Shown here: one piece after another, positions 1 through 64,000 of the stretch | How positions within the stretch are numbered: the stretch's first letter is position 1 | Layout: each line of letters begins with the position of its first letter | Assembly (NCBI GenBank): GCA_965197645.1 | Contig: OZ240219.1 | Span: 1,952,001 to 2,016,000, forward strand | Direction of reading: 5' to 3' | Length of the DNA: 64,000 bases | Source of the DNA: Dehalococcoidia bacterium | GTDB taxonomy: Bacteria > Chloroflexota > Dehalococcoidia > Plut-88900 | The notes under the pieces: model-generated | The model's input: only the letters and a program-made list of their open reading frames with translations | Told to the model about the DNA's origin: nothing | Databases searched by the model: none | Program-made: the position numbers and the translations under genes

Positions 1-417
1 TAGGACGAAGAATCCGTAGATCAGATAGAGGAGGGCCATGAACAAGGCCATGCCCACGCTGCCCGTCTCCACCGCAACCAGCAGCGTCTTCAACGCCGTT
101 CGCAGGAGGTCACCCGCGGTGACGTCCAGGGAGACGGCGATGAAGCCGGAGACGGCGTCGGCGATATCGATGACGAGGGCGCACCACCACAGGGAGGTGG
201 CGGCGGCAACCAGGCCCAGCACCAGCCTCGGCACCATCTCCCGCCAGCCGGCTTGAGACTGTCCCAGGTGGTGCTGCATGATGAGGCTCAGCCCCATCCA
301 GCCCAGGATGAGGACCAGGACGCCCGAGGTTATCGCCCAGACGACGGCCCACGCCTCCCTCACCAGGGGGTGCAGGTAGGTCAGTTCCGGGGGCGTGCCG
401 GTGAGGATGTCGGTCAT
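1..417 (-). CDS. Polytopic membrane protein, TrbL/VirB6-like conjugal transfer protein (partial, runs off window)
   Basis: Own translation from ATG at 417, which overlaps the upstream stop as ATGA: MTDILTGTPPELTYLHPLVREAWAVVWAITSGVLVLILGWMGLSLIM...REMVPRLVLGLVAAATSLWWCALVIDIAD...; open to position 1; several TM helices. Confidence 0.6.
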   Translation of the reverse strand, partial: MTDILTGTPPELTYLHPLVREAWAVVWAITSGVLVLILGWMGLSLIMQHHLGQSQAGWREMVPRLVLGLVAAATSLWWCALVIDIADAVSGFIAVSLDVTAGDLLRTALKTLLVAVETGSVGMALFMALLYLIYGFFVL

Positions 418-1037
418 CCGCCGCCGTCCTCCCGGCAGTCCTCGGCGTCCCGGCCGCTGGCCTTTTCCACCACGCCGCACAGGGTCCCGTGGGTCCCCTC
501 CACGGTCCAGCGGGCCAGGGCCCTGCCCCACTGTCCGGGGTCGAAGGCCCTCAGCACCCGGTCCCACAGTCCGCCGGGTTGGTGCACCGGGATGATCGTG
601 TAGAAGGTGCGGATCTCACCGCTGCCCAGGTCCCGGGGCATCAGCACCAGCAGGTAGGCTCGCTCCGGGTCCAGTACCTCCTGGTCGTCTTCGAAGGGGT
701 ACTCGAAGGCGTACTCCCAGCCGTCCCTCCGCTCCTTCTCTCCCTCCCGGACCCCGTACACGGTGGTGAGCCACTCTCCCGTGTCGGGGTGGCGTACCGA
801 GTAGTAGAGGGCGGCGGGCTTGCGGTCGAAGACGGGCCTTGCGATGAAGCGCCCGTCCTTCTTCCTCTCGACGAAGTCCTCGTCCCCGTTGACCAGCTGC
901 ACGCCCTCGACGGGCGGGTCCTGGGCGAGGGCCACGTTGCTCGACGGGACCGCCACAAGGGCCGCCAGCAGCATCGCTGCGGTTAGGCGCAGGAGCAGCT
1001 TGGCTTTGGGGACGGCTGTTCTCGACTGCAGTGTCAT
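414..1037 (-). CDS. Secreted hypothetical protein, probably conjugation-associated
   Basis: ATG at 1037 after AAAGAGGT RBS; Sec signal peptide (LLLRLTAAMLLAALVAVPSSNVALA); translationally coupled to the TrbL-like gene. Confidence 0.65.
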   Translation of the reverse strand: MTLQSRTAVPKAKLLLRLTAAMLLAALVAVPSSNVALAQDPPVEGVQLVNGDEDFVERKKDGRFIARPVFDRKPAALYYSVRHPDTGEWLTTVYGVREGEKERRDGWEYAFEYPFEDDQEVLDPERAYLLVLMPRDLGSGEIRTFYTIIPVHQPGGLWDRVLRAFDPGQWGRALARWTVEGTHGTLCGVVEKASGRDAEDCREDGGG

Positions 1038-1056
1038 GGATACCTCTTTACTCGTT

Positions 1057-1070
1057 AGAACATGGGTGCT
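1057..1070 (-). promoter_or_regulatory. LexA (SOS) box-like operator AGAACATGGGTGCT
   Basis: One mismatch to AGAAC-N4-GTTCT (Gram-positive/Chloroflexi-type LexA box); 20 bp upstream of the ATG at 1037; same variant form as 2375-2388. Confidence 0.5.
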
Positions 1071-1233
1071 ATCCAGCGAGTGTGGGAGTTCCCCTATGCC
1101 GAGCGGTATCCCCTGGAGGGGATTTCTTTGGTGTAGTCCCCTCCGAGCCACTTCACGCATGAGACCCCTTCCGGGGGATTACACGGCGCTTGGCCGGTGT
1201 GATGTCATCGGGGTGTACAGGGATTTGGGTTAG

Positions 1234-1435
1234 TTCCCAAAAGGGAAGTGAGGTAGTTTTCAAAGCTAATTCGGGGGGGCATAGGCCCCCTACAGGAGGG
1301 GGAGAGAGAACACTTTTTCTTAAGTGCTCATTCCGGGCCGAGTGGACAGCTCCAGCCACGAAAGTTCCCGAAAGGGAACCGGCAACAACCGGGCGGGACT
1401 TCCCACCCCCAGCCGTGAGAGTTCCCGAAAGGGAA
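1234..1435. repeat. Three copies of the palindrome TTCCC-(A/G)AAA-GGGAA
   Basis: At 1234-1247, 1365-1378 and 1422-1435, upstream of the HTH-like gene at 1454. Confidence 0.75.
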
Positions 1436-1453
1436 GTGAAGAAGGAGAGACGG

Positions 1454-2296
1454 ATGAAGGACGAGCGTAGGACCGCCGATGAGGGCGAAAGAGTGGAGAA
1501 CCCTCGGTACCTGCGGCTTACGACACTGCTGCGGGACCTGGTCCGCAGGGAGGGTCGCATGGAGGCGGCCGAGATGCTGGGTATCAACTACAAGACCCTG
1601 GCCAGGGCCATCGAGTCGGGCAACCTCACGCCCCGGCTGTCCGATGCCCTGGAGCGCCGGGTGCTGGAGGACGAGGAATCGACGGCGGCCCGGCAACAGC
1701 AGCGGATCGAGGCTCTGGAGCAGAGAGTGGAGTCGTTGGAGAATGAGCTGCGGGGCGGCCTCGAGGAGCTCAGAGCCGCCGTGCAGCAGAAGGATCAGGC
1801 CCCACGGGACGAAAGCACGGGAGAAGAGGCGCAGGTCGCTCCTCTACCCGCACCGATCAACAAACATCCGGCGGCTCCTCACTTGCCGGACGCCGGCCCG
1901 ATTGGGTCGGAACCGGGGTCGTTGAAGTGGGCGCCTCACCGCCGGTTGGACCCCCTGGTGGTTCCCGAGGAGCCGGAGCCCGACGACGAGGAGGTCTATG
2001 GCCTGGCCTGGCCGTTTATCGAGGAGTGGCGCAGGCTCAGGAGGGGCCACCCCCACCGGGGCAGAAGCCTGTCCTGGCTGGTAACGGAGGAGTGCATCTT
2101 GGGGTTGGAGCTGGCGATGCTGGAGGCGCATGGGCTGACGTTGCCCCCGGAGGTGCAGCCGCTGCGGGGCTTCGGGCGCAACGGCCAGATCAACTGGCGA
2201 AGGACGGCGCTCTACGATACCCGGAAAGCGCTGGCGAGGCGGGAGCTGCTGCGGTGGGTGCGGAGAACGCTGACCCTGGGGCTGTGGTGGAGGTAG
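1454..2296 (+). CDS. Hypothetical protein with N-terminal HTH-like motif and coiled coil
   Basis: ATG at 1454 after AAGGAG; GRMEAAEMLGINYKTLARAIESG is HTH-like; heptad-rich segment follows. Confidence 0.6.
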   Translation: MKDERRTADEGERVENPRYLRLTTLLRDLVRREGRMEAAEMLGINYKTLARAIESGNLTPRLSDALERRVLEDEESTAARQQQRIEALEQRVESLENELRGGLEELRAAVQQKDQAPRDESTGEEAQVAPLPAPINKHPAAPHLPDAGPIGSEPGSLKWAPHRRLDPLVVPEEPEPDDEEVYGLAWPFIEEWRRLRRGHPHRGRSLSWLVTEECILGLELAMLEAHGLTLPPEVQPLRGFGRNGQINWRRTALYDTRKALARRELLRWVRRTLTLGLWWR

Positions 2297-2366
2297 CCGT
2301 TTCGGGGGGCGCTTAGGATTTCAATGATACAAAGCCAACACTTTGCTTCGAGGAGACACGGACCCC

Positions 2367-2396
2367 TGGACAATAGCACGAATGTTCTATGATAAT
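2367..2396 (+). promoter_or_regulatory. Putative sigma70 promoter with LexA box-like site in the spacer
   Basis: TGGACA (2367) ... AGCACGAATGTTCT (2375-2388) ... TATGAT/GATAAT, upstream of the long + strand operon. Confidence 0.5.
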
Positions 2397-2901
2397 GGTT
2401 CTACTGTCAGGCTTTACCAGTGTTTCCCGCCCTAGAAACCTGGAGGGTCCCGTCCCTGACCCGGCAACGACCGCTTAGGATCGAGCACTGCTCTCCGAAC
2501 GGTCTACCATGAGGGATACGCACTCCGCTGCGTCAAACGGTCGAGGGGTTGAGCACTGCTCCTCTGAGGGCTGTTTCAAAGGCGGGGAAGACCCTGGGGG
2601 CAGTGTGCCATGCGCCGAGACCGTTCTCTGAAGACTGTCGCATGGCTCAGGAGGGTTGGCGATGGGATATCCGTGCTCTGGCCTCAGGTCCCCTGGCAGG
2701 CTGACCACCTCCCTCGATAGCAGCTCTCCCGTGGTCGAATTCTCGAAGAATTACCCTGGGCGAGCTACGTCTTCTTCACCCACTCCGTCTTCCGAGTTCG
2801 GCATCCGAACGTGGACGGGGTGCGTTCTTCGTCAACCGGTTCTACACAACATGGCCCATGCCCCGGATGCCGGCACGGTCAGCTACAGAAAGGAGGCGTC
2901 G

Positions 2902-3174
2902 ATGCACGCCAGGAAAGAAGTTCCAAAGATCATGGCCGCAGTCGCCGCGATGGGTAGGTTCCTGCGGCGGAGAAAGAGGGCGGTGATTGCGCTGCTGGTG
3001 ATAGGGCCCCTGCTGCTGACAGGCAACCTGGATGTCTTCATCCTGAACCTGGTCGGCTTAGGCTTCGGGGCGCTTCTGCTCCGGCAGATGACACTGTCCA
3101 GGACGGGGAGACGGATGGCAGCGCAACGCCAGACGGCGGAAACAACGGTACAAACAGATAGGAGGACACGATGA
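2902..3174 (+). CDS. Small membrane protein
   Basis: ATG at 2902 after AAAGGAGG; two hydrophobic segments after a basic stretch. Confidence 0.65.
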   Translation: MHARKEVPKIMAAVAAMGRFLRRRKRAVIALLVIGPLLLTGNLDVFILNLVGLGFGALLLRQMTLSRTGRRMAAQRQTAETTVQTDRRTR

Positions 3175-3650
3175 CGACGGCAGCGCTAACAATGAACAAC
3201 CGGACGCTGTCAGGACCGCGGCCCAGCCTGGAACAGCTGGTCGACCGGCTGATAGCGGTCCTGTTCAGGGACGAGCCGGAAACGGCGGAGGCCACGGCAG
3301 CGCCAGCCCGGAGCGTGGCCCGCAGCGTGCATGAAGCGCGGCGGCTGCGGCAAGCGGGGGAGACCGACTCCGCACTGGCGGTCTTCGGCAACATGGATTT
3401 GGAGAAGGCGACACCGGCGGAGGCTCGGTGGGCCTTCTCCGAGTGGATGCAGCTTGTAAGGAGGCGGCGGTTCGGAGACCGGGACGCCCTTGTCTACAGC
3501 CAGGGCACGGGCAGGGCCGCTGCGCTGGTCCCCACCTCCGATGGCGACATTCTGGAGGTCGCCGCCGTCCTGGGGATGCGCTGGCGGACCGGCAAGCTCG
3601 TCTCGCGGCGCAGCCTGCGAGGACTCAGGTCCCTGAACAGGGGTGGGTGA
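3171..3650 (+). CDS. Hypothetical protein
   Basis: AGGAGG RBS; overlaps both neighbours (ATGA, TGATG). Confidence 0.7.
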   Translation: MTTAALTMNNRTLSGPRPSLEQLVDRLIAVLFRDEPETAEATAAPARSVARSVHEARRLRQAGETDSALAVFGNMDLEKATPAEARWAFSEWMQLVRRRRFGDRDALVYSQGTGRAAALVPTSDGDILEVAAVLGMRWRTGKLVSRRSLRGLRSLNRGG

Positions 3651-4741
3651 TGGTCTCGGCCAACGTGGACATCCCCACCCTGAAGGCCCGGCACCCACTG
3701 GGAGACACGGTGGAGGCCGCCGGGGTGCGGCTGAGGGGAAGTGGCCGGGTCCGCCAGGGCGTCTGCCCCTTCCACGACGAGGGCGAGGGCAGCTTCACGG
3801 TCTACGCGGACTCGGAGCGGTTCTACTGCTTCGGGTGCGGTGAAGGGGGCGACGTGCTGGATTTCGTGCAGCGGACCGAGAACCTCAGCCTGCAGGATGC
3901 GATCCGGCATCTTGACGCCAGCCCTAGACTTGCTTCCGGGGTTGTCCCTTGTTCCACTCCCACACGGCTGCCCAGGACGGAGACGTTTCCTCCTCGCGAC
4001 CCGGCACTCCTGACGGCGGCGGCCAGGTTCTACGCCGCCCAACTTCGCCGTGGTCCGGAGGGGCGGGAGTACCTGGCATCCCGGGGGATCTTCCCCACTG
4101 CCGCCCTGCGTCTTGGCCTCGGCTATGCTTCCGGGACCGGTCTGCGCGAGGCCCTGGAGTCCAACGCTTTCTCTGAGAAGCACATCCGGGACTCGGGGTT
4201 GTTCACCGAGCGGGGAGCAGAACGGTTCGCCGGGATGGTAGTGGTTCCCGACCTCTCAGGTTGCCTCGTCCGCTGGCTTGCGGGCCGGGCGGTGGACCCG
4301 GAGGCCAGGCCCCGGTTCCAGGCGCTGCCCGGCCCCAAACCGGTGCTTGGGCTTGGACGCCTCGGCCCCGCTCCCGATTGGGTGGTCGTGGCCGAGGGCG
4401 TCTTCGACTGGCTTGTGCTTGGCTCCTGGGGCCTGCCGGCCTGCGCCGCCCTGGGCACCCAGGGTGTTGAGCGTGTCGCCCAAGCCCTGCGAGGGTGCCC
4501 CCGTGTCTTCCTTGCCTTCGACAACGACGAAGCGGGCCTTGAGGCCACGGAGCGACTTGCGTCTTTGCTTGGAAGACGCTCCGCTCCCGTCACCCTTCCC
4601 CAGGGCGTCGGCGACGTGGCCGAACTCGCCGTCCTTCCCCAGGGCCGCACCCTCTTGCTGCACTTGCTTGCACGGGCTGCCCGTTCCACCCGGTACCTCT
4701 CGGCTACTTCCCCCAAGCGACCTCCCTCCACCGGGGCTTGA
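3650..4741 (+). CDS. DnaG-like DNA primase (CHC2 zinc finger + TOPRIM)
   Basis: CPFHDE...FYCFGC zinc finger; VVAEGVFDWL and AFDNDEAG TOPRIM motifs; lacks the DnaB-binding C-terminus, as in mobile-element primases. Confidence 0.9.
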   Translation: MVSANVDIPTLKARHPLGDTVEAAGVRLRGSGRVRQGVCPFHDEGEGSFTVYADSERFYCFGCGEGGDVLDFVQRTENLSLQDAIRHLDASPRLASGVVPCSTPTRLPRTETFPPRDPALLTAAARFYAAQLRRGPEGREYLASRGIFPTAALRLGLGYASGTGLREALESNAFSEKHIRDSGLFTERGAERFAGMVVVPDLSGCLVRWLAGRAVDPEARPRFQALPGPKPVLGLGRLGPAPDWVVVAEGVFDWLVLGSWGLPACAALGTQGVERVAQALRGCPRVFLAFDNDEAGLEATERLASLLGRRSAPVTLPQGVGDVAELAVLPQGRTLLLHLLARAARSTRYLSATSPKRPPSTGA

Positions 4742-4892
4742 CCCGGATTGCCTCTTGCTTGCGGGACTCTCTCCCGCCCCGGAGGACCTATACCCAAGCC
4801 ACGACGGGCCTTGCCCGCTCACGGATTCCCCTGCGGGAGTCCGCACCGGCCATTCGATACGAGAACCAGACATCACACCAAGGAGGACCACC

Positions 4893-5783
4893 ATGTCCAA
4901 CGGCAACAACGGACGCAACGACAACGGGACCGGCAAGGGGCTGGTCCAGGTCAACGGAACGCACCACGACCCCGCCGTCATCGACGGCCACGACCTGCTC
5001 TGGGACGGTCTTGCCCCCGCGGTCACCAAGGCGCTGGAACAGCCCCTGGACCCCGCCCTCGTCTCCCAGCGCAAGGGCCGGGGCCGCAAGGTCTTCGACT
5101 ACCTGGAAGGCCACGTGGTGATCGACCAGGCCAACAAGCTCTTCGGCTACGGGGGCTGGGGCTACGGGCTGGCGGGGGACGTTACCCTGCGCCGGATCGA
5201 GGCCCTCGATACCAAGACCGGAGAGGTGAAGGTCTCCCACGCCTACAGCGCCCCGGTGCGAGTCACCGTGCCCGGCGCCCCACCCCGTACCGACACCGGT
5301 TTCCACGCAGTGGCCGAGGATACCGCCGAGGGCCACGAGACGGCGATCAAAGGGGCCGTGACCGACGGCATGAAGCGGGCCCTGCGCAGCTTCGGCGACA
5401 GGTTCGGCAACGGCCTCTACGGCGACCCTCCGGCAAGCACGGGAAAGGCCCGGCAGCCCCAGGAGGGCAAAGGCCGCAGCACCTCTAGCCAAACGACCAA
5501 AGAGTCCGGCGCCACACCCCTGCCACAGCGCATCCCCGCCGGGGCCAAGGGGGTGTTCAGCCCGGTGCCGGGCAACGACCAGGACGAGACCCACGTGCTC
5601 CACCTGCGCAAGCGGCTCATCGAGCTGGGAGTGGAGCAGGGGTTCGACGAGGAACGGGTGCGGACCGCCGTGCGCAACAGGACGGGCCGTGACCTGGACG
5701 ACCTGATGGCGGATGAGCTGACGCCCCTGGTTGAGGGAGCGACCCAGAGGCTGCACCAGATGCAGAACGGCGACGTTGCGTGA
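4893..5783 (+). CDS. Rad52/Rad22-family single-strand annealing protein
   Basis: ATG at 4893 after AAGGAGG; YLEGHVVIDQANKLFGYGGW and AIKGAVTDGMKRALRSFGDRFGNGLY are Rad52 signatures. Confidence 0.9.
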   Translation: MSNGNNGRNDNGTGKGLVQVNGTHHDPAVIDGHDLLWDGLAPAVTKALEQPLDPALVSQRKGRGRKVFDYLEGHVVIDQANKLFGYGGWGYGLAGDVTLRRIEALDTKTGEVKVSHAYSAPVRVTVPGAPPRTDTGFHAVAEDTAEGHETAIKGAVTDGMKRALRSFGDRFGNGLYGDPPASTGKARQPQEGKGRSTSSQTTKESGATPLPQRIPAGAKGVFSPVPGNDQDETHVLHLRKRLIELGVEQGFDEERVRTAVRNRTGRDLDDLMADELTPLVEGATQRLHQMQNGDVA

Positions 5784-5868
5784 GCCCTTCCCAAGACATG
5801 GAGCTGGGACCGTCTCCTCCGAGCGGCTCCGCTCACCACTACAGGACAAGGAGAAAAGGAGGCACTTG

Positions 5869-6201
5869 ATGACGAGCACGACACTGCACACCCCCTGGGG
5901 ACCTCCCCAGGAGATCGTAGAGCTGGCCGAAGGCGTGCTGAGGGTCTCGACGGCGAGCCACGGCGGTTTGAAGCTCAGCCCGGAGCGCTGGGCGGAGCTG
6001 CCCGACGAGGTCCGGAACTCGATGCTCAACCCGACCTTCGCCGAGGAGGACTGCGAGGAGCCCATCGTGAAGACACTCCTGGGCCTGGGCGACGAGTGGG
6101 AGAGAGGATGGGCCCTCGCGATAGCTGGCTACTTCGGCCGCTACGTCCCGGCGCTACCCCATCTACAGAAGAAGGAGGAAGACCATGCCCACAAAAACTA
6201 G
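5869..6201 (+). CDS. Small conserved mobile-element protein (DUF7007-like)
   Basis: TPWGPPQ...VSTASHGGLKLS...AEEDCE motif; AAGGAGG RBS. Confidence 0.6.
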   Translation: MTSTTLHTPWGPPQEIVELAEGVLRVSTASHGGLKLSPERWAELPDEVRNSMLNPTFAEEDCEEPIVKTLLGLGDEWERGWALAIAGYFGRYVPALPHLQKKEEDHAHKN

Positions 6202-6610
6202 GCCCAGGCCGCGAAGCCTGCCCAGCACCACCACCAAGCTGCAGACCGAGTACGGGAACCTCTACGTCACCGTCTCCACCGACGAGGACGGCGCTCCCTT
6301 CGAGGTCTTCGGCTGGCTGGGCAAGGGGGGTTCCTTCCAACACGGGGTTACCGAGCTGGCCTGCCGCCTGGTCTCCCTGCACCTGCGGCGGGGAACTCCC
6401 GTCGAGGAGATCATCGACCAGATAGGTGGCATACAGGAGATGCAGCCCTTCGCCAACCGGATGCCGGACGGCGCCACTGCGTGGGTGCTGGGCCTGGGCG
6501 ACGGCATTGCCCACGTCCTCAGGGCCCACGTGAAGGCCGATGAGAAGGAGGTGGATGTGGAATCGGAGGAGGTGGAGGAGACGAAGGCCGGAGCAACCAA
6601 GGCCGTCTGA
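6185..6610 (+). CDS. Stand-alone TSCPD-like domain protein (resembles class II ribonucleotide reductase C-terminal domain)
   Basis: RPRSLPSTTTKLQTEYGNLYVTV...PFEVFGWLGKGG...RLVSLHLRRGTPVEEIIDQIGGI matches the NrdJ C-terminal domain; the SCPD motif is replaced by GLGD. Confidence 0.75.
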   Translation: MPTKTRPRPRSLPSTTTKLQTEYGNLYVTVSTDEDGAPFEVFGWLGKGGSFQHGVTELACRLVSLHLRRGTPVEEIIDQIGGIQEMQPFANRMPDGATAWVLGLGDGIAHVLRAHVKADEKEVDVESEEVEETKAGATKAV

Positions 6611-6709
6611 GTAGCACAGACAACGGAACGTGAGACCGCAACGGGGCCATCTCTTCAGAGACGGCCCCGCTTTTCGTCTAAAGGACAGGACAAGAGAAGG
6701 AGGAAAGAG

Positions 6710-7750
6710 ATGACCACAAAGACCGTTGACGGCAGGGCGGAGACCTACTCCCGCCCTGCGGCCCGGTTCGACTCCTCGGGCAACCTGGAGATCAGGGCCT
6801 CGGCGGCGAGCAACTGCCGCAGGGCCCTCTGGTACGAGGCGACGGGACACCGGGTCTCCAACCCGCCCAACGGAGAGTCCCTGACAATGCTGGAGGCGGG
6901 CAACGCCCTCGAGCCCGTCGTGCTCAAGGCGATGGAGCGGGCCGGATGGGAGGTTGTCCCCGCCGGTTCCCGGGAGCCCCAGCAGGTGTCGGTGCGGGCG
7001 CGGCCCAACCTGGTGGTTACCGGCCACCCCGACGCCACGGGTACGATGCCCATCTTCGGCGGCAGGGCGGTGATAGAGGTTAAGACCAGGGCAACGGAGG
7101 CGTCCAGGCGGTGGAAGGCGTTGGGGGCCGAGCGCAGCCACCCGGCCTCGGTGGCCCAGGCCGCCTTCTACACCCTGGGGGTGTTCGGAGAGCTGCGGGA
7201 CGCGGTGATAGCCACCATGGACACGGGCAACAGGACGTGGGACTACGAGGTGATACCCGCCGTCCGGGTGGGCCGGGTCCTGGAAGAGGCCTGCCGGCGG
7301 CTGGGCGAGCTTAGCGCTCACCACGAGCTCCGCGGGCCGGACCCCGGCGTCCTGCCGGAGCGGGACTTTCCCCCTCAGAGCTGGCAGTGCCGGGGCTGCC
7401 CGTTTCTCGATACCTGCATGCCGGGAGAGGGCCAGCCGGAGGAAGAAAAGGAGATAGATAGAGATGAGGTGAGCGACGAAGAGGCAAGAGAAGCGGTGGA
7501 GGCTTATACCGAGGCCCGGGAGGCGTTGAGGAAGCCCGAGAGGGCCAAGCGCGCCGCCCTGGACACCCTGAAGGCCTGGATGCGCCACCGGGGAGACGGG
7601 AAGGCAACCGTCGGAGGGCGCACCGTCAGCCTGGTCAGATCCAGGAGGTACTCGGTGGACTACAGGAGGCTCAACGCCGTTCTCGACCCCGAGACCCGCT
7701 CCGAGATAGTGACCGAGAACGTCTCCCAGCACGTACGGGTGACCCCGTAA
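6710..7750 (+). CDS. PD-(D/E)XK exonuclease, Cas4/RecB-like, with possible Fe-S ligands
   Basis: ASAASNCRRALWY, GHPD, IEVKT, QAAFY and WQCRGCPFLDTC. Confidence 0.8.
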   Translation: MTTKTVDGRAETYSRPAARFDSSGNLEIRASAASNCRRALWYEATGHRVSNPPNGESLTMLEAGNALEPVVLKAMERAGWEVVPAGSREPQQVSVRARPNLVVTGHPDATGTMPIFGGRAVIEVKTRATEASRRWKALGAERSHPASVAQAAFYTLGVFGELRDAVIATMDTGNRTWDYEVIPAVRVGRVLEEACRRLGELSAHHELRGPDPGVLPERDFPPQSWQCRGCPFLDTCMPGEGQPEEEKEIDRDEVSDEEAREAVEAYTEAREALRKPERAKRAALDTLKAWMRHRGDGKATVGGRTVSLVRSRRYSVDYRRLNAVLDPETRSEIVTENVSQHVRVTP

Positions 7751-7892
7751 CAGGTACGGGGCATGTTCTAGACGCCCACCCCAGGAGAGGGGCGCAGCAC
7801 GGGGCCGTCTTCCCTCTACAGGGGACGGCCCCGCATTCGTTTTAGAGGACGCCAGTGAGACGGCGCCACATCACACAAGGAGGGAAAAAACA

Positions 7893-8270
7893 ATGGCAAG
7901 GACGATCAACAGCGTACAGCTCTTGGGCAGGGTGGGAACCGACCCGCAGATGCAGTACACCCCCAACGGCACCGCCGTGGCCAAGCTACGGCTGGCCACC
8001 GACCGCTACCGCAAGGAGGGCGAGAACGAGACGGACTGGCACGACATCGTGGTCTGGAGCAAGCAGGCCGAGGCGGTGAACCAGTACGTCGGCAAGGGCG
8101 ACCGGGTCTACATCTCCGGCCGCCTGGTGCAGAACACCTGGGAGGGAGAGGACGGCCAACGGCGCCACCGCACCGAGGTCCACGCCTCGGAGGTCGTCTT
8201 CCTTGACTCCAGGAACGGTAACGGCGGCGCCAAAGAGGATCAGACCGTAGAGGACGACATGCCCTTCTAG
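7893..8270 (+). CDS. ssb: Single-stranded DNA-binding protein
   Basis: INSVQLLGRVGTDP, TDWHDIVVW, KGDRVYISGRL, acidic tail EDDMPF. Confidence 0.95.
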   Translation: MARTINSVQLLGRVGTDPQMQYTPNGTAVAKLRLATDRYRKEGENETDWHDIVVWSKQAEAVNQYVGKGDRVYISGRLVQNTWEGEDGQRRHRTEVHASEVVFLDSRNGNGGAKEDQTVEDDMPF

Positions 8271-8389
8271 CCCGCTCGACCTAAAGCCAAACAGCGACGC
8301 CCGCCACGGCCGGGCGCACCACGGGGCCGCTCCCTGGCATAAGGGAGCGGCCCCGCTCTCATTTTCAACCGGTGAAGAAGGAGGCCGAC

Positions 8390-8899
8390 ATGACCCGCAA
8401 GAAGACCCTTACAAAGGATGCGGCGCTGCTGGACGCACTACGCAGCAACCTGGACCTGCTGGGCGAGCTGGCGGTGCGCTACGAGGTCGAGACCCATCCG
8501 CAACGTCCGGCGGACCCGCCCGCCGTCAACTGCCCCCGGGACGTCTGGAAGCTGCTGGGGCAGGAGATGTCCGCCCTGGCCCAGGAGCAGCTGCGGGTGC
8601 TGCTCCTCGACACCAAGAATCTGGTCGCCGGCCAACGGGTCGTCTACCAGGGCAACATCTCCTCGACCATCGTCAGACCCGCCGAGGTGCTGCGCCCCGC
8701 CGTCATAGAGGCGGTCCCCCACGTCATCATCGTCCACAACCACCCTTCAGGAGACCCTGCGCCCAGCCCGGAGGACGCAGCCGTCACCCGGGATCTGACA
8801 CAGGCGGCCCAACTGCTGGGAATTGACCTCCTCGACCACGTGGTCATCGGTAGCGAGCAGTTCGTCAGCCTCAAGGAAAGGGGCCTCATGTCTGGATAG
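8390..8899 (+). CDS. radC: RadC-like JAB domain protein
   Basis: QEQLRVLLLDTKN, HNHPSGDPAPSPED, LLDHVVIG. Confidence 0.9.
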   Translation: MTRKKTLTKDAALLDALRSNLDLLGELAVRYEVETHPQRPADPPAVNCPRDVWKLLGQEMSALAQEQLRVLLLDTKNLVAGQRVVYQGNISSTIVRPAEVLRPAVIEAVPHVIIVHNHPSGDPAPSPEDAAVTRDLTQAAQLLGIDLLDHVVIGSEQFVSLKERGLMSG

Positions 8900-8932
8900 G
8901 ACACAAGAGGCCGAGAGATAAAGGAGCACGGC

Positions 8933-9262
8933 ATGACAGACCGACTAGAGGACGAGGACGTCGGGAACGCGCCCATCAAGTGGAAGATCCAGGGGGCCGG
9001 GATGGCCATGGCAGGCGGGTTCGTGGCCCTGGTGGACAGGGACTCTGACCCGGTCCCTTGCATGGTTTACAAGGGACCGGAGGAGGGCAGGGAGGCCCAT
9101 GAGAGAGCGTGCCGGGAGACCTGGGCCACCGCATGGGTGTTGGAGGGCGACACCCTGGAGGAGGCAAGGAAGGCCCTGACTGAGTCCCGCTTCCTGGGGG
9201 CCGTCTACCACCTGAGCGACTGTGAGCTTCTGGACGACCGTCCTGCGAAGGACGCTGCCTAG
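8933..9262 (+). CDS. Hypothetical protein
   Basis: AAAGGAG RBS; co-oriented in the operon. Confidence 0.6.
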   Translation: MTDRLEDEDVGNAPIKWKIQGAGMAMAGGFVALVDRDSDPVPCMVYKGPEEGREAHERACRETWATAWVLEGDTLEEARKALTESRFLGAVYHLSDCELLDDRPAKDAA

Positions 9263-9353
9263 GGCAAGACAACACATCGACCCCTATCTGGGGCCCACGC
9301 GGAGCCAAGTGCTCCCCGCGCATCGAATCAACCTACACCACAAGGAGGTAGCA

Positions 9354-10001
9354 ATGCTCGCGACTCACAACATAGACCCCGAGGACCTGCACACCATCTC
9401 CGCCGGGGGGTTCTCGGCCACGGTGGACGCCTTCGCACGCGACGACCGCACCGAGGGCCTCTGGTTCGTCTCCATGGTCGGCTCCCAGACCGCGCTCAAG
9501 GCGATCTGGGCCTCGCTGCTCAAGCAGCCCCCCGACACTGCCCACATCAACAGGGGCGCCGACGGGATGCCCCTCTCCGGCGGCTACCAGCGCTGCGTCA
9601 TCCCCTACGAGACCATCGGGACGTGGACTACCAAGATCGCCCGGCTTCCCGTCTCGGGGGGATGGCACGCGCTGGTGTACACCAAGCAGGCGGAGTTCGG
9701 CTTCGAGAAGGACTCCTTCTTGCTGCTGGCTCAATCCAATAAGGAAGCTCCCGCGCTACACCACCGCTTTCTCGACAAGCGCAGCCCTCTGCCCCTGCAC
9801 GGCTCCTGGGCCGGCTGGCTCTGGGAGCGGGGCATCAGGGAGGAGGAGATAGTGCCTCTACAGGCGATGGGGGTATCGGCCTACCGGTGCTCTCCCAAGG
9901 CCGAGAAGCTCAGGGAGGACCTGTCTGCTGCCGTTGGATCGGGCAGGCTAACACTGCCTGCCTCGCCGTCGGACAGGCCAGGGGAGGTTTCCCATGGATA
10001 G
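9354..10001 (+). CDS. Conserved hypothetical ICE protein
   Basis: ATG at 9354 after AAGGAGGT; LWFVSMVGSQTALKAIWASL and FLDKRSPLPLHGSWAGWLW resemble proteins found upstream of DUF6094 methyltransferases. Confidence 0.65.
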   Translation: MLATHNIDPEDLHTISAGGFSATVDAFARDDRTEGLWFVSMVGSQTALKAIWASLLKQPPDTAHINRGADGMPLSGGYQRCVIPYETIGTWTTKIARLPVSGGWHALVYTKQAEFGFEKDSFLLLAQSNKEAPALHHRFLDKRSPLPLHGSWAGWLWERGIREEEIVPLQAMGVSAYRCSPKAEKLREDLSAAVGSGRLTLPASPSDRPGEVSHG

Positions 10002-10401
10002 AACACTGAAGAGGGTCACATACCGCAACAGGCGGCGCAGCCGGCGCAACTGGAAGGCGTGGCAGCTCTTCTCCCACGACGGGGAGACGTGCCGCTTCTG
10101 TCCTCACGGAGCCGCCGACCACCTCACTTCGTCAGGGCAGCCCCACTTCTACCGGCCTGCCACTGAGGCGGAGCGGCGCGACCTCTCGGTCACCCTCTAC
10201 TACTACACCCTGCCGGGAGGTGGATCCATGCTGGTCAAGAGGATGATCGTCGCCAACCGCGCCGAGCTGATTACCGCCTTCTGTGGCACCTGCGCCCAGA
10301 GCATGGGAACGGACCAGGTGCTGTGCTTCCAGCGCAACCTGGCGATAGGCGAGCTGATCGGGCTACAGACCAACGACGAGGACATCGAAGTCGCCGCCTG
10401 A
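9994..10401 (+). CDS. Hypothetical protein, possibly zinc-binding
   Basis: CRFCPH...H and CGTC...C motifs; GGAGG RBS; overlaps upstream gene. Confidence 0.6.
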   Translation: MDRTLKRVTYRNRRRSRRNWKAWQLFSHDGETCRFCPHGAADHLTSSGQPHFYRPATEAERRDLSVTLYYYTLPGGGSMLVKRMIVANRAELITAFCGTCAQSMGTDQVLCFQRNLAIGELIGLQTNDEDIEVAA

Positions 10402-10425
10402 ACGCGGCGGGAAAGGAGTTACGAC

Positions 10426-11463
10426 ATGAGACTGGCAGCCCAGGCGAAAGGGGGCTACTATCCCACTCCCCAGCGGGTGGTGGACCTGATCGCCGACCTG
10501 ATTCGGACTCCCCCAGGCCGTTACCACCGGGACATGGAGACGCTGTGCATCCTCGACCCCTGCTGCGGGGCCGGGGACGCCCTCCAGAGGCTGGCGGAGC
10601 GCCTCGACCGGCCCAATGCCATCTCCATCAAGACCTACGGCGTGGAGCTGCACCGGGACCGGGCTGAGGACGCGGCGCGGCGCCTCGACCGCACCCTGGC
10701 CTCAGACCTGTTCGCCACCGCCATAGCCAACGGGGCCTTCGGGCTGCTCCTGCTCAACCCTCCCTACGACTGGGACTCGGAGGACAAGCGCGTCGAACAC
10801 GCCTTCCTGACCCACTGCACCCGCTACCTGGCCGAGAAGGGGCTCCTGGTGTTCATCGTGCCGAGGCAGCGCCTGGCGGTCTCGGCCCGCTACCTGTCCA
10901 CCCACTACGAGCGAATGCGCTGCTGGGCCTTCCCGGCTCCCGAGCGCGAGGCCTTCGACCAGGTGGTTCTGATGGGCTGCCGGAAGAAGGACCCGGTTCC
11001 CGACGCCTCCGCGGAGGGCATGGTGCTGGAGTGGTCGTACGGGGAGCCGGAACCGCTGGACTCCTATACCTACCCGGAGTACACCCCGGCCACGTCGCCC
11101 ATCGGAGACATCCTGTTCACCACCCGCACCGTCGATCCCGTTGCTGCGGCGGCCGAGGCCAGGCGGTCGGGGCTGTGGGCCAGCAAGGAGGTCACCGACA
11201 CGCTGTGGCCGGTGAAGGACAGCCGCACCCGGCCCCTGATGCCCCTGAGACGGGGGCACCTGGCGATGCTGGTGGCGGCGGGGTTCCTGGACAACCTGGT
11301 CCTGGAGGCCGAAGGGCACCGCATCCTGGTCAAGGGGCGGACCTCCAAGGAGATGGAGCTGGTGGAGGACTCCCCCGAGAAGGAGGTCCACCGGGAGATG
11401 CTAATCACGACCGTGGTGGCCCTCGACCTGGACGGCGGAGAGATCGCCGACATCGCAGCATAG
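10426..11463 (+). CDS. SAM-dependent DNA amino-methyltransferase (DUF6094-like)
   Basis: GYYPTP, ILDPCCGAGDAL (motif I), NPPY (motif IV), C-terminal RPLMPLRRGHLAM. Confidence 0.85.
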   Translation: MRLAAQAKGGYYPTPQRVVDLIADLIRTPPGRYHRDMETLCILDPCCGAGDALQRLAERLDRPNAISIKTYGVELHRDRAEDAARRLDRTLASDLFATAIANGAFGLLLLNPPYDWDSEDKRVEHAFLTHCTRYLAEKGLLVFIVPRQRLAVSARYLSTHYERMRCWAFPAPEREAFDQVVLMGCRKKDPVPDASAEGMVLEWSYGEPEPLDSYTYPEYTPATSPIGDILFTTRTVDPVAAAAEARRSGLWASKEVTDTLWPVKDSRTRPLMPLRRGHLAMLVAAGFLDNLVLEAEGHRILVKGRTSKEMELVEDSPEKEVHREMLITTVVALDLDGGEIADIAA

Positions 11464-11731
11464 ACGGCTCATACCGAGCCGCATCACGAGGCCCTGGCGG
11501 TTTCATCGCCCGGCGGTTCTCGCAACGTGAAGAGACACAGAAACACCGTAGACCGAATAAGAGGGCGCTTCACGGCGCTCCCCTGCACCCCGCCTCGGGG
11601 CGCCCTCAAATCCACTCACCTCCCGGGGCGCAGTGGGCGAGGTGCGCCCTGCTCCAGGACCGCTCATGCGACTGGGGTAGGCGTTAGGTGCTTCCGGGGC
11701 TCCGTGGATGTCCTCACGAAAGGAGACATCC

Positions 11732-14086
11732 ATGAACCTGGGAGAGTTCATAGACAAGTTCAAGGAGGCCATCGCGAGACGGGTGGTCGAGTCCTACCCG
11801 CCGCTCTACCGGCCATCGGAGAACGGCGGCACCCTGCCTCGACTGCTCCGCAAGCCCCTGGGGGCGCAGGCCGATGCCATCAAGGGCGCGGCCCTCTCGC
11901 TCCGGACCCACCGGGGCACCACCGTGGTAGGCGAGATGGGCACCGGCAAGACCTTCATCGGAGCGGCGGCGGCCCACATGGCGGGCTTCAAGAGGATACT
12001 GGCCCTCTGCCCGCCGCACCTGACCAGGAAGTGGAAGCGGGAGGTGGAGCAGACGGTGCTGGACGCTCGCGCAGTCATCGTCACCTCCATCACCGACCTG
12101 GAGAAGCTCCGCCACGTCACCAGCTCAGGGCCTCTCTTCGCGGTGATGAGCCGGGAGCGAGCGAAGCTCTCCTACCGCTGGAAGGCCGCGGTCAACTACC
12201 GGTGGGCCACCTCCAGGGGAAGGCTCATCAGGGAGGAGGAGACGGGGGAGCCCTTCCGGGTCCCCTGCTGCCCTGCCTGCACGACGCAGATTACGGACAG
12301 GGACGGGGTGCCCCTGGCCGACGCCGACCTGAACCGCCGCAAGCACACCTGCGCCAGCTGCGGCTCCCCCCTCTGGCAGGCCGACGGGTCCGGCCCGAAA
12401 CGCTACCCCCTCAGCGACTACGTGAAGCACCGGATGAGAGGCTTCTTCGACCTGCTCATCGGAGACGAGGTGCACGAGTTCAAGGGGCGAGGTTCCGCAC
12501 AGGGCATAGCGGCCGGCGTCCTCGCCGACGCCTGCGGCAGGTCCCTCAGCCTGACCGGGACCCTCCTCGGCGGCTATTCCTCCACCATCTTCCACCTGCT
12601 CTACAGGTTCTCACCCGAGATCAGGACGGAGTTCGGGCGCTCCGACGAGGGCCGCTGGATAAAGCGCTACGGCTTCGAGGAGCACACCATCGGCAAGCCC
12701 GACGACGATGCGCTGGAGGACGGAAGGTTCAGCCGACGCCGCAAGTACCGCAAGGTGATCAGGGAGAGGCCCGGGCTGGTCCCCTCAGCCCTGTTCCACA
12801 TCATCCCCAACACCGTCTTCCTCCGCCTCTCCGACGTGGCCTCCGGGCTGCCCGACTACGAGGAGCAGATCCTCCTGGCCTCGATGGACACCGAGGAGGA
12901 CGGCACGGGCTACTCCCAGCGCACCGCCTACAACACGGTGTTCGAGGAGCTCCGCAAGGAGCTGGCCAGCGCGCTGAAGAGCGGTTCCAAGCGCCTGCTG
13001 GCGACCTACCTGCAGACCCTGTTGGCCTACCCCGAGGGCTGCACCAGGGGCGAGACGGTGTTCGACCCCAGGTCGGGCGACGTCATCGTGCAGGTGCCGC
13101 CCCTGTCCGAGGAGAGGCTCTACCCCAAGGAGAAGGCGCTGGTCGACCTGGTGGCGGCGGAGCGGATGGAGGGAAGGCGGGTGCTGGTCTACGCCACCCA
13201 CACCGGCACTAGGGACATCACCAAGCGCATGGAGGAGATCCTCACCCGGCACGGCTTCCGGGTGGCGGTGATGAAGGCCGACGCGGTGGCCCCGGAGAAG
13301 CGGGAGGCCTGGGTGGCCGACAGGGTGGAGCAGGGCATCGACGTGATGGTCTGCCATCCCAGGCTGGTGCAGACGGGCCTCGACCTCATCGACTTCCCCA
13401 CCCTGGTCTGGTTCGAGACTGATTACAGTGTTTACGTGTCCAGGCAGGCGTCCCGCCGGTCGTGGCGCATCGGGCAGACCCTCCCTGTGAAGGTGGTCTA
13501 CATGAGTTACCGGAACACGCTGCAGGCGGACGCCCTCAAGCTGGTGGCGAAGAAGCTGCAGAGCTCCCTCGCCGTCGAGGGCGAGCTGCCGGAGGATGGG
13601 CTGGCCGCCTACGGCGACGACGGCGACGACGGCGACGACCTGATGATGGCCCTGGCCCGCAGGATCGTCAGCGGCGAGGAGGCAGCAGACGAGACCGAGA
13701 CTGTGGAGGAGGTGTTCGCCCAGGCCAGGGACGCCGAGAGCGAGGCCGAGGAGCTGCTGGTAGACGAGGGCTGGAAGCCGGTGGAGACCGAGTCGGAGAC
13801 GGTCGAAGCCAACGGCAACGGACACCACGACGACCTGTTCGCCCCCATGGTCGAGCTGGCACCGGTTAATGGACACGCCCCGGTCCCGGTCAGCTGCAAT
13901 GGTAACCGCGACGGCGAAGAGGCCCCGGAGCCCCAGCAATCGCTGTTCTCCTGGGCCGAGTTCATGGCCGAGGCGCCGGTCAAGCCCAAGCCCCGCAACG
14001 GGAAGCCCCAGCCCGCAAGCCTCTCGATGTTCGAGTGGGCGATGGAGCAGGAACGGGAGAAGGAGCCGGTCGGCGCGGGGCGCTAG
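11732..14086 (+). CDS. SNF2-like superfamily 2 helicase with zinc-ribbon insert
   Basis: GEMGTGKT (Walker A), DEVH, LTGT, QTGLDL, QASRRSWRIGQ; CPAC...CASC insert. Confidence 0.9.
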   Translation: MNLGEFIDKFKEAIARRVVESYPPLYRPSENGGTLPRLLRKPLGAQADAIKGAALSLRTHRGTTVVGEMGTGKTFIGAAAAHMAGFKRILALCPPHLTRKWKREVEQTVLDARAVIVTSITDLEKLRHVTSSGPLFAVMSRERAKLSYRWKAAVNYRWATSRGRLIREEETGEPFRVPCCPACTTQITDRDGVPLADADLNRRKHTCASCGSPLWQADGSGPKRYPLSDYVKHRMRGFFDLLIGDEVHEFKGRGSAQGIAAGVLADACGRSLSLTGTLLGGYSSTIFHLLYRFSPEIRTEFGRSDEGRWIKRYGFEEHTIGKPDDDALEDGRFSRRRKYRKVIRERPGLVPSALFHIIPNTVFLRLSDVASGLPDYEEQILLASMDTEEDGTGYSQRTAYNTVFEELRKELASALKSGSKRLLATYLQTLLAYPEGCTRGETVFDPRSGDVIVQVPPLSEERLYPKEKALVDLVAAERMEGRRVLVYATHTGTRDITKRMEEILTRHGFRVAVMKADAVAPEKREAWVADRVEQGIDVMVCHPRLVQTGLDLIDFPTLVWFETDYSVYVSRQASRRSWRIGQTLPVKVVYMSYRNTLQADALKLVAKKLQSSLAVEGELPEDGLAAYGDDGDDGDDLMMALARRIVSGEEAADETETVEEVFAQARDAESEAEELLVDEGWKPVETESETVEANGNGHHDDLFAPMVELAPVNGHAPVPVSCNGNRDGEEAPEPQQSLFSWAEFMAEAPVKPKPRNGKPQPASLSMFEWAMEQEREKEPVGAGR

Positions 14087-14183
14087 ACCGCAGTTCACGG
14101 GGAGGGGCCGCCGTCAACGGAGCGACGGCCTCCCCCGCATGAGGCATCGGAGCAAGACACCAACGACTGAAAGGAGACTAGTC

Positions 14184-14381
14184 ATGGCAAGAGTGTTCGT
14201 ATACGACGACCGCGAGTTCCCTGACCCCGACCCCGAGATGAGCGTCGACCAGGTGAAGGCAACCCTCTCCGACTTCTACGGGGAGATCGCCAACGCCTCG
14301 GTGAAGGAGACCACGAGGGGCGACGACACCATCTACGAGTTCCAGAGGCGGGTGGGCACCAAGGGCGCCTTCACCCGGTAA
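14184..14381 (+). CDS. Prokaryotic ubiquitin-like protein (PRTRC protein C-like)
   Basis: ATG at 14184 after AAAGGAG; RVFVYDDREFPDPDPEMSVDQVKATLSDFYGEIANA...YEFQRRVGTKG-AFTR. Confidence 0.85.
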   Translation: MARVFVYDDREFPDPDPEMSVDQVKATLSDFYGEIANASVKETTRGDDTIYEFQRRVGTKGAFTR

Positions 14382-14393
14382 GGAGGGCATCCG

Positions 14394-14624
14394 ATGGACA
14401 ACCGGACCTTCACGGGCCTGCTGACGGCCTCGCCGCCAACGGCCCTGCGCATCCTCGAGCTCACGGCGGAGCTCACACGGCCCGACGGCTCCCTGGACCT
14501 CGACGCGGCGGCCGCACGGCAGAAGGACGTGGAGATGGCCTGCACCCAGGCCCAGGATTACGCCGCCTCAACGGGACGGCTCAAGGAGGCGCTACGGTGG
14601 CAGCTGCGGCCCCGGCGCTCCTGA
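14394..14624 (+). CDS. Small hypothetical protein in PRTRC-like operon
   Basis: AAGGAGG RBS; helical 76 aa. Confidence 0.65.
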   Translation: MDNRTFTGLLTASPPTALRILELTAELTRPDGSLDLDAAAARQKDVEMACTQAQDYAASTGRLKEALRWQLRPRRS

Positions 14625-15442
14625 GCGGCCTCGCCCAGATGCTCCTGCGGCGTCCGCCGTCGCTGCGGGAGCTTGTGACCATCGTCGGGTACGCCGACGA
14701 CTACGCATGGTTCGCGGGGCTGGTGCGCCGCCTCTTTCCCAATGAGGCTGAGGCGACGCTCTCGGCCCCCGACGTGCGCACCAGGGTGGAGCGCTTCGCC
14801 AACCTCTTCGCCGAGCGCCACTTCCCCCTCTATGGGCCATTCATTGACCTGTGGGCAGACGACGGGGACGACCCGCCCTGGTCCTGGCTGCGTCAGGGAA
14901 TCCCCTTCGACCTGATGGGCTTCGGATACGACAGCCTGCACGAGCTGTGGCATGGCTACCGGGAGGGCCTCTCGGCTCTCGTCCTCCTGGCCAAGCCCCC
15001 CGAGGCCTACTACGAGGGACCCGACGGGATGCGGACGGCGTGGCTGGAGTCGGCCGTCGAGCGCATCCCCAAAGAGACCCTGGAGAGGATCCCCCAGGGC
15101 GGCATACCCCTTGAGGATCTGGCGGAGGCGTTGAAGGGCTCGAAGTTCGAGGGGGCGGCTCAGGCCGCCTCCTGGGTATTCGCCGAGACCGGAAACTTCT
15201 TCTTGGACCATTGCTATGACGATGGCATGTACGACGGTTTCGCTGACCCCTGGGAGGACGAGGTCATCGCCGAGGGCGCAGAGGAGTGGAGCAAGGCCAA
15301 GGCCCTCATGGAATCGGTGTGCAAGCTGGCCGACTGGCTGGAGGGGGACCTCCCCGGCCGCTTCGCCGAAATGCTGGACTTCGTCCTGGGGCGGCTTCCC
15401 AACCAAGAGCAAAAACAGGAGGACAACGACCATGACGACTGA
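14597..15442 (+). CDS. Acidic hypothetical protein (occupies the position of PRTRC protein F)
   Basis: Long ORF with typical codon bias between Ubl and E2 genes; start uncertain; F assignment is by position only. Confidence 0.6.
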   Translation: MAAAAPALLSGLAQMLLRRPPSLRELVTIVGYADDYAWFAGLVRRLFPNEAEATLSAPDVRTRVERFANLFAERHFPLYGPFIDLWADDGDDPPWSWLRQGIPFDLMGFGYDSLHELWHGYREGLSALVLLAKPPEAYYEGPDGMRTAWLESAVERIPKETLERIPQGGIPLEDLAEALKGSKFEGAAQAASWVFAETGNFFLDHCYDDGMYDGFADPWEDEVIAEGAEEWSKAKALMESVCKLADWLEGDLPGRFAEMLDFVLGRLPNQEQKQEDNDHDD

Positions 15443-16142
15443 GGCTGAGAAGACCCGGTGGTCCCTGCCCGGCCCGGACGACATGCCCAGGGACAAGCTC
15501 CAGTTGCAGTTGGAGGTCTACGACGAGACCATCCTGCTGCGGGGCTTCGAGGGAGACTTCGTCTGGGTCAGGACCGTCTCGGCGGACGAGATCGCCAACG
15601 TCTTCACCCAGCATCTGGGGTTCTCCTCCGGCCTGCTGCCGGAGGATGCCCTCTGGTGGAACCAGGGCGAGACCGGGCAGGTGGTGGCCCTGTGGAGGCC
15701 GCCCCAGGTGTGGCCAGTGACCCTGCAACGGGAGGCGTTCAAGCCCCCCGCACGACTCCGGCTTCCCATGCCGGGGCTGGTCTTCGCCTGCTCACCGGGC
15801 CGTGCCCCCTGGGCCTACGCCGCGCTGAGCAGGCCGACCGACCCCGATGAGCAGCTCTACCGGATGCCCGCCTTCAACGTCTTCGGCGACGGGCGGGTCT
15901 GCCCCGGAAGCCACCGGTTCCCCGGGGAGGTGGGACTGATACCCGAGTCCTTCTTCCAGTCCTACTTCTCCCTTACCGGAGACACGCACAACCGCTCGAA
16001 GAAGCACCCCGACAACCTGCAATCGCTATGGGAGGAGTTGGATGGAAAGACCGAATATCCCGTTGAGGACCTCGTTCCCCAGTGCACGGTGGCCCACGCC
16101 ATGGCGGTCTCCGAGGGGAAACGAAGCTATGGCCACCGCTAG
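15432..16142 (+). CDS. Prokaryotic E2 family D protein (PRTRC protein B-like)
   Basis: GLLPEDALW, LWRPP, LPMPGLVF, LYRMPAFNVFGDGRVCPG with conserved Cys, FFQSYFS. Confidence 0.8.
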   Translation: MTTEAEKTRWSLPGPDDMPRDKLQLQLEVYDETILLRGFEGDFVWVRTVSADEIANVFTQHLGFSSGLLPEDALWWNQGETGQVVALWRPPQVWPVTLQREAFKPPARLRLPMPGLVFACSPGRAPWAYAALSRPTDPDEQLYRMPAFNVFGDGRVCPGSHRFPGEVGLIPESFFQSYFSLTGDTHNRSKKHPDNLQSLWEELDGKTEYPVEDLVPQCTVAHAMAVSEGKRSYGHR

Positions 16143-16791
16143 CGGCGGGCCTGCCGCGACCGACGGCCCGAAGCCGGTGGGCTACCTGGTCAATCACGAG
16201 GACGGGCTGACCGGTGCCCACGGCATCGGCTTCAACTACGTGCTCGGAGCGGGCGGCCTCTACGTCCAATCCGAGAGCGCCCACCTGACAGCTCGGGTGC
16301 TGGTGGCCCCCTGCAAAGTGCGGGGGCTCGCGCCCATAACCGAGAGGGCGGAGCTCACCCACGGCCGCATCCCGGCCCGCCTCTTTGAGTTGGGGCTGCG
16401 CTGGTTCCAGGACGACCCCGACACCGAGCGGCTCTTCGCCGTACGGTGGGACGGGCGCTCCTACCGGCTGGTGGTCCCGCCGCAGGCCGGGACTGCGACG
16501 TCCCTCTCCTACGAGCCCCCCGCCGGGGTGGTGGCCGAGCTCCACTCCCACGGGACCTCACGAGCCTTCTTCTCGGCCACCGACGACGGGGACGAGCAGG
16601 GCTTCCGAATATACGGGGTGGTGGGAAGGCTCGACATCCCTCAACCGGAGTTGAGCCTTCGGGTCGGCGTCTACGGCCACTTCGGCCCGACGCAGTGGTC
16701 GCAGGTGTTCGACGGCCCGCACCCCGGTCTCCGGCTGACGAGCGAGGACCCGGAGCCAACGGGAAAGCCTAACGAACCTACAGGGAGGTAA
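16129..16791 (+). CDS. JAB/MPN metallopeptidase (PRTRC protein A-like)
   Basis: ELHSHGTSRAFFSATDDGDE (HxH...S..D), IYGVVGRLD, LRVGVYG. Confidence 0.88.
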   Translation: MATASGGPAATDGPKPVGYLVNHEDGLTGAHGIGFNYVLGAGGLYVQSESAHLTARVLVAPCKVRGLAPITERAELTHGRIPARLFELGLRWFQDDPDTERLFAVRWDGRSYRLVVPPQAGTATSLSYEPPAGVVAELHSHGTSRAFFSATDDGDEQGFRIYGVVGRLDIPQPELSLRVGVYGHFGPTQWSQVFDGPHPGLRLTSEDPEPTGKPNEPTGR

Positions 16792-16797
16792 AGAAAA

Positions 16798-17613
16798 ATG
16801 CCCTACTACCTGGACAACGCGTTCCTGCTGGACAACCCCTGGATCACGGTGGTCGGCTGCGGGGGGACCGGAGGGTTCGTGGCCGAGGGTCTCTGCCGCC
16901 TCTTCCAGGGGCGGCAGGCCACCATCGTCCTGGTCGACCACGACCGGGTAGAGCCCCACAACCTGCTGCGCCAGAACTTCTACGCAGAGGATGTTGGAAA
17001 GTTCAAGAGCGAAGCTCTGGCCGACAGGCTGGCCAGGGCCTATAACCGGCCCGTCGGCTACTCGGTCTACCCATTCAGGGAGTACGACGACAATCCCAAC
17101 GGGCAAGGCTACCCCGGCCTCGTCGACTACGGCGACAGTCTCATCATCGGCTGCGCCGACAACGCACCGGCACGCAGGGCGATGGCTGAGTGCCTGCCGG
17201 GTGACCCGCGACGGTGGCTCATCGACGCGGGCAACGACACCAACTGGGGACAGGTGCTGGTGGGCAATGTGGCAGGCCGGGTGGACTGGGACGAGCCTCC
17301 ATTTTCGGGCGAGACCTGCTACCTGGCCCCTGCGCCCACGCTCCAGCGGCCCGACCTGCTGACAGCCGTGTCGACCAGGCCGCCCGACGTGGACTGCGCA
17401 GTTGCCCTCGACCTCACCGACCAAGACCCGACCATCAACCAGATGATGGCGTCGCTGGTCTTACAGGTGGTCCGCCGCATGGTGACGGGCTCCTGCCCCT
17501 TCATGGGCCTCTACCTGGACATGGAGCAAGGGACCGTCACCCCGCGCTACGTCACCCCGGAGGCGGTGGTGCGCATCGTGGGGCCGGACTCCGAATGGGA
17601 GATATCGGCCTAG
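16798..17613 (+). CDS. ThiF/E1-like adenylyltransferase (PRTRC type)
   Basis: VVGCGGTGG, VDHDRVEPHNLLRQNF, IGCADN, IDAGN...GQV, PDVDCAVAL...Q...INQMMA. Confidence 0.9.
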   Translation: MPYYLDNAFLLDNPWITVVGCGGTGGFVAEGLCRLFQGRQATIVLVDHDRVEPHNLLRQNFYAEDVGKFKSEALADRLARAYNRPVGYSVYPFREYDDNPNGQGYPGLVDYGDSLIIGCADNAPARRAMAECLPGDPRRWLIDAGNDTNWGQVLVGNVAGRVDWDEPPFSGETCYLAPAPTLQRPDLLTAVSTRPPDVDCAVALDLTDQDPTINQMMASLVLQVVRRMVTGSCPFMGLYLDMEQGTVTPRYVTPEAVVRIVGPDSEWEISA

Positions 17614-17664
17614 CGAACAATGCCAATGGACACACTTTGAGAAGTAAAGAAGGAAGGAGAAACG

Positions 17665-18051
17665 ATGTCTGACAAGAACGGGACCACCACGATCTGGCAG
17701 GATGCCCACAGCGGCCTCCGCAGGCACAAGCTGATGACGAAGGAGCTCGGGGACACTATCCCCGCTCTCTACGCCAACGAGAACGTCGAGGGCTACGACG
17801 CCGTCGTCGCCAGGGCGAAACTCTTCTCTCCCTACAACGGCTGGCGCTGGTACATCACCGAGTGGGATGCCGAGACCGGAACGTGCTTCGGCCTCGTCGA
17901 GGGGTTCGAGGTGGAATTTGGGTACTTCGACCTCACGGAGCTCTCGGAAGTGACCGTGTTCGGGAGCGTTCCCGCCGTGGAACGCGACCTGTACTGGGAG
18001 CCCCAGACTCTCGGCGAGATAAGGAGGCAGGCGTCGTGGCTGGCAGCCTAG
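17665..18051 (+). CDS. DUF2958-like protein
   Basis: KLFSPYNGWRWYITEWD...CFGLVEGFEVEFGYFDLTEL...VERDLYW. Confidence 0.8.
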   Translation: MSDKNGTTTIWQDAHSGLRRHKLMTKELGDTIPALYANENVEGYDAVVARAKLFSPYNGWRWYITEWDAETGTCFGLVEGFEVEFGYFDLTELSEVTVFGSVPAVERDLYWEPQTLGEIRRQASWLAA

Positions 18052-18103
18052 CGGTCGGCGGTCATCAAGGCAACCCAAAGAAAGAGCAAAGAGAGGAGAC
18101 ACC

Positions 18104-18634
18104 ATGCCTGACGAAGTTGGAACGCAAGCAATCCGCTCGGACGTACCGAGCGCAGACGAGAGTCTCTTCGGAGATGCGCCGGACGACAGGGCCGCACCGG
18201 TCGTCCAGGAAGAAGACTCCAACGATGCGGCCCCCGATGAGCCGGAGGGCGGTGGGGAGTCCGCGCAGGACGAACAGGGCACGGGCGACGCCGATGAGCA
18301 GGCGGCCGGAGAGGAGACCGAAGCCTCGGAGGACCTGAAGGTGGTCGTGTCCATCAAGGGCGGCAGGGCCACCATCGGCGTGCAGCAGCCCTCGTCGGAC
18401 CCGCACATCGAGACGTTCGACGACCTGGACGTATCCGGGCTGACGCAGGAGGTCTCGGCGGTGGTCGAGAGGGCCAGAGCCAGGTGGGAGGACACACCCA
18501 AGCACCCGGCCCACGTCAGGCCCGATCCCCCGGCCAGGCGCCGGAACCGGTGCGGGCAGGGGGCGGCGCAGGAGGCGTCTACCGAAACGTCGGAAGAGAC
18601 GCAGGCACAACAGCAGACGCTGAGGCTGTTCTAA
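18104..18634 (+). CDS. Acidic hypothetical protein (possibly PRTRC protein E-like)
   Basis: GAGGAG RBS; disordered acidic arms around a small folded core; ends QQTLRLF. Confidence 0.6.
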   Translation: MPDEVGTQAIRSDVPSADESLFGDAPDDRAAPVVQEEDSNDAAPDEPEGGGESAQDEQGTGDADEQAAGEETEASEDLKVVVSIKGGRATIGVQQPSSDPHIETFDDLDVSGLTQEVSAVVERARARWEDTPKHPAHVRPDPPARRRNRCGQGAAQEASTETSEETQAQQQTLRLF

Positions 18635-18677
18635 GCCAGGCCCTGCCGTCTCGCTGAGGGCGCTTGATTGCAACACA

Positions 18678-18718
18678 CAGGGGGAGGCTGTCGTCTATAT
18701 GGCGGCGGCCTCCCCCTG
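18678..18718 (+). terminator. GC-rich hairpin at end of operon
   Basis: CAGGGGGAGGCTGTCGTC...GGCGGCGGCCTCCCCCTG, 44 bp after the last stop; U-tract not adjacent. Confidence 0.55.
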
Positions 18719-18724
18719 CACCGG

Positions 18725-18950
18725 CCATGTATGTTTGCCTTTTTGCGTTTCAGCAGGTCTAGCCCGTGCCTGGGCTGTGCATAGGGGACTAACTGACGTG
18801 CGTGCGCCAGGGAAGTTAGTCAATAGACCTGCCGCGTGTCCATGTATGCGCCCTTTTTGCGTTTCAGCAGGTCTAGCCCGTGTCCGGGCTGCGCGCAGGG
18901 AACCAGCTGACGTTGTGCGCCAGGTGAGCTTGTCAGTAAAGCCGGCCGTG
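18725..18950. repeat. Imperfect tandem duplication, period about 115 bp
   Basis: Units start CCATGTATG at 18725 and 18840 and share CCTTTTTGCGTTTCAGCAGGTCTAGCCCGTG. Confidence 0.8.
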
Positions 18951-19121
18951 GGGCTAGGAGTGTGGGGTATCGAGTTGTGCACTCTCGGGCAATCGCCGAA
19001 TCATCGACGTACCTGTCTTATCCGGGGAACCTTGTACCTACTCGGCGCATTCGACCTGAGCACTCTCTCAGCTCTACGGGCGCTCCCAGCCGGACTGGGC
19101 ACATCGTGCCGACTATACTTG

Positions 19122-19376
19122 CTAGACGCTCCGGTCGGTGAAGATATGGCCCAGGCCCAGGGAGTCGGCCAGTTCAAGGAGGGCGACCTGATGAGCCAGG
19201 TTGGGCCGTACCCCGTTGAATCTCCAACGTCGTATGGTGAGGGGGTAGGTTCTGAGACGGCGGGCGATCTCCGCCTACGACAGGCCGGACTCCACTTTGA
19301 ATCGCTCCAGACGCTGTGGGAAGTCGTGGGGGAAGACGTGGATCCTTCGGCTGTAGTATGTGCGCTCTCTCAACAT
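19122..19376 (-). pseudogene. Small XRE-like HTH regulator with in-frame stop
   Basis: Own translation: MLRERTYYSRRIHVFPHDFPQRLERFKVESGLS*AEIARRLRTYPLTIRRWRFNGVRPNLAHQVALLELADSLGLGHIF; TAG at 19275-19277, probably from TGG. Confidence 0.65.
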
Positions 19377-19635
19377 GGCGCAGCCGGCCTCCCGCAGGAC
19401 GCATTGGGACTCTTTCAAACGCGAGCGCAGGCATCGCCTTTCCCGTCCGCCTCAGACCGAGGTCGTTCCGTATCCCGGTCGGTACGTTTGCCTCCCACGC
19501 TCTATCCATGTGTGCGGGCTTTTTTCGTTGCCTTCTACCGGCCCCGACCGCTGACGGTCGGCGCCAACTCGTCGGCCAACTTTCTGCCGTCGCTCGTGCG
19601 GATGGTTCCCTCGCGTTCGCAGTCCTCGATACCTG

Positions 19636-22600
19636 CTACGGGGCCTCGGGGATATCGATGTGGTACCAGCGGGACCGCTCGCTTGTTCCGTGCTCGTTGA
19701 TGGCCTTGATCCGGTATGTGTAAGTGGCGCCGGCCGCCACCGTGTCGTCGGTGTAGGTGGTGGCGGCGCTGCCCGTGTCCGCGACCAATGCACTGAAGTC
19801 GCCCCCGGTATTGTTCTCGCGGACGCGCCGCAGGATCACGTAGCCGGTGATGGTGTCGTCGCCGGGGTCGTCCCAGGTGAGGACCACCTGGCCGTCCGAC
19901 TCCGTGGCTTCGAGGCCCGTGGGCTTGTCGGGTACGGGAGCTGCCGGAGTGTCGATGTGGGACCAGCGCGAGCGCTCGCTCGTTCCGGCCCCGTTGATGG
20001 CCTTGATCCGGTAGGTGTAGCGAGTCTCAGCCGCCACCGTGTTGTCGGTGTAGGTGGTGGCGTCCGTGCCCGTGTCCGCCACCAGCTCATTGAAGTGGCC
20101 CTCCGGGTCGACCCCGGGAATGCGGCGCAGTATCACGTAGCCGGTGATGCTGTCGTCGCCGGGGTCGACCCAGGTGAGAGTCACTGAGTCGTGGGTCGCC
20201 GTGGTGGCTTCGAGGCCCCTGGGCTTGTCCGGCGGCTCCGTGGGTTGAGCACCGGCCACAGCAGCTGTGGCCGCGCTGGTCAACGTCTCACCGTTGCCCG
20301 CGTCGTCCGTGAAGGTGACCTTCACCTTGATGGCCTTGCCCTCGTCGACGTCAACCAGGATGTAGGTCGAGCCAGTGGCGCCTGCGATTTCGATGTCGTC
20401 CGCAAGCCACTGGTACTCGTACTGGACGCTGCTAAGACCGTCCGCGTCGGCGATATCCGACGTGTTAGCTGTCAGTGTCTCCCCCACATAGGCCGTGCCG
20501 CCGATGGTGGGAACGCCGGTGGCAAGAGAGTTGGGCCGGGCTGCCACCGCCTCCGTAGCCCCGCTGGTCAGCGTCTCTTCATTGCCCGCGTCGTCAGTGA
20601 AGCTCACCCGAACCTCGATGACCTTGCCCTCGTCGGTAGCCACCAGGGTGTAGGTGGCGTTGGTCGCTCCCGCGATGTCGGAGTCGTCTGCAAGCCACTG
20701 GTACTCGTACTGGATGTTGCTAAGCCCATCCGCGTCGGCGACCCCCGATGTGTCCGTCGTCAGCGTCTCCCCCACCTGCGCCGTGCCATTGATGGTCGGC
20801 GCTCCGGTGGCAGGAGAATTGGCAGCAGCGGATGCCGACAGGACGCTGAAGACCCACGGGCGTGCCTGCTTGATCGACAGTACATTGTCGCTGGTGATCT
20901 TGAACTCGATCTCCATGGCGAACTCTTGGCCGGGTCCGATGCCGTACAGCTCCTCGAACTCGTCATGGATCGCTTCGAGATGACGGCGCAGCTGACCCAA
21001 TTGGGCGTCGCTCATAAGGAGTTGTCCCGCGGGAACCAGATTGGAGCGCGCGGTAACGGTGTAGGCGCCGTCAGGGTGCAACAGCATTTCCTCAGGCACC
21101 GAGTGTGCCTCGGGATTGGTGACCAGGTCCTCGCCCAACTGCGTGTTGACGTAGTAGCTCCCGTCTCTGCGGCCGAAGGGATCGAAGCTGACGGCGACGC
21201 CGTTGGCCAACTCGTCGGAGTAGTTGGGATGCACCAGCACCCCCATCACCGCCGTCAAGTGATCTATGCGGTGGAACTCGCGCTCGGTGAAGGCCCGGAA
21301 GTTCCACATGCTCGCCCAGACTCCCTTGATGGACTTGTCGATGCCGTCCTCCTCGGTCTCCTCCGGGTCCTGGGTCTTCGAGTCGTACAGCCCCGCGCCA
21401 CTGAAGCCGGGCAGGTCCTCGTTGTTGGTGCTGGACCGGTAGCGCAGCGACTGCCCATCGGGGTAGGTGGCGTGCATATCCTCCAGCGCCTCGATGATCC
21501 ACTCGGGCGTCTCCCCCTTCTTGATCTTCTTGCGCAGCTTCTTCAGCTCCTTCTCTTGGGTGTCGAAATCGCTCTGGAAATCCGGGTCGGCCAGCATCTC
21601 CTTGACGTCATCGTAGAAACCGTTGTGCTTCATGAACTCGTCGTAGAAGTAGAAGGGCACCGCGAACCCCTCCGGCACGGTGCCGTCCTCGAAGCCCAAC
21701 GTTCCCAGCACGGCCACGTTCGCCGCCTTGACACCGAACGCGGTCCAGTCGTCGAATTCGATGTCGCCCAAGGCGGTGATCTGTGTGACCGCGAGGTCCC
21801 GCTCGGGCGTCTGGGTCTGCGCAGGGCGGGAGGCGGCGTAGTGGGCATCGACCTCCGCAGGCGTAGCGGCACGCAGGGTCCATCCGTACCCGGCCACCGT
21901 GTAGTGAACGTAGCTGTCGATGAGATCATCGATGTCGTCGTTGTCGAGGGCATCGCGGATGAAGGCGTTGGGGACGCCGTCCTGCACAGCTCGCAGGTTG
22001 ACGTGCGACAGCGGCGTCTGGGGCACGGTGGTGATGATGCCGGCGACACGGGAGAGCTCATTGGGCAGGGTCTCATAGATGACGACGTCGCGCGGGTCGG
22101 GGCGGTCCTCCAGCGCCATGACCCGGAGGAAACCGTACCCCTCCGCTTTGTTCAGGGAGATGAAGTCCACATCGGGGAAGATATCCTCCTCCAACAGCAC
22201 ATTGACTCGGGAATCGTCGAAGAGCGCCCGTTCCTCGTGATACAGCGGCAGAGCTCGCGCCGGCATCGGGTAGTACGCGAAGTTGTCGTCGAGCAGCGGC
22301 ATGCTGGCTGCCAGCACCTCGTACCCATAGGCCACTGCCTCGAACGGGTAGGCATCCTGAGGCTCGAACTCGAAGCGGTAGACGCCCAGGGAACCGTCGG
22401 GAGCGACCACATTGGGGTGGTATACGATCTCACCCCTCATCGCACCCTGCAACCAGAGAGGCTTGTGCCAAAGATCGATGACCCATCCAAACCAGGAGTG
22501 TGCCCGGTGTGTCTCGGTGTTCATGAAATAAACAACTGGGCGGTCGGTGTCCATGAGGAACAGGTAGAACTTGACGAACTCCAGGCCTCTGAGATGTTTA

Positions 22601-25161
22601 TCAATCACGACACGCCTGCCCTGGTAGGAAAGCGCCTCGAAGGTCTCACGGTCGGGAATCGCCACCACGCCGTCAACAAACTCGACAGGCGGCGCGGGGT
22701 TCAGGGGGTTCATCCCGGCCGGATCACCGAGTTCGGCGATGTCGTCGACGCAGTCGCCGTCGAGGTCGCCCGGCTCGGCGATGAGAAACTCATCGACCCG
22801 GTAGCGCTCAGCTGGGAGAGCCGAGAGCTGCTCGGTCAGCGTCGTCGTGCCGGCCTGACCCAAAGTCACCGACACCGGGATCTCCACCGCAGTCTCGCTG
22901 TTCAACTGGTGCATCACATAGAGCACGTAGTACTTCTCAACCGTGGACTCGACCACTACCGGAACCGACCCGACCGCAATCGACCTCGGCGCAGGACCCG
23001 AACCCGCTCCCGGACACTCGCTCGCCGGCTGCACCGGCATAGTCGACAGGCTCGCCCGGGTCTCCCGGTAGCGGGCGTCGTCGGTGAAGCTCACCCGCAC
23101 CCCGACGGCCCGGCCGGCCATGTCCGGCGTCAAGGTGAGGCTGGCGCCAGCAGCGCCGTCGATGTCGCTGTCCCCGGCCGTCCACTGGTAGGCGAAGCTG
23201 GCGTCGGCCATCCCGTCTGGATCGGCGATGCCCGATGTGTGCGCCCGCAGCACCTGGTTCACCCGGGCCATCCCGCTGATCGTGGGCGCTCCCGTGGCAC
23301 CATTGTTGGGCCGGGCGGCAACCACGGCCGTAGGCTCGCTGGTCAGCGACTCCACGTTCCCCGCGTCGTCGGTGAAGGACACCCGCACCCTGATGGTCCG
23401 CCCGACCTCGTTGCGTGTGAGGGTGAGGCTAGGGCCGTCGGCTCCGTCGATGTCCCTCCCTCGGGCCATCCACTGGTAGGCGAAGCCGGCGCCGGCGAGT
23501 CCGTCCGGGTCGGCGATGCCCGACGCATTGGCGGTGAGCGTCTCTCCCACCAGGGCGGTGCCGCTGATGGTGGGCGCTCCCGTGGCGCGACCGTCGGGGG
23601 CCGTCGGAAGCAGCCGGACCTCCACGGTATCTCCGTCGTTCCAACTCAGATCCGTTCCTCTCCACTGGTAGAGGTTGCCGTAGCTGTAGGACTGGAAGGA
23701 CGCATCAACGGAGGCGAACTGCTCCCCTTCCAGTTCCAGCACGAAGCCGAAGGGAAGCTGCCGGTCGAAGCCGATGTACATCCAGCCGCTCGTCTCGATC
23801 ATGTTCACGGTGTAGGTCGTGCCGTCCACCTCGAACGACGCCGGGGACAGGGATCCGGCCTGCTTGGCGCTGGTGGAGTAGTACCCCCAGCCCCAGTGGA
23901 CCCACTCCACCGTCATCGTAGCCGTCCAGGCGGGAGTAGGCTTGTCGGCCGGAGGCTCCTCGCTGCTCGAATCGCTGCCCGAATCCGGGCCTGGGACGGT
24001 GAATTCGGGCCGGTTGTGAAGTTTCCTGCCGTCGGCGGTGCAGATAGCTCCAGGCGCCTCGCACGTTCGGTCGGCCGGCAACGCGATGGTCACATCGCCG
24101 CTCGAGGCTGGGGCCACGGTGATTTCCCATATCCGGTGGGACCCGTTCACCCTTTCAACACCGGTAATCGAACCTCCGGTTACCTCCAGGGAATGGTCCC
24201 GGAGAGTCTCGCGGCCGGTTGCAATGTCCTGGCTGAAGTGGAGCCGGAAGGTGAACCCATCGACCCCGTTGTGGTTCTCCGGAGCCAGTCTGAACCACGC
24301 CGCCGGCGGGGCCAGCGGCAATTGCGGCACTGGAGCGTCTGCTCCCGAGGTCAGGGTCAGGCTCACTTCCAGCGTGTCCCCCGCAGACCAGTTCCAGTCC
24401 CGGGCCTCCCACCAATATGCGTCTCGGTACTTGGTGATCGGGCGCGAGCTCTCCCGCCTTTCATATTGAACATCGCCGATGCCTAGCGTGAAGTCCCCTT
24501 GCAGTTCCGGGTCAATGCCAAGGAACAGACCGTCGGATTGGTGTGCGAGCACCAGGACGCGGTACGTCGTCCCGTCCAAGGTGAAGGTGTCGGCTGAGAG
24601 TGTCCCGTCCATTCCCCAGGCTGAGTAGCCCGACGCCAAGGGTATGTAGGATGTGTCCGTGCCTACGGTCAACGCGGCGGACCATGCCACCAGGGCCACT
24701 GCAACAGTGGCCGTGCTGGTCAGCGTTTCTGCGTTGCCCGCTTCGTCGGTGAAGCTAACCCGCACCCTGATGGCCTTGCCCGCGTCGTCATCGGCCAGGG
24801 TGTAGGTCAAGCCGGTAGCACCGGCGATTTCAGCGTCGCCGGCAAGCCACCGGTAGGTGAACGACACATCCTCCAAGCCGTCCTCGTCGGCGATATTAGA
24901 CGTGTCCGCCGTCAGCGTCTCACCCACCTGGGCGGTGCCGCTGATGGTTGGCAGGCCGGTCGCCGGGGTGTTCTCAACACTAGCTTGGGCCAGCGGAACA
25001 CCCTTTCCCAACGAGGCGGCAAAGAGCAGGGTCAACGCAATCGCCAGAATGATGGCGGTTGCCAGGCTGCGATGGAAGGCGGACGGGGCCGCGGGCCTCA
25101 CGGCAACACGGGCTGCTGTGACCGCTGTCTCCACTCCGTTTATTGGCCTATCGAATCCCAA
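19636..25161 (-). CDS. Large secreted surface protein: Ig-like repeats + PEP/pyruvate-binding (PPDK/PEP synthase ATP-grasp) domain + two FN3
   Basis: Signal peptide; repeated ATGAPTISGTAQVGETLTADTSGIAD modules; FGVKAANV, VPEGFAVPF, RSSTNNEDLPGFSGAGLYDS, EIEFK...IKQARPW; C-terminal FN3 (YTYRIKAIN). Start uncertain. Confidence 0.85.
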   Translation of the reverse strand: MGFDRPINGVETAVTAARVAVRPAAPSAFHRSLATAIILAIALTLLFAASLGKGVPLAQASVENTPATGLPTISGTAQVGETLTADTSNIADEDGLEDVSFTYRWLAGDAEIAGATGLTYTLADDDAGKAIRVRVSFTDEAGNAETLTSTATVAVALVAWSAALTVGTDTSYIPLASGYSAWGMDGTLSADTFTLDGTTYRVLVLAHQSDGLFLGIDPELQGDFTLGIGDVQYERRESSRPITKYRDAYWWEARDWNWSAGDTLEVSLTLTSGADAPVPQLPLAPPAAWFRLAPENHNGVDGFTFRLHFSQDIATGRETLRDHSLEVTGGSITGVERVNGSHRIWEITVAPASSGDVTIALPADRTCEAPGAICTADGRKLHNRPEFTVPGPDSGSDSSSEEPPADKPTPAWTATMTVEWVHWGWGYYSTSAKQAGSLSPASFEVDGTTYTVNMIETSGWMYIGFDRQLPFGFVLELEGEQFASVDASFQSYSYGNLYQWRGTDLSWNDGDTVEVRLLPTAPDGRATGAPTISGTALVGETLTANASGIADPDGLAGAGFAYQWMARGRDIDGADGPSLTLTRNEVGRTIRVRVSFTDDAGNVESLTSEPTAVVAARPNNGATGAPTISGMARVNQVLRAHTSGIADPDGMADASFAYQWTAGDSDIDGAAGASLTLTPDMAGRAVGVRVSFTDDARYRETRASLSTMPVQPASECPGAGSGPAPRSIAVGSVPVVVESTVEKYYVLYVMHQLNSETAVEIPVSVTLGQAGTTTLTEQLSALPAERYRVDEFLIAEPGDLDGDCVDDIAELGDPAGMNPLNPAPPVEFVDGVVAIPDRETFEALSYQGRRVVIDKHLRGLEFVKFYLFLMDTDRPVVYFMNTETHRAHSWFGWVIDLWHKPLWLQGAMRGEIVYHPNVVAPDGSLGVYRFEFEPQDAYPFEAVAYGYEVLAASMPLLDDNFAYYPMPARALPLYHEERALFDDSRVNVLLEEDIFPDVDFISLNKAEGYGFLRVMALEDRPDPRDVVIYETLPNELSRVAGIITTVPQTPLSHVNLRAVQDGVPNAFIRDALDNDDIDDLIDSYVHYTVAGYGWTLRAATPAEVDAHYAASRPAQTQTPERDLAVTQITALGDIEFDDWTAFGVKAANVAVLGTLGFEDGTVPEGFAVPFYFYDEFMKHNGFYDDVKEMLADPDFQSDFDTQEKELKKLRKKIKKGETPEWIIEALEDMHATYPDGQSLRYRSSTNNEDLPGFSGAGLYDSKTQDPEETEEDGIDKSIKGVWASMWNFRAFTEREFHRIDHLTAVMGVLVHPNYSDELANGVAVSFDPFGRRDGSYYVNTQLGEDLVTNPEAHSVPEEMLLHPDGAYTVTARSNLVPAGQLLMSDAQLGQLRRHLEAIHDEFEELYGIGPGQEFAMEIEFKITSDNVLSIKQARPWVFSVLSASAAANSPATGAPTINGTAQVGETLTTDTSGVADADGLSNIQYEYQWLADDSDIAGATNATYTLVATDEGKVIEVRVSFTDDAGNEETLTSGATEAVAARPNSLATGVPTIGGTAYVGETLTANTSDIADADGLSSVQYEYQWLADDIEIAGATGSTYILVDVDEGKAIKVKVTFTDDAGNGETLTSAATAAVAGAQPTEPPDKPRGLEATTATHDSVTLTWVDPGDDSITGYVILRRIPGVDPEGHFNELVADTGTDATTYTDNTVAAETRYTYRIKAINGAGTSERSRWSHIDTPAAPVPDKPTGLEATESDGQVVLTWDDPGDDTITGYVILRRVRENNTGGDFSALVADTGSAATTYTDDTVAAGATYTYRIKAINEHGTSERSRWYHIDIPEAP

Positions 25162-25193
25162 ATCGAGTATCTCTTGAAAAAATGGGCGCAGCG

Positions 25194-26705
25194 TCAGTTG
25201 GACTCGTCGCTGTGCCAGCCCGAGCCGAACATCATCCCGTCCTGGCCGAGGATCCAGACCCGCACGTCCTCGGTGGTCACCCAGTTGCCCTCTGCGGTGG
25301 CCTCGAACCTATCCGTGCCGAGGAGGTCTTTGATGTCCCTTCCCACCATTGCTTTGTCGTAGTGGTCTATGATCGTGCCGCTTTCGTCGGCTATGAACGC
25401 GAACCAGTCCCCTTCAACGTTTTCGGCGCTGTTGTAGTAGGCGATGACCGCAGCCAGTCCCGCAAAAGCAATCTCGGGGCTGGCGAAGTAGGCGATGGTC
25501 CCCTCCAGCCCTACTTCACGGAACACGCGGGCAGCTGTGGCCACCAGGGACTTGGTGAACTCGTCGGCGTTAATGTACCAGCCGGAGGCGAACAGCAGGC
25601 CGTCGTGCCGCACGGCCCAGACGTTCTTGAGCTCCAGGTGATCGAAATCGATACCAAGACCCCCGCTCTCCGGGTTCCGGTACACGTAGGACACCCACTT
25701 GCCGTCCTCGGTGGCCGACAGCATCTCCGGCCCGAAGTTGTAGCCGTTGGCGTCTGTGCCCACCCAGCCCTTCACGTCCAGCCCCAGGCGCCGTGCGTCG
25801 GGATGGCCGATGACCAGATCGTTCTCGTCGATGATGAAGACGTACCACTGGCCGTCGACGCTCTCCGGGCGGTTGTAGTAGGCGAGGGTCTCCTCCAGGC
25901 CCACGGCGTCGTACAGGTTCGTCGCCTGCTGGACGAACGCCTTGGTGTAGGCGGGGGTGTCCGACTTGCTGGGGCCGGACTCGTACCAGCCGGACCCGAA
26001 GATCAACCCGTCGTGGATAATCACCCAGGAGTGCTTGATCTCCACAGCGCCGGAGGCGGGATTGGCATAGGTGTAGTCGAACCAGGCGCCGCTCTCCGTG
26101 GCTGAGGCGGCGATCGCAGCCCCCGCGGGGTAGGCGTTGGGACCGAGTGCCTGCGAAGCGCGCTTGCCCAAGAGGTCCGGGGCCGCGGCGTTAGCCATGA
26201 TGGTTTGGTTCCCGTCGGCGATGAAGACGTACCACTGACCATCTATGCTCTCCGGGCGGTTATAGTAGGCGAGGGTGGCGTCGAGTCCCTGGGTCTCGTA
26301 CATGGTGATGGCGTTGTCGACGAAGAACCTGGTGTACTCGGCGGGGGCGGACTTGGGCGGAATGGAGGCCACTACGCCCCGCGCTATCCGCTCGGCCTCT
26401 GCGGCGGTCAGCCTGGCTTGAGGTTCGGGGATGGCCGCGATCGCAGCCTCGACTATCTCCTCGACCTCATTTTCGGTCAGTCCCGCTTCCGGCTGAGACA
26501 TGTCCGCCAACGCCCTGCGGATCGCCTCCTCCACGTCGGTGGAGGTGAGTCCCGGCTCCGGTGCGGGCGCATCGGCCAGCTCCTCACGCACGATCTCCTC
26601 TACCTCGACGCGGGACAGCCCGTCTCCGTCTCCGCAGGCAGCAAGGAGGAGGACGGCCAGCATGGCCAGCGCCGCCAACGACAATGGGACCTTGGTGATC
26701 TTCAT
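25194..26705 (-). CDS. Lipoprotein with three tandem single-Cache domains
   Basis: Lipobox LAAC; three repeats of GLxxTLAYYN...DGQWYVFI...GxWxxY...HDGLxFxSGWY; no TM or signalling domain. Confidence 0.85.
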   Translation of the reverse strand: MKITKVPLSLAALAMLAVLLLAACGDGDGLSRVEVEEIVREELADAPAPEPGLTSTDVEEAIRRALADMSQPEAGLTENEVEEIVEAAIAAIPEPQARLTAAEAERIARGVVASIPPKSAPAEYTRFFVDNAITMYETQGLDATLAYYNRPESIDGQWYVFIADGNQTIMANAAAPDLLGKRASQALGPNAYPAGAAIAASATESGAWFDYTYANPASGAVEIKHSWVIIHDGLIFGSGWYESGPSKSDTPAYTKAFVQQATNLYDAVGLEETLAYYNRPESVDGQWYVFIIDENDLVIGHPDARRLGLDVKGWVGTDANGYNFGPEMLSATEDGKWVSYVYRNPESGGLGIDFDHLELKNVWAVRHDGLLFASGWYINADEFTKSLVATAARVFREVGLEGTIAYFASPEIAFAGLAAVIAYYNSAENVEGDWFAFIADESGTIIDHYDKAMVGRDIKDLLGTDRFEATAEGNWVTTEDVRVWILGQDGMMFGSGWHSDESN

Positions 26706-26768
26706 GTTAGTTGTCCGCTTCGTTCATCATGTATTCAGTAGCGGCTTGACGGGGCAATTCACAACCCG

Positions 26769-28340
26769 CTACAGGCCCCCGATGTCCGCCGACACCATGT
26801 GACCTGAGTCGGCGGCGACGGCGTCGTGAGTCAGGACCGCTGGATTTCCAACCGAGTTGCTGATGAAACCGTCGTTCAGGGTCAGTTTGTTCGCGCCTAT
26901 GGCTATGCCGTCGCTGTCCATGTCGCCGCCGGCGACCACGTAGGTGAAGGTCAGCGTCGCGCCGGCGGGAGGATGGAAGTCGGCGCTCCTGGCTTCGCCG
27001 CCGACATTCAATTCGATCTGCGGCGTGCCTCTTACCCCGACAAATTCGCTGAACGTCACCGAAACGCTTATGGAGTCTCCAAGCCCGTAGGTATCGTCAC
27101 TCCCGGGATCGGACGTGATTGCGACACCAGTTATGGTGGGAGCCCCGGCCGGGTCGGTTCTCTCCACCACGTCAGTGACAGTCACCGTGACGTCCAGCGA
27201 GCCGTCCTTCATCCCCGGTACAGACGCCGTCACCGTGATTTCGTACACATTGTCGCCGTCCGAATCGGCAGGGTCCTCGAAATCGGGTGGACTCTTGAAT
27301 GAGAGGGTCCCGTCGGTGGTGATCTCGAAGTCCCCGCTGTCGTCGCCCGTCAACCCGAACGTCGGGTCCTCCTGTCCGTAGAAGCCGGTTGTCTGGACGT
27401 ATCTTCCTATCGCTCGACGGTGGTTCTCGCGCACCACCGGGGACTGATTGCCGTGCAGTTCCAGGGTGGGAGAGCCGTCGACCTTGTGCCCAGCATCGTC
27501 CTGGACAGCGTCGCTTGAGAGGACCAGGGCCAGTCCGGCGGCGCTTTCGAGGCTGGCGCCATTCGGGTTGAGCGCGTCAGCCTTGAACGAGATGCCGTCG
27601 GCGTCCTGGTCGTTCCATCTCACGTAGTACAGAAAGAGGTAGGCGGCTCCGGAGCCGCCATTGGAGATGGCCACTCTGTCCCCATCTCCAATCACGAAGT
27701 TGAGCTGGGGTCTGCCGCCCCTGGGGCGAACGTCGATGTTGAAAGACACCTTGAATTCGATGGTGTCCGTTCTCTGGTAGGTGTCGTCGTCTCCCGGGTC
27801 GGAAAAGATCTCGATGCCTGTAATGACCGGCGTCACGCCAACCCTGTGCCCGATGTCATCATCAAGGCCGTCGTGGGCCAGATTGGCCTCGTTACCGTCA
27901 GCATCCTCAATGGAACTGCCGCCAAACATCCGAAGGGAGTTTGCCTTGACGGATACGCCATCGGTGTCCAGGTCAATGTTGCTGACCCAGGCCGCAAATA
28001 CAGCCTCTGCGCCCGATGCGCTTTCGTAGCGGGCTTTGGCCTCTCTATTCCCGATTTCCACTATCAGGCCAGGGAATCCCTCTACGACGACATCCTCGCT
28101 GAACGTCACAGCGACCCTTATGTAGTCCTCAACGCCGTATACGCCGTCGTCTCCGGGATCGGACGTGATCTCAAGCGACGATACGGTAGGCGCCCCGGCG
28201 CCATCATTGGCGGCCGCGGATTGAGGCCCTTCCCCCAAAAGGGACACAGAGCAGATGGCGGCCAGGAGCATTAGAGCGGACAACAGGCGGACCCCGCCGT
28301 ACCTCTTCAGTTCGGCTCGATTGCTATTCGGGTTTCTCAT
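26769..28340 (-). CDS. Secreted Ig-like/cadherin-domain protein ending in GGL
   Basis: Signal peptide; three ITSDPGDDxTY...VTFSE repeats; cadherin motif PDFEDPADSDGDNVYEITV; ends ADIGGL. Confidence 0.8.
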   Translation of the reverse strand: MRNPNSNRAELKRYGGVRLLSALMLLAAICSVSLLGEGPQSAAANDGAGAPTVSSLEITSDPGDDGVYGVEDYIRVAVTFSEDVVVEGFPGLIVEIGNREAKARYESASGAEAVFAAWVSNIDLDTDGVSVKANSLRMFGGSSIEDADGNEANLAHDGLDDDIGHRVGVTPVITGIEIFSDPGDDDTYQRTDTIEFKVSFNIDVRPRGGRPQLNFVIGDGDRVAISNGGSGAAYLFLYYVRWNDQDADGISFKADALNPNGASLESAAGLALVLSSDAVQDDAGHKVDGSPTLELHGNQSPVVRENHRRAIGRYVQTTGFYGQEDPTFGLTGDDSGDFEITTDGTLSFKSPPDFEDPADSDGDNVYEITVTASVPGMKDGSLDVTVTVTDVVERTDPAGAPTITGVAITSDPGSDDTYGLGDSISVSVTFSEFVGVRGTPQIELNVGGEARSADFHPPAGATLTFTYVVAGGDMDSDGIAIGANKLTLNDGFISNSVGNPAVLTHDAVAADSGHMVSADIGGL

Positions 28341-28436
28341 CTCACTCTCCTTTCATGCCGGCCAAGAGGCGCCGACGCCGCCAAGGACAACTTGCTCAAC
28401 TTCCGGTTAGTCATATGTCTGTGCCTCCGCAAGCCA

Positions 28437-29264
28437 TTAGAGTCCTCCGACCTGAGAGTCCTGGTCTTCCACGAGGACGCGAACATCCGCAAAATAGGTG
28501 GTGTAATCGTCCCGGTCGTAGTGCCACACTATTCCCCAGGCATCGAGTGAGTCATCATCCTCGTAGGTGGATACCGTCACCGTCTGGGGCGTGTTCCAGT
28601 TCTCCGGGGTGAACGTCAAACTGGCAGGCGTTGACTGTACGGTCTGGTACGGAGCCACTACGACGGTGACGTCTTCCGGCGGCTGCGAGACAAGGGTAAC
28701 GGTGTACGTTGCGCTGCCGCCTTCCGCTATCGTGAGGTCTTCCGTGGACAGTTCAAACACGGGCGCCCTGTCGGGACGAGGATAGGTTCGAGCGTCGTTC
28801 TGGACCGCCTGGTCGGAAAAGAGCGGAACGGCGTTCCCGGCAGCGTCAACGAGGATGCCTCCTCCGTTTTCGGCAAATATGTTGTCGTAAGAGACCCGTA
28901 GCTCCTGGTGACCGGATACAGCGAACGACAGCTGCAGCCAGAGCTCGTTGCCGGAGATGTAGTCGTTGTCCGACAGGACGTCATCATGGCCGTCCACGGT
29001 CACGTCCATGACCGCTTTGAAGAAACGGTATACGGGGACGTTGTACTGCTGTATGGCGTATGCAACCGCCGGACTGACGGTGATCTCTTCGCTGAAGGTC
29101 ACGATGACATAGCCCCCATCGGTCCTCGCGCTCTCGAACACCGGGGCATCGGTGTCGGGTTCATCGTCGGCGTCCTGCGCGTTCAGGGTGTAAGGGAAGA
29201 ACGAGAGCGCGCCTGCCACGATCAACACTCCGAGAATCGCGGACAGTTTCGTTGCCTTGACCAC
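28437..29264 (-). CDS. Secreted beta-sandwich surface protein ending in GGL
   Basis: Signal peptide; DAAGNAV (SwmB-like) and LTFTPENWNTPQTVTV modules; ends SQVGGL. Confidence 0.8.
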   Translation of the reverse strand: MVKATKLSAILGVLIVAGALSFFPYTLNAQDADDEPDTDAPVFESARTDGGYVIVTFSEEITVSPAVAYAIQQYNVPVYRFFKAVMDVTVDGHDDVLSDNDYISGNELWLQLSFAVSGHQELRVSYDNIFAENGGGILVDAAGNAVPLFSDQAVQNDARTYPRPDRAPVFELSTEDLTIAEGGSATYTVTLVSQPPEDVTVVVAPYQTVQSTPASLTFTPENWNTPQTVTVSTYEDDDSLDAWGIVWHYDRDDYTTYFADVRVLVEDQDSQVGGL

Positions 29265-29320
29265 TATTGGTATTGCTCTCCTCTACAAGCTGGGCGTGTC
29301 ACGGGGCAATCCCCGGGCCA

Positions 29321-29480
29321 TTAGAGGCCCCCGAGGGGGGTGTAAAACAACTCTGTAGGCCGCGACCACGCGCCCCATCCATCGTCGCCGAACCGGCCGC
29401 GGACCCGGATGCTCACCACGCTGAATTCGCCGTCCGCGATGCGGACCGTCCCGCTCAACTCGGGCCACCTCCCGCCGGTG
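29321..29480 (-). pseudogene. 3' remnant of an FN3-like gene ending in GGL
   Basis: Own translation: ...WPELSGTVRIADGEFSVVSIRVRGRFGDDGWGAWSRPTELFYTPLGGL*; 5' part is replaced by the lipoprotein arm. Confidence 0.6.
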
Positions 29481-29496
29481 TTACTCATGGTGAAGC

Positions 29497-29769
29497 TCAC
29501 GTTGGTGTCGCCGTTGCAGTCGCCTGTGAGGTTGATGTGGCGGTCGGGAGAGCGGTAGGTGTGGGCGTTGCAGCTTCCGGCACCGAGGTGTTTGCCACAG
29601 CCGATGTGGGAGCATGTGTTGGTTCCGGATTGACCCTCTGCTCTGATGAGGTAGTGGTGCTAGAATCGGTCCCGTTTGAAGGAATGGGCTCTGGCTCATC
29701 GGAACACCCGGTTAGCAGGATGGCGAGCACTGCGATGCTCAGCACCAGACCAATGATTGACTTCGACAT
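29497..29769 (-). pseudogene. Truncated MSKSII-family lipoprotein (signal + stalk only)
   Basis: Near-identical to the N-terminus of 37969..39345 but stops after the Thr/Pro stalk. Confidence 0.7.
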
Positions 29770-29834
29770 TGCTTTCACGTCCTTAAACGTCCCTACATTG
29801 AAGCTTGTTGGCTCCTCATCACTTGACCTTTGGA

Positions 29835-30893
29835 CTAGGGCGGCGTGGCTTGGCCATAGAAATCATCGCCCCAGCACTCGACGGAGCCGTCGGTCCTCAC
29901 CCCGCAGGTGTGGTACCACCAGGCGCTGACCGAGGCGAACTCCCAGGACGGCGCCGTGGCCTGACCATAGCCATCATCGCCCCAGCACACGACGGAGCCG
30001 TCGGTCCTCACCCCGCAGGTGTGGTACCTCCCGCCGCTGACCGAGGCGAACTCCCCGGACGGCGGCGTGGCCTTACCATATGCAACATCGCCCCAGCACT
30101 CGACGGCGCCGTCGGTCCTCGCCCCGCAGGTGTGGAGCACCCCGGCGCTGACCGAGGCGAACTCCCCGCGCGGCGGCGTGGCCTCGCCATAGCCATCAGC
30201 GCCCCAGCACACGACGGAGCCGTCGGTCCTCACCCCGCAGGTGTGGTTACTCCCGGCGCTGACCGAGGCGAACTCCCCGGACGGCGGCGCGGCCTGGCCA
30301 TGTCTGTCCAAGCCCCAGCACTCGACGGAGCCGTCGGTCCTCGCCCCGCAGGTGTGGAAATACCCGGCGCTGACCGAGGCGAACTCCCCGGACGGCGGCG
30401 TGGCCTGGCCATATTTGTCCCGGCCCCAGCATTGGACGGAGCCGTCGGTCCTCACCCCGCAGGTGTGGAGCCCTCCGCTGCTGACCGAGGCGAACTCCCC
30501 GGACGGCGGCGTAGCCTGACCAGCCCAGCTGGACCCCCAGCACACGACGGAGCCGTCGGTCCTCACCCCGCAGGTGTGGGACACCCCGGCGCTGACGGAG
30601 GCGAACTCCTCGGCGGACCTGGTCTTTGGTGCGGCGGCAGTCGCCGTGGCTGTGGGCGTAGCTGTGGCGGTCGGGAGAGCGGCAGGTGTGGGCGTTGCAG
30701 CTTCCGGCACCGGGATGTTTGTCAGAGCCGATGTGGGAGCATGTGTTGGCTCAGGATTGACCCCCTGCTCCGATGAGGTGGTGCTGGAATCGATCTCGTT
30801 CGAAGGATTGGGATCTGGCTCATCGGAACACCCGGTTAGCAGGATGGCGAGGATCGCGATGCTCAGCACCAGACCAATGATTGACTTCGACAT
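29835..30893 (-). CDS. MSKSII-family lipoprotein with seven RCC1-like repeats
   Basis: Lipobox LLTGC; seven 37-aa repeats EFASVSAGxxHTCGVRTDGSVxCWGxxxxGxATPPSG. Confidence 0.88.
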   Translation of the reverse strand: MSKSIIGLVLSIAILAILLTGCSDEPDPNPSNEIDSSTTSSEQGVNPEPTHAPTSALTNIPVPEAATPTPAALPTATATPTATATAAAPKTRSAEEFASVSAGVSHTCGVRTDGSVVCWGSSWAGQATPPSGEFASVSSGGLHTCGVRTDGSVQCWGRDKYGQATPPSGEFASVSAGYFHTCGARTDGSVECWGLDRHGQAAPPSGEFASVSAGSNHTCGVRTDGSVVCWGADGYGEATPPRGEFASVSAGVLHTCGARTDGAVECWGDVAYGKATPPSGEFASVSGGRYHTCGVRTDGSVVCWGDDGYGQATAPSWEFASVSAWWYHTCGVRTDGSVECWGDDFYGQATPP

Positions 30894-31159
30894 TGCTTTC
30901 ACGTCCTTAACTTCCCTAAGTGGAACCTTGCTAACTCCTCTTCGCTTGACCTTTCATCGAATGGGGGGCGGACCGGGTCGCGGAGACCACGTCAACACGG
31001 GCTGTTGCGACCGCCGTCTCTGCTCCGTCGAGCATTGGGATTCCTCGTCTACCGGTACTGGTCATCGCTCCCCTCTCCTAGCGTCGTATGATTGCCTGGA
31101 CACTTCCTTGCCCATGACAAGGCTTGCCGCCCGAAAAGCAGCCCTTGTCAACATAAATC

Positions 31160-31510
31160 GTAGAGAGCTTCCAAGCCGGATATAAGGTGCAAATGTCTAT
31201 TTTGCTCTAGGCATTTATCTAGACATTTGTCTATAGGAATTGCATAGGCAAATGACTACGAGGGGCCTATGCACATGCCGCGGCAGGTCTCAGCCCGGCG
31301 TGTTCAGGAAGCGGTGTGGACGCTCAACGGGACTCCCATCGGCTGACGGTCGGGGAATGGCGGGACGCAGCCGTGAGCGTCGAAATGGCGGCGGCGGTCT
31401 GGAACAAGCCGGAGGCCCCCGCCGTTACAGCAGGGGCCTCGTCGCTGCTCGCTCCGTTACCTGTCGGTCTGCTTCCTCGGTTCCCGGCGGACCGACGGCG
31501 GGGCAAGGCA
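31160..31510 (-). repeat. Left copy of ~340 bp inverted repeat containing promoter/operator array
   Basis: 31189-31268 is the exact reverse complement of 36954-37033 (80 bp); looser similarity extends to about 31510/36727. Confidence 0.9.
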
Positions 31511-31611
31511 GGAGGGCTTGCGGCGCGAACGCTGCGGGGCCGCCTTGCCGGGGGACGTTGGGCGGGCGGTGGAGGCGCTATCGAGTCGTGGGGAGTTGGC
31601 GCGGGAGAAAT

Positions 31612-32277
31612 TCAGCCGAGCTCTCGGTCCACCAGTCCGTTTCGCACGGCCCAGACGACGATCTCCTGCTTGCTGCCGAATCCCAGCTTGTCCTGTATGT
31701 GGTAGATGGTGTTGCGGACCGTCGATGAGCGGTTGCCCCTGGCCTCGGCGATGGCGGCGTACGACATCCCCTGCGCGAACTGCGCGAGTATCTCCTTCTC
31801 CCTCGATGTCAGCTCCTTCCTCCGGGGCGAATCAATGTCCTCCGGCAGGTGGCGCAGCCGCCTGAACACCCGTCTCATCACGTCCCGGGGCATCCGGTAC
31901 TCGCCTCCGGCTACGTCCCTGACCATTGCCAACAGCTGCTCCGTCCCGGTGAACTTCTGAAGGTATCCGTCGGCGCCGGCGGCCACCGCCTCTATGACGG
32001 CGTCCTTCTCGGTGGAAGCAGTCAGCATGAGCACCCTGACGTCCTCCAGGGCGTCTATGATCTCGCGGCACGCATCTATCCCGTCCCTGCCCGGCATCAG
32101 CACGTCCATGATGATGAGGTCCGGGACCACCTCCTTCGCCACCCGCTCCGCCTCCTCGCCGTCCCCGGCGTGTCCCACCACCTCGAACTCGCCGGTCCGC
32201 TCCAGCAGCTGCTGGAGACCGTCACGCATGACCGGGTGGTCATCCACCAGCAAGACTCTGGTCGGGGTCGAAGTCAT
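31612..32277 (-). CDS. NarL/LuxR-family response regulator
   Basis: VLLVDDHPVMRDGL, PDLIIMDVLMP, LMLTAS, GYLQK, LTSREKEIL...TVRNTIYHIQDKLG. Confidence 0.95.
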   Translation of the reverse strand: MTSTPTRVLLVDDHPVMRDGLQQLLERTGEFEVVGHAGDGEEAERVAKEVVPDLIIMDVLMPGRDGIDACREIIDALEDVRVLMLTASTEKDAVIEAVAAGADGYLQKFTGTEQLLAMVRDVAGGEYRMPRDVMRRVFRRLRHLPEDIDSPRRKELTSREKEILAQFAQGMSYAAIAEARGNRSSTVRNTIYHIQDKLGFGSKQEIVVWAVRNGLVDRELG

Positions 32278-32278
32278 T

Positions 32279-33496
32279 TTAGCTCCCTCCTCTCATATGC
32301 CTGTAGGGAAGCTCGCAGGTCACAGTGGTTCTCCATCCGGACCCGCCTGTCTCCACCACCAGCCTGCCGCCCAGCCGCTCGGCGTCCTCCCTCATGTTCC
32401 TGAAGCCCTGGCCGCGCGTTGCGTAGTCATCGGGAAGACCGGTCCCATCGTCGCAAATCGACATCCGCAGTCCGTCGCCCTCGAAGTCGAGGCCGACGCG
32501 GACGTGACTCGCATGGGAGTGGCGGAGGGCGTTGGTCAGGGCGTTGAAGGCGATGGAGAACAGCGCCCCCCGCGTTGCGATGGGCAGGGGCGGTTCGACG
32601 CCCGTCTGCACCATGTCGGCGGGAATGGAGGAGATGGTCGAGAAGGTCGCCGCCAGCGACTCCAGCACCCCGCCAAGCTCCATCCCCTCGAAGATCTCCC
32701 CGATCTCCATCGGGTGCCTCATCTCCCACATCGCCGACCTCGACAGGGCTGAGGTCTCGTCGAGCGTCGACATCAGCTCCTCGTTGGACCGGTCGGCAAG
32801 CTCCTTCGCCCTCTCGATGCCCATCCCTATCAGGTAGGCGGACTGGGCCATCGTGTTGTGGATGGCGTGGGAGAGCTCGATGCGCTCCCGTTGAAGCGTC
32901 CGCTCCCGCTCCACCGCCTCCATCCTCCTGATCCGCTCCACCCTGGAGATCAGGTTGACGACCACCACCACGGTGTACATCCCGGCAACCCGTATGAGCA
33001 GTATCTCCTCGTCATTGGCTGAGAAGTCCAGCCGGGGCTCCACCGCGAGGCAGAGGGCCGCGTAGACGGCCGCCGCCATCGTGACCCAGACGAGGGTGAG
33101 CCTGACCGACCCGAATACCACCGCGAACAGGGCGAGGGACGGGTAGTACCCCACGAAGAAGGGAGACTCGAACCCCCGGTGCGCCGCAACGCCGCCGCTG
33201 AGCATCGCCAGGTCCAGGGCGCTCAGCGCGAGCATCCACCGCCAGGACACGGTCCTCTCCGTGGCGAGCCGGTAGTGGAGGTATCCGTTGGTGGCGAACA
33301 GCAGTATTGCAAGGGCCACGTTCGGCGCGTACACCACCTCGTCGACGTTGAGCGGGTACAGCCAGGCGAACGCGGCAATAGACCAGACGAACCAGCGTCC
33401 CCAGACATAGACCCTAGCCACGCGGCGCAGTTCGCCCGGCTCCGGCAGGTCGAAGCTGTGCAGGAAGGCCGGAAGTGCGCTGGCCGCTGTGCTCAC
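32279..33496 (-). CDS. Membrane sensor histidine kinase (HisKA_3/NarX type)
   Basis: 5-6 TM helices; ERIELSHAIHNTMAQ H-box; NALTNALRHS, DDGTG, GQGFRNMREDAERLGG. Confidence 0.92.
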   Translation of the reverse strand: MSTAASALPAFLHSFDLPEPGELRRVARVYVWGRWFVWSIAAFAWLYPLNVDEVVYAPNVALAILLFATNGYLHYRLATERTVSWRWMLALSALDLAMLSGGVAAHRGFESPFFVGYYPSLALFAVVFGSVRLTLVWVTMAAAVYAALCLAVEPRLDFSANDEEILLIRVAGMYTVVVVVNLISRVERIRRMEAVERERTLQRERIELSHAIHNTMAQSAYLIGMGIERAKELADRSNEELMSTLDETSALSRSAMWEMRHPMEIGEIFEGMELGGVLESLAATFSTISSIPADMVQTGVEPPLPIATRGALFSIAFNALTNALRHSHASHVRVGLDFEGDGLRMSICDDGTGLPDDYATRGQGFRNMREDAERLGGRLVVETGGSGWRTTVTCELPYRHMRGGS

Positions 33497-33712
33497 TGGA
33501 TTCAGGACTCTTCTCCATCAGGTTGGATTACGGCAGATCGCGGCTGGAATGTGATATGTTCCTCTACCGGGAGCGGCGGCCTCAGCCTCGAAATGAGAAG
33601 GTCTAAATAGGCAAAACCCGCCAGGTGGAAATACCCGTCCAGCAGTCATTCATATCCTAGAATTTAGTCCAATGAACTGAAGGCATCAAGGGCGTATGAA
33701 CCACACCGCTTA

Positions 33713-33726
33713 TAGGCATGTGTCTA
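33713..33726. promoter_or_regulatory. Palindromic operator TAGGCATGTGTCTA
   Basis: Matches the TAG(G/A/T)CANNTG(C/T/A)CTA boxes in the two inverted repeats; lies in the divergent gap between the kinase and 33938. Confidence 0.5.
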
Positions 33727-33937
33727 TGCCATGGACTCTAGGATGTGGCCGGATTTCGGCGTACTGTTGTGGAAACTAGCTGATTCGTGCTCCTCATATA
33801 GGTTGAGGCTTATCACGTTGCCTTCTAGAATGCAGCGACATTTACCGTAGCGGGACCCACATGATGATGGAATACGATAACACGGACACAATCGTTATGA
33901 TGGGCGAGACCGGCGCGACGATCCAGCAGGTGCCGGA

Positions 33938-34369
33938 TTGATTCGGACCGTCCTGCTCATCGGGGTCGTGGCTCTCGCCGCAGTGGTCATGACCGGGTGC
34001 GAGCGTTTGTTTCCTGACGTCGAGGACTGGATTGCCGACTCGGAGACGCTCGCACGACGCTTCGACGCCCGGCTGGGCGACCTGAAAGAGTGCGTCGAGG
34101 AGGACAGCTGCGAAGAGGCGCTTGATGCGGAGAGAGGCGTCTTCGTCATGTGCTCGTGGGTCATGTCGCGTGGAGATCTTGCTCCGGAGGGTTTCGAGGC
34201 GGCGGAGTGGCCGCGGTTCGACACGCTCTGCGAGGGGCTGGAGGGGGTGCTGGAGCTGCCGAAGGCGGGCGCGCTCCTGCGCATTGAGGACCTCCAGGAT
34301 GAGACAGGCCGCATCAGTGAGGGAATCCGTGACGACATCGAACCCCGAGAGCGGGAAAAGGCGGAATGA
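33938..34369 (+). CDS. Small lipoprotein
   Basis: Hydrophobic signal with lipobox VMTGC. Confidence 0.65.
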   Translation: MIRTVLLIGVVALAAVVMTGCERLFPDVEDWIADSETLARRFDARLGDLKECVEEDSCEEALDAERGVFVMCSWVMSRGDLAPEGFEAAEWPRFDTLCEGLEGVLELPKAGALLRIEDLQDETGRISEGIRDDIEPREREKAE

Positions 34370-34825
34370 GACGAAGGTCAGGAACTGGTTGAGACTGCCT
34401 AGCGCCCATCGGAATGGATGTCACCGTGGGCACCATCCCCGGAGTCCAGCATCAGTTCCGACAATAGCCACCGGCCCACTTTTCCCCATAGCCGTCCCAA
34501 GGTCTCGCGAGGTCACCCTCAACCTCACTCGCGTCCCGCCATCGTCCCTTATGAGATCAGGAGCCACATCACACATTCAGACATCCTTTAGGACCCTGTC
34601 AATGCCGAAGCCGAGGGGCTCGGCAGTTTCACGGGCTGCCCAGCCACATCCCGAAACCCTTCTACCTGTCATCCACGTTGACCTACCTGGAAAGGTCCGA
34701 ATAGGTATCCAGGCCTGCCGCTTCCAAATATGCGGTTCTTATGACGCTTGCCGGGATCGAGCGGACTCTCGTGCAAGGGGGCAATTCACGGCCCGGAGCC
34801 GGATGGGTCGCCCCCTTTGAGCAAT

Positions 34826-36421
34826 ATGCTCAAGCTATATCCACGAAAGGGCCGCCAATTGGCTTTCGCCTTCGGCTTGCGAGACAGCCTGCTCAAAACC
34901 CTTCACCCGACCGCGCGGATTGCGCTGTCGTGTTTGATGGCCGTAGCCGTGATTACGGCATGTGACAAAGGAGATATGCCTGCTCCGACTCAGGAGCCAA
35001 CAGCCACCACGACGCGGGAACCGACGCCCACGCCAATTCAGACCACCCGTCCCGGCGCGGCAGGGCTGGACGACCCTCTATTTCCCGAGCTGGGCAACGG
35101 CGGTTATGACGTTTCCCGCTACACGGTGACCCTCGACATCGACGTGGGAGCCAACGAGATCTCGGGCCGGGCTCGAATCGAAGCCGACGCTACACAGAAC
35201 CTCTCCTCGTTCAATCTGGACTTTCGAGGCTTAATGGTTACGCAGGTCGCCGTGGATGGCCGCCCAGCCGACCACTCTCGCGCCGGATACGAGCTGACAA
35301 TCGAGCCCGGTGCGCCAATCCCCGCAGGAACGACCTTCAAAGCCACGGTCTCTTACGAGGGTCAGCCTTCGACCAGCTCCGTGCCTGGAACAAGTCTCCT
35401 GACAGGCTGGATAGACTACGAGACCGGGATAATTGCGTACGGCGAACCCTGGGGAGCGTCGCACTGGTTCCCAGTCAATGAGCATCCATCCGATAAAGCC
35501 CTGTACACCTTCATCATCACCGTGCCCGAGCCCTATGAAGTGGCCTCAAACGGCGAATTGACCAGTACCACCGACCACGGGGAGACTGTTACGTACGTAT
35601 GGGAAAGCATCCACGAGATGGCCAGCTATCTAACGTTCCTGGCGGTCGCTCAGTTTGACGACGTCGCCGATGAAAGTCCTGGGGGGATAACCGTCGTTGA
35701 CTCGGTGGAAACGTCGATAGACGAATCAGCAAGGGATAGTCTGGACAGCGTCCCTTTGATAGTCGATTTCTTCAGTGAACTGTTCGGGCCATATCCATTC
35801 GAGTCCACCGGCTCCGTCGTCATCGACGAGGCGATTCCGCCGCTGGAAACCCAACCCCGACCCGTCTACGGGATACGGGCCCTGGAGAACTTCGGCGACA
35901 GGTTGATAGCCCACGAGTTGGCGCACCAGTGGTTTGGGAACCTGCTTACTCCCGCGTCGTGGCAGGACTTGTGGCTGAACGAGGGGTTCGCCACCTACGC
36001 TGAGTGGCTGTGGCTGGACCACAAGTCCGGCGGCGGCTGTTTCGAGGAGTTCTGGGAGATGGTCTGGCGACCTGTCTATGGGCCGCCGGCGAATCCCGAC
36101 CCCGACACCCTTTTCAGCGGCAGTGTGTATGCGAGAGGCGCAATGGCCCTCCACGCACTGCGCATTGAAATCGGCGACGAGGCGTTTTTCAAGACTCTGC
36201 GTGAATATATTTCCCGCCACGCCGGGGGTAACGTGACAACCGAGGACTTTGTGGTCGTGGCTCAGGAGATGGCGGGCAGGGAACTGGACGACCTTTTTGA
36301 TTCCTGGCTCTTTGGTGAGACCACTCCTCCTCCGCCGGGAATGAACGGCGGTCTGGGCAATCAGCCAACTCCTTCTCCAGGTCGGGCTATTGGGGAGAGG
36401 TGTCTACACGGACATCGGTAA
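34826..36421 (+). CDS. M1-family zinc aminopeptidase, probable lipoprotein
   Basis: DPLFPELGNGGYDV, WFPVNEHPSDKA, HELAHQWFGN...LWLNEGFATYAE, VYARGA; lipobox-like ITAC; start uncertain. Confidence 0.9.
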   Translation: MLKLYPRKGRQLAFAFGLRDSLLKTLHPTARIALSCLMAVAVITACDKGDMPAPTQEPTATTTREPTPTPIQTTRPGAAGLDDPLFPELGNGGYDVSRYTVTLDIDVGANEISGRARIEADATQNLSSFNLDFRGLMVTQVAVDGRPADHSRAGYELTIEPGAPIPAGTTFKATVSYEGQPSTSSVPGTSLLTGWIDYETGIIAYGEPWGASHWFPVNEHPSDKALYTFIITVPEPYEVASNGELTSTTDHGETVTYVWESIHEMASYLTFLAVAQFDDVADESPGGITVVDSVETSIDESARDSLDSVPLIVDFFSELFGPYPFESTGSVVIDEAIPPLETQPRPVYGIRALENFGDRLIAHELAHQWFGNLLTPASWQDLWLNEGFATYAEWLWLDHKSGGGCFEEFWEMVWRPVYGPPANPDPDTLFSGSVYARGAMALHALRIEIGDEAFFKTLREYISRHAGGNVTTEDFVVVAQEMAGRELDDLFDSWLFGETTPPPPGMNGGLGNQPTPSPGRAIGERCLHGHR

Positions 36422-36603
36422 CAGCCCCACGGTCCAACTATATCTTCACCACGCCGCTCGTCAGCTACCCGATGCCAGATGGAGGGAGGCGGGAAAAGGC
36501 GGAGGCATGATTGTGAGGGACGGAGGGCAGGGTGCTGGCGGAACCTTTCTTGAGTCACGCTGCCCCGGCCCACCACAATTGCCGGGGAGGGCCTTGGTGG
36601 AAC

Positions 36604-36663
36604 CTCACAGAGCCCCAACCACATCTCGAAGACCGTTCTTTCTACCGTCAAAATAGGCTCACC
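36604..36663. repeat. Direct repeat copy 1 (att-like)
   Basis: About 49/61 identical by manual alignment to 46574-46634. Confidence 0.75.
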
Positions 36664-36726
36664 AGACTTGATGAAGTCAAGAACCTTAACCTTGGGGGTC
36701 AGGTTGGCGGTGTATTTTGACGCCGA

Positions 36727-37066
36727 CCTTGCCCCGCTGGCGGTCCGCCGAGAATCAGAGGCAGGCCGACAGGTTACGGAGCTAGCAGCGATGAGGCCCC
36801 TGCTGTAACGACGGGGCCTTTGGCTTGTTTCAGACTGCCGCCGACGCCCCCCGATCCCTCCCCATTCCCTCTGATAGGCGATGCGGGTCCGATTGAGCGT
36901 CCAAGTGGTTTGCTGACTACGCTGGGCTGAGACCTGCCGCGGCATGGACATAGAGGCCCCTCGTAGTCATTTGCCTATGCAATTCCTATAGACAAATGTC
37001 TAGATAAATGCCTAGAGCAAAATAGACATTTGCTCCTTACATCCGGCCTGGAAGCTCAGTACGATG
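36727..37066 (+). repeat. Right copy of inverted repeat containing promoter/operator array
   Basis: Boxes at 36964, 36989, 37001 and 37023; TACGAT -10-like hexamer at 37060. Confidence 0.9.
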
Positions 37067-37164
37067 GGCCAGGATGCAGCGGCAGGCGGTGGGAGAACCA
37101 CCTGTTGCCACTCCCTAACCATCACCAACCGTTCTATGCAATAGAATAGAATTAGGAGGACAAG

Positions 37165-37593
37165 ATGCAACTTCGAGTTGCAGGTTTGGCAACAGGAGCG
37201 CTCGGCGCTGTTCTGCTGGTGATTGGCGCGCTTCTCCCCTGGCTAACGGTGCATGACCAGTCACACAATGGGCTAGACTTGGAGGACGGCTGGCTCACCG
37301 TAGGACTAGGGGTAGCGGCTTTGGTCATCCTGTTGTTGGTTACCATCTTCGGGCGGACTGGGAGATGGATGGCCCTCATAGGTGGCTTTCTGGTCTTGGC
37401 AATGGGCGTTCTCAACACATTCGCAGCGGTGATAGATATGGATCTCGGCACCGCTGACGCGCTCCTAGGCGCCTCCGTTGCTTATGGGCTGTATGTTGTC
37501 CTTATCGGGGGCATCCTTATGGGGCTCGCGGGCTTGGCCCTTCTCGTCTTAGGAGCCAAGGGTAGTCTCGGCCGGACAGCTTCCTCCTCCTGA
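37165..37593 (+). CDS. Four-TM membrane protein
   Basis: AGGAGG RBS; LLPW...G...DGW and GLYVVLIGG hydrophobic segments. Confidence 0.75.
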   Translation: MQLRVAGLATGALGAVLLVIGALLPWLTVHDQSHNGLDLEDGWLTVGLGVAALVILLLVTIFGRTGRWMALIGGFLVLAMGVLNTFAAVIDMDLGTADALLGASVAYGLYVVLIGGILMGLAGLALLVLGAKGSLGRTASSS

Positions 37594-37797
37594 CCCGGGT
37601 GGAAGGCATGACAAGGCCGTCCAGCCCAACTCCTCCTTCCGGGAGGTCCCAGTTCGGAAACTCTCTAGTTCACCCGCAAGCTGGAGCACGCCGGCGCCTT
37701 CAAGTCCCCGCTCGGGGCGGAACGGCGTCAGAGTCGTCTCCATTACCGGCAGGCCCGCGGGTTGACCGCACTCGGAGATGCCAAATCGGCGCAAGTA

Positions 37798-37904
37798 GAG
37801 TTTGCTTCGGTCAGCGCCGGGTGGCTCCACACCTGCGGGGTGAGGACCGACGGCACCGTCGGATGCTGGGGCCGCAGTAATTTTGGCCAAGCTTACCCAC
37901 CTAA
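37798..37904 (+). pseudogene. Orphan terminal RCC1-like repeat
   Basis: EFASVSAGWLHTCGVRTDGTVGCWGRSNFGQAYPP* with no signal peptide; followed by the same spacer that follows the 29835 gene. Confidence 0.75.
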
Positions 37905-37968
37905 TCCAAAGGTCAAGTGATGAGGATCCAACAAGTTTCAAGTTAGGGGCGTTAAGGACGTGAAAGCA

Positions 37969-39345
37969 ATGTCAAAGTCAATCATTGGTCTGGTGCTGAG
38001 CATCGCGGTTCTCGCCACCCTGCTAACTGGATGTTCCGATGAGCCAGATCCCATTCCTTCAAACGGGACCGATTCTAGTCCCACTACCTCATCGGAGCAG
38101 GGGATCAATCCGGAACCAACACATGCCCCCACATCGGCTGTGACAAACACCGCCGCTCCGGAAGCCGCAACGCCCTCAGAAACGCCGACTGTCACCGCAC
38201 GGGAAGCGGCGACGCCCACACCTGCCGCTCTCCCAACCGCCACGGCAACGGCCGCAGCCACTGAGCCATATCCCGTTCCTTTGTGGCAAGGGCCTTTTTT
38301 CGATCTGATGAAACTCATCCCGTTAACCCAGGACAGCCGTGCCTTCGTTTCAATTAGCGATTACACCCTCGCACGGGAAGCAAACGGCATTCAGGCCCCG
38401 GCGGAGGACGCCAACGCCGAGGACCTGGAAGAATACCTGCGAGAGCTCCAACTAACAGGACTGGCCGGAGGGCCCTGGATAAGTGGATTCACACGTGAAT
38501 CCATGGCTCAACTAGAGCAGAAGTACCTGGGCTTCGGCGTGGGAGACGTCGAGCGGAGTATCCTGGTTGGAGAACCACCCTACACCCTGGAGGCGGTAAG
38601 TGGCCGCTTCGATCCCGAGACCACCGATGCATCCCTCGCCGCCTGCGCCGAGTGCGATAAGCCCGACGTACAAGAACACTTGGGAGTGAAGTTCTACAGC
38701 TGGGGAGAGGACTACAAGCCAGACTTCAAGAAGAGACTGCAACCCCCGGCATACGATGTATTAGGCAGAGGCGGCCGGATTGCCGTTCTGGACTCTGTTG
38801 TGTTCAGAACACTTGGGACTGCGGGCATGAGGTCGCTGATCCGCACCTATGGTGGAAACGGAGACTCCCTCGCAGACGACCCTGACTTGGCGTTGGCTGC
38901 TGGCGCATTACAGAATCTCGGCGTCTATTCGGCATTACTGGCTGGGGACGTGGAGAGGTTTACCGACCCTCTTGATTCCCTCCTCAGCGCCGAAGAGCAG
39001 GAACAGCTACAGAAAATGATGGACCAACTACAGATGGAAGCAGGAACTACCTCGGATAAGTACAGCGTCCTGGGGGCGGGCGTTGCAAAGGATGCGGACG
39101 GCTTTGTCACGATCTTGGTCTTTGTCTACGAGGACGAGGGTGCGGCAAGCCGCAGCGTGCAGGACTTCGAGGAGAGGTTAGCCAACGGGCGGAGCATGTT
39201 AACGGAGCAGCCCTGGACCGAATACTTCCCAGAGGGTGAGGTATGGAATGACGGGAGGGCGCTGATCGCCAGGTTGCGCACCGAGCACCCCCGGATCTGG
39301 GAGCAGATGGTGTTGTCTGTGGATTCCCTGCTGTGGCAAGAATAG
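37969..39345 (+). CDS. MSKSII-family lipoprotein with uncharacterised globular payload
   Basis: Lipobox LLTGC; Thr/Pro stalk; ~350 aa domain of unknown function. Confidence 0.8.
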   Translation: MSKSIIGLVLSIAVLATLLTGCSDEPDPIPSNGTDSSPTTSSEQGINPEPTHAPTSAVTNTAAPEAATPSETPTVTAREAATPTPAALPTATATAAATEPYPVPLWQGPFFDLMKLIPLTQDSRAFVSISDYTLAREANGIQAPAEDANAEDLEEYLRELQLTGLAGGPWISGFTRESMAQLEQKYLGFGVGDVERSILVGEPPYTLEAVSGRFDPETTDASLAACAECDKPDVQEHLGVKFYSWGEDYKPDFKKRLQPPAYDVLGRGGRIAVLDSVVFRTLGTAGMRSLIRTYGGNGDSLADDPDLALAAGALQNLGVYSALLAGDVERFTDPLDSLLSAEEQEQLQKMMDQLQMEAGTTSDKYSVLGAGVAKDADGFVTILVFVYEDEGAASRSVQDFEERLANGRSMLTEQPWTEYFPEGEVWNDGRALIARLRTEHPRIWEQMVLSVDSLLWQE

Positions 39346-39540
39346 CTGAGGTGCAAGACGTAGCTGCCGCACCCGTTCGGGGCGTCTGAACGGAATTGGG
39401 TATCCGAACCTTACATCCGGCTTGGAGGCTCACTACGATTTAGGTTGGCGAGGGCTGCTTTTCGGGCGGCAAGCCTTGTCATGGGCGCCGAAAAGTCCAG
39501 GCAATCATACGGCGTTAGGAGATAGGAGAAAGGAGCGAAA

Positions 39541-41760
39541 ATGTCGAAGTCCATTACAAGCAGTGTGCTGCTCGCGGGCGCGATACTCCTCGCCATTCTC
39601 CTGCCCGGATGTTCCGATGAGCCGACCCCTTCGCCGGTGGCCAAGATTACTCCTAGCTCCACGGCCACCGCAACCCTGACGCCAGCTCCCATAGCTACAC
39701 CATCACCCGCTCCTACGGCAACGGTCACCGCAACCCTGACGCCTACGGCTACTCCTACACCCACTCAGACCGCGATGCCCACGGCCACTCCGACGCCCGT
39801 TCCGACTGCAACACCGACCGCCACGCCCACTCAGACCGCCACGCCCACAGCCACTCCGACGCCCACTCCAGTTCCCACGGCTACACCCACTCCGACTCCT
39901 ACACCAACGCCAACTCCCACGCCTCCTCCCGATCTAGTGATTGACACTCCAACGCTGAGCGACAGCAGTCCGATGACGGACCAAGCCCTCACGCTAAGAG
40001 TCACCGTGGGGAATCGGGGCAGCGGTCCCTCGGGGCCCACTACGCTCACCTACTACCGCTCCGACGACTCGACGATCACGCCCGCCGATACCGAGGTGGG
40101 CACGGACGGGGTTGCCGGGCTCGGTGCATCGGAGAGCGGCGCAGAGTCAATCCTCACCTATGCGCCGTCCACACCGGGCGCCTATTACTACGGCGTCTGC
40201 GTGGACTCGATGCCCGGCGAGTCCGATACAACCAACAACTGCTCCGCCGTGGCGGCTGCAACCGTTTCGGAGTTCGACATTGACAATCTTCCGTGGGTCG
40301 CCGACGAAGTAACCGGCGACGAGCGGCAAGCGATGGACCACATTCGCGTCCTCGCTACAATCGACCGTTCGATGGCCCAGCGAGTAGCGGGCTCACCGTG
40401 GCTCTCCGACGGAGTAACCGAAGATGAGCTGCGGATGTTGGATGACCTCCTTGACTTGGCCGGAGTCCACTCGGAAATAGCCGTCTTGGTGACAACCGCG
40501 CCCGATGAGACAGGGCGTCTCATTGAGGCCTTCCTGTCTTCACTGCAATGGATACTCTCCAGTGACCCTGGCAGGTCGGAGCAGTTCCTGGGTCAACCAT
40601 GGTTCCAAGATGGGCTGACGGAAGAGGAGGCTGCGCTGATCGTAGTGTTGCAAGACGCCGCGGATTCAGAGGACGTATTCCGGGACCTCCTCCAGGGTGG
40701 CCATGTGCGGTCGGACACGATCTCCCTGCCCCTGGCTGGTGAGGTGGACCTGTTTGCAGTCGGCAGGTCGGAGCTGTGGCTGGAGGGAACACTTGAAAGA
40801 ATGGCTTTCGCAGTCGAGTCGATGGAGGCTTTCATGGGCACACCCTGGCCACAGCCCGACGTCATCGTGCTTCTGGAACTCGAAAGTGACATGGGTTATG
40901 GCGCAGCCGGGTGGAACTCCGGCACTCACGTTGTGGCGAAGAACACGTCCAAGGATCTCACCTACCACGAGTTGGCCCACTTCTATTTTGGCGGCAACGT
41001 TCCGTGGTGGTTATCAGAAGGCTCGGCGGACTTCCTGATGCTCCACATCAATCGGTTGACCGGAGACGAATTTCCCTTTGGCTCTCTCTATATCCATGAC
41101 CAGATTCGCATACTTGAAGTGTGCGCTCCTCATGGCTCAGCCAATGTCCAGGGGTTCATCGAGACCGGGACGGGGGACTCCTATTGTCCGTATCTGCTTG
41201 GGCGTCAGTTCCTGGCGGGAATGTATCGAACCCTAGGGCATGAGGTGGTTTCGTCAGCTCTGCGGGAGTTATACGAGACAGGTGAGGGCATTGGCAGGAC
41301 CGCGACGGAAGACGAGATTTACCGGGCGTTTCTGACGAACACCCCGTCATCGCAGCGGAATGACTTTCAGTTCTGGTATCACTGTCTTCATGGCCGCTCA
41401 ATTCCCGGCTATACCGCTGCAACCAAGCCCGCGGCCCCGCCCGACAACAGAGGCGCACTGGTTGCGCTCTACAACGCCACCAACGGTCCGGGCTGGAAGA
41501 ACAGTGAGAACTGGCTGAGCGAGGCTCCCCTCGACGAATGGCATGGCGTGGCCACCGACTGTGACGGCTCTGTTATTGGGCTGAAGCTGATAGAGAATCA
41601 GTTAACCGGCCCTATACCGCCGGAATTGGGCAGGCTATCCAATTTAATAGAGCTAAACCTCTGGGGCAATCAGCTGACCGGCTGCGTGCCGGCAACACTG
41701 AAGGTCAGCGAAACCAACTACACAGAAGGACTGGGTTTGGAGGTCTGCACGGACTCCTAG
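39541..41760 (+). CDS. MSKSI-family lipoprotein: PT stalk, CARDB-like domain, HEXXH metallopeptidase, short LRR
   Basis: Lipobox LLPGC; PDLVI...[10 protein letters not shown]...ESDTTNNCS; YHELAH...WLSEGSADF; [14 protein letters not shown]...[17 protein letters not shown]. Confidence 0.82.
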
Positions 41761-41861
41761 CCACCCCAGAACTTGAGATGGCCAGGAAAGAGACTGTGAC
41801 TCGCGGGAGGTTACCGCCTCCGACTAATGAGGAGGCAGGCCCACTTAAGGACGTGAAAGCA

Positions 41862-43652
41862 ATGTCGAAGTCAATCATTGGTCTGCTGGTGAGCGCCGCG
41901 GTTCTCGCCATGCTCCTGCCCGGATGTTCCGATGAGCCGACCCCTTCGCCGGTGGCCAGGGTTCTTCCTAGCGCCACTGCTACACCGATATCCGTTCCTT
42001 CGGCAACGGCCACTCAGACCGCCACGTCCACAGCCACTCCGACGCCCGTTCCCACGGCAACGCCCACTCAGACCGCTACGCCCGCAGCCACTCCGACACC
42101 CGTTCCCACGGCAACGGCCACTCAGACCGCCACGTCCACAGCCACTCCGACGCCCGTTCCCACGGCAACGCCCACTCAGACCGCTACGCCCGCAGACACT
42201 CCGACACCCGTTCCCACGGCAACAGCCACTCAGACCGCCACGTCCACAGCCACTCCGACGCCCGTTCCCACGGCAACGCCCACTCAGACCGCTACGCCCA
42301 CCGCCACAGCAACCTCAGAGGCGACTGCAACGGCGACACCTGCGCCTGAAGCACGCGATCTCTACCGGGCGATTCGTGAGGGTAATCGTGACGCTGTTCG
42401 TAATCTCGTGGCCGCCGGCATGGATGTTAACGCAACAGTTCAAGAAAGTTCAGGCCTCTTAAATCCCTCGAGCCAAACCGGGCCGCTCCTCTACTGGGCG
42501 ATTCGGAACGGCGACCCTGAAATTGTCTGGATTCTCGTGGACGCAGGCGCGGATGTTAACGCTACATTTCGACTACGTTCAAGCAGCCTGTTCGGCTTAA
42601 TCGATTCAAGCACCACGGTCACCGCACTCCTTGACTATGCGATTCGGGGAGGCAAGGTTGAAATTACCCGGATTCTCGTGGACGCAGGCGCGAAGTACGA
42701 CGATGGCGTGGACCCTCTGCATCTTGCGGCTGAATACAAACAAACTAAGAAACAAGATGCACTGAATTGGGCACTGCTGAATGCGGTGGAAGACATGGAT
42801 CTGGCAAAGGTCCAAGCGCTACTGGTCGAAGGAGCCGACATAAATGGGAAGGTCCATGGCCAGACGCCACTGCAGATAGCTGCGGAAAGCAACGAAAACC
42901 CGCTGGTGATCCAGGCTTTGCTGGACGCCGGGGCCGATATCAATGCGAAGGACGTATGGGGCCAGACGCCACTGCAGATAGCTGCGGAAGGCAACGAAAA
43001 CCCGCTGGTGATCCAGGCTTTGCTGGACGCCGGGGCCGATATCAATGCGAAGGACACATGGGGCCAGACGCCACTGCAGATAGCTGCGGAAAGCAACGAA
43101 AACCCGCTGGTGATCCAGGCTTTGCTGGACGCCGGGGCCGATATCAATGCGAAGGACGTATGGGGCCAGACGCCACTGCAGATAGCTGCGGAAGGCAACG
43201 AAAACCCGCTGGTGATCCAGGCTTTGCTGGACGCCGGGGCCGATATCAATGCGAAGGACACATGGGGCCAGACGCCACTGCAGATAGCTGCGGAAAGCAA
43301 CGAAAACCCGCTGGTGATCCAGGCTTTGCTGGACGCCGGGGCCGATATCAATGCGAAGGACACATGGGGCCAGACGCCACTGCACCATGCGGCGGGAAGC
43401 AACGAAAACCCGCCGGTGATCCAGGCTTTGCTGGACGCCGGGGCCGATATCAATGCGAAGGACACATGGGGCCAGACGCCACTGCAGATAGCTGCGGCAA
43501 GCAACGAAAACCCGCTGGTGATCCAGGCTTTGCTGGACGCCGGGGCCGATATCAATGCGAAGGACACATGGGGCCAGACGCCTCTGGAAGTAGCAAAGGA
43601 CGAAAGAAACTCTGAGGCCAGCAAGTTGCTTGAAGAAGCGGCTGCTTCTTGA
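41862..43652 (+). CDS. MSKSII-family lipoprotein with ankyrin repeats
   Basis: Lipobox LLPGC; Thr/Pro repeats; [32 protein letters not shown] repeats. Confidence 0.9.
42858..43571 (+). repeat. Seven near-identical 102-bp tandem repeats (ankyrin units)
   Basis: Unit starts GGCCAGACGCCACTGCA; alternating variants give a 204-bp higher-order period. Confidence 0.9.
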
Positions 43653-43741
43653 AGCAACCTGCCTTTGCCCACCATCACATCTGGCCTGTGACAGGTCAAG
43701 GGATGCCGGGCTGACAAGTTTAAGGAAAGGACGTGGAAGCA

Positions 43742-46405
43742 ATGTCAAAGTCAATCATTGGTCTGGTGCTGAGCATCGCAGTATTCGCCATCCTGCTAAC
43801 CGGGTGTTCCGATGAGCCAGATCCCATTCCTTCAAACGGGACCGATTCTAGCACCACCTCATCGGAAGCTACGGAAGCTGCAACGCCCGCAGACACGTCG
43901 ACTGCCGCCGCACCAAAGACCAAGTCCGCCGGGGAGTTCGCCTCGGTCAGCGCGGGGGAAAGACACACCTGCGGGGTGAGGAGCGATGGCTCCGTTGAAT
44001 GCTGGGGCTGGGATGTATTTGGCCAATCCATGCCTCCGTCAGGGGAGTTTGTGTCGGTCAGCGCCGGGGAGGGCCACACCTGCGGGTTGAGGCGGGATGG
44101 CTCCGTCGAGTGCTGGGGATTGAATTTCTTTGGTCAAGCCACCCCGCCGTCCGCGGAGTTCTCCTCCATCAGCGCCGGATGGAACCACACCTGCGGGGTG
44201 ACGAGGGATGGTTCCGTCGAGTGTTGGGGCTCGAATTTCTATGGTCAAGCCACGCCGCCGTCCGCGGAGTTCGCCTCCGTCAGCGCGGGGGCATTCCACA
44301 CCTGCGGAGTCAAGCTTGACAGCTCCGTCACCTGCTGGGGGTCCAATGAAGGCGACTTTGGAGCGGAGCTTGGGCAGGCCACGCCGCCGTCAGGGGAATT
44401 CGCCTCGATCAGTGCCGGAGGATTCCACACCTGCGGAATGAGGACCGACGGCTCCGTCGAGTGTTGGGGAGACAACGCTGATGGCCGGACCACACCGCCG
44501 TCAGGGGAATTCGCCTTGATCAATGCTGGGGGATTCCACACCTGTGGGGTGAAGCGCGACGGCTCCGTCGAATGCTGGGGTCATGATGGCTATGGCCGGA
44601 CCACGCCGCCGTCCGGGGAGTTCGCCTCGGTCAGCGCCGGGGGGTTCCACACCTGCGGGGTGAGACCCGACGGCTCCGTCGAATGCTGGGGTCATGATGG
44701 CTATGGCCACGCCACTCCGCCGTCCGGGGAGTTCACCTCCGTCAGCGCCAGCAATGTCCACACCTGTGGGGTGAGGACCGACGGCTCCGTCGAATGCTGG
44801 GGCAATGATGATAACGGCGAGGCCACTCCGCCGTCCGGGGAGTTCACTTCGGTCAGCGCTGGGGAGTTCCACACCTGCGGAGTGATGCGCGACGGCTCCG
44901 TCGCCTGCTGGGGCGATGATGAACATGGCGAGGCCACTCCGCCGTCCGGGGAGTTCGCCTCGGTCACCGCCGGGGGGTTCCACACCTGCGGTGTGAGGAC
45001 CGACGGCTCCGTCGAATGCTGGGGCAATGATGATAACGGCCAGGCCACTCCGCCGTCCGGGGAGTTCGCCTCGGTCACCGCCGGGGGGTTCCACACCTGC
45101 GGGGTGAAGGCCGACGGCGGCGTCGAATGCTGGGACAATGATGATAGCGGCGAGGCCACTCCGCCGTCCGGGGCGTTCGCCTCGGTCAGCGTCGGATGGA
45201 ACCACACCTGCGGGGTGAGGACCGACGGCTCCGTCGAATGCTGGGGCCGCGACAAATATGGAGAAGCCAAGCCTCCGTCCGGGGAATTTACCTCTGTCAG
45301 TGCTGGGGTCCGGCACACCTGCGGGGTGAGGACCGACGGTTCAGTCGAATGCTGGGGCTCCAACGAAAATTCCGATGAACACGAGGTTGGCCAAGCCACG
45401 CCGCCGTCCGGGGAGTTCGCCTCGGTCAGCGCTGGGGCGTTCCACACCTGCGGGGTGAGGCGGGACGGCTCCATCGCGTGCTGGGGTGAACAGGCCCGCG
45501 GGCTGACGGCTCCGCAAGGAGAAGCCAAAGCGGAGCAAGTAGAGTTCATCTCGGTCAGCGCCGGGTTTTTTCACATCTGCGGGGTGAGGACCGACGGCGC
45601 CGTGGAATGCTGGGGACTCAACGAGGATGACAAGGGCAATGTTGTTGGTCAGGCCACACCGCCGTCCGGGGAGTTCGCCTCGGTCAGCGCCGGGGGAGGC
45701 CACACCTGCGGGGTGAGGACCGACGGTTCAGTCGAATGCTGGGGACTCAACGAGGATGGCGAGGCTGCGCCGCCGTCCGGGGAGTTCACCTCCGTCAGCG
45801 CCGGGGCGTTCCACACCTGCGGGGTAAGGCGCGACGGCACCGTCGAGTGCTGGGGATTCAACGAGGATCACGAGGGCAATGTTGTTGGTCAGGCCACGCC
45901 GCCGTCCGGGGAGTTCGCCTCGGTCAGCGCCGGGACGTTCCACACCTGCGGGGTGAGGACCGACGGCGCCGTCGAGTGCTGGGGATTCAACGAGGATGGG
46001 GACAGCAATGTTGTTGGTCAAGCCACGCCGCCGTCCGGGGAGTTCGCCTCGGTCAGCGCCGGGTTTTTCCATACCTGCGGGGTGAGGACCGATGGCGCAG
46101 TCGAATGCTGGGGCTTCAACAAGGATGACAAGGGCAATGTTGTTGGTCAGGCCACACCGCCGTCCGGGGAGTTCGCCTCGGTCAGCGCCGGGACGTTCCA
46201 CACCTGCGGGGTGAGGGCCGACGGCTCCGTCGAATGCTGGGGCTCTAATGATGATTTCGGCGGCAATGTTGTTGGTCAAGCTACTCCACCGCCAGGGGAG
46301 TTCGCTTCGGTCAGCGCCAGGTGGCTCCACACCTGCGGGGTGAGGACCGACGGCTCTGTCGAATGCTGGGGGTTAAACGAGGATGGCCAAGCCACTCTGC
46401 CCTAA
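43742..46405 (+). CDS. MSKSII-family lipoprotein with 21 RCC1-like repeats
   Basis: Lipobox LLTGC; 21 repeats of 37 or 43 aa counted, consistent with three 7-bladed propellers. Confidence 0.9.
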   Translation: MSKSIIGLVLSIAVFAILLTGCSDEPDPIPSNGTDSSTTSSEATEAATPADTSTAAAPKTKSAGEFASVSAGERHTCGVRSDGSVECWGWDVFGQSMPPSGEFVSVSAGEGHTCGLRRDGSVECWGLNFFGQATPPSAEFSSISAGWNHTCGVTRDGSVECWGSNFYGQATPPSAEFASVSAGAFHTCGVKLDSSVTCWGSNEGDFGAELGQATPPSGEFASISAGGFHTCGMRTDGSVECWGDNADGRTTPPSGEFALINAGGFHTCGVKRDGSVECWGHDGYGRTTPPSGEFASVSAGGFHTCGVRPDGSVECWGHDGYGHATPPSGEFTSVSASNVHTCGVRTDGSVECWGNDDNGEATPPSGEFTSVSAGEFHTCGVMRDGSVACWGDDEHGEATPPSGEFASVTAGGFHTCGVRTDGSVECWGNDDNGQATPPSGEFASVTAGGFHTCGVKADGGVECWDNDDSGEATPPSGAFASVSVGWNHTCGVRTDGSVECWGRDKYGEAKPPSGEFTSVSAGVRHTCGVRTDGSVECWGSNENSDEHEVGQATPPSGEFASVSAGAFHTCGVRRDGSIACWGEQARGLTAPQGEAKAEQVEFISVSAGFFHICGVRTDGAVECWGLNEDDKGNVVGQATPPSGEFASVSAGGGHTCGVRTDGSVECWGLNEDGEAAPPSGEFTSVSAGAFHTCGVRRDGTVECWGFNEDHEGNVVGQATPPSGEFASVSAGTFHTCGVRTDGAVECWGFNEDGDSNVVGQATPPSGEFASVSAGFFHTCGVRTDGAVECWGFNKDDKGNVVGQATPPSGEFASVSAGTFHTCGVRADGSVECWGSNDDFGGNVVGQATPPPGEFASVSARWLHTCGVRTDGSVECWGLNEDGQATLP

Positions 46406-46573
46406 TATCGGTGTTGCCAGGCCCACTTGCCAGGATCCGAAATGGTTTCGCACGCTCTCTCGACTAATGAAGCACAATCTAGATTGAGACTTCCCACCGA
46501 AAAGTTCGCAGTACATTACACTCTGGCCCACGTGGAGAGGCTCGAAATCCCCGTAAGGATCTCTGTGCCCATG

Positions 46574-46634
46574 CTCACAGAGCCCCCAACCACAACTCGA
46601 AGATAGTTCCACCTACCATCCACTTAGGCCCACC
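46574..46634. repeat. Direct repeat copy 2 (att-like)
   Basis: See 36604-36663. Confidence 0.75.
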
Positions 46635-46889
46635 CAGCCGAACAGGCAATGGACGTAGCGGCCGATATGCTACTGGACAAGGTATAAGTAACGGGGTACG
46701 CTCTAAGCTCCTCCTCTCTAGTAGAGCGGACCACTCCGCTGATTTTCTAGCCAGTACTTGAAGCCATCGATAGCGGGTCTGCTGGGAACCGGCATACGGA
46801 GAGAACCCTCCCCAACCGGCTGGTGGATGACGATCACCCCCCCGCGTGATTCGTTTGTAGAAGTGGACGCCAATACCGGAGAATGACCG

Positions 46890-48746
46890 ATGTCGACTGA
46901 AGAGACGATCAAGAAAACTCTGCAACGCACGATGCTGGAAGCCCTATCCGACTCTCGGGTTCAGGCGCTTCTGTCCGGTGACATGGCTCCTGGAGACCTG
47001 CGGAAGTTTTTCCGCAACTTTATCGTCACACACCTGAACTCGGTCCAGATACTCTCGTTCCTGTTTGCTGTAGCTCCCCGGGAGCCCTCCGACCTTGTGA
47101 AGGGGAACCTGCTGGAGGAGATGGGGCTGGATGGGGGGGAGACGTCCCACCCGGAGATGCTGATAGACCTAGCGCGAGGAGTCGGCTTTTCCGAGGAGGA
47201 TATGGTGCGGCTCAAAACCGAGGCGGAAGAAGAGCGCCGGGTGTTCGGATCGGAGAGGATGCCTTACGAAAGCCTGAGGGACCTGGGGTTCTCGATGTTA
47301 CTCGAGACCGTCACATTTGAGACTTTCCTGTCTCGGGCCAGCGATAAGATAGCCGAGTCGATGACCCGCCACTACGGCCTTTCCCAACAGGACGTGCAGT
47401 GGTTCACTTTGCACGGGGAAGTCGATGCTCGCCACGTCGAAGAAGGCAAACGCACGATTCAAGGCTACATCTCGTACTACGAGTTTCGCCCGGACGAAGT
47501 TGAGGGAATCTTGGCGAAGACGTTCGAACGGAACGTCGTCCTGAAGCGGTACTTCCCGGTAAACCCCAAGTCTGGTCGTAGGCCGGCCCGGGTCGAGAGC
47601 CTAGAGGTGTTGCCTCTGCAAATCCCCTTCAACCGAGCCTTCGTCCATTCCAAGACCAGCCGCTCGACAAGCGACTCCGTCATCGTTCGGCTGACGAGCG
47701 GCGACGGGGTCAAGGGGTACGGGGAAGGGCTGCCGAGGCACTACGTGACGGGGGAGGACATAGCCGGAGTAGTAGAGACGCTAAGGGGCAAGCTGGGGCC
47801 GGAGGCGATGAAGCTGGATTTCGAGTTGGGCTTGGGGGCGGTGGAACAGGTCAGGTCTTTCATAGAGGAGCGGGTTGGGCGTGTACCAAGAGAGTCGGGC
47901 GTCGTGGCGTGGAACGCTACGCTGTGCGCATTGGAGTTGGCTTTGCTGGACTGGACGTTTAAGCGCTCCGGCGAGTCGATTGCCACATGGCTGAGCCCGA
48001 CCCGAGGACACGTGGCTTATACGGGCATTATAGACGCTTCGGACCCACAGGTAGCCCGCGCGATGGCAGAGCGGTACGTCCGGGCGGGGTTCAGGAATCT
48101 GAAGGTAAAGGTCGGGCTGGATGATGATGTTAGTCGAGTGAAAGCGGTCAGGGAGGCCGCAGGAGAAGATGTTGCTATCAGGGTTGATGCCAACGGCGCA
48201 TGGTCAGCCCCCGAGGCTGTCCTGGCTTTGAATCAGCTACGGATGTTTCGCATAACTGCAGTCGAGCAGCCGGCTCCTGCTTCCGATCTCAAAGGGATGA
48301 GGCGGGTGAGGGAAGAGACGGGCAACACCGTCATCGCTGATGAGTCGCTCGTTACTCTCGATGATGCCTTCGACCTCATCCGGGAGAAGGCTTGCGATGT
48401 GTTCAACGTTCGCATTTCCAAATGCGGGGGGTTGCTCTCTTCCTTGCGAATAGCTGAGCTTGCCCTGGAGTCGGGTATAAGGGTGCAGGTGGGGGCACAA
48501 GTGGGGGAGACTTCTATTCTGTCGGCGGCGGGGCGGCATCTCGCTGCCCATTTGCGGGAAGTGGAGTACGTGGAAGGCTCCTTCGGGACGCACCTTCTCA
48601 GCGGGGACATTACCAGGGATCCGGTCATGTTCGGCTACGAGGGCCGAGGAGGTTTGGTCTCTGGCCCCGGGCTGGGCGTCGATGTGGACGACGAGGCACT
48701 CGAAAGGTTTGCCGACGGCGTAGTACGGGTGGAAGGCGAAGGCTGA
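46890..48746 (+). CDS. Fusion of heme-oxygenase-like diiron (CADD/PqqC/TenA-like) domain and enolase-superfamily (MLE/dipeptide epimerase-like) domain
   Basis: N-terminal NLLEEMG...SHPEM, TFE, LHGEVDARH; C-terminal GYGEGLPR, LKVKVG, RVDANGAW, VEQP, IADES, FNVRISKCGG, GPGLGVDVD. Confidence 0.85.
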   Translation: MSTEETIKKTLQRTMLEALSDSRVQALLSGDMAPGDLRKFFRNFIVTHLNSVQILSFLFAVAPREPSDLVKGNLLEEMGLDGGETSHPEMLIDLARGVGFSEEDMVRLKTEAEEERRVFGSERMPYESLRDLGFSMLLETVTFETFLSRASDKIAESMTRHYGLSQQDVQWFTLHGEVDARHVEEGKRTIQGYISYYEFRPDEVEGILAKTFERNVVLKRYFPVNPKSGRRPARVESLEVLPLQIPFNRAFVHSKTSRSTSDSVIVRLTSGDGVKGYGEGLPRHYVTGEDIAGVVETLRGKLGPEAMKLDFELGLGAVEQVRSFIEERVGRVPRESGVVAWNATLCALELALLDWTFKRSGESIATWLSPTRGHVAYTGIIDASDPQVARAMAERYVRAGFRNLKVKVGLDDDVSRVKAVREAAGEDVAIRVDANGAWSAPEAVLALNQLRMFRITAVEQPAPASDLKGMRRVREETGNTVIADESLVTLDDAFDLIREKACDVFNVRISKCGGLLSSLRIAELALESGIRVQVGAQVGETSILSAAGRHLAAHLREVEYVEGSFGTHLLSGDITRDPVMFGYEGRGGLVSGPGLGVDVDDEALERFADGVVRVEGEG

Positions 48747-48748
48747 AT

Positions 48749-50407
48749 ATGTCGCTAATGTCCCAATTGTCTGGGCTAAAAGGGCGATGGTCGTGGCGCA
48801 GGTTCGAGCGTTCTGCCAAGCATCCTGAGGAATCCCAGTCGCGACTCCTTCAACGTATCCTGGAAGGCAACAGCGACACGGCCTACGGTAGGGCACACGG
48901 TTTTACGGAAATGAGGTCGGCCGAGGATTACAGGGGCGGTGTGCCCATCGGGGACTACGAGGCGTTTCGCCCGTGGGTCGAACGGCTTAAGGAGGGTGAA
49001 TGCAACATACTGACCGCTGAGGACCCGTACATGTTCAACCTGACAAGCGGCACAACCGGCCATCCGAAGTTCATCCCCGCTACCCGATCCACGGCGCAAA
49101 TGACCAAACGGTTGTCCCGGCTATGGCTATACCGGTGTCTCGTGGACCATGCCAAAGTGCTTGATCACAAGGCGCTGGTGATCGTGAGTCCGGCTATCGA
49201 GGGATATACGACCTGCGGCATTCCTTTTGGGTCGGCTTCCGGGAACATATACAGTAATGCGTCCTGGGTAATACGGCGACGGTACGCCATTCCCTATCCC
49301 GTGTTCACCATCAAGGATTACCAGGCCAAATACTATGCCATCATGCGGTTCGCCATCGAACAGCGGGTCTCCCTGGTCGCTACTCCCAGTCCTAGCACTG
49401 TCCTGAGGTTGGTTACGACGGTGGACACGCACCGAGACCAAATGATAAGGGACGTACATGACGGTACTCTCTCCAAGAACATAGACATCTCGTCAGAGGT
49501 GCGCGAGGAGGTCGAGGCAAGACTCGAACCGAACCCGAAGCGCGCTAGGGCATTGGAAAGGACCATTGAAGACACGGGATCACTCAGGCCTAAGGACTAC
49601 TGGCCGGAGTTGGCGTTGATCGGTTGCTGGAAGGGCGGGAGCGTGGGAGCTACTGTGGACAGTCTGCGTCCCTGGTTTCGGAAGGGAATGCCCTTTCGTG
49701 ACATCGGATATCTCTCCAGCGAGGCCTCCGTAACGCTTCCCACTGAGGACGAAGGATGTAGGGGAATCCCGGCCCTGGGTGCGAACTACTACGAGTTTAT
49801 CCCCGAGAACGAAATTGAGAGTGGCAACCCTTCCGTTCTAGGTGTTGAGGCGCTGGAGGACGGCGAGAGCTACTATATTCTCTTGACCTCACCCAATGGC
49901 CTCTACCGGTACGACATTAACGACGTTGTACGGGTTGCGGGTTACCATAACAGGACACCCTTGTTGGAGTTCATGCGGAAGGGTCGGGACATGATTAACC
50001 TGGAAGGTGAGAAGCTGCACGTGTCCCAGTTGATTCAGGCAGTTGAGGCGGCGCGGGAGTCCATGGGAATCGGCATTGAATACTACCGGGCCGTGGGGCG
50101 CGCCGAGGAGTCCCGGTACGCTTTGCAGATAGAGTTCAAGGCAAACCCGGTTGCAGACGAGGCAGTCGTTCGGCTTGGGCGAGCCATTGATGACAGCTTG
50201 TCGGGGCTGAACATCGAGTACAATCAGAAAAGACGGTCGCGGCGGCTTCATCCTCCCGCTGTGCAGGTGATGGCCCAGGGCTGGTCTTCGCGGCGACTAG
50301 AGGCCAAGCTTGGCCGAGCCGTTAGGGATGTCCAGTTCAAAGACGAGCTGCTGGGACTGCATGACGAAAACGACGGTGGTGAAGTGCAGAGAGAGCTCGA
50401 CATTTAG
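48749..50407 (+). CDS. GH3-family acyl-adenylate amide synthetase
   Basis: TSGTTGHPKFIP, GYLSSEA, NYYEFIP, GLYRYDINDVVRV, EGEKL. Confidence 0.9.
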   Translation: MSLMSQLSGLKGRWSWRRFERSAKHPEESQSRLLQRILEGNSDTAYGRAHGFTEMRSAEDYRGGVPIGDYEAFRPWVERLKEGECNILTAEDPYMFNLTSGTTGHPKFIPATRSTAQMTKRLSRLWLYRCLVDHAKVLDHKALVIVSPAIEGYTTCGIPFGSASGNIYSNASWVIRRRYAIPYPVFTIKDYQAKYYAIMRFAIEQRVSLVATPSPSTVLRLVTTVDTHRDQMIRDVHDGTLSKNIDISSEVREEVEARLEPNPKRARALERTIEDTGSLRPKDYWPELALIGCWKGGSVGATVDSLRPWFRKGMPFRDIGYLSSEASVTLPTEDEGCRGIPALGANYYEFIPENEIESGNPSVLGVEALEDGESYYILLTSPNGLYRYDINDVVRVAGYHNRTPLLEFMRKGRDMINLEGEKLHVSQLIQAVEAARESMGIGIEYYRAVGRAEESRYALQIEFKANPVADEAVVRLGRAIDDSLSGLNIEYNQKRRSRRLHPPAVQVMAQGWSSRRLEAKLGRAVRDVQFKDELLGLHDENDGGEVQRELDI

Positions 50408-51411
50408 GTCCTGTACAAGTCTCGTTGATGAACATGGTTGCCGTGTAATAGCAAAATGATGTTCGTTGAGCGTTTCGATGCAGTCGGCGTAGGAGTCGGC
50501 AGTGGCGCACTGTTAAGTGTGGACCGCCAAGGGCCAATTGACCCGGTAGCCTGATTGCGGTTTTACTCCGAGAAGCGCTATGAAGGTCTCTCTGGATGAA
50601 GCGTACGTCAAACTGAAGGCCATGACCGAAGCCGCAGACCTCCTTCGGAGACGATACCGTAGGGCTGACCGCGTTGGCACGTATACGTGAATCAAGCCAA
50701 CGGAATAGATTAACTGAGTCTACGGGACCAGCCTCGCCCGGCTGTACCGGGACGAAACATACCTGCGAGTTGAACAAATCCTGCACTGTACAGAGGGTGT
50801 AAGTCTAAGCCCACAGCCAGTCGAGGTCGGAGAAGGCGAGCTTCCGCTCGAAATTCTCGATGTTCACTCTTTGGAATCAATAAACACGGAAAACTCAGAT
50901 ACTCATGGGCGGTCGGTTTGGGTCCATTCAAGCCGGGGCGGATTTTTAGACAACAGTCTGCTGCGAGATGGCGAGGCCGCCGCAAACGGACTTCACGTCT
51001 CCTAGATGTCCATCTTCGGCTGCCAGCAACCTGTCCTTGGCCTACCCTTGCCTGAGGTCCTCATGCCGGCAGACCCTGTTCCGGTGCTGACCTGCAAATC
51101 TCTCGTGCTCAGGCCTGTACAGAAAATGGAGCAACGTCAAGTGGGTTGGTATAAGATAACGTGTGTTACAGAGGCTGGGTGCACGTCAAGAGCTGTTAGG
51201 CCTCATGGAGGAATTGACGATGTCACTTGAGATTCACGAATACGGCCATAGATATCGGCGAATCTGTTCGCAGATCCCTGAAGTCCAGTCTACCGGATGA
51301 AGGAAAAACCTGGTGGTCGACAGCAATCCGAGCATGCCCAGGCTCGCCTCTCACCAGACAGTTCCACTGTCATCCTATAGACTTCGAAAGTACACAGTGA
51401 GACTATAGACG

Positions 51412-52320
51412 ATGATTGAACGATTTGCAGGCCAAAAAGGGCGCAGCACTTCCATCGAGGCGCTTAGAAACCAGTCAGCACTCCTTGGAGAAGCTGGCCT
51501 TGGAGAGGCAGTCTACGATCAGGCTGAAATCCTTGGATTTGAGCCAGGCGAAACGATCATAGAAGAATCAGATCCAACCAACGACGTATACTTCATCCTG
51601 TCCGGAATCGTCTCGATTAGAGTAAATGGGCGGGAAATAGCTGTGAGAACACCTGGACAACACGTGGGGGAGATGGCTGTCCTGGATCCAGGGCAACGAA
51701 GATCCGCATCCGCCGTTGCAGAGGATGACGTGGTGGTCGCCCGCGTGGACGCGTTGACACTAACCACAATCGGTGAATCTTTTCCACAACTATGGAAAAA
51801 TATCGCCCGTCAGCTTTCTGAACGACTTCGGCAAAGGAACCGTCACGTTCTTCCCGTCAATCCTCGCCCCGTTCTGTTCGTGGGCTGTTCAACTGAGTCT
51901 CTCAATATTATTCGTGAAATCCAGATTGCCCTGGGCCACGACCCGATCATCGTCAAGCTGTGGACGGACGGCATCTTTAATGCTGGCAGCTTTCCACTAG
52001 AGTCTTTGGAGCGGGAGCTAGAAAAAGTCGATTTTGCCGTCCTCGTCCTTTCACCAGACGATATCGTGATTAGCCGAGACTCCGCAACCGATGCGCCTCG
52101 GGACAACATTGTGTTTGAGTTGGGATTCTTTATGGGGGCCTTGACTCGCTCGCGCACTTTCCTACTTGTTCCACGGGGCGTCGACTTCAAGCTGCCGACC
52201 GACTTGGTGGGAATAACTCCTTTGACGTACAGCCCTGAGATGGAGCCAGCTACTGCCGCCGCTGTGGCGGGGGCGTGCACGGAGTTGAGAAACCTCATAC
52301 TGGCAATCGGACCACGTTGA
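51412..52320 (+). CDS. pycTIR: Pycsar effector: cNMP-binding domain + CAP12/Pycsar TIR NADase
   Basis: YFILSG...GQHVGEMAVLDPGQRRSAS; LFVGCSTESL, VDFAVLVLSPDD, PRDNIVFELGFFMGAL, KLPTDLVGIT. Confidence 0.88.
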   Translation: MIERFAGQKGRSTSIEALRNQSALLGEAGLGEAVYDQAEILGFEPGETIIEESDPTNDVYFILSGIVSIRVNGREIAVRTPGQHVGEMAVLDPGQRRSASAVAEDDVVVARVDALTLTTIGESFPQLWKNIARQLSERLRQRNRHVLPVNPRPVLFVGCSTESLNIIREIQIALGHDPIIVKLWTDGIFNAGSFPLESLERELEKVDFAVLVLSPDDIVISRDSATDAPRDNIVFELGFFMGALTRSRTFLLVPRGVDFKLPTDLVGITPLTYSPEMEPATAAAVAGACTELRNLILAIGPR

Positions 52321-52340
52321 GGTTTCTGGAAGATCAAACT

Positions 52341-53033
52341 ATGTCACTTGGTGACGATCTGAAATCGGAAGTCAAAAAAGTCCTAAAGGAGAGATGGACG
52401 ACACGTCAAGGACGAGTCGTACCTGATCCTGAGGACTTGGGCCTTGGCAACGATGCCGTACTGCTAGACGGCACGGTTCTCTACGCGGATCTAAATGGCT
52501 CGACCAACTTGGTCGAAACTAGGAAGCCGGAGTTTGCAGCTAAAGTCTACAAGTGTTTTTTGACGTGCGCCGCCAGAATCATCCGAGCCGAAGGCGGAGA
52601 GATTACAGCGTATGACGGCGACCGAATCATGGCTGTATACCTAGGCAAATCCAAGAATACTGATGCTGCCTCTACTGCTCTTAAGATAAATTATTCAGTT
52701 GCGAAAATCATCAACCCTGCCCTAAAGGACCAGTATCGTGGCACTTCATATGCTGTACAACATGTAGTTGGCATCGACACCAGTAACCTCTTCGTGGCAC
52801 GGATTGGCGTTCGGGGAGATAATGACCTTGTGTGGGTCGGCCGAGCTGCTAACTACGCGGCTAAGCTGTCGGATGGAGCTGGCGCACCTAGTCAGATTAC
52901 CGCCGACGTTTACAGCAAAATGCGCAAGTCATCAAAGTATAGCGAAGACGGACGGAGTATGTGGGTACAAGCTACCGCTCCGGCACTAGGAAACAAGACG
53001 ATTTACACCTCAACCTGGCGGAGGACGATTTAA
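52341..53033 (+). CDS. pycC: Pycsar pyrimidine (probably uridylate) cyclase
   Basis: TVLYADLNGST, AYDGDRIMAV, VVGIDTS, RIGVRGDNDLVWVGRAANYAAKL; recalled close resemblance to Burkholderia cepacia PycC; adjacent to the cNMP-TIR effector. Confidence 0.88.
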   Translation: MSLGDDLKSEVKKVLKERWTTRQGRVVPDPEDLGLGNDAVLLDGTVLYADLNGSTNLVETRKPEFAAKVYKCFLTCAARIIRAEGGEITAYDGDRIMAVYLGKSKNTDAASTALKINYSVAKIINPALKDQYRGTSYAVQHVVGIDTSNLFVARIGVRGDNDLVWVGRAANYAAKLSDGAGAPSQITADVYSKMRKSSKYSEDGRSMWVQATAPALGNKTIYTSTWRRTI

Positions 53034-53165
53034 CGGACACTGCAAAACCCTTGTGGATCATCGATTTCGGACATTGCCACGGGACCTCCGATCAGAGGAA
53101 TCACTGATCTAACCGCCAGGCATCTGGAGCACCGCTCCCATGACCGACCGCCAGGGCAGGAAGCG

Positions 53166-53745
53166 TCACGTGGAACACAGCATCGAGGCGTGGCGAGGCA
53201 GACTAAGTACGCGGAACACATCATCTGGTTCCTCTCGCTGCTTCATGCGGAGGTCCGGGTCCATGCCTTTGATGGCTTCGGTGATATCCAGCTGGCGCTG
53301 AAGACCTACCGGGAACAGTACGCTGATAATGTACTCATCCTCAGACACGCCCTCTCCGGGTCCGGGGGCATCGTCCAACGCATCCTTGAGGGCCATCTGG
53401 CAGACCAGCACGCCGTCGTGCCAGTCGGCGACTTCTTCCGGCGGATTCACTGCGTCCAGTCGCTCCGTGAAATCTTCCAAAGCCGCCGAGAATTTCTCGA
53501 GGGCGAAATCCCCGTCATCGGGCCCAGACGTAGCTCCGGCACATATCGCCGGTAGTCGTAGAGAGACGTTGGGGAAGTGTCTTGCACCCGGTCAGCCAGA
53601 GTCGACGCTGGGGTGCTCTTTGGGGTTTTATCCTCGTCGTCCCAACCTCCGAGGGCATAGAGCTATCCCCACAGGCGACAAAGGTCATCAGGATAACCGA
53701 TAGCGCCACCAGGGTTAAGAGACTGCGTATTCCGGACTTGCTCAT
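53166..53745 (-). pseudogene. Fragmented lipoprotein gene
   Basis: Signal with lipobox FVAC at 53745, then a frame break; acidic helical remainder (LDAVNPPEEVADWHD) in another ORF. Confidence 0.55.
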
Positions 53746-53991
53746 GACAGTGTGTTCTCCTGCCTTGGATTTTCAGCGATCAATTACCTCTCTCAGACCG
53801 TGCCGCGTGTCCATGAATTCATCTCCCTTGCGTTGCGGGCCGCGTCAGCCGGCGAACAGGTGACCGAGCCACATCTCAAAGATGGTGGTATCTACCGTAA
53901 GCGCTGGTGGATTCGACTGTCCCGACCACCTGCCGCCGGCCGTGCTCCACACATGCCGCCTCTCTGCCCTTTGGTTGCTCCTCAGTGCGGA

Positions 53992-54636
53992 CTACCGCCG
54001 CCGTCTACGGATAAATGCCACACCGCCGCCTACTACCAGGACTACCCCGGCAGCCACCAGGACGATCAACCATGCCAGCACACCGCCAATCGACTCCTGT
54101 GCTGGAGGGGTCGGGGAAGCGGCCGTCGCCGGGGCGGCAGTCGGTTCGGGCGCCGAGGTGGCGGTTGGCGTGGGCGCGAGTGTGGGAGTGGGCGTCGGTG
54201 TCGGCGCCGAACCGACGCGGACCTGCGAGTCTCCGGTCACGCTGCTTTCCTGCCGGTCGACGTTCTTGATTTTGCCTGTGAAGGTATACTGCGCTTCCAC
54301 TGCAGGGACGGTCACGTTGTAGGTGAAACTGGTTTCCCCCAGGAGGTTGAACCGGATGGTCTGCCCATCTACCTCGATATGGGCATCCTCAAGGCTGGCG
54401 CTTACGAAGGTGAACCCCTCCGGCAACTCTTCGACCACTTGGCCGATGGGGCCGTCATTGCTCGTGGTGATTGTGATCCGCAGCTCGCTGCCGGGCGCAG
54501 CCCAGTCCTGCTGAAAGGTCCTAGTGGCGCTGTGGGACTGTGCCTCTACGCCGTCGGGCTGCGCCATCAGCCCAACGCCGCCCACAATGGCGGCGATTGC
54601 CAGGGCAGCAATTGCTCCAAGGGGAGTTCGGATCAA
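53992..54636 (-). CDS. Membrane-anchored beta-sandwich (cohesin-like) surface protein
   Basis: Signal peptide; ~110 aa beta-rich domain (SATRTF...VVEELPEGFTFVS...FTYNVTVP...YTFTG); PT linker; C-terminal TM + RRRRR. Cohesin fold is inferred. Confidence 0.7.
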   Translation of the reverse strand: MIRTPLGAIAALAIAAIVGGVGLMAQPDGVEAQSHSATRTFQQDWAAPGSELRITITTSNDGPIGQVVEELPEGFTFVSASLEDAHIEVDGQTIRFNLLGETSFTYNVTVPAVEAQYTFTGKIKNVDRQESSVTGDSQVRVGSAPTPTPTPTLAPTPTATSAPEPTAAPATAASPTPPAQESIGGVLAWLIVLVAAGVVLVVGGGVAFIRRRRR

Positions 54637-54675
54637 TTCGTCCTCCTGTTTGCCGGCGTGACGCCTCTGCCCCCG

Positions 54676-57600
54676 CTACGCAGCAAAATAGCGCGCGACA
54701 AGCGCCAGAACGTCGTCTTTCTCTATGACGCCGGCGAAGTAATCGGAAACCGCTGCTAGAACCTCGTCCTTCTCAATTGTTCCGTTGCGATTGAGGTCGT
54801 AGCGAATGGCCGGCGGCTCAGGCTCGGTGATCCGTATGGACACCTCGATATCCACCGTGATGATCGATCCTCCGACCGAGGCGGCCGAGGCGCTCAGCGT
54901 GACAGTGTAGCTGTCTCCCTCCTCTAGCGAAACTGCCAGCCCGACGCGAATCTGCCCCGTACTCTCGTCTACAGTGAACTTGGCGGAGTCGGTCCGGCTC
55001 AGCGAATATGTGAGGCGGGAGTTGTTGGGGTGCGTCGCTACAACGGGGTTGCCCACAGCATCGCCGGGCCGCGCGCTCGCCGGCAACAGGCGCGTCGTGC
55101 TGGAGCCTTCGGCGAAGCCCGGCGGATCAATCTGGGGGACGGCTATGCCTCCGCTACCACCACCACCGCCTCCGCCACCGTTGCCGCTTGAAGTCCGCTG
55201 GGCAACCGCCGTCACGGTGATGGTCACCGTGACTGTCGCGTCAACTCCGACGTCGGTGGACTGGTAATCAGGGCCATAGCCATCGTGAACGCGAACGTCC
55301 ACTGAGTACGAGTTCGTCCCTTCAAGGTCATAATCCAGGACGGCCTTGGTCAGGATCTGGCCATTGTCCGGGTTGATGTCGAAGAGTAAGTCGTCCGTCC
55401 CGTCCAGCGAGTACGTGAGCACGTCACCCGTGTCCTCGTCGGCTGCCTGCACGGGTGCGCCGACGTTCCGGCCCGCAGCCGTCCCTTGGCCGACCGAGCG
55501 CTCAGGCGCAGTCTCAGTAAATGTGGGGGCGTTGTTGGATGCGGGTCTGTCATTCGAATCTTCAATCCGCCCTGTCACCGCGGCGGAGGCCTCCTTTCCG
55601 CTGCCCCGGTTGTCCTCGTATGTGACGGTGACCCGCAGGTACCGGTCCACGTCGTCCGAGGTCGCGATGTAGGTGCTCGACGCGGCGCCTGAGATGTCTT
55701 CCCAGCTCGATCGGTTGGAGGACCGCTCCCACTGCCACGTCTCGCCGGTGATTCCGCTGTCGTCGTCATGAAGCCCGGCCGTGAATATCGTGCCGTCCCA
55801 CCCCCGTGGTGGCTCGATGGTGATCGTCCCCTCCTCCTCCGCATCCGTCACGGTGACGGTCACGGCCAGAAAGCCTGACAGGGGTGTCGTCTCGTCGTCG
55901 GTGGCGGTGATGGTGACTGTGTAATTCATCTGAGGCTCGAAGCTGGGCGGCGAGCGGAAGTAGAGCTGGCCTCGTTGGGATATCCAGAAGTTGTTGGTGT
56001 CGCTGACCGTCCACGTGAGCGTGTCGCGCTCCGGATCCGTGCCGGTGTACGTCGCGATAGCCCCGTTGGCGTCCTCCTGGAATGACGGCGTATCGTCGCC
56101 CGTGACCACAGGCGCCTCATTGACGTTGGTCACGGTGATGGTCACGCTTTGCCTGTCGTCGACCGCGTTCATGTCGTCGTCGCCGTTCTGGTCCCTGCCG
56201 TCGGTGACTTCCACGGTAACGCGGTACGTCCGCTTGCCCTCGTAGTCCAGCGTCCCATTCTGCGTCAGCCTGATCTGGCCGGAGCCCGCATCGATGGTGA
56301 ACGAAGCTGCGTCCGTCCCGGTCAGCGAGTAGACGAGTGGGTCATTGACATTCGAGTCCCCGGCGTTCAGGTCGGTAGCCTCCACGGGGGCCCCGACTGT
56401 CGTGCCGCCCGCTGAGTTCTCCTCCACTTCGCGCCGGCCGTTCTCCGACGACGGGAACACCGGCGCCGAGTTCACCGGCGGCGGGTCTCCCACGCGCGCC
56501 GATACCTTCTCGGCCGTCTTGTTCGGGCCGTGGTCGTCGGTGTACGACGCCGTCGCGCGGATGTAGTTGCCTCGGTCCTCCTCCAGCGTCGGCGTGTGCA
56601 TGGCGGACGTTGTGCCCTGGATGTTGACCCAGTCCGTCCGCCCGTTCGGCGAGCGCGCCCACTGCCAGGTGAGGCTGCCCGTGGTGACGCCGTCGTCATC
56701 TTCCAGCACCGCCGTCACCTCGACGCGGGCCTGGATCGACTGGGTGTCGGTGGTGAGCGTTATCGTCCCGGGCTCTTCCATGTTCTCCACCGTGATCGTC
56801 ACCGCCTGCGTGTCGTCGATGGTGGTGGACGTGGCGCCGGAGCCGTCCCGCCCGTCGTGTACCTCTACGATGACGCTGTACCTGAGCTTCGTCTCGAAGT
56901 CCAGGTTGTCCTTAACCCGGATCTGGCCCGTCCTCTCCACTATCATGAAGGCGTCGGCGTCCGTGTCCGTGCCGGCCAGCCTGTACGTCAGATTCTCATT
57001 CTCCGGGTCGTCAGCGGCCACGGGAGCGCCGATGTTTGCGCCCGCCCTGCTGTTCTCAGGCACGGTGCGCTCGCCGGTCTCGGTGGACGGGAAACGGGGG
57101 CGCCGGTTCTCGCTCGGAACGGGGTCGTCCGTCACCGCCTCCGCGCTCTTTCCGGCGCCGCGCCGGTCCGTGTAGGTTACCGTCGCCCGCAGGAAAAAGT
57201 CCTCATCGGCCACGGTTGGCGTGTAGCTGCTGAACGTGGCCCCCGAGATGTTGGTCCAGCCGGTGAGCCCGTTCTCGGACCGCGCCCTCTGCCATATCTC
57301 GCCGGTGACGCCGCCGTCGCCGTCCTCGAGGGTTGCGGTCAACGGCATCTCCGTCTCCGGCTCATCGGTCGAGAGGGTGACGACCCCGTCCTCCTCCACG
57401 TCCACGACAAAGATGTCCGCCGACCTGGTGGCGTCGATCGAGGAGTCGGCGATCTCGACGTTGTTTGCGTCAACGCCCTTGCCGTCGTGCAGCGTCAGGT
57501 AAAAGAACAGGGGTCCCGGCGTCGTTTCGAAGTCCAACGCCTGGGCGAGGCGGACCTGCCCGGTGGACGGGTCGATCTCGAAGAGCGCGGCATCCAGTCA

Positions 57601-60600
57601 GGACTGGATGCCGTACGTCAGGGCGTCGTTGTCACGGTCAGTCGCGGAAGTGGGGGTGCCGACGGCCCCGCCTGCGGGGCCCTCCTCGACAGACCAGGAG
57701 CTGACCCCCCGGAACCTTGGCGGCGCGTTGGCGATGGGATTAGCCGTTACCTCCGCAGTCTCTGCGCTCAGGGTCGTCTTCCCCGACCCTCTGCGGTCAG
57801 TGTAGGTGACCATGGCGCGGATCGCCTTCCCTGTGACGTCCTCGTCAACGACCCACGGGAAGGTCGTCGAGGCGGGGGTGAGTACGCCGGAGACCCTCGT
57901 CCATGATCCCCCGGTCGCCAGTGATTGGATAACCCAGGTGATGATGGCGGTGCTGGAGGCGTCGATGTTGCCGTCCGGGTCGGTCAGCCTGAAGGTCAAT
58001 GTCTCTCCCACCGCCGGACTCAGGTTGTCCACCGCGAGGGTGCCGGCCTCCTCCACGTCCCCGACAGTCACCGTGACGGTGACACTAACGTTGCGGCGAC
58101 TCGAGCCACTCCGGATGTCGGTGGCGACCACGCTGAACTCGTAGACGTTGTTGCCTCCGGAGTCCTCCGGCGCCTCGTAGTTGGGCGTCTTGACGAAGGT
58201 GACGACGCCGTCGGCGCTGATGGCAAAATCGCGCCTGTCCGTGCCAGTGAGCGACCAGGTCACCCCGACCTCCTCGTCGCGGGCGTCGTAGTCCGCCAGG
58301 TCCATCACAACGTAGTTGTCGTTCACGTCATGCTCATCGAGGGTTATCGCCGTTTCGGGAGTCCCGGTAAACTCCGGGATCTCGTTCACGTCCGTCACCG
58401 TGACGACGACGGCGTATTCCGTGGTCTTCTTGTCGGTGGCGTCGTCAAAAGCCCGCACGATGATGGAGTAGGTGTTGCTGCTGCCGTCACCTGCGTCGTC
58501 GTCGCGAGGGTGCTCGAAGTTGGGCAACGGGCCCTGGCCGAAGCCGGCGTCCTGCTTGAAGGTCAGAACGCCGGTCGTGGCGTCGATTTCCAGGTAGGCC
58601 GCGTCCGTGCCGACAAGCGCCCACCCGATGGTGTCCCCGTCGTCATAGTCGGTGGCGGTGAACGTGTGGACGTCGGGCCGCGTCCCCGTGAAGTCGTACT
58701 CGATCTCCATGTAGGTCTGCGGCGCGTTGAAATTCTCGTCGATGTCCGGCCGCTCGTTCACGTCGGTGACGGTGACGACAACCTCGAGCTCCCTGGTGTT
58801 CGAGGCGGTGTCCCTTGCCCTCACGGTGACGTTGTACACGTTGTCGCCGCCATTGTCCGCGGGCATCTCGAAGTTGGGCCGCTGGGCAAACGACAGGACT
58901 CCGGTACTGCTGTTGATGGTGAAGTCGCCGGCGTCCGTGCCCGTCCTTGACCACGTGATGGTCTGGCCCTCCTCGTCGCGCCCCTCGTAGTCGGCCACTG
59001 TGAGGTCTGCCGAAGTCGCGTCGTACTCGATCTCCATGAACGACGGGGCGGTATGGCTCGCCGCCGTGGTCGTGATCTCCGGCGTCTCATCAACGTTGGT
59101 GACTGTTACTGTGACGGGGAAGTCCCCGACACCGCCCTGGCCGTCATCCGCCTCCACGACGATCACATACTCGTTGTCAGAGCCGAAGGGGTTCTCAAAG
59201 TCGGGCCGCATGTTGAAGCTGAGGACGCCGGTCGAGCTGCCGATATTGAAGTGCGCCGAGTCTCCTGAGCTGTTGAGGCCCCAGGTGATGGTGTCGGCTG
59301 GATTTGTGTCCTCGTCCGTATAGGTATAGGTGCCGATGGTGAGGTCCGGGGAGGTGGCGTCGTACTCGATCTCCGCGAAATCCGGGTTCGGGACCCCGCT
59401 GACCACCGGCGCCTCGTTCACGTCTTCGACCGTGATCGCGACCCCCTGCGTGTCCTCGATCCGTGGAGACCCGTTGTCCCGGACCGGCACCGTCACGTCG
59501 TACACGTTGTCGGTGCCGGTGTCTGCCGGGACCTCGAAGTTGGGCACGACTCTGAAGTGGAGCGTGGCCGTACCGTTCACGGTCGATTCGATTCTGAAGT
59601 CACCAGCGTCGTTGCCCTGCAAGTCCCACGACATTGTCCCCGTCGTCGCGTCCGGGTCCGCCGCCACGTAGGTGGCGATGATCTCCGTAGTTGGCGTGTT
59701 CTCGTCCTTGGCGATGGTGGCCGGGCCGCTCGTGACCTCCGGCGTCTCGTTGACGTCAGTCACCGTGACGTCTAAGTCGTGCTTGTCGAACAGGCCGCCG
59801 CCGTCGGTGACCTTCACGGTCACGTCGTAGACGTTGTTGGCGCCGGCATCCTGCTTATTCTCAAAGTCGGGCGCGTTCTTGAAGGAGAGTGCGCCGGTCG
59901 TGGAGTTGATGTCAAACTTGCCCCCGTCGTCGGCGGTCTCCACCGACCACATGAGCGTATCCGACGCGTCTACGTCATCCGCCGCAAACGTATGGACGGC
60001 GGTCGAGTTCTCGGGTACCGACCTTGTGGCCGGGGGAGACGTGATCACCGGTGCCTCGTTAACGTCGGTCACATGGAGGTTGACCCCAATGGTGTCTTCC
60101 TTTCTTGGAGAACCGTTGTCCCTGACCCTCACCGTGAAGATGTATACGTTGGGGTTGGTCCCGAGCGAGCCTTTCGGGTCCTCGAAGTCAGGCACGTTCC
60201 TGAACTTGAGCTCCCCTTGCCCTTGGGCGTTCGTCGTGATTCTGAAGTCGCCCGCGTCAGCGCCTTGCAGGTCCCATGTCAACGTGGTGTTCGCGTCTAC
60301 GTCTGTCGCTTCGAATGTCTCGATGACCTCCGATGTCGCCGTGTTCTCAGCTTCGCTAAAGATGTAGGCTGCCCCAGAATTGGTCGTGATCTCGGGCGCT
60401 TCATTGACGTTGGTCACTGTGACCGTGAACGTGTGCGTGTCACTCATTGCGGGAGAGCCGTCGTCTGTGACCTTCATCGTTACGACGTAGGTGTTGTTCA
60501 TGGCCGTGTCGCCCACGTCGGTCGGCGTCTCGAAGTCCGGCGCGTTCTTGAAGGATAGCGACGTGACCACGCCGGTCGTGGCGTTGATCTCAAACTTGCC

Positions 60601-63600
60601 CCCGTCGTCATCGGACCCTATGGACCAAGTGAGCGTGGTCGACGTGTCATCGTCCGACGCTGTAGCCCCGATAACCAAGGTCTCGTTCTCTTGCTTGTTG
60701 ACCGTAGTCTCGGTGTTCGTGATCTCCGGCGCCTCATTGACGTTGGTCAGGTCGATGGTCACGGCGATGGTGTCGTCGTTTGCGGTGTCGGCGTTGCCGA
60801 CCGCGTCCTTGCTGTCGCGCACGTTCACGGTCACGCTGTAGCTGTTCTTGGTGGCCTCGAAGTCGAAGGTGTGCGTGGACCCAGTCTTGACCTTGATCTG
60901 ACCGCTCGAGTCGATCTCGAAGCGAGCTGCGTCCGTGCCGCTCAGCGAGTAGGTCAGCGTGTCCGAGTCGCCGTCCGTGGCAGTGACAACACCTCCGACC
61001 ACATCAACGCCCGCTCCGCTGTTCTCTGGCAGCGTGCGGGTAGCTGTCGTGGCGCTGAAGGAAGGCTCGGCGTTGCTGGCCCCCACCGCGCTGCTCGACA
61101 CGGCGCTGGCGGTCTTGTTGGTCGCACTCTGAGGGTCCTTGTAGATCACCGTGGCCCGCAGGTATTTGCCCACGTCCGCGGCCACCGGCGTGTAGCTGGC
61201 GGAGGTGGCCCCGCTGATGTTGCTGAACGACCCGGTGGCCGTGTTCCCCCGCGCCCACCGCCACGATGGGCTGGAGACGGTCCCGTCGGGGTCGGTCACC
61301 GATGCGGTTGCCGCCGTACCCCCGGTGAAGGTGGCCGGCAGCGTCACCGTCCCGGCCTCGTCCTTGTTGTTGACGGAGATGGTGACGGCTATCGTGGCAT
61401 CGACGGTGGTGTCGGCGACGCCAATGGCGCTCTTGCCGTCGTGCACGGTCACGTTCACCGAGTAGCTGCTATCGGTCTCAAAGTCCAGGGAGGCGCTCGT
61501 CTTCAGCTGGCCGCTGGTCGTGTCGATGGTAAAGGATGACGCGTCCGTGCCGGTCAGCCCGTAGACCAGCGTATCGCTTTCGGGGTCGGTGGCCGCAACG
61601 GCAGCGCCGATGTTCGCGGCCGAGGCTGTGTTCTCGTCCACGCTGCGCGTCGTAGGCGCGGTGTCGGTGAAGGCCGGCGGGTTGTTGACCACCTCCAGCA
61701 GGTAGACGACGGTCTCCTGGCCGATGGTCCACTCGACGTCCCCTTCGACGGCTGCCCAGCTCACGAAGATTTGGCCCCCGGACACGGTAGTTACCTCGTC
61801 CGTCACAAGCCACTCGCGGCCCGTGTCGACGATCCACGCCTCCTCTTCGTCAGCGCCCGGGACCGGGCTCATGGCGAAAAGGAGGCCAGAGGACGGGAGA
61901 GGGCCAAAATCGATTTGGTCGATTGTGTAGGTGTCCGAACCGTAGGTGAACTTGAAGGGGCTGAGGAAACCATCATTGTTGGAGACGTTAACGCCGACCG
62001 CGCCGGCGCCGCGGTCCCCGGGCGTGAGCGTTCCCAGCCAGAGCAGCTTGCGGGTGGCGCCGGAGGCGACGACCTCGTGAGTCTCAGCGCTGGTCAGCGA
62101 CTCCGAGTAGCCTTCGTCGTCGGTGAACGTCACCGTGAGGCTGATGGCGTCTCCCACCTCGGATGCCGTGAGCGTGTAGGTCGATGAGGTCGCGCCCGAT
62201 ATGGCCGTGCCGCCGGCAAACCACTTGTAGGAGAGAGTGCCCACGCCGTCGGCGTCGGCGATGCCCGCGGTGTCCGCCGTCAGGACCTCGTCTTGCTGAA
62301 GCACGCCGCTGATGGAGGGCGCGCCAGTGGCCCGGTTGTTGAGGTCCTCCAGAAGGTAGACGACGGCCTCCGTGCCGATGCTCCAGCCGGGGTTCCCAAA
62401 GGTAGATAGCCATTCACTTCGTACGTTCGGAGTACCCAGGGTCGAGTCAATATGCTTCGCGTCGAACAGCGCGAATGCCCCGCCCGCGTCGATGATCCAC
62501 TTCACTCGTTCCTCAGCCCCCGGACCCGGCCTGACTACGATAGCGAGGCCAAAGCCAGCTTTATATTCGATCGTTTCGAACGCGTGGGTGGTCGAACCGT
62601 CGATGAACGACGTGGGGCTGAGGGAACCAGACATTGTGTCTACAAAGCCGATGTAGCTGAGACCGACGTCCGCGGGCGTCAGCGTTCCCACCCAGAGCAG
62701 CTTGCGGGTGGCGCCGGAGGCAACGACGTTGGGGGTCTCAGCGCTGGTCAGCGACTCCGCGTTGCTCGCGCCGTCGGTGAACGTCACCGTGAGGCTGATG
62801 GCGTCGCCCACCTCGGATGCCGTGAGGGTGTAGGTGGAGGAGGTCGCGCCCGATATGGCCGTGCCGTCGGCGAGCCACTGGTAGGCGAACGTGCCCAGAA
62901 CGTCGAGGTCGGCGATGCCCACGGTGTCCGCCGTCAGGACCTCGTCCTCCTCGAGCACGCCGCTGATGGAGGGCGCGCCGGTGGCCGGGTTGTTGACTGC
63001 GTAGCCCCTGACGGCCAGTTGGTGGTTAAAATTGGCGTTTTTAACCCACGCGGTCCCGGGGGTCACAACCACATAGCTGTCATCCCCGATTGTCCAGCCC
63101 GTCGCGCCGCCGGTGTCCTCGTTGTCGTCGGCAGTAACGTCCAAAGAGATAGTGGATGTTGCGGTGTTCGCCACCCGCTGAACCACCGCAACATAGGTCG
63201 TTTCCGCCGTAAGCGTTTCGCACGGGTCCGTGGTCGGCGCATCGAACTGTTGCACGCCGGAGCCGGAGAAGATCCCCGGGTCGGTCAGCGTGCACAGCAC
63301 AGCGTCCGGATTGCCGCTGCTGTCCACCCCGTTCAGCGTCACAGCCAGGTCGGTGCCTGCTGTCGAGATGCTGTTGATGCTGCCGAAGCTGAAGCCAATG
63401 GAGCTCAGCGTGTAGCCTGCGGGGTTGGCGCCGGTGGTGAACGCCTGGGCACGTATGGAGTTGCCACCGACGCCCATACCGTAGTCACCGCTGTCGGCCT
63501 GCCCCGTGTTCTTGATCAGGACGATCGCCGTCTGCGCCTCCGCCGGCGCCGTCCATAGGAGCGCGCCGACCATGGCCAGCGCCAGCGCCACAAGGGCCGC

Positions 63601-63648
63601 CTTCGCTGTGCGGAGGTCCACTCCTCTCACCAAGTTGGACAGGTTCAA
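54676..63648 (-). pseudogene. Giant cadherin-repeat adhesin (~2990 codons) interrupted by one in-frame TGA; C-terminal dockerin/EF-hand-like module
   Basis: ORFs 57598..63648 and 54676..57537 are in the same frame; a cadherin repeat reads LTYGIQS*LDAALFEIDPSTGQVRLAQALDFE across the stop; many LDFE/PDFE and DVNEAP motifs; ends RYDLNRNGTIEKDEVLAAVSDYF. Confidence 0.85.
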
Positions 63649-64000
63649 CTGTTCTCTCCAATTGCCCGGTCTGGTTGCCGGAGATCCCGCTTACCTCAGT
63701 GATTCTTCTTACGCACTGACCCATGAAAACCCTAGTGCCTCTTCAACGCTTTGGTAAGTGCCTAATCACACTCTTGAGACGGCAAAAGTGTTAGCTCTGA
63801 GAGAGAGCGTTTCTGCGACGTTTCGCTCTTGCCGGCATAAACGAAAGTCAGGCACGCGCCACCGGAACGTATCCGGTCCGGGGGAGGCCGCTGGTCTCGG
63901 CCATCCTCATATGCGGGCTTTTCTTTTTGCCAGTAGGACCGAGCGATTGACTTCCCGGTCTATCCGCCCGGCCCGGAGACGGTCAGCTCCAGCCGAGTGG

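Follow-up and report, generated by a model that had tools for sequence, protein, structure and literature searches.

How does a single gene front end come to stand before a whole range of surface proteins that are unrelated to one another, and some of which are eukaryote-like, in an uncultured group of Dehalococcoidia? The question is raised by a locus in the window analysed here, a 64-kb stretch (1952001-2016000) of a genome, G000, which consists of one closed contig of 3.21 Mb; the locus is chromosomal. Unless stated otherwise, coordinates count from the first nucleotide of the window.

The six leader genes and their cargoes

Six clustered genes (g1 to g6) in the region 29497-46405 open with a near-identical ribosome site, signal peptide, lipobox and Thr/Pro stalk. 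All six ORFs have the N-terminus MSKSI(I/T) together with L(T/P)GCSDEP, as had been claimed in a preliminary description of this DNA. A 39-nt motif with two R positions, described there for five genes, was recovered with five matches and 0 mismatches (29746-29784(-), 30870-30908(-), 37954-37992(+), 41847-41885(+) and 43727-43765(+); 0 expected from 100 shuffles), and alignment placed the upstream spacer AGGTCAAG ahead of g1, g2, g3 and g6, the number of genes said to share it. The idea of a genome-wide system did not hold up: the leader was found at this single locus in the whole 3.21-Mb genome.

Bacterial lipoboxes follow the consensus [LVI][ASTVI][GAS]C after a basic n-region and a hydrophobic h-region. 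The type A N-terminus consists of MSK, 16 hydrophobic residues and LTGC. The lipobox pattern was found in g1, g2, g3 and g6, and loosely in g4 and g5, whose type-B lipobox LLPGC has Pro at -2, outside the usual consensus. The genome encodes Lgt (PF01790 at G000:1669486-1670199, 169.5 bits) and signal peptidase II, LspA (PF01252 at G000:100030-100431, 125 bits). Using a crude lipobox scan, 77 candidate lipoproteins were predicted genome-wide, many with T/P/S/A-rich stalks; only the 5 leader genes were caught with the CSDE start after the cysteine (g1 is too short to count). Most likely, the products would be lipid-anchored in the cytoplasmic membrane via Lgt and LspA, with the stalk holding the cargo off the cell. 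Judged from sequence, the locus comprises a lineage-specific family of putative membrane-anchored surface lipoproteins with a common gene front end.

What follows the leader differs from gene to gene. RCC1 repeats make up the cargo of g2 (29835..30893, minus strand; type-A leader, stalk and 7 RCC1_2 stretches in Pfam, with 7.0 copies at a period of 111 nt) and of g6 (start codon 43742, feature 43727..46405, plus strand; type-A leader, shortened stalk, 21 RCC1_2 stretches in Pfam). A type-A leader and a long stalk precede the 355-aa cargo of g3 (37969..39345, plus strand), which matches no Pfam family and belongs to a large, uncharacterised family of 936 representative clusters. Its structural model (pLDDT 94) had its best match in TP0453 of Treponema pallidum (PDB 3k8g and others; E 1.9e-6, TM 0.42 by query and 0.55 by target), pointing to a TP0453-like fold. 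TP0453 is itself a lipoprotein; the likeness concerns the fold of the g3 cargo only, sequence identity is 8-9%, and the g3 cargo is ~100 residues longer. In g4 (39541..41760, plus strand), the type-B leader (LLPGC) and a long Thr/Pro stalk are followed by CARDB, a HELAH region and plant-type LRRs; Pfam reported CARDB and a weak LRR match, and the C-terminus resembles plant-type LRR ectodomains. The preliminary statement that the payloads differ entirely stands by Pfam and fold, except that the 'peptidase' assigned to g4 matched no peptidase family and is a label derived from the HELAH motif. A constant leader joined within the stalk to unrelated cargoes, the central observation of that description, was confirmed.

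Two further gene structures bear on how such junctions form. The ankyrin gene g5 (41845..43652, plus strand, start codon 41862; 102-nt unit, 7.1 copies, 96% alike) combines a type-A ribosome site and signal peptide with a type-B lipobox and stalk. It is a real chimera, as proposed, but the switch to type B lies at the lipobox and stalk and not in the first codons: the signal peptide is an 'LLVSAA' subtype of type A that is common among relatives, and upstream homology begins only at -18. Of the modules called empty and orphan, g1 (29497..29769, minus strand; 90 aa, no Pfam family) indeed has nothing but leader and Thr/Pro stalk. Its similarity to residues 1-109 of g3 continues beyond its stop, with 2 TGA codons within, and g1 is a remnant that has lost its cargo. 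The 'orphan' at 37798 turned out to be no module of its own but an RCC1 relic (37798..37968, plus strand) made up of the 3' end of an RCC1 gene, an intergenic spacer and a ribosome site. The stretch 37798-38178 duplicates the junction between g2 and g1 (29942-29560; 87% over 386 nt).

The front end and its putative regulation

Counted from the start codon, the full front end reaches from roughly -618 to +255 and is larger than first described. An AT-rich operator region with 14-bp palindromes is followed by a promoter-like block, the 5' leader and the ribosome site; the coding part comprises the Sec/lipoprotein signal peptide, the lipobox cysteine and the Ser/Thr/Pro stalk. In front of g2 it is complete (30894..31536, minus strand), with ~0.62 kb of upstream DNA holding the A-specific 5' region, the promoter-like block and the AT-rich operator region, including three 14-mer palindromes at 31208-31258. 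A second copy of the upstream module (36727..37065, plus strand; three palindromes at 36964-37014) precedes a small membrane-protein gene (37165-37593) that lies between it and g3. Directly ahead of g4, a partial module (39408..39528, plus strand; 87.6% identical to 31188-31068) holds the promoter-like block and 5' leader, without palindromes. The promoter-like block itself (CTTACA-18 nt-TACGAT) scored 8/12, and a consensus scan did not select it.

The palindrome TAGNCAWWTGNCTA has 8 matches in the window, versus 0.09 expected. Genome-wide, all 4 exact matches and 8 of the 11 matches with at most one mismatch fall at this locus, where they sit ahead of g2, the 37165/g3 unit, a histidine kinase (palindrome-like site at 33713-33726) and a secreted-protein gene (26769-28340, minus strand). 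The latter, with a one-mismatch site at 28408..28421, 68-81 nt ahead of it, is possibly a further regulon member. The kinase (32279..33496, minus strand) has a membrane N-terminus and adjoins a response regulator (31612..32277, minus strand) with a receiver domain and a GerE/LuxR DNA-binding domain.

Response-regulator orthologues adjoin leader genes in relatives as well. Among their 15 loci, 8 encode the kinase, and the same 8 hold a close regulator copy (at least 56% identity); in 7 of these 8, amino-acid identity is 91-95% for the kinase and 82-99% for the regulator, against 55-56% at the remaining locus (L035). An upstream module stands ahead of nearly every leader gene of the relatives, with homology over the entire -618..+255 range in 9 of the 17 genes tested and shorter versions in the other 8. 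Within the window, the module is kept only by g2, the 37165-g3 unit and g4; therefore, the transcription units are likely to be g2-g1, 37165-g3 and g4-g5-g6. The promoter-like module is missing from g1, g5 and g6, for which co-transcription with the preceding gene is possible. Adjacency and motif distribution suggest that the two-component system is the probable controller of these genes, acting via the palindromes. Co-regulation, as proposed earlier, is plausible in the light of the shared upstream module, the locus-specific palindrome and the adjacent two-component system.

Cargo exchange among related genomes

Searching related MAGs for the cassette and listing the payloads, as the preliminary description had suggested, revealed 15 further loci, distributed over 14 Dehalococcoidia MAGs; each locus of 20 kb holds 1-5 leader genes. 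In addition, 41 metagenome proteins had the leader (71-94% identity). Together, these MAGs and proteins place ~18 cargo architectures behind it. Repeat cargoes comprise RCC1, RCC1 with Peripla_BP_6, RCC1 with a g3-type domain, ankyrin, LRR, LRR with ankyrin, FN3 with ankyrin and LRR, and PPC with LRR; further ones are Big_2 with M19 and a metallophosphatase, Big_2 with CarboxypepD_reg, DUF3472, PD40 and several without a family. Eukaryote-like repeats, to which the preliminary description pointed, are thus not the only payloads: dipeptidase/phosphatase, solute-binding and other domains occur too.

MAGs are often mis-assembled at repeats, and the leaders might stem from mis-joined or collapsed repeats. 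Many short database proteins with the leader indeed look frameshifted, and some 'truncated' members may be assembly errors. For the locus as such, we give an artefact next to no credence: the contig is closed, its leader copies differ by 7-14%, each of them leads without a frame break into a coherent cargo, and 14 independent assemblies show the same design. The preliminary description had named such an artefact as fatal to its proposal, and these findings speak against an artefact.

An ordinary old tandem family, descended from one lipoprotein ancestor by divergence of the C-termini and with no leader recombination, would account for the clustering at one locus. It would also fit the leader divergence: dS among the window copies (86-94% identical) is 0.08-0.33, similar to that of orthologues between genomes (0.14-0.54). 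Divergence of this kind, expected of old duplicates, had been listed beforehand as evidence against shuffling, and on this point the data go against the earlier proposal. The cargoes, however, belong to folds and families without kinship (RCC1 propeller, ankyrin, LRR, M19 dipeptidase, solute-binding domain, TP0453-like); divergence could not have turned one into another. Signal peptides and stalks are also mixed. Among 40 typed leader genes, 22 combine signal A with stalk a and 9 combine B with b, while the other nine are mixed or minor types (one A+b, two C+b, one B+a, two A+c, two B+c and one C+a). Furthermore, junction depths vary: the g3-type cargo is attached after the full stalk, after SSEQG, after CSDEPDPIP, or behind RCC1 with a relic piece of stalk. 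A plain paralogue family is already contradicted by the unrelated cargoes and mixed leaders, and we consider it very improbable.

Two loci of relatives, L023 and L036, illustrate a recombination event that this family history does not provide. Their flanks are 99.3-99.6% identical. In L036, a leader with an HExxH cargo is followed by a separate Big_2 lipoprotein with its own signal peptide, whereas in L023 the leader is joined via the T/P stalk straight to the same Big_2 cargo. At a third locus, L025, the front ends of an ankyrin gene and of a gene with g3-type cargo are 96.8% identical over 409 nt. Repeated recombination through the cassette, as first suggested, is supported by the mixed signal and stalk types, the several junction depths and the fusion difference between L023 and L036. 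Comparison between genomes shows that new members arise through events within the front end or stalk (duplication, deletion, or illegitimate or short-homology recombination) that join the front end to another cargo, which makes the front end the site of cargo swapping over evolutionary time. We regard as the probable reading a modular, presumably co-regulated lipoprotein family with turnover between closely related loci, for which a programmed switch is only a candidate.

Such a switch would amount to phase or antigenic variation, in which inversions and deletions between leader copies move a promoter-bearing front end among cargoes at high frequency within a population. Inverted copies are available (g1 and g2 on the minus strand, g3-g6 on the plus strand; 29560-29786 is 91% identical to 37952-38178), the promoter-like module is retained by some genes only, the leader-only remnant g1 and the RCC1 relic exist, and cargo differs between the near-identical flanks of L023 and L036. 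Alternative joints appear in public contigs: 31099 is linked with 39494 across opposite strands (3 runs, 3 studies), 41839 with 39539 (one run) and 38156 with 44613 (one run). These Logan contigs, from 4 runs (X8, X9, X11 and X1, none labelled sponge metagenome), are 200-500 nt long, come from mixed relatives and were matched at 90% likeness; the joints equally fit fixed differences between species. Recombinase families were absent from the 28 window ORFs scanned (E <= 1e-5). Genome-wide, PF00589 matches 4 times and PF00239 5 times, always outside 1952001-2016000, and the nearest tyrosine or serine recombinase lies ~51 kb before the window start. The divergence of the leader copies, with their orthologue-like dS, likewise speaks against such shuffling, and the leader tree, poorly resolved on 133 columns with 0 starred branches, gave no sign of homogenisation within a genome. 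Finally, none of the genes lacks a start codon, ribosome site or signal peptide of its own. Programmed shuffling therefore appears unlikely.

Alternatively, front end and cargo genes could form a mobile 'symbiosis island' that is transferred among co-resident Dehalococcoidia, in which case leader conservation would reflect recent transfer and not function. The collection from which L023 and L036 come, as two entries, keeps one genome per species, and their identity of about 99.5%, extending over 4.2 kb, may reflect interspecies transfer and not strain divergence. The high kinase and regulator identities at 7 of the 8 loci given above stand beside a dS of 0.54 for a neighbouring ThiF-like gene between G000 and the related genome G009, and the window is an island with many genes for defence and the cell surface (Rad52-like, RadC, methylase, E1/E2, TIR-cNMP and cadherin giants). 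An integrase, a transposase or a tRNA boundary was not found, and the G000 and G009 flanks are syntenic at ~82% identity, a sign that the position of the locus was inherited vertically. We rate island transfer as a doubtful explanation; it is compatible with the modular family favoured here, to which it would add a route of spread.

Comparison with known systems

By analogy, the closest known counterparts appear to be Borrelia Erp/UHB and Mycoplasma Vpma/Vsp. The Borrelia burgdorferi Erp proteins comprise OspE-related, OspF-related and Elp ('OspE/F-like leader peptide') lipoproteins, and in PMC7002432 and PMC12242104 their multi-copy genes are described as having similar UHB ('upstream homology box') promoters and leader peptides ahead of distinct, host-interacting mature subfamilies. 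A shared upstream box and leader peptide on distinct mature lipoproteins likewise characterise our locus, as a likeness in kind. Erp genes reside on the cp32 prophage plasmids of a spirochaete, a diderm, whereas the leader genes studied here form a chromosomal island in Dehalococcoidia; their shared part extends some 40-80 residues into the mature stalk, eukaryote-like repeats and enzymes are found among their cargoes, and a two-component system is linked. The original Erp/UHB papers are reportedly those of Marconi (1996) and Akins (1999).

In the Mycoplasma loci vpma (M. agalactiae), vsp (M. bovis) and vsa (M. pulmonis), as outlined in PMC2268961, the lipoprotein genes lie in clusters, with 5' UTR and signal peptide conserved among them while the mature parts diverge. 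For vsa, the same account has promoter, ribosome site and 5' coding segment set before silent 3' ends; switching at these loci is carried out by a locus-encoded site-specific recombinase (Xer1, Mbr or HvsR), and the loci have a single promoter. Our locus shares the clustering, the conserved 5' part and the divergent mature parts, but differs in having several promoter-like modules and no locus-encoded site-specific recombinase.

Ankyrin, plant-type LRR and RCC1 proteins with an export signal also recall the eukaryote-like proteins (ankyrin, LRR, TPR) known from sponge symbionts, sponge Chloroflexi among them. According to PMC6306507, Chloroflexi associated with sponges are enriched in ankyrin and LRR proteins, whose presumed role lies in host interaction; 'lipoprotein' and 'RCC1' have 0 occurrences in that paper, and a shared leader is not described. 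A sponge habitat of the present genome is hinted at by small word shares only: a share of 0.05-0.07 of the words occurs in runs with the label sponge metagenome, against 0.29-0.33 in the best holders, which bear coded organism names.

A common leader on six genes with unrelated cargoes

The genome around the window is closed (3.21 Mb, G+C content 60.8%). Between positions 29497 and 46405, six ORFs start with MSKSI(I/T) and carry the motif L(T/P)GCSDEP. Two of them lie on the reverse strand, g1 (29497–29769) with no Pfam cargo and g2 (29835–30893) with seven RCC1 stretches. The other four lie on the forward strand: g3 (37969–39345; no Pfam cargo), g4 (39541–41760; CARDB and a weak LRR match), g5 (41862–43652; ankyrin) and g6 (43742–46405; 21 RCC1 stretches). 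A 39-nt motif spanning ribosome site and start codon has five zero-mismatch matches, compared to none in 100 shuffled sequences, and AGGTCAAG is found upstream of g1, g2, g3 and g6. These leader motifs, set beside the Pfam cargoes, confirm that one leader is shared by six genes with unrelated cargoes, as the preliminary description had stated from the sequence.

The leaders fall into types. Those of g1, g2, g3 and g6 are type A (86–94% DNA identity over 140–386 nt) and that of g4 is type B. The suspected chimera at 41862 was borne out: from −18 on, g5 shows type A in its ribosome site and in its signal peptide (subtype ‘LLVSAA’, common in relatives), and the lipobox and stalk that follow are type B. 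Within g5, the ankyrin repeats (42858–43586) comprise 7.1 copies of a 102-nt unit that are 96% alike, and the stalk (41985–42307) three copies of a 108-nt unit that are 95% alike. Each of the two arrays seems to have expanded recently in tandem, and copy number could differ among strains.

For g4, a CARDB-peptidase-LRR payload had been proposed. CARDB and LRR hold, the latter being weak in Pfam, and the peptidase comes down to a HELAH motif. In a sequence search of the PDB, the g4 C-terminus resembled plant-type LRR ectodomains, with matches confined to the LRR end and the low-complexity stalk. NCBIfam returned nothing meaningful for g1, g3, g4, the cargo of the related genome G009 or the leader-bearing database proteins P0003, P0020 and P0027.

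Positions 29497 and 37798 had been taken for empty or orphan modules. Judged from its sequence, g1 is a leader remnant, since its similarity to g3 does not end at the g1 stop codon but extends to g3 residue 109, across two TGA codons. The stretch ahead of g3 (37798–37968) consists of an RCC1 gene's 3′ end and the spacer. Because this stretch is an 87% copy of the g2–g1 junction, g3 and g1 derive from one tandem of an RCC1 gene followed by a g3-type gene, duplicated in inverted orientation. Ahead of the RCC1 relic lies an 87-nt stretch (37669–37755) that has four further copies (78–85% identity) elsewhere in the genome.

The g3 cargo (38278–39342) is a member of a large family, as yet uncharacterised, with 936 representative clusters at E ≤ 0.001 and neither a Pfam nor an NCBIfam model. 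Its predicted fold (pLDDT 94) resembles the Treponema pallidum lipoprotein TP0453 (E 1.9e-6, TM 0.42/0.55).

Extent and putative regulation of the front end

The g2 front end, from about −618 to +255, is homologous to the front ends of leader genes in relatives' genomes. This homology reaches −608 to −642 in 9 of the 17 relatives' genes tested; in the remaining eight it is cut at −60 to −419 or continues into a neighbouring gene. The cassette is longer than first described. Within the window, upstream modules are retained only by g2, by the unit of g3 and the small membrane-protein gene preceding it (37165–37593), and by g4. Rfam at gathering threshold gave no match within 24000–48000 and ARAGORN no tRNA in the window, so the long upstream module is not accounted for by any known RNA.

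The region upstream of g2 contains an AT-rich stretch with 14-bp palindromes, TAGNCAWWTGNCTA, after which a CTTACA-18 nt-TACGAT block is conserved in every copy. A consensus promoter scan yielded five sites (3.6 expected), none of them at this block, so a promoter there is only putative. The palindrome has eight matches in the window (0.09 expected): three ahead of g2, three ahead of 37165–37593, one ahead of a histidine kinase gene and one ahead of a secreted-protein gene (26769–28340). The g4 module lacks it. Genome-wide, the leader locus holds all four exact matches, and of 11 matches with at most one mismatch it holds eight.

Between the two gene groups are a GerE-type response regulator (31612–32277) and the histidine kinase (32279–33496). 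In 8 of 15 relatives' loci, no more than 10 kb separates the leader genes from the kinase and from a close copy of the regulator (kinase amino-acid identity 91–95% in seven of these loci and 55% in the locus L035), and the sole leader gene of G009 is immediately preceded by the pair. From the palindromes at the locus and this proximity we infer a local regulon, putatively under control of the adjacent two-component system, with g2–g1, 37165–g3 and g4–g5–g6 as likely transcription units.

Cargo repertoire and exchange at the stalk

Searching the genome and relatives' MAGs for the leader and tabulating payloads, as had been suggested, showed that the finding is real and wider than the preliminary description saw. 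Within this genome the leader occurs at the leader locus only. A distant cousin (48% identical) at G000:3072250 has a GCSDGP lipobox, a similar stalk and a 508-codon frame. Another RCC1 lipoprotein (G000:2048000–2052500) has an ordinary, unrelated signal peptide and adjoins a solute-binding lipoprotein gene. Among 12 family genomes, G009 carries one leader copy (87% amino-acid identity) on a DUF3472 cargo. A scan of one genome per species revealed 15 loci in 14 Dehalococcoidia MAGs, with one to five leader genes each, and a protein collection contributed 41 leader-bearing proteins (71–94% identity). Three further loci (L038–L040; Oleiphilus, Streptomyces and Dyadobacter), which match part of the leader at 38–52%, were dropped as chance or unrelated hits. 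Pfam was run on 32 of the 35 ORFs at relatives' loci, with L023:14249, L025:19612 and L026:9989 omitted as short or cut.

RCC1 occurs as cargo alone, with a periplasmic-binding domain or with the g3-type domain, which is itself the lone cargo in 17 of 81 proteins. Other repeat-type cargoes are ankyrin, LRR, LRR with ankyrin, FN3 with ankyrin and LRR, and PPC with LRR. The list further includes Big_2 with M19 dipeptidase and metallophosphatase, Big_2 with CarboxypepD_reg, DUF3472, PD40 and at least four types without a family. Given this diversity, the leader appears to be a lineage-wide export module and is not tied to eukaryote-like repeats. A constant N-terminus, swappable C-terminus and orphan modules also recall polymorphic toxins; this reading was rejected, as no toxin or immunity families were found among the cargoes.

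Signal and stalk types were tallied for 40 genes (6 in the window and 34 in relatives), leaving out an fn3 gene with a different signal peptide (L023:13002) and a 51-aa match in L035. The pairings A-a (22) and B-b (9) prevail. The other nine are mixed (A-b 1, which is g5; C-b 2; B-a 1; A-c 2; B-c 2; C-a 1), and the database protein P0041 adds another A-b leader. Types switch at the invariant lipobox-SDEP codons. Joints to the g3-type cargo vary: it follows the full stalk (g3), SSEQG or CSDEPDPIP, and it also comes after RCC1 repeats, separated from them by a stalk relic. In the locus L025, the front ends of an ankyrin gene and a g3-type gene are 96.8% identical from −274 to +134, against 72–83% for other pairs there.

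The most direct case involves L023 and L036, loci from two entries of the one-genome-per-species collection. L023 2421–6885 and L036 6394–10660 are 99.3–99.6% identical over 4.2 kb; the identity ends 173 nt into the leader gene, beyond which the sequences differ. In L036, a leader gene with an HExxH cargo is followed by an independent Big_2 lipoprotein, which has a signal peptide of its own, whereas in L023 the leader is fused via the Thr/Pro stalk straight to the Big_2 cargo. Sequence comparison shows a swap of cargo, brought about by a deletion between stalks, in DNA that is otherwise near-identical. The next 2.7 kb are 94.3% identical, and the locus may have been transferred recently between species. 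Of the proposal that recombination through the cassette shuffles a co-regulated repertoire, reshuffling over evolutionary time is thus supported by mixed types, varied joints and the L023/L036 pair, and the co-regulated part stands as a putative regulon.

The genome encodes Lgt and LspA, and leader products would most likely be acylated, anchored in the membrane and displayed on the stalk. A crude lipobox scan gave 77 candidate lipoproteins; in at least 23 from outside the leader locus, the cysteine is followed by a T/P/S/A-rich stretch. The stalk therefore seems to be a habit of the lineage, and the conserved leader the special part.

Time scale, significance and neighbourhood

Shuffling of leaders and cargoes within a population by a programmed switch would be a rival explanation, and several results speak against it. 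None of the 28 window ORFs scanned matched a recombinase family, and the genome's four tyrosine- and five serine-recombinase matches all lie outside the window. Type-A leaders in the window differ by dS 0.08–0.33 (leader dN/dS ~0.34–0.40), compared to orthologue values between genomes of 0.14–0.17 for the g3 cargo, 0.29 for the kinase and 0.54 for a ThiF-like gene. In the tree, leaders show no grouping by genome, and its four window leaders require four changes. Label changes numbered 17 for genome (shuffled mean 17.7) and 10 for cargo (11.7) in this tree of 23 rows and 133 columns, which has no starred branch and is too short for dating events.

In public runs, at most one third of the locus words were present per run. 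A joint of 31099 to 39494 on opposite strands, as a switch might leave, appeared in three runs of three studies; these are short contigs of 90% likeness from mixed communities and fit relatives as well as variants. Because depth and joints in the short contigs from four public runs mix several related organisms, neither gaps in cover nor joints prove anything about this population. The locus is instead best read as a lineage-specific lipoprotein front end, probably two-component-regulated, that is reused for many cargoes, with reshuffling on both evolutionary and near-strain time scales.

Symbionts of sponges and other animals are characterised by eukaryote-like repeat proteins, for which type III or IV secretion systems are the usual explanation in bacteria. 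To our knowledge, the route of such proteins to the host interface without injection systems is poorly understood. The locus suggests one for a Dehalococcoidia lineage: lipid anchoring on a stalk, with a shared front end that is probably co-regulated. A more ambitious model, which we consider rather unlikely, is a dedicated plug-in platform. The two-component system would sense a host or matrix cue and activate the lipoprotein set via locus-specific palindromes; the conserved start of the mature protein (~40 residues directly behind the lipidated cysteine, dN/dS ~0.4) would be a sorting, tethering or glycosylation signal; and recombination at front end and stalk would capture new cargoes, including eukaryote-like ones, with turnover between close genomes. 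If true, eukaryote-like proteins would be displayed at the surface without type III or IV secretion systems. With the leader as a simple sequence handle, the full displayed repertoire of any related genome can be listed. The linked kinase, regulator and palindromic sites make up a putative regulatory circuit that can be tested, and the exchange of cargoes at the stalk exemplifies how a reusable export module shuffles domains in nature.

The closest known kinds are the Borrelia Erp lipoproteins and the Mycoplasma vpma/vsp/vsa systems. Distinct Erp subfamilies have an upstream homology box and leader peptides in common (PMC7002432, PMC12242104), the same working principle as here. The Mycoplasma systems share a conserved 5′ UTR and signal peptide, but switching is driven by a locus-encoded recombinase (PMC2268961), their defining element, which the window locus lacks. 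Ankyrin and LRR proteins are known from sponge Chloroflexi (PMC6306507; neither ‘lipoprotein’ nor ‘RCC1’ occurs in that paper). The leader was undescribed in the literature searched on proteins of sponge-symbiont Chloroflexi and Dehalococcoidia and on lipoprotein families with conserved signal peptides.

The flanks (4278–17613 and 51412–52317) look like an island of defence and mobile genes: Rad52-like, RadC, DUF6094/N6 methylase, a large helicase-like ORF, a prokaryotic E2 with a ThiF-like E1 and, further along, a cNMP-binding TIR protein resembling Pycsar effectors. G009 has a different defence set on the matching side of the kinase gene. Surface proteins are abundant across the whole window, among them a giant secreted protein (19636–25161, reverse strand; 1841 aa) with fn3 and an internal PPDK_N (PEP-utilising, ATP-binding) domain, and two cadherin-repeat giants of 953 and 2016 aa (54679–57537 and 57601–63648, both reverse strand).
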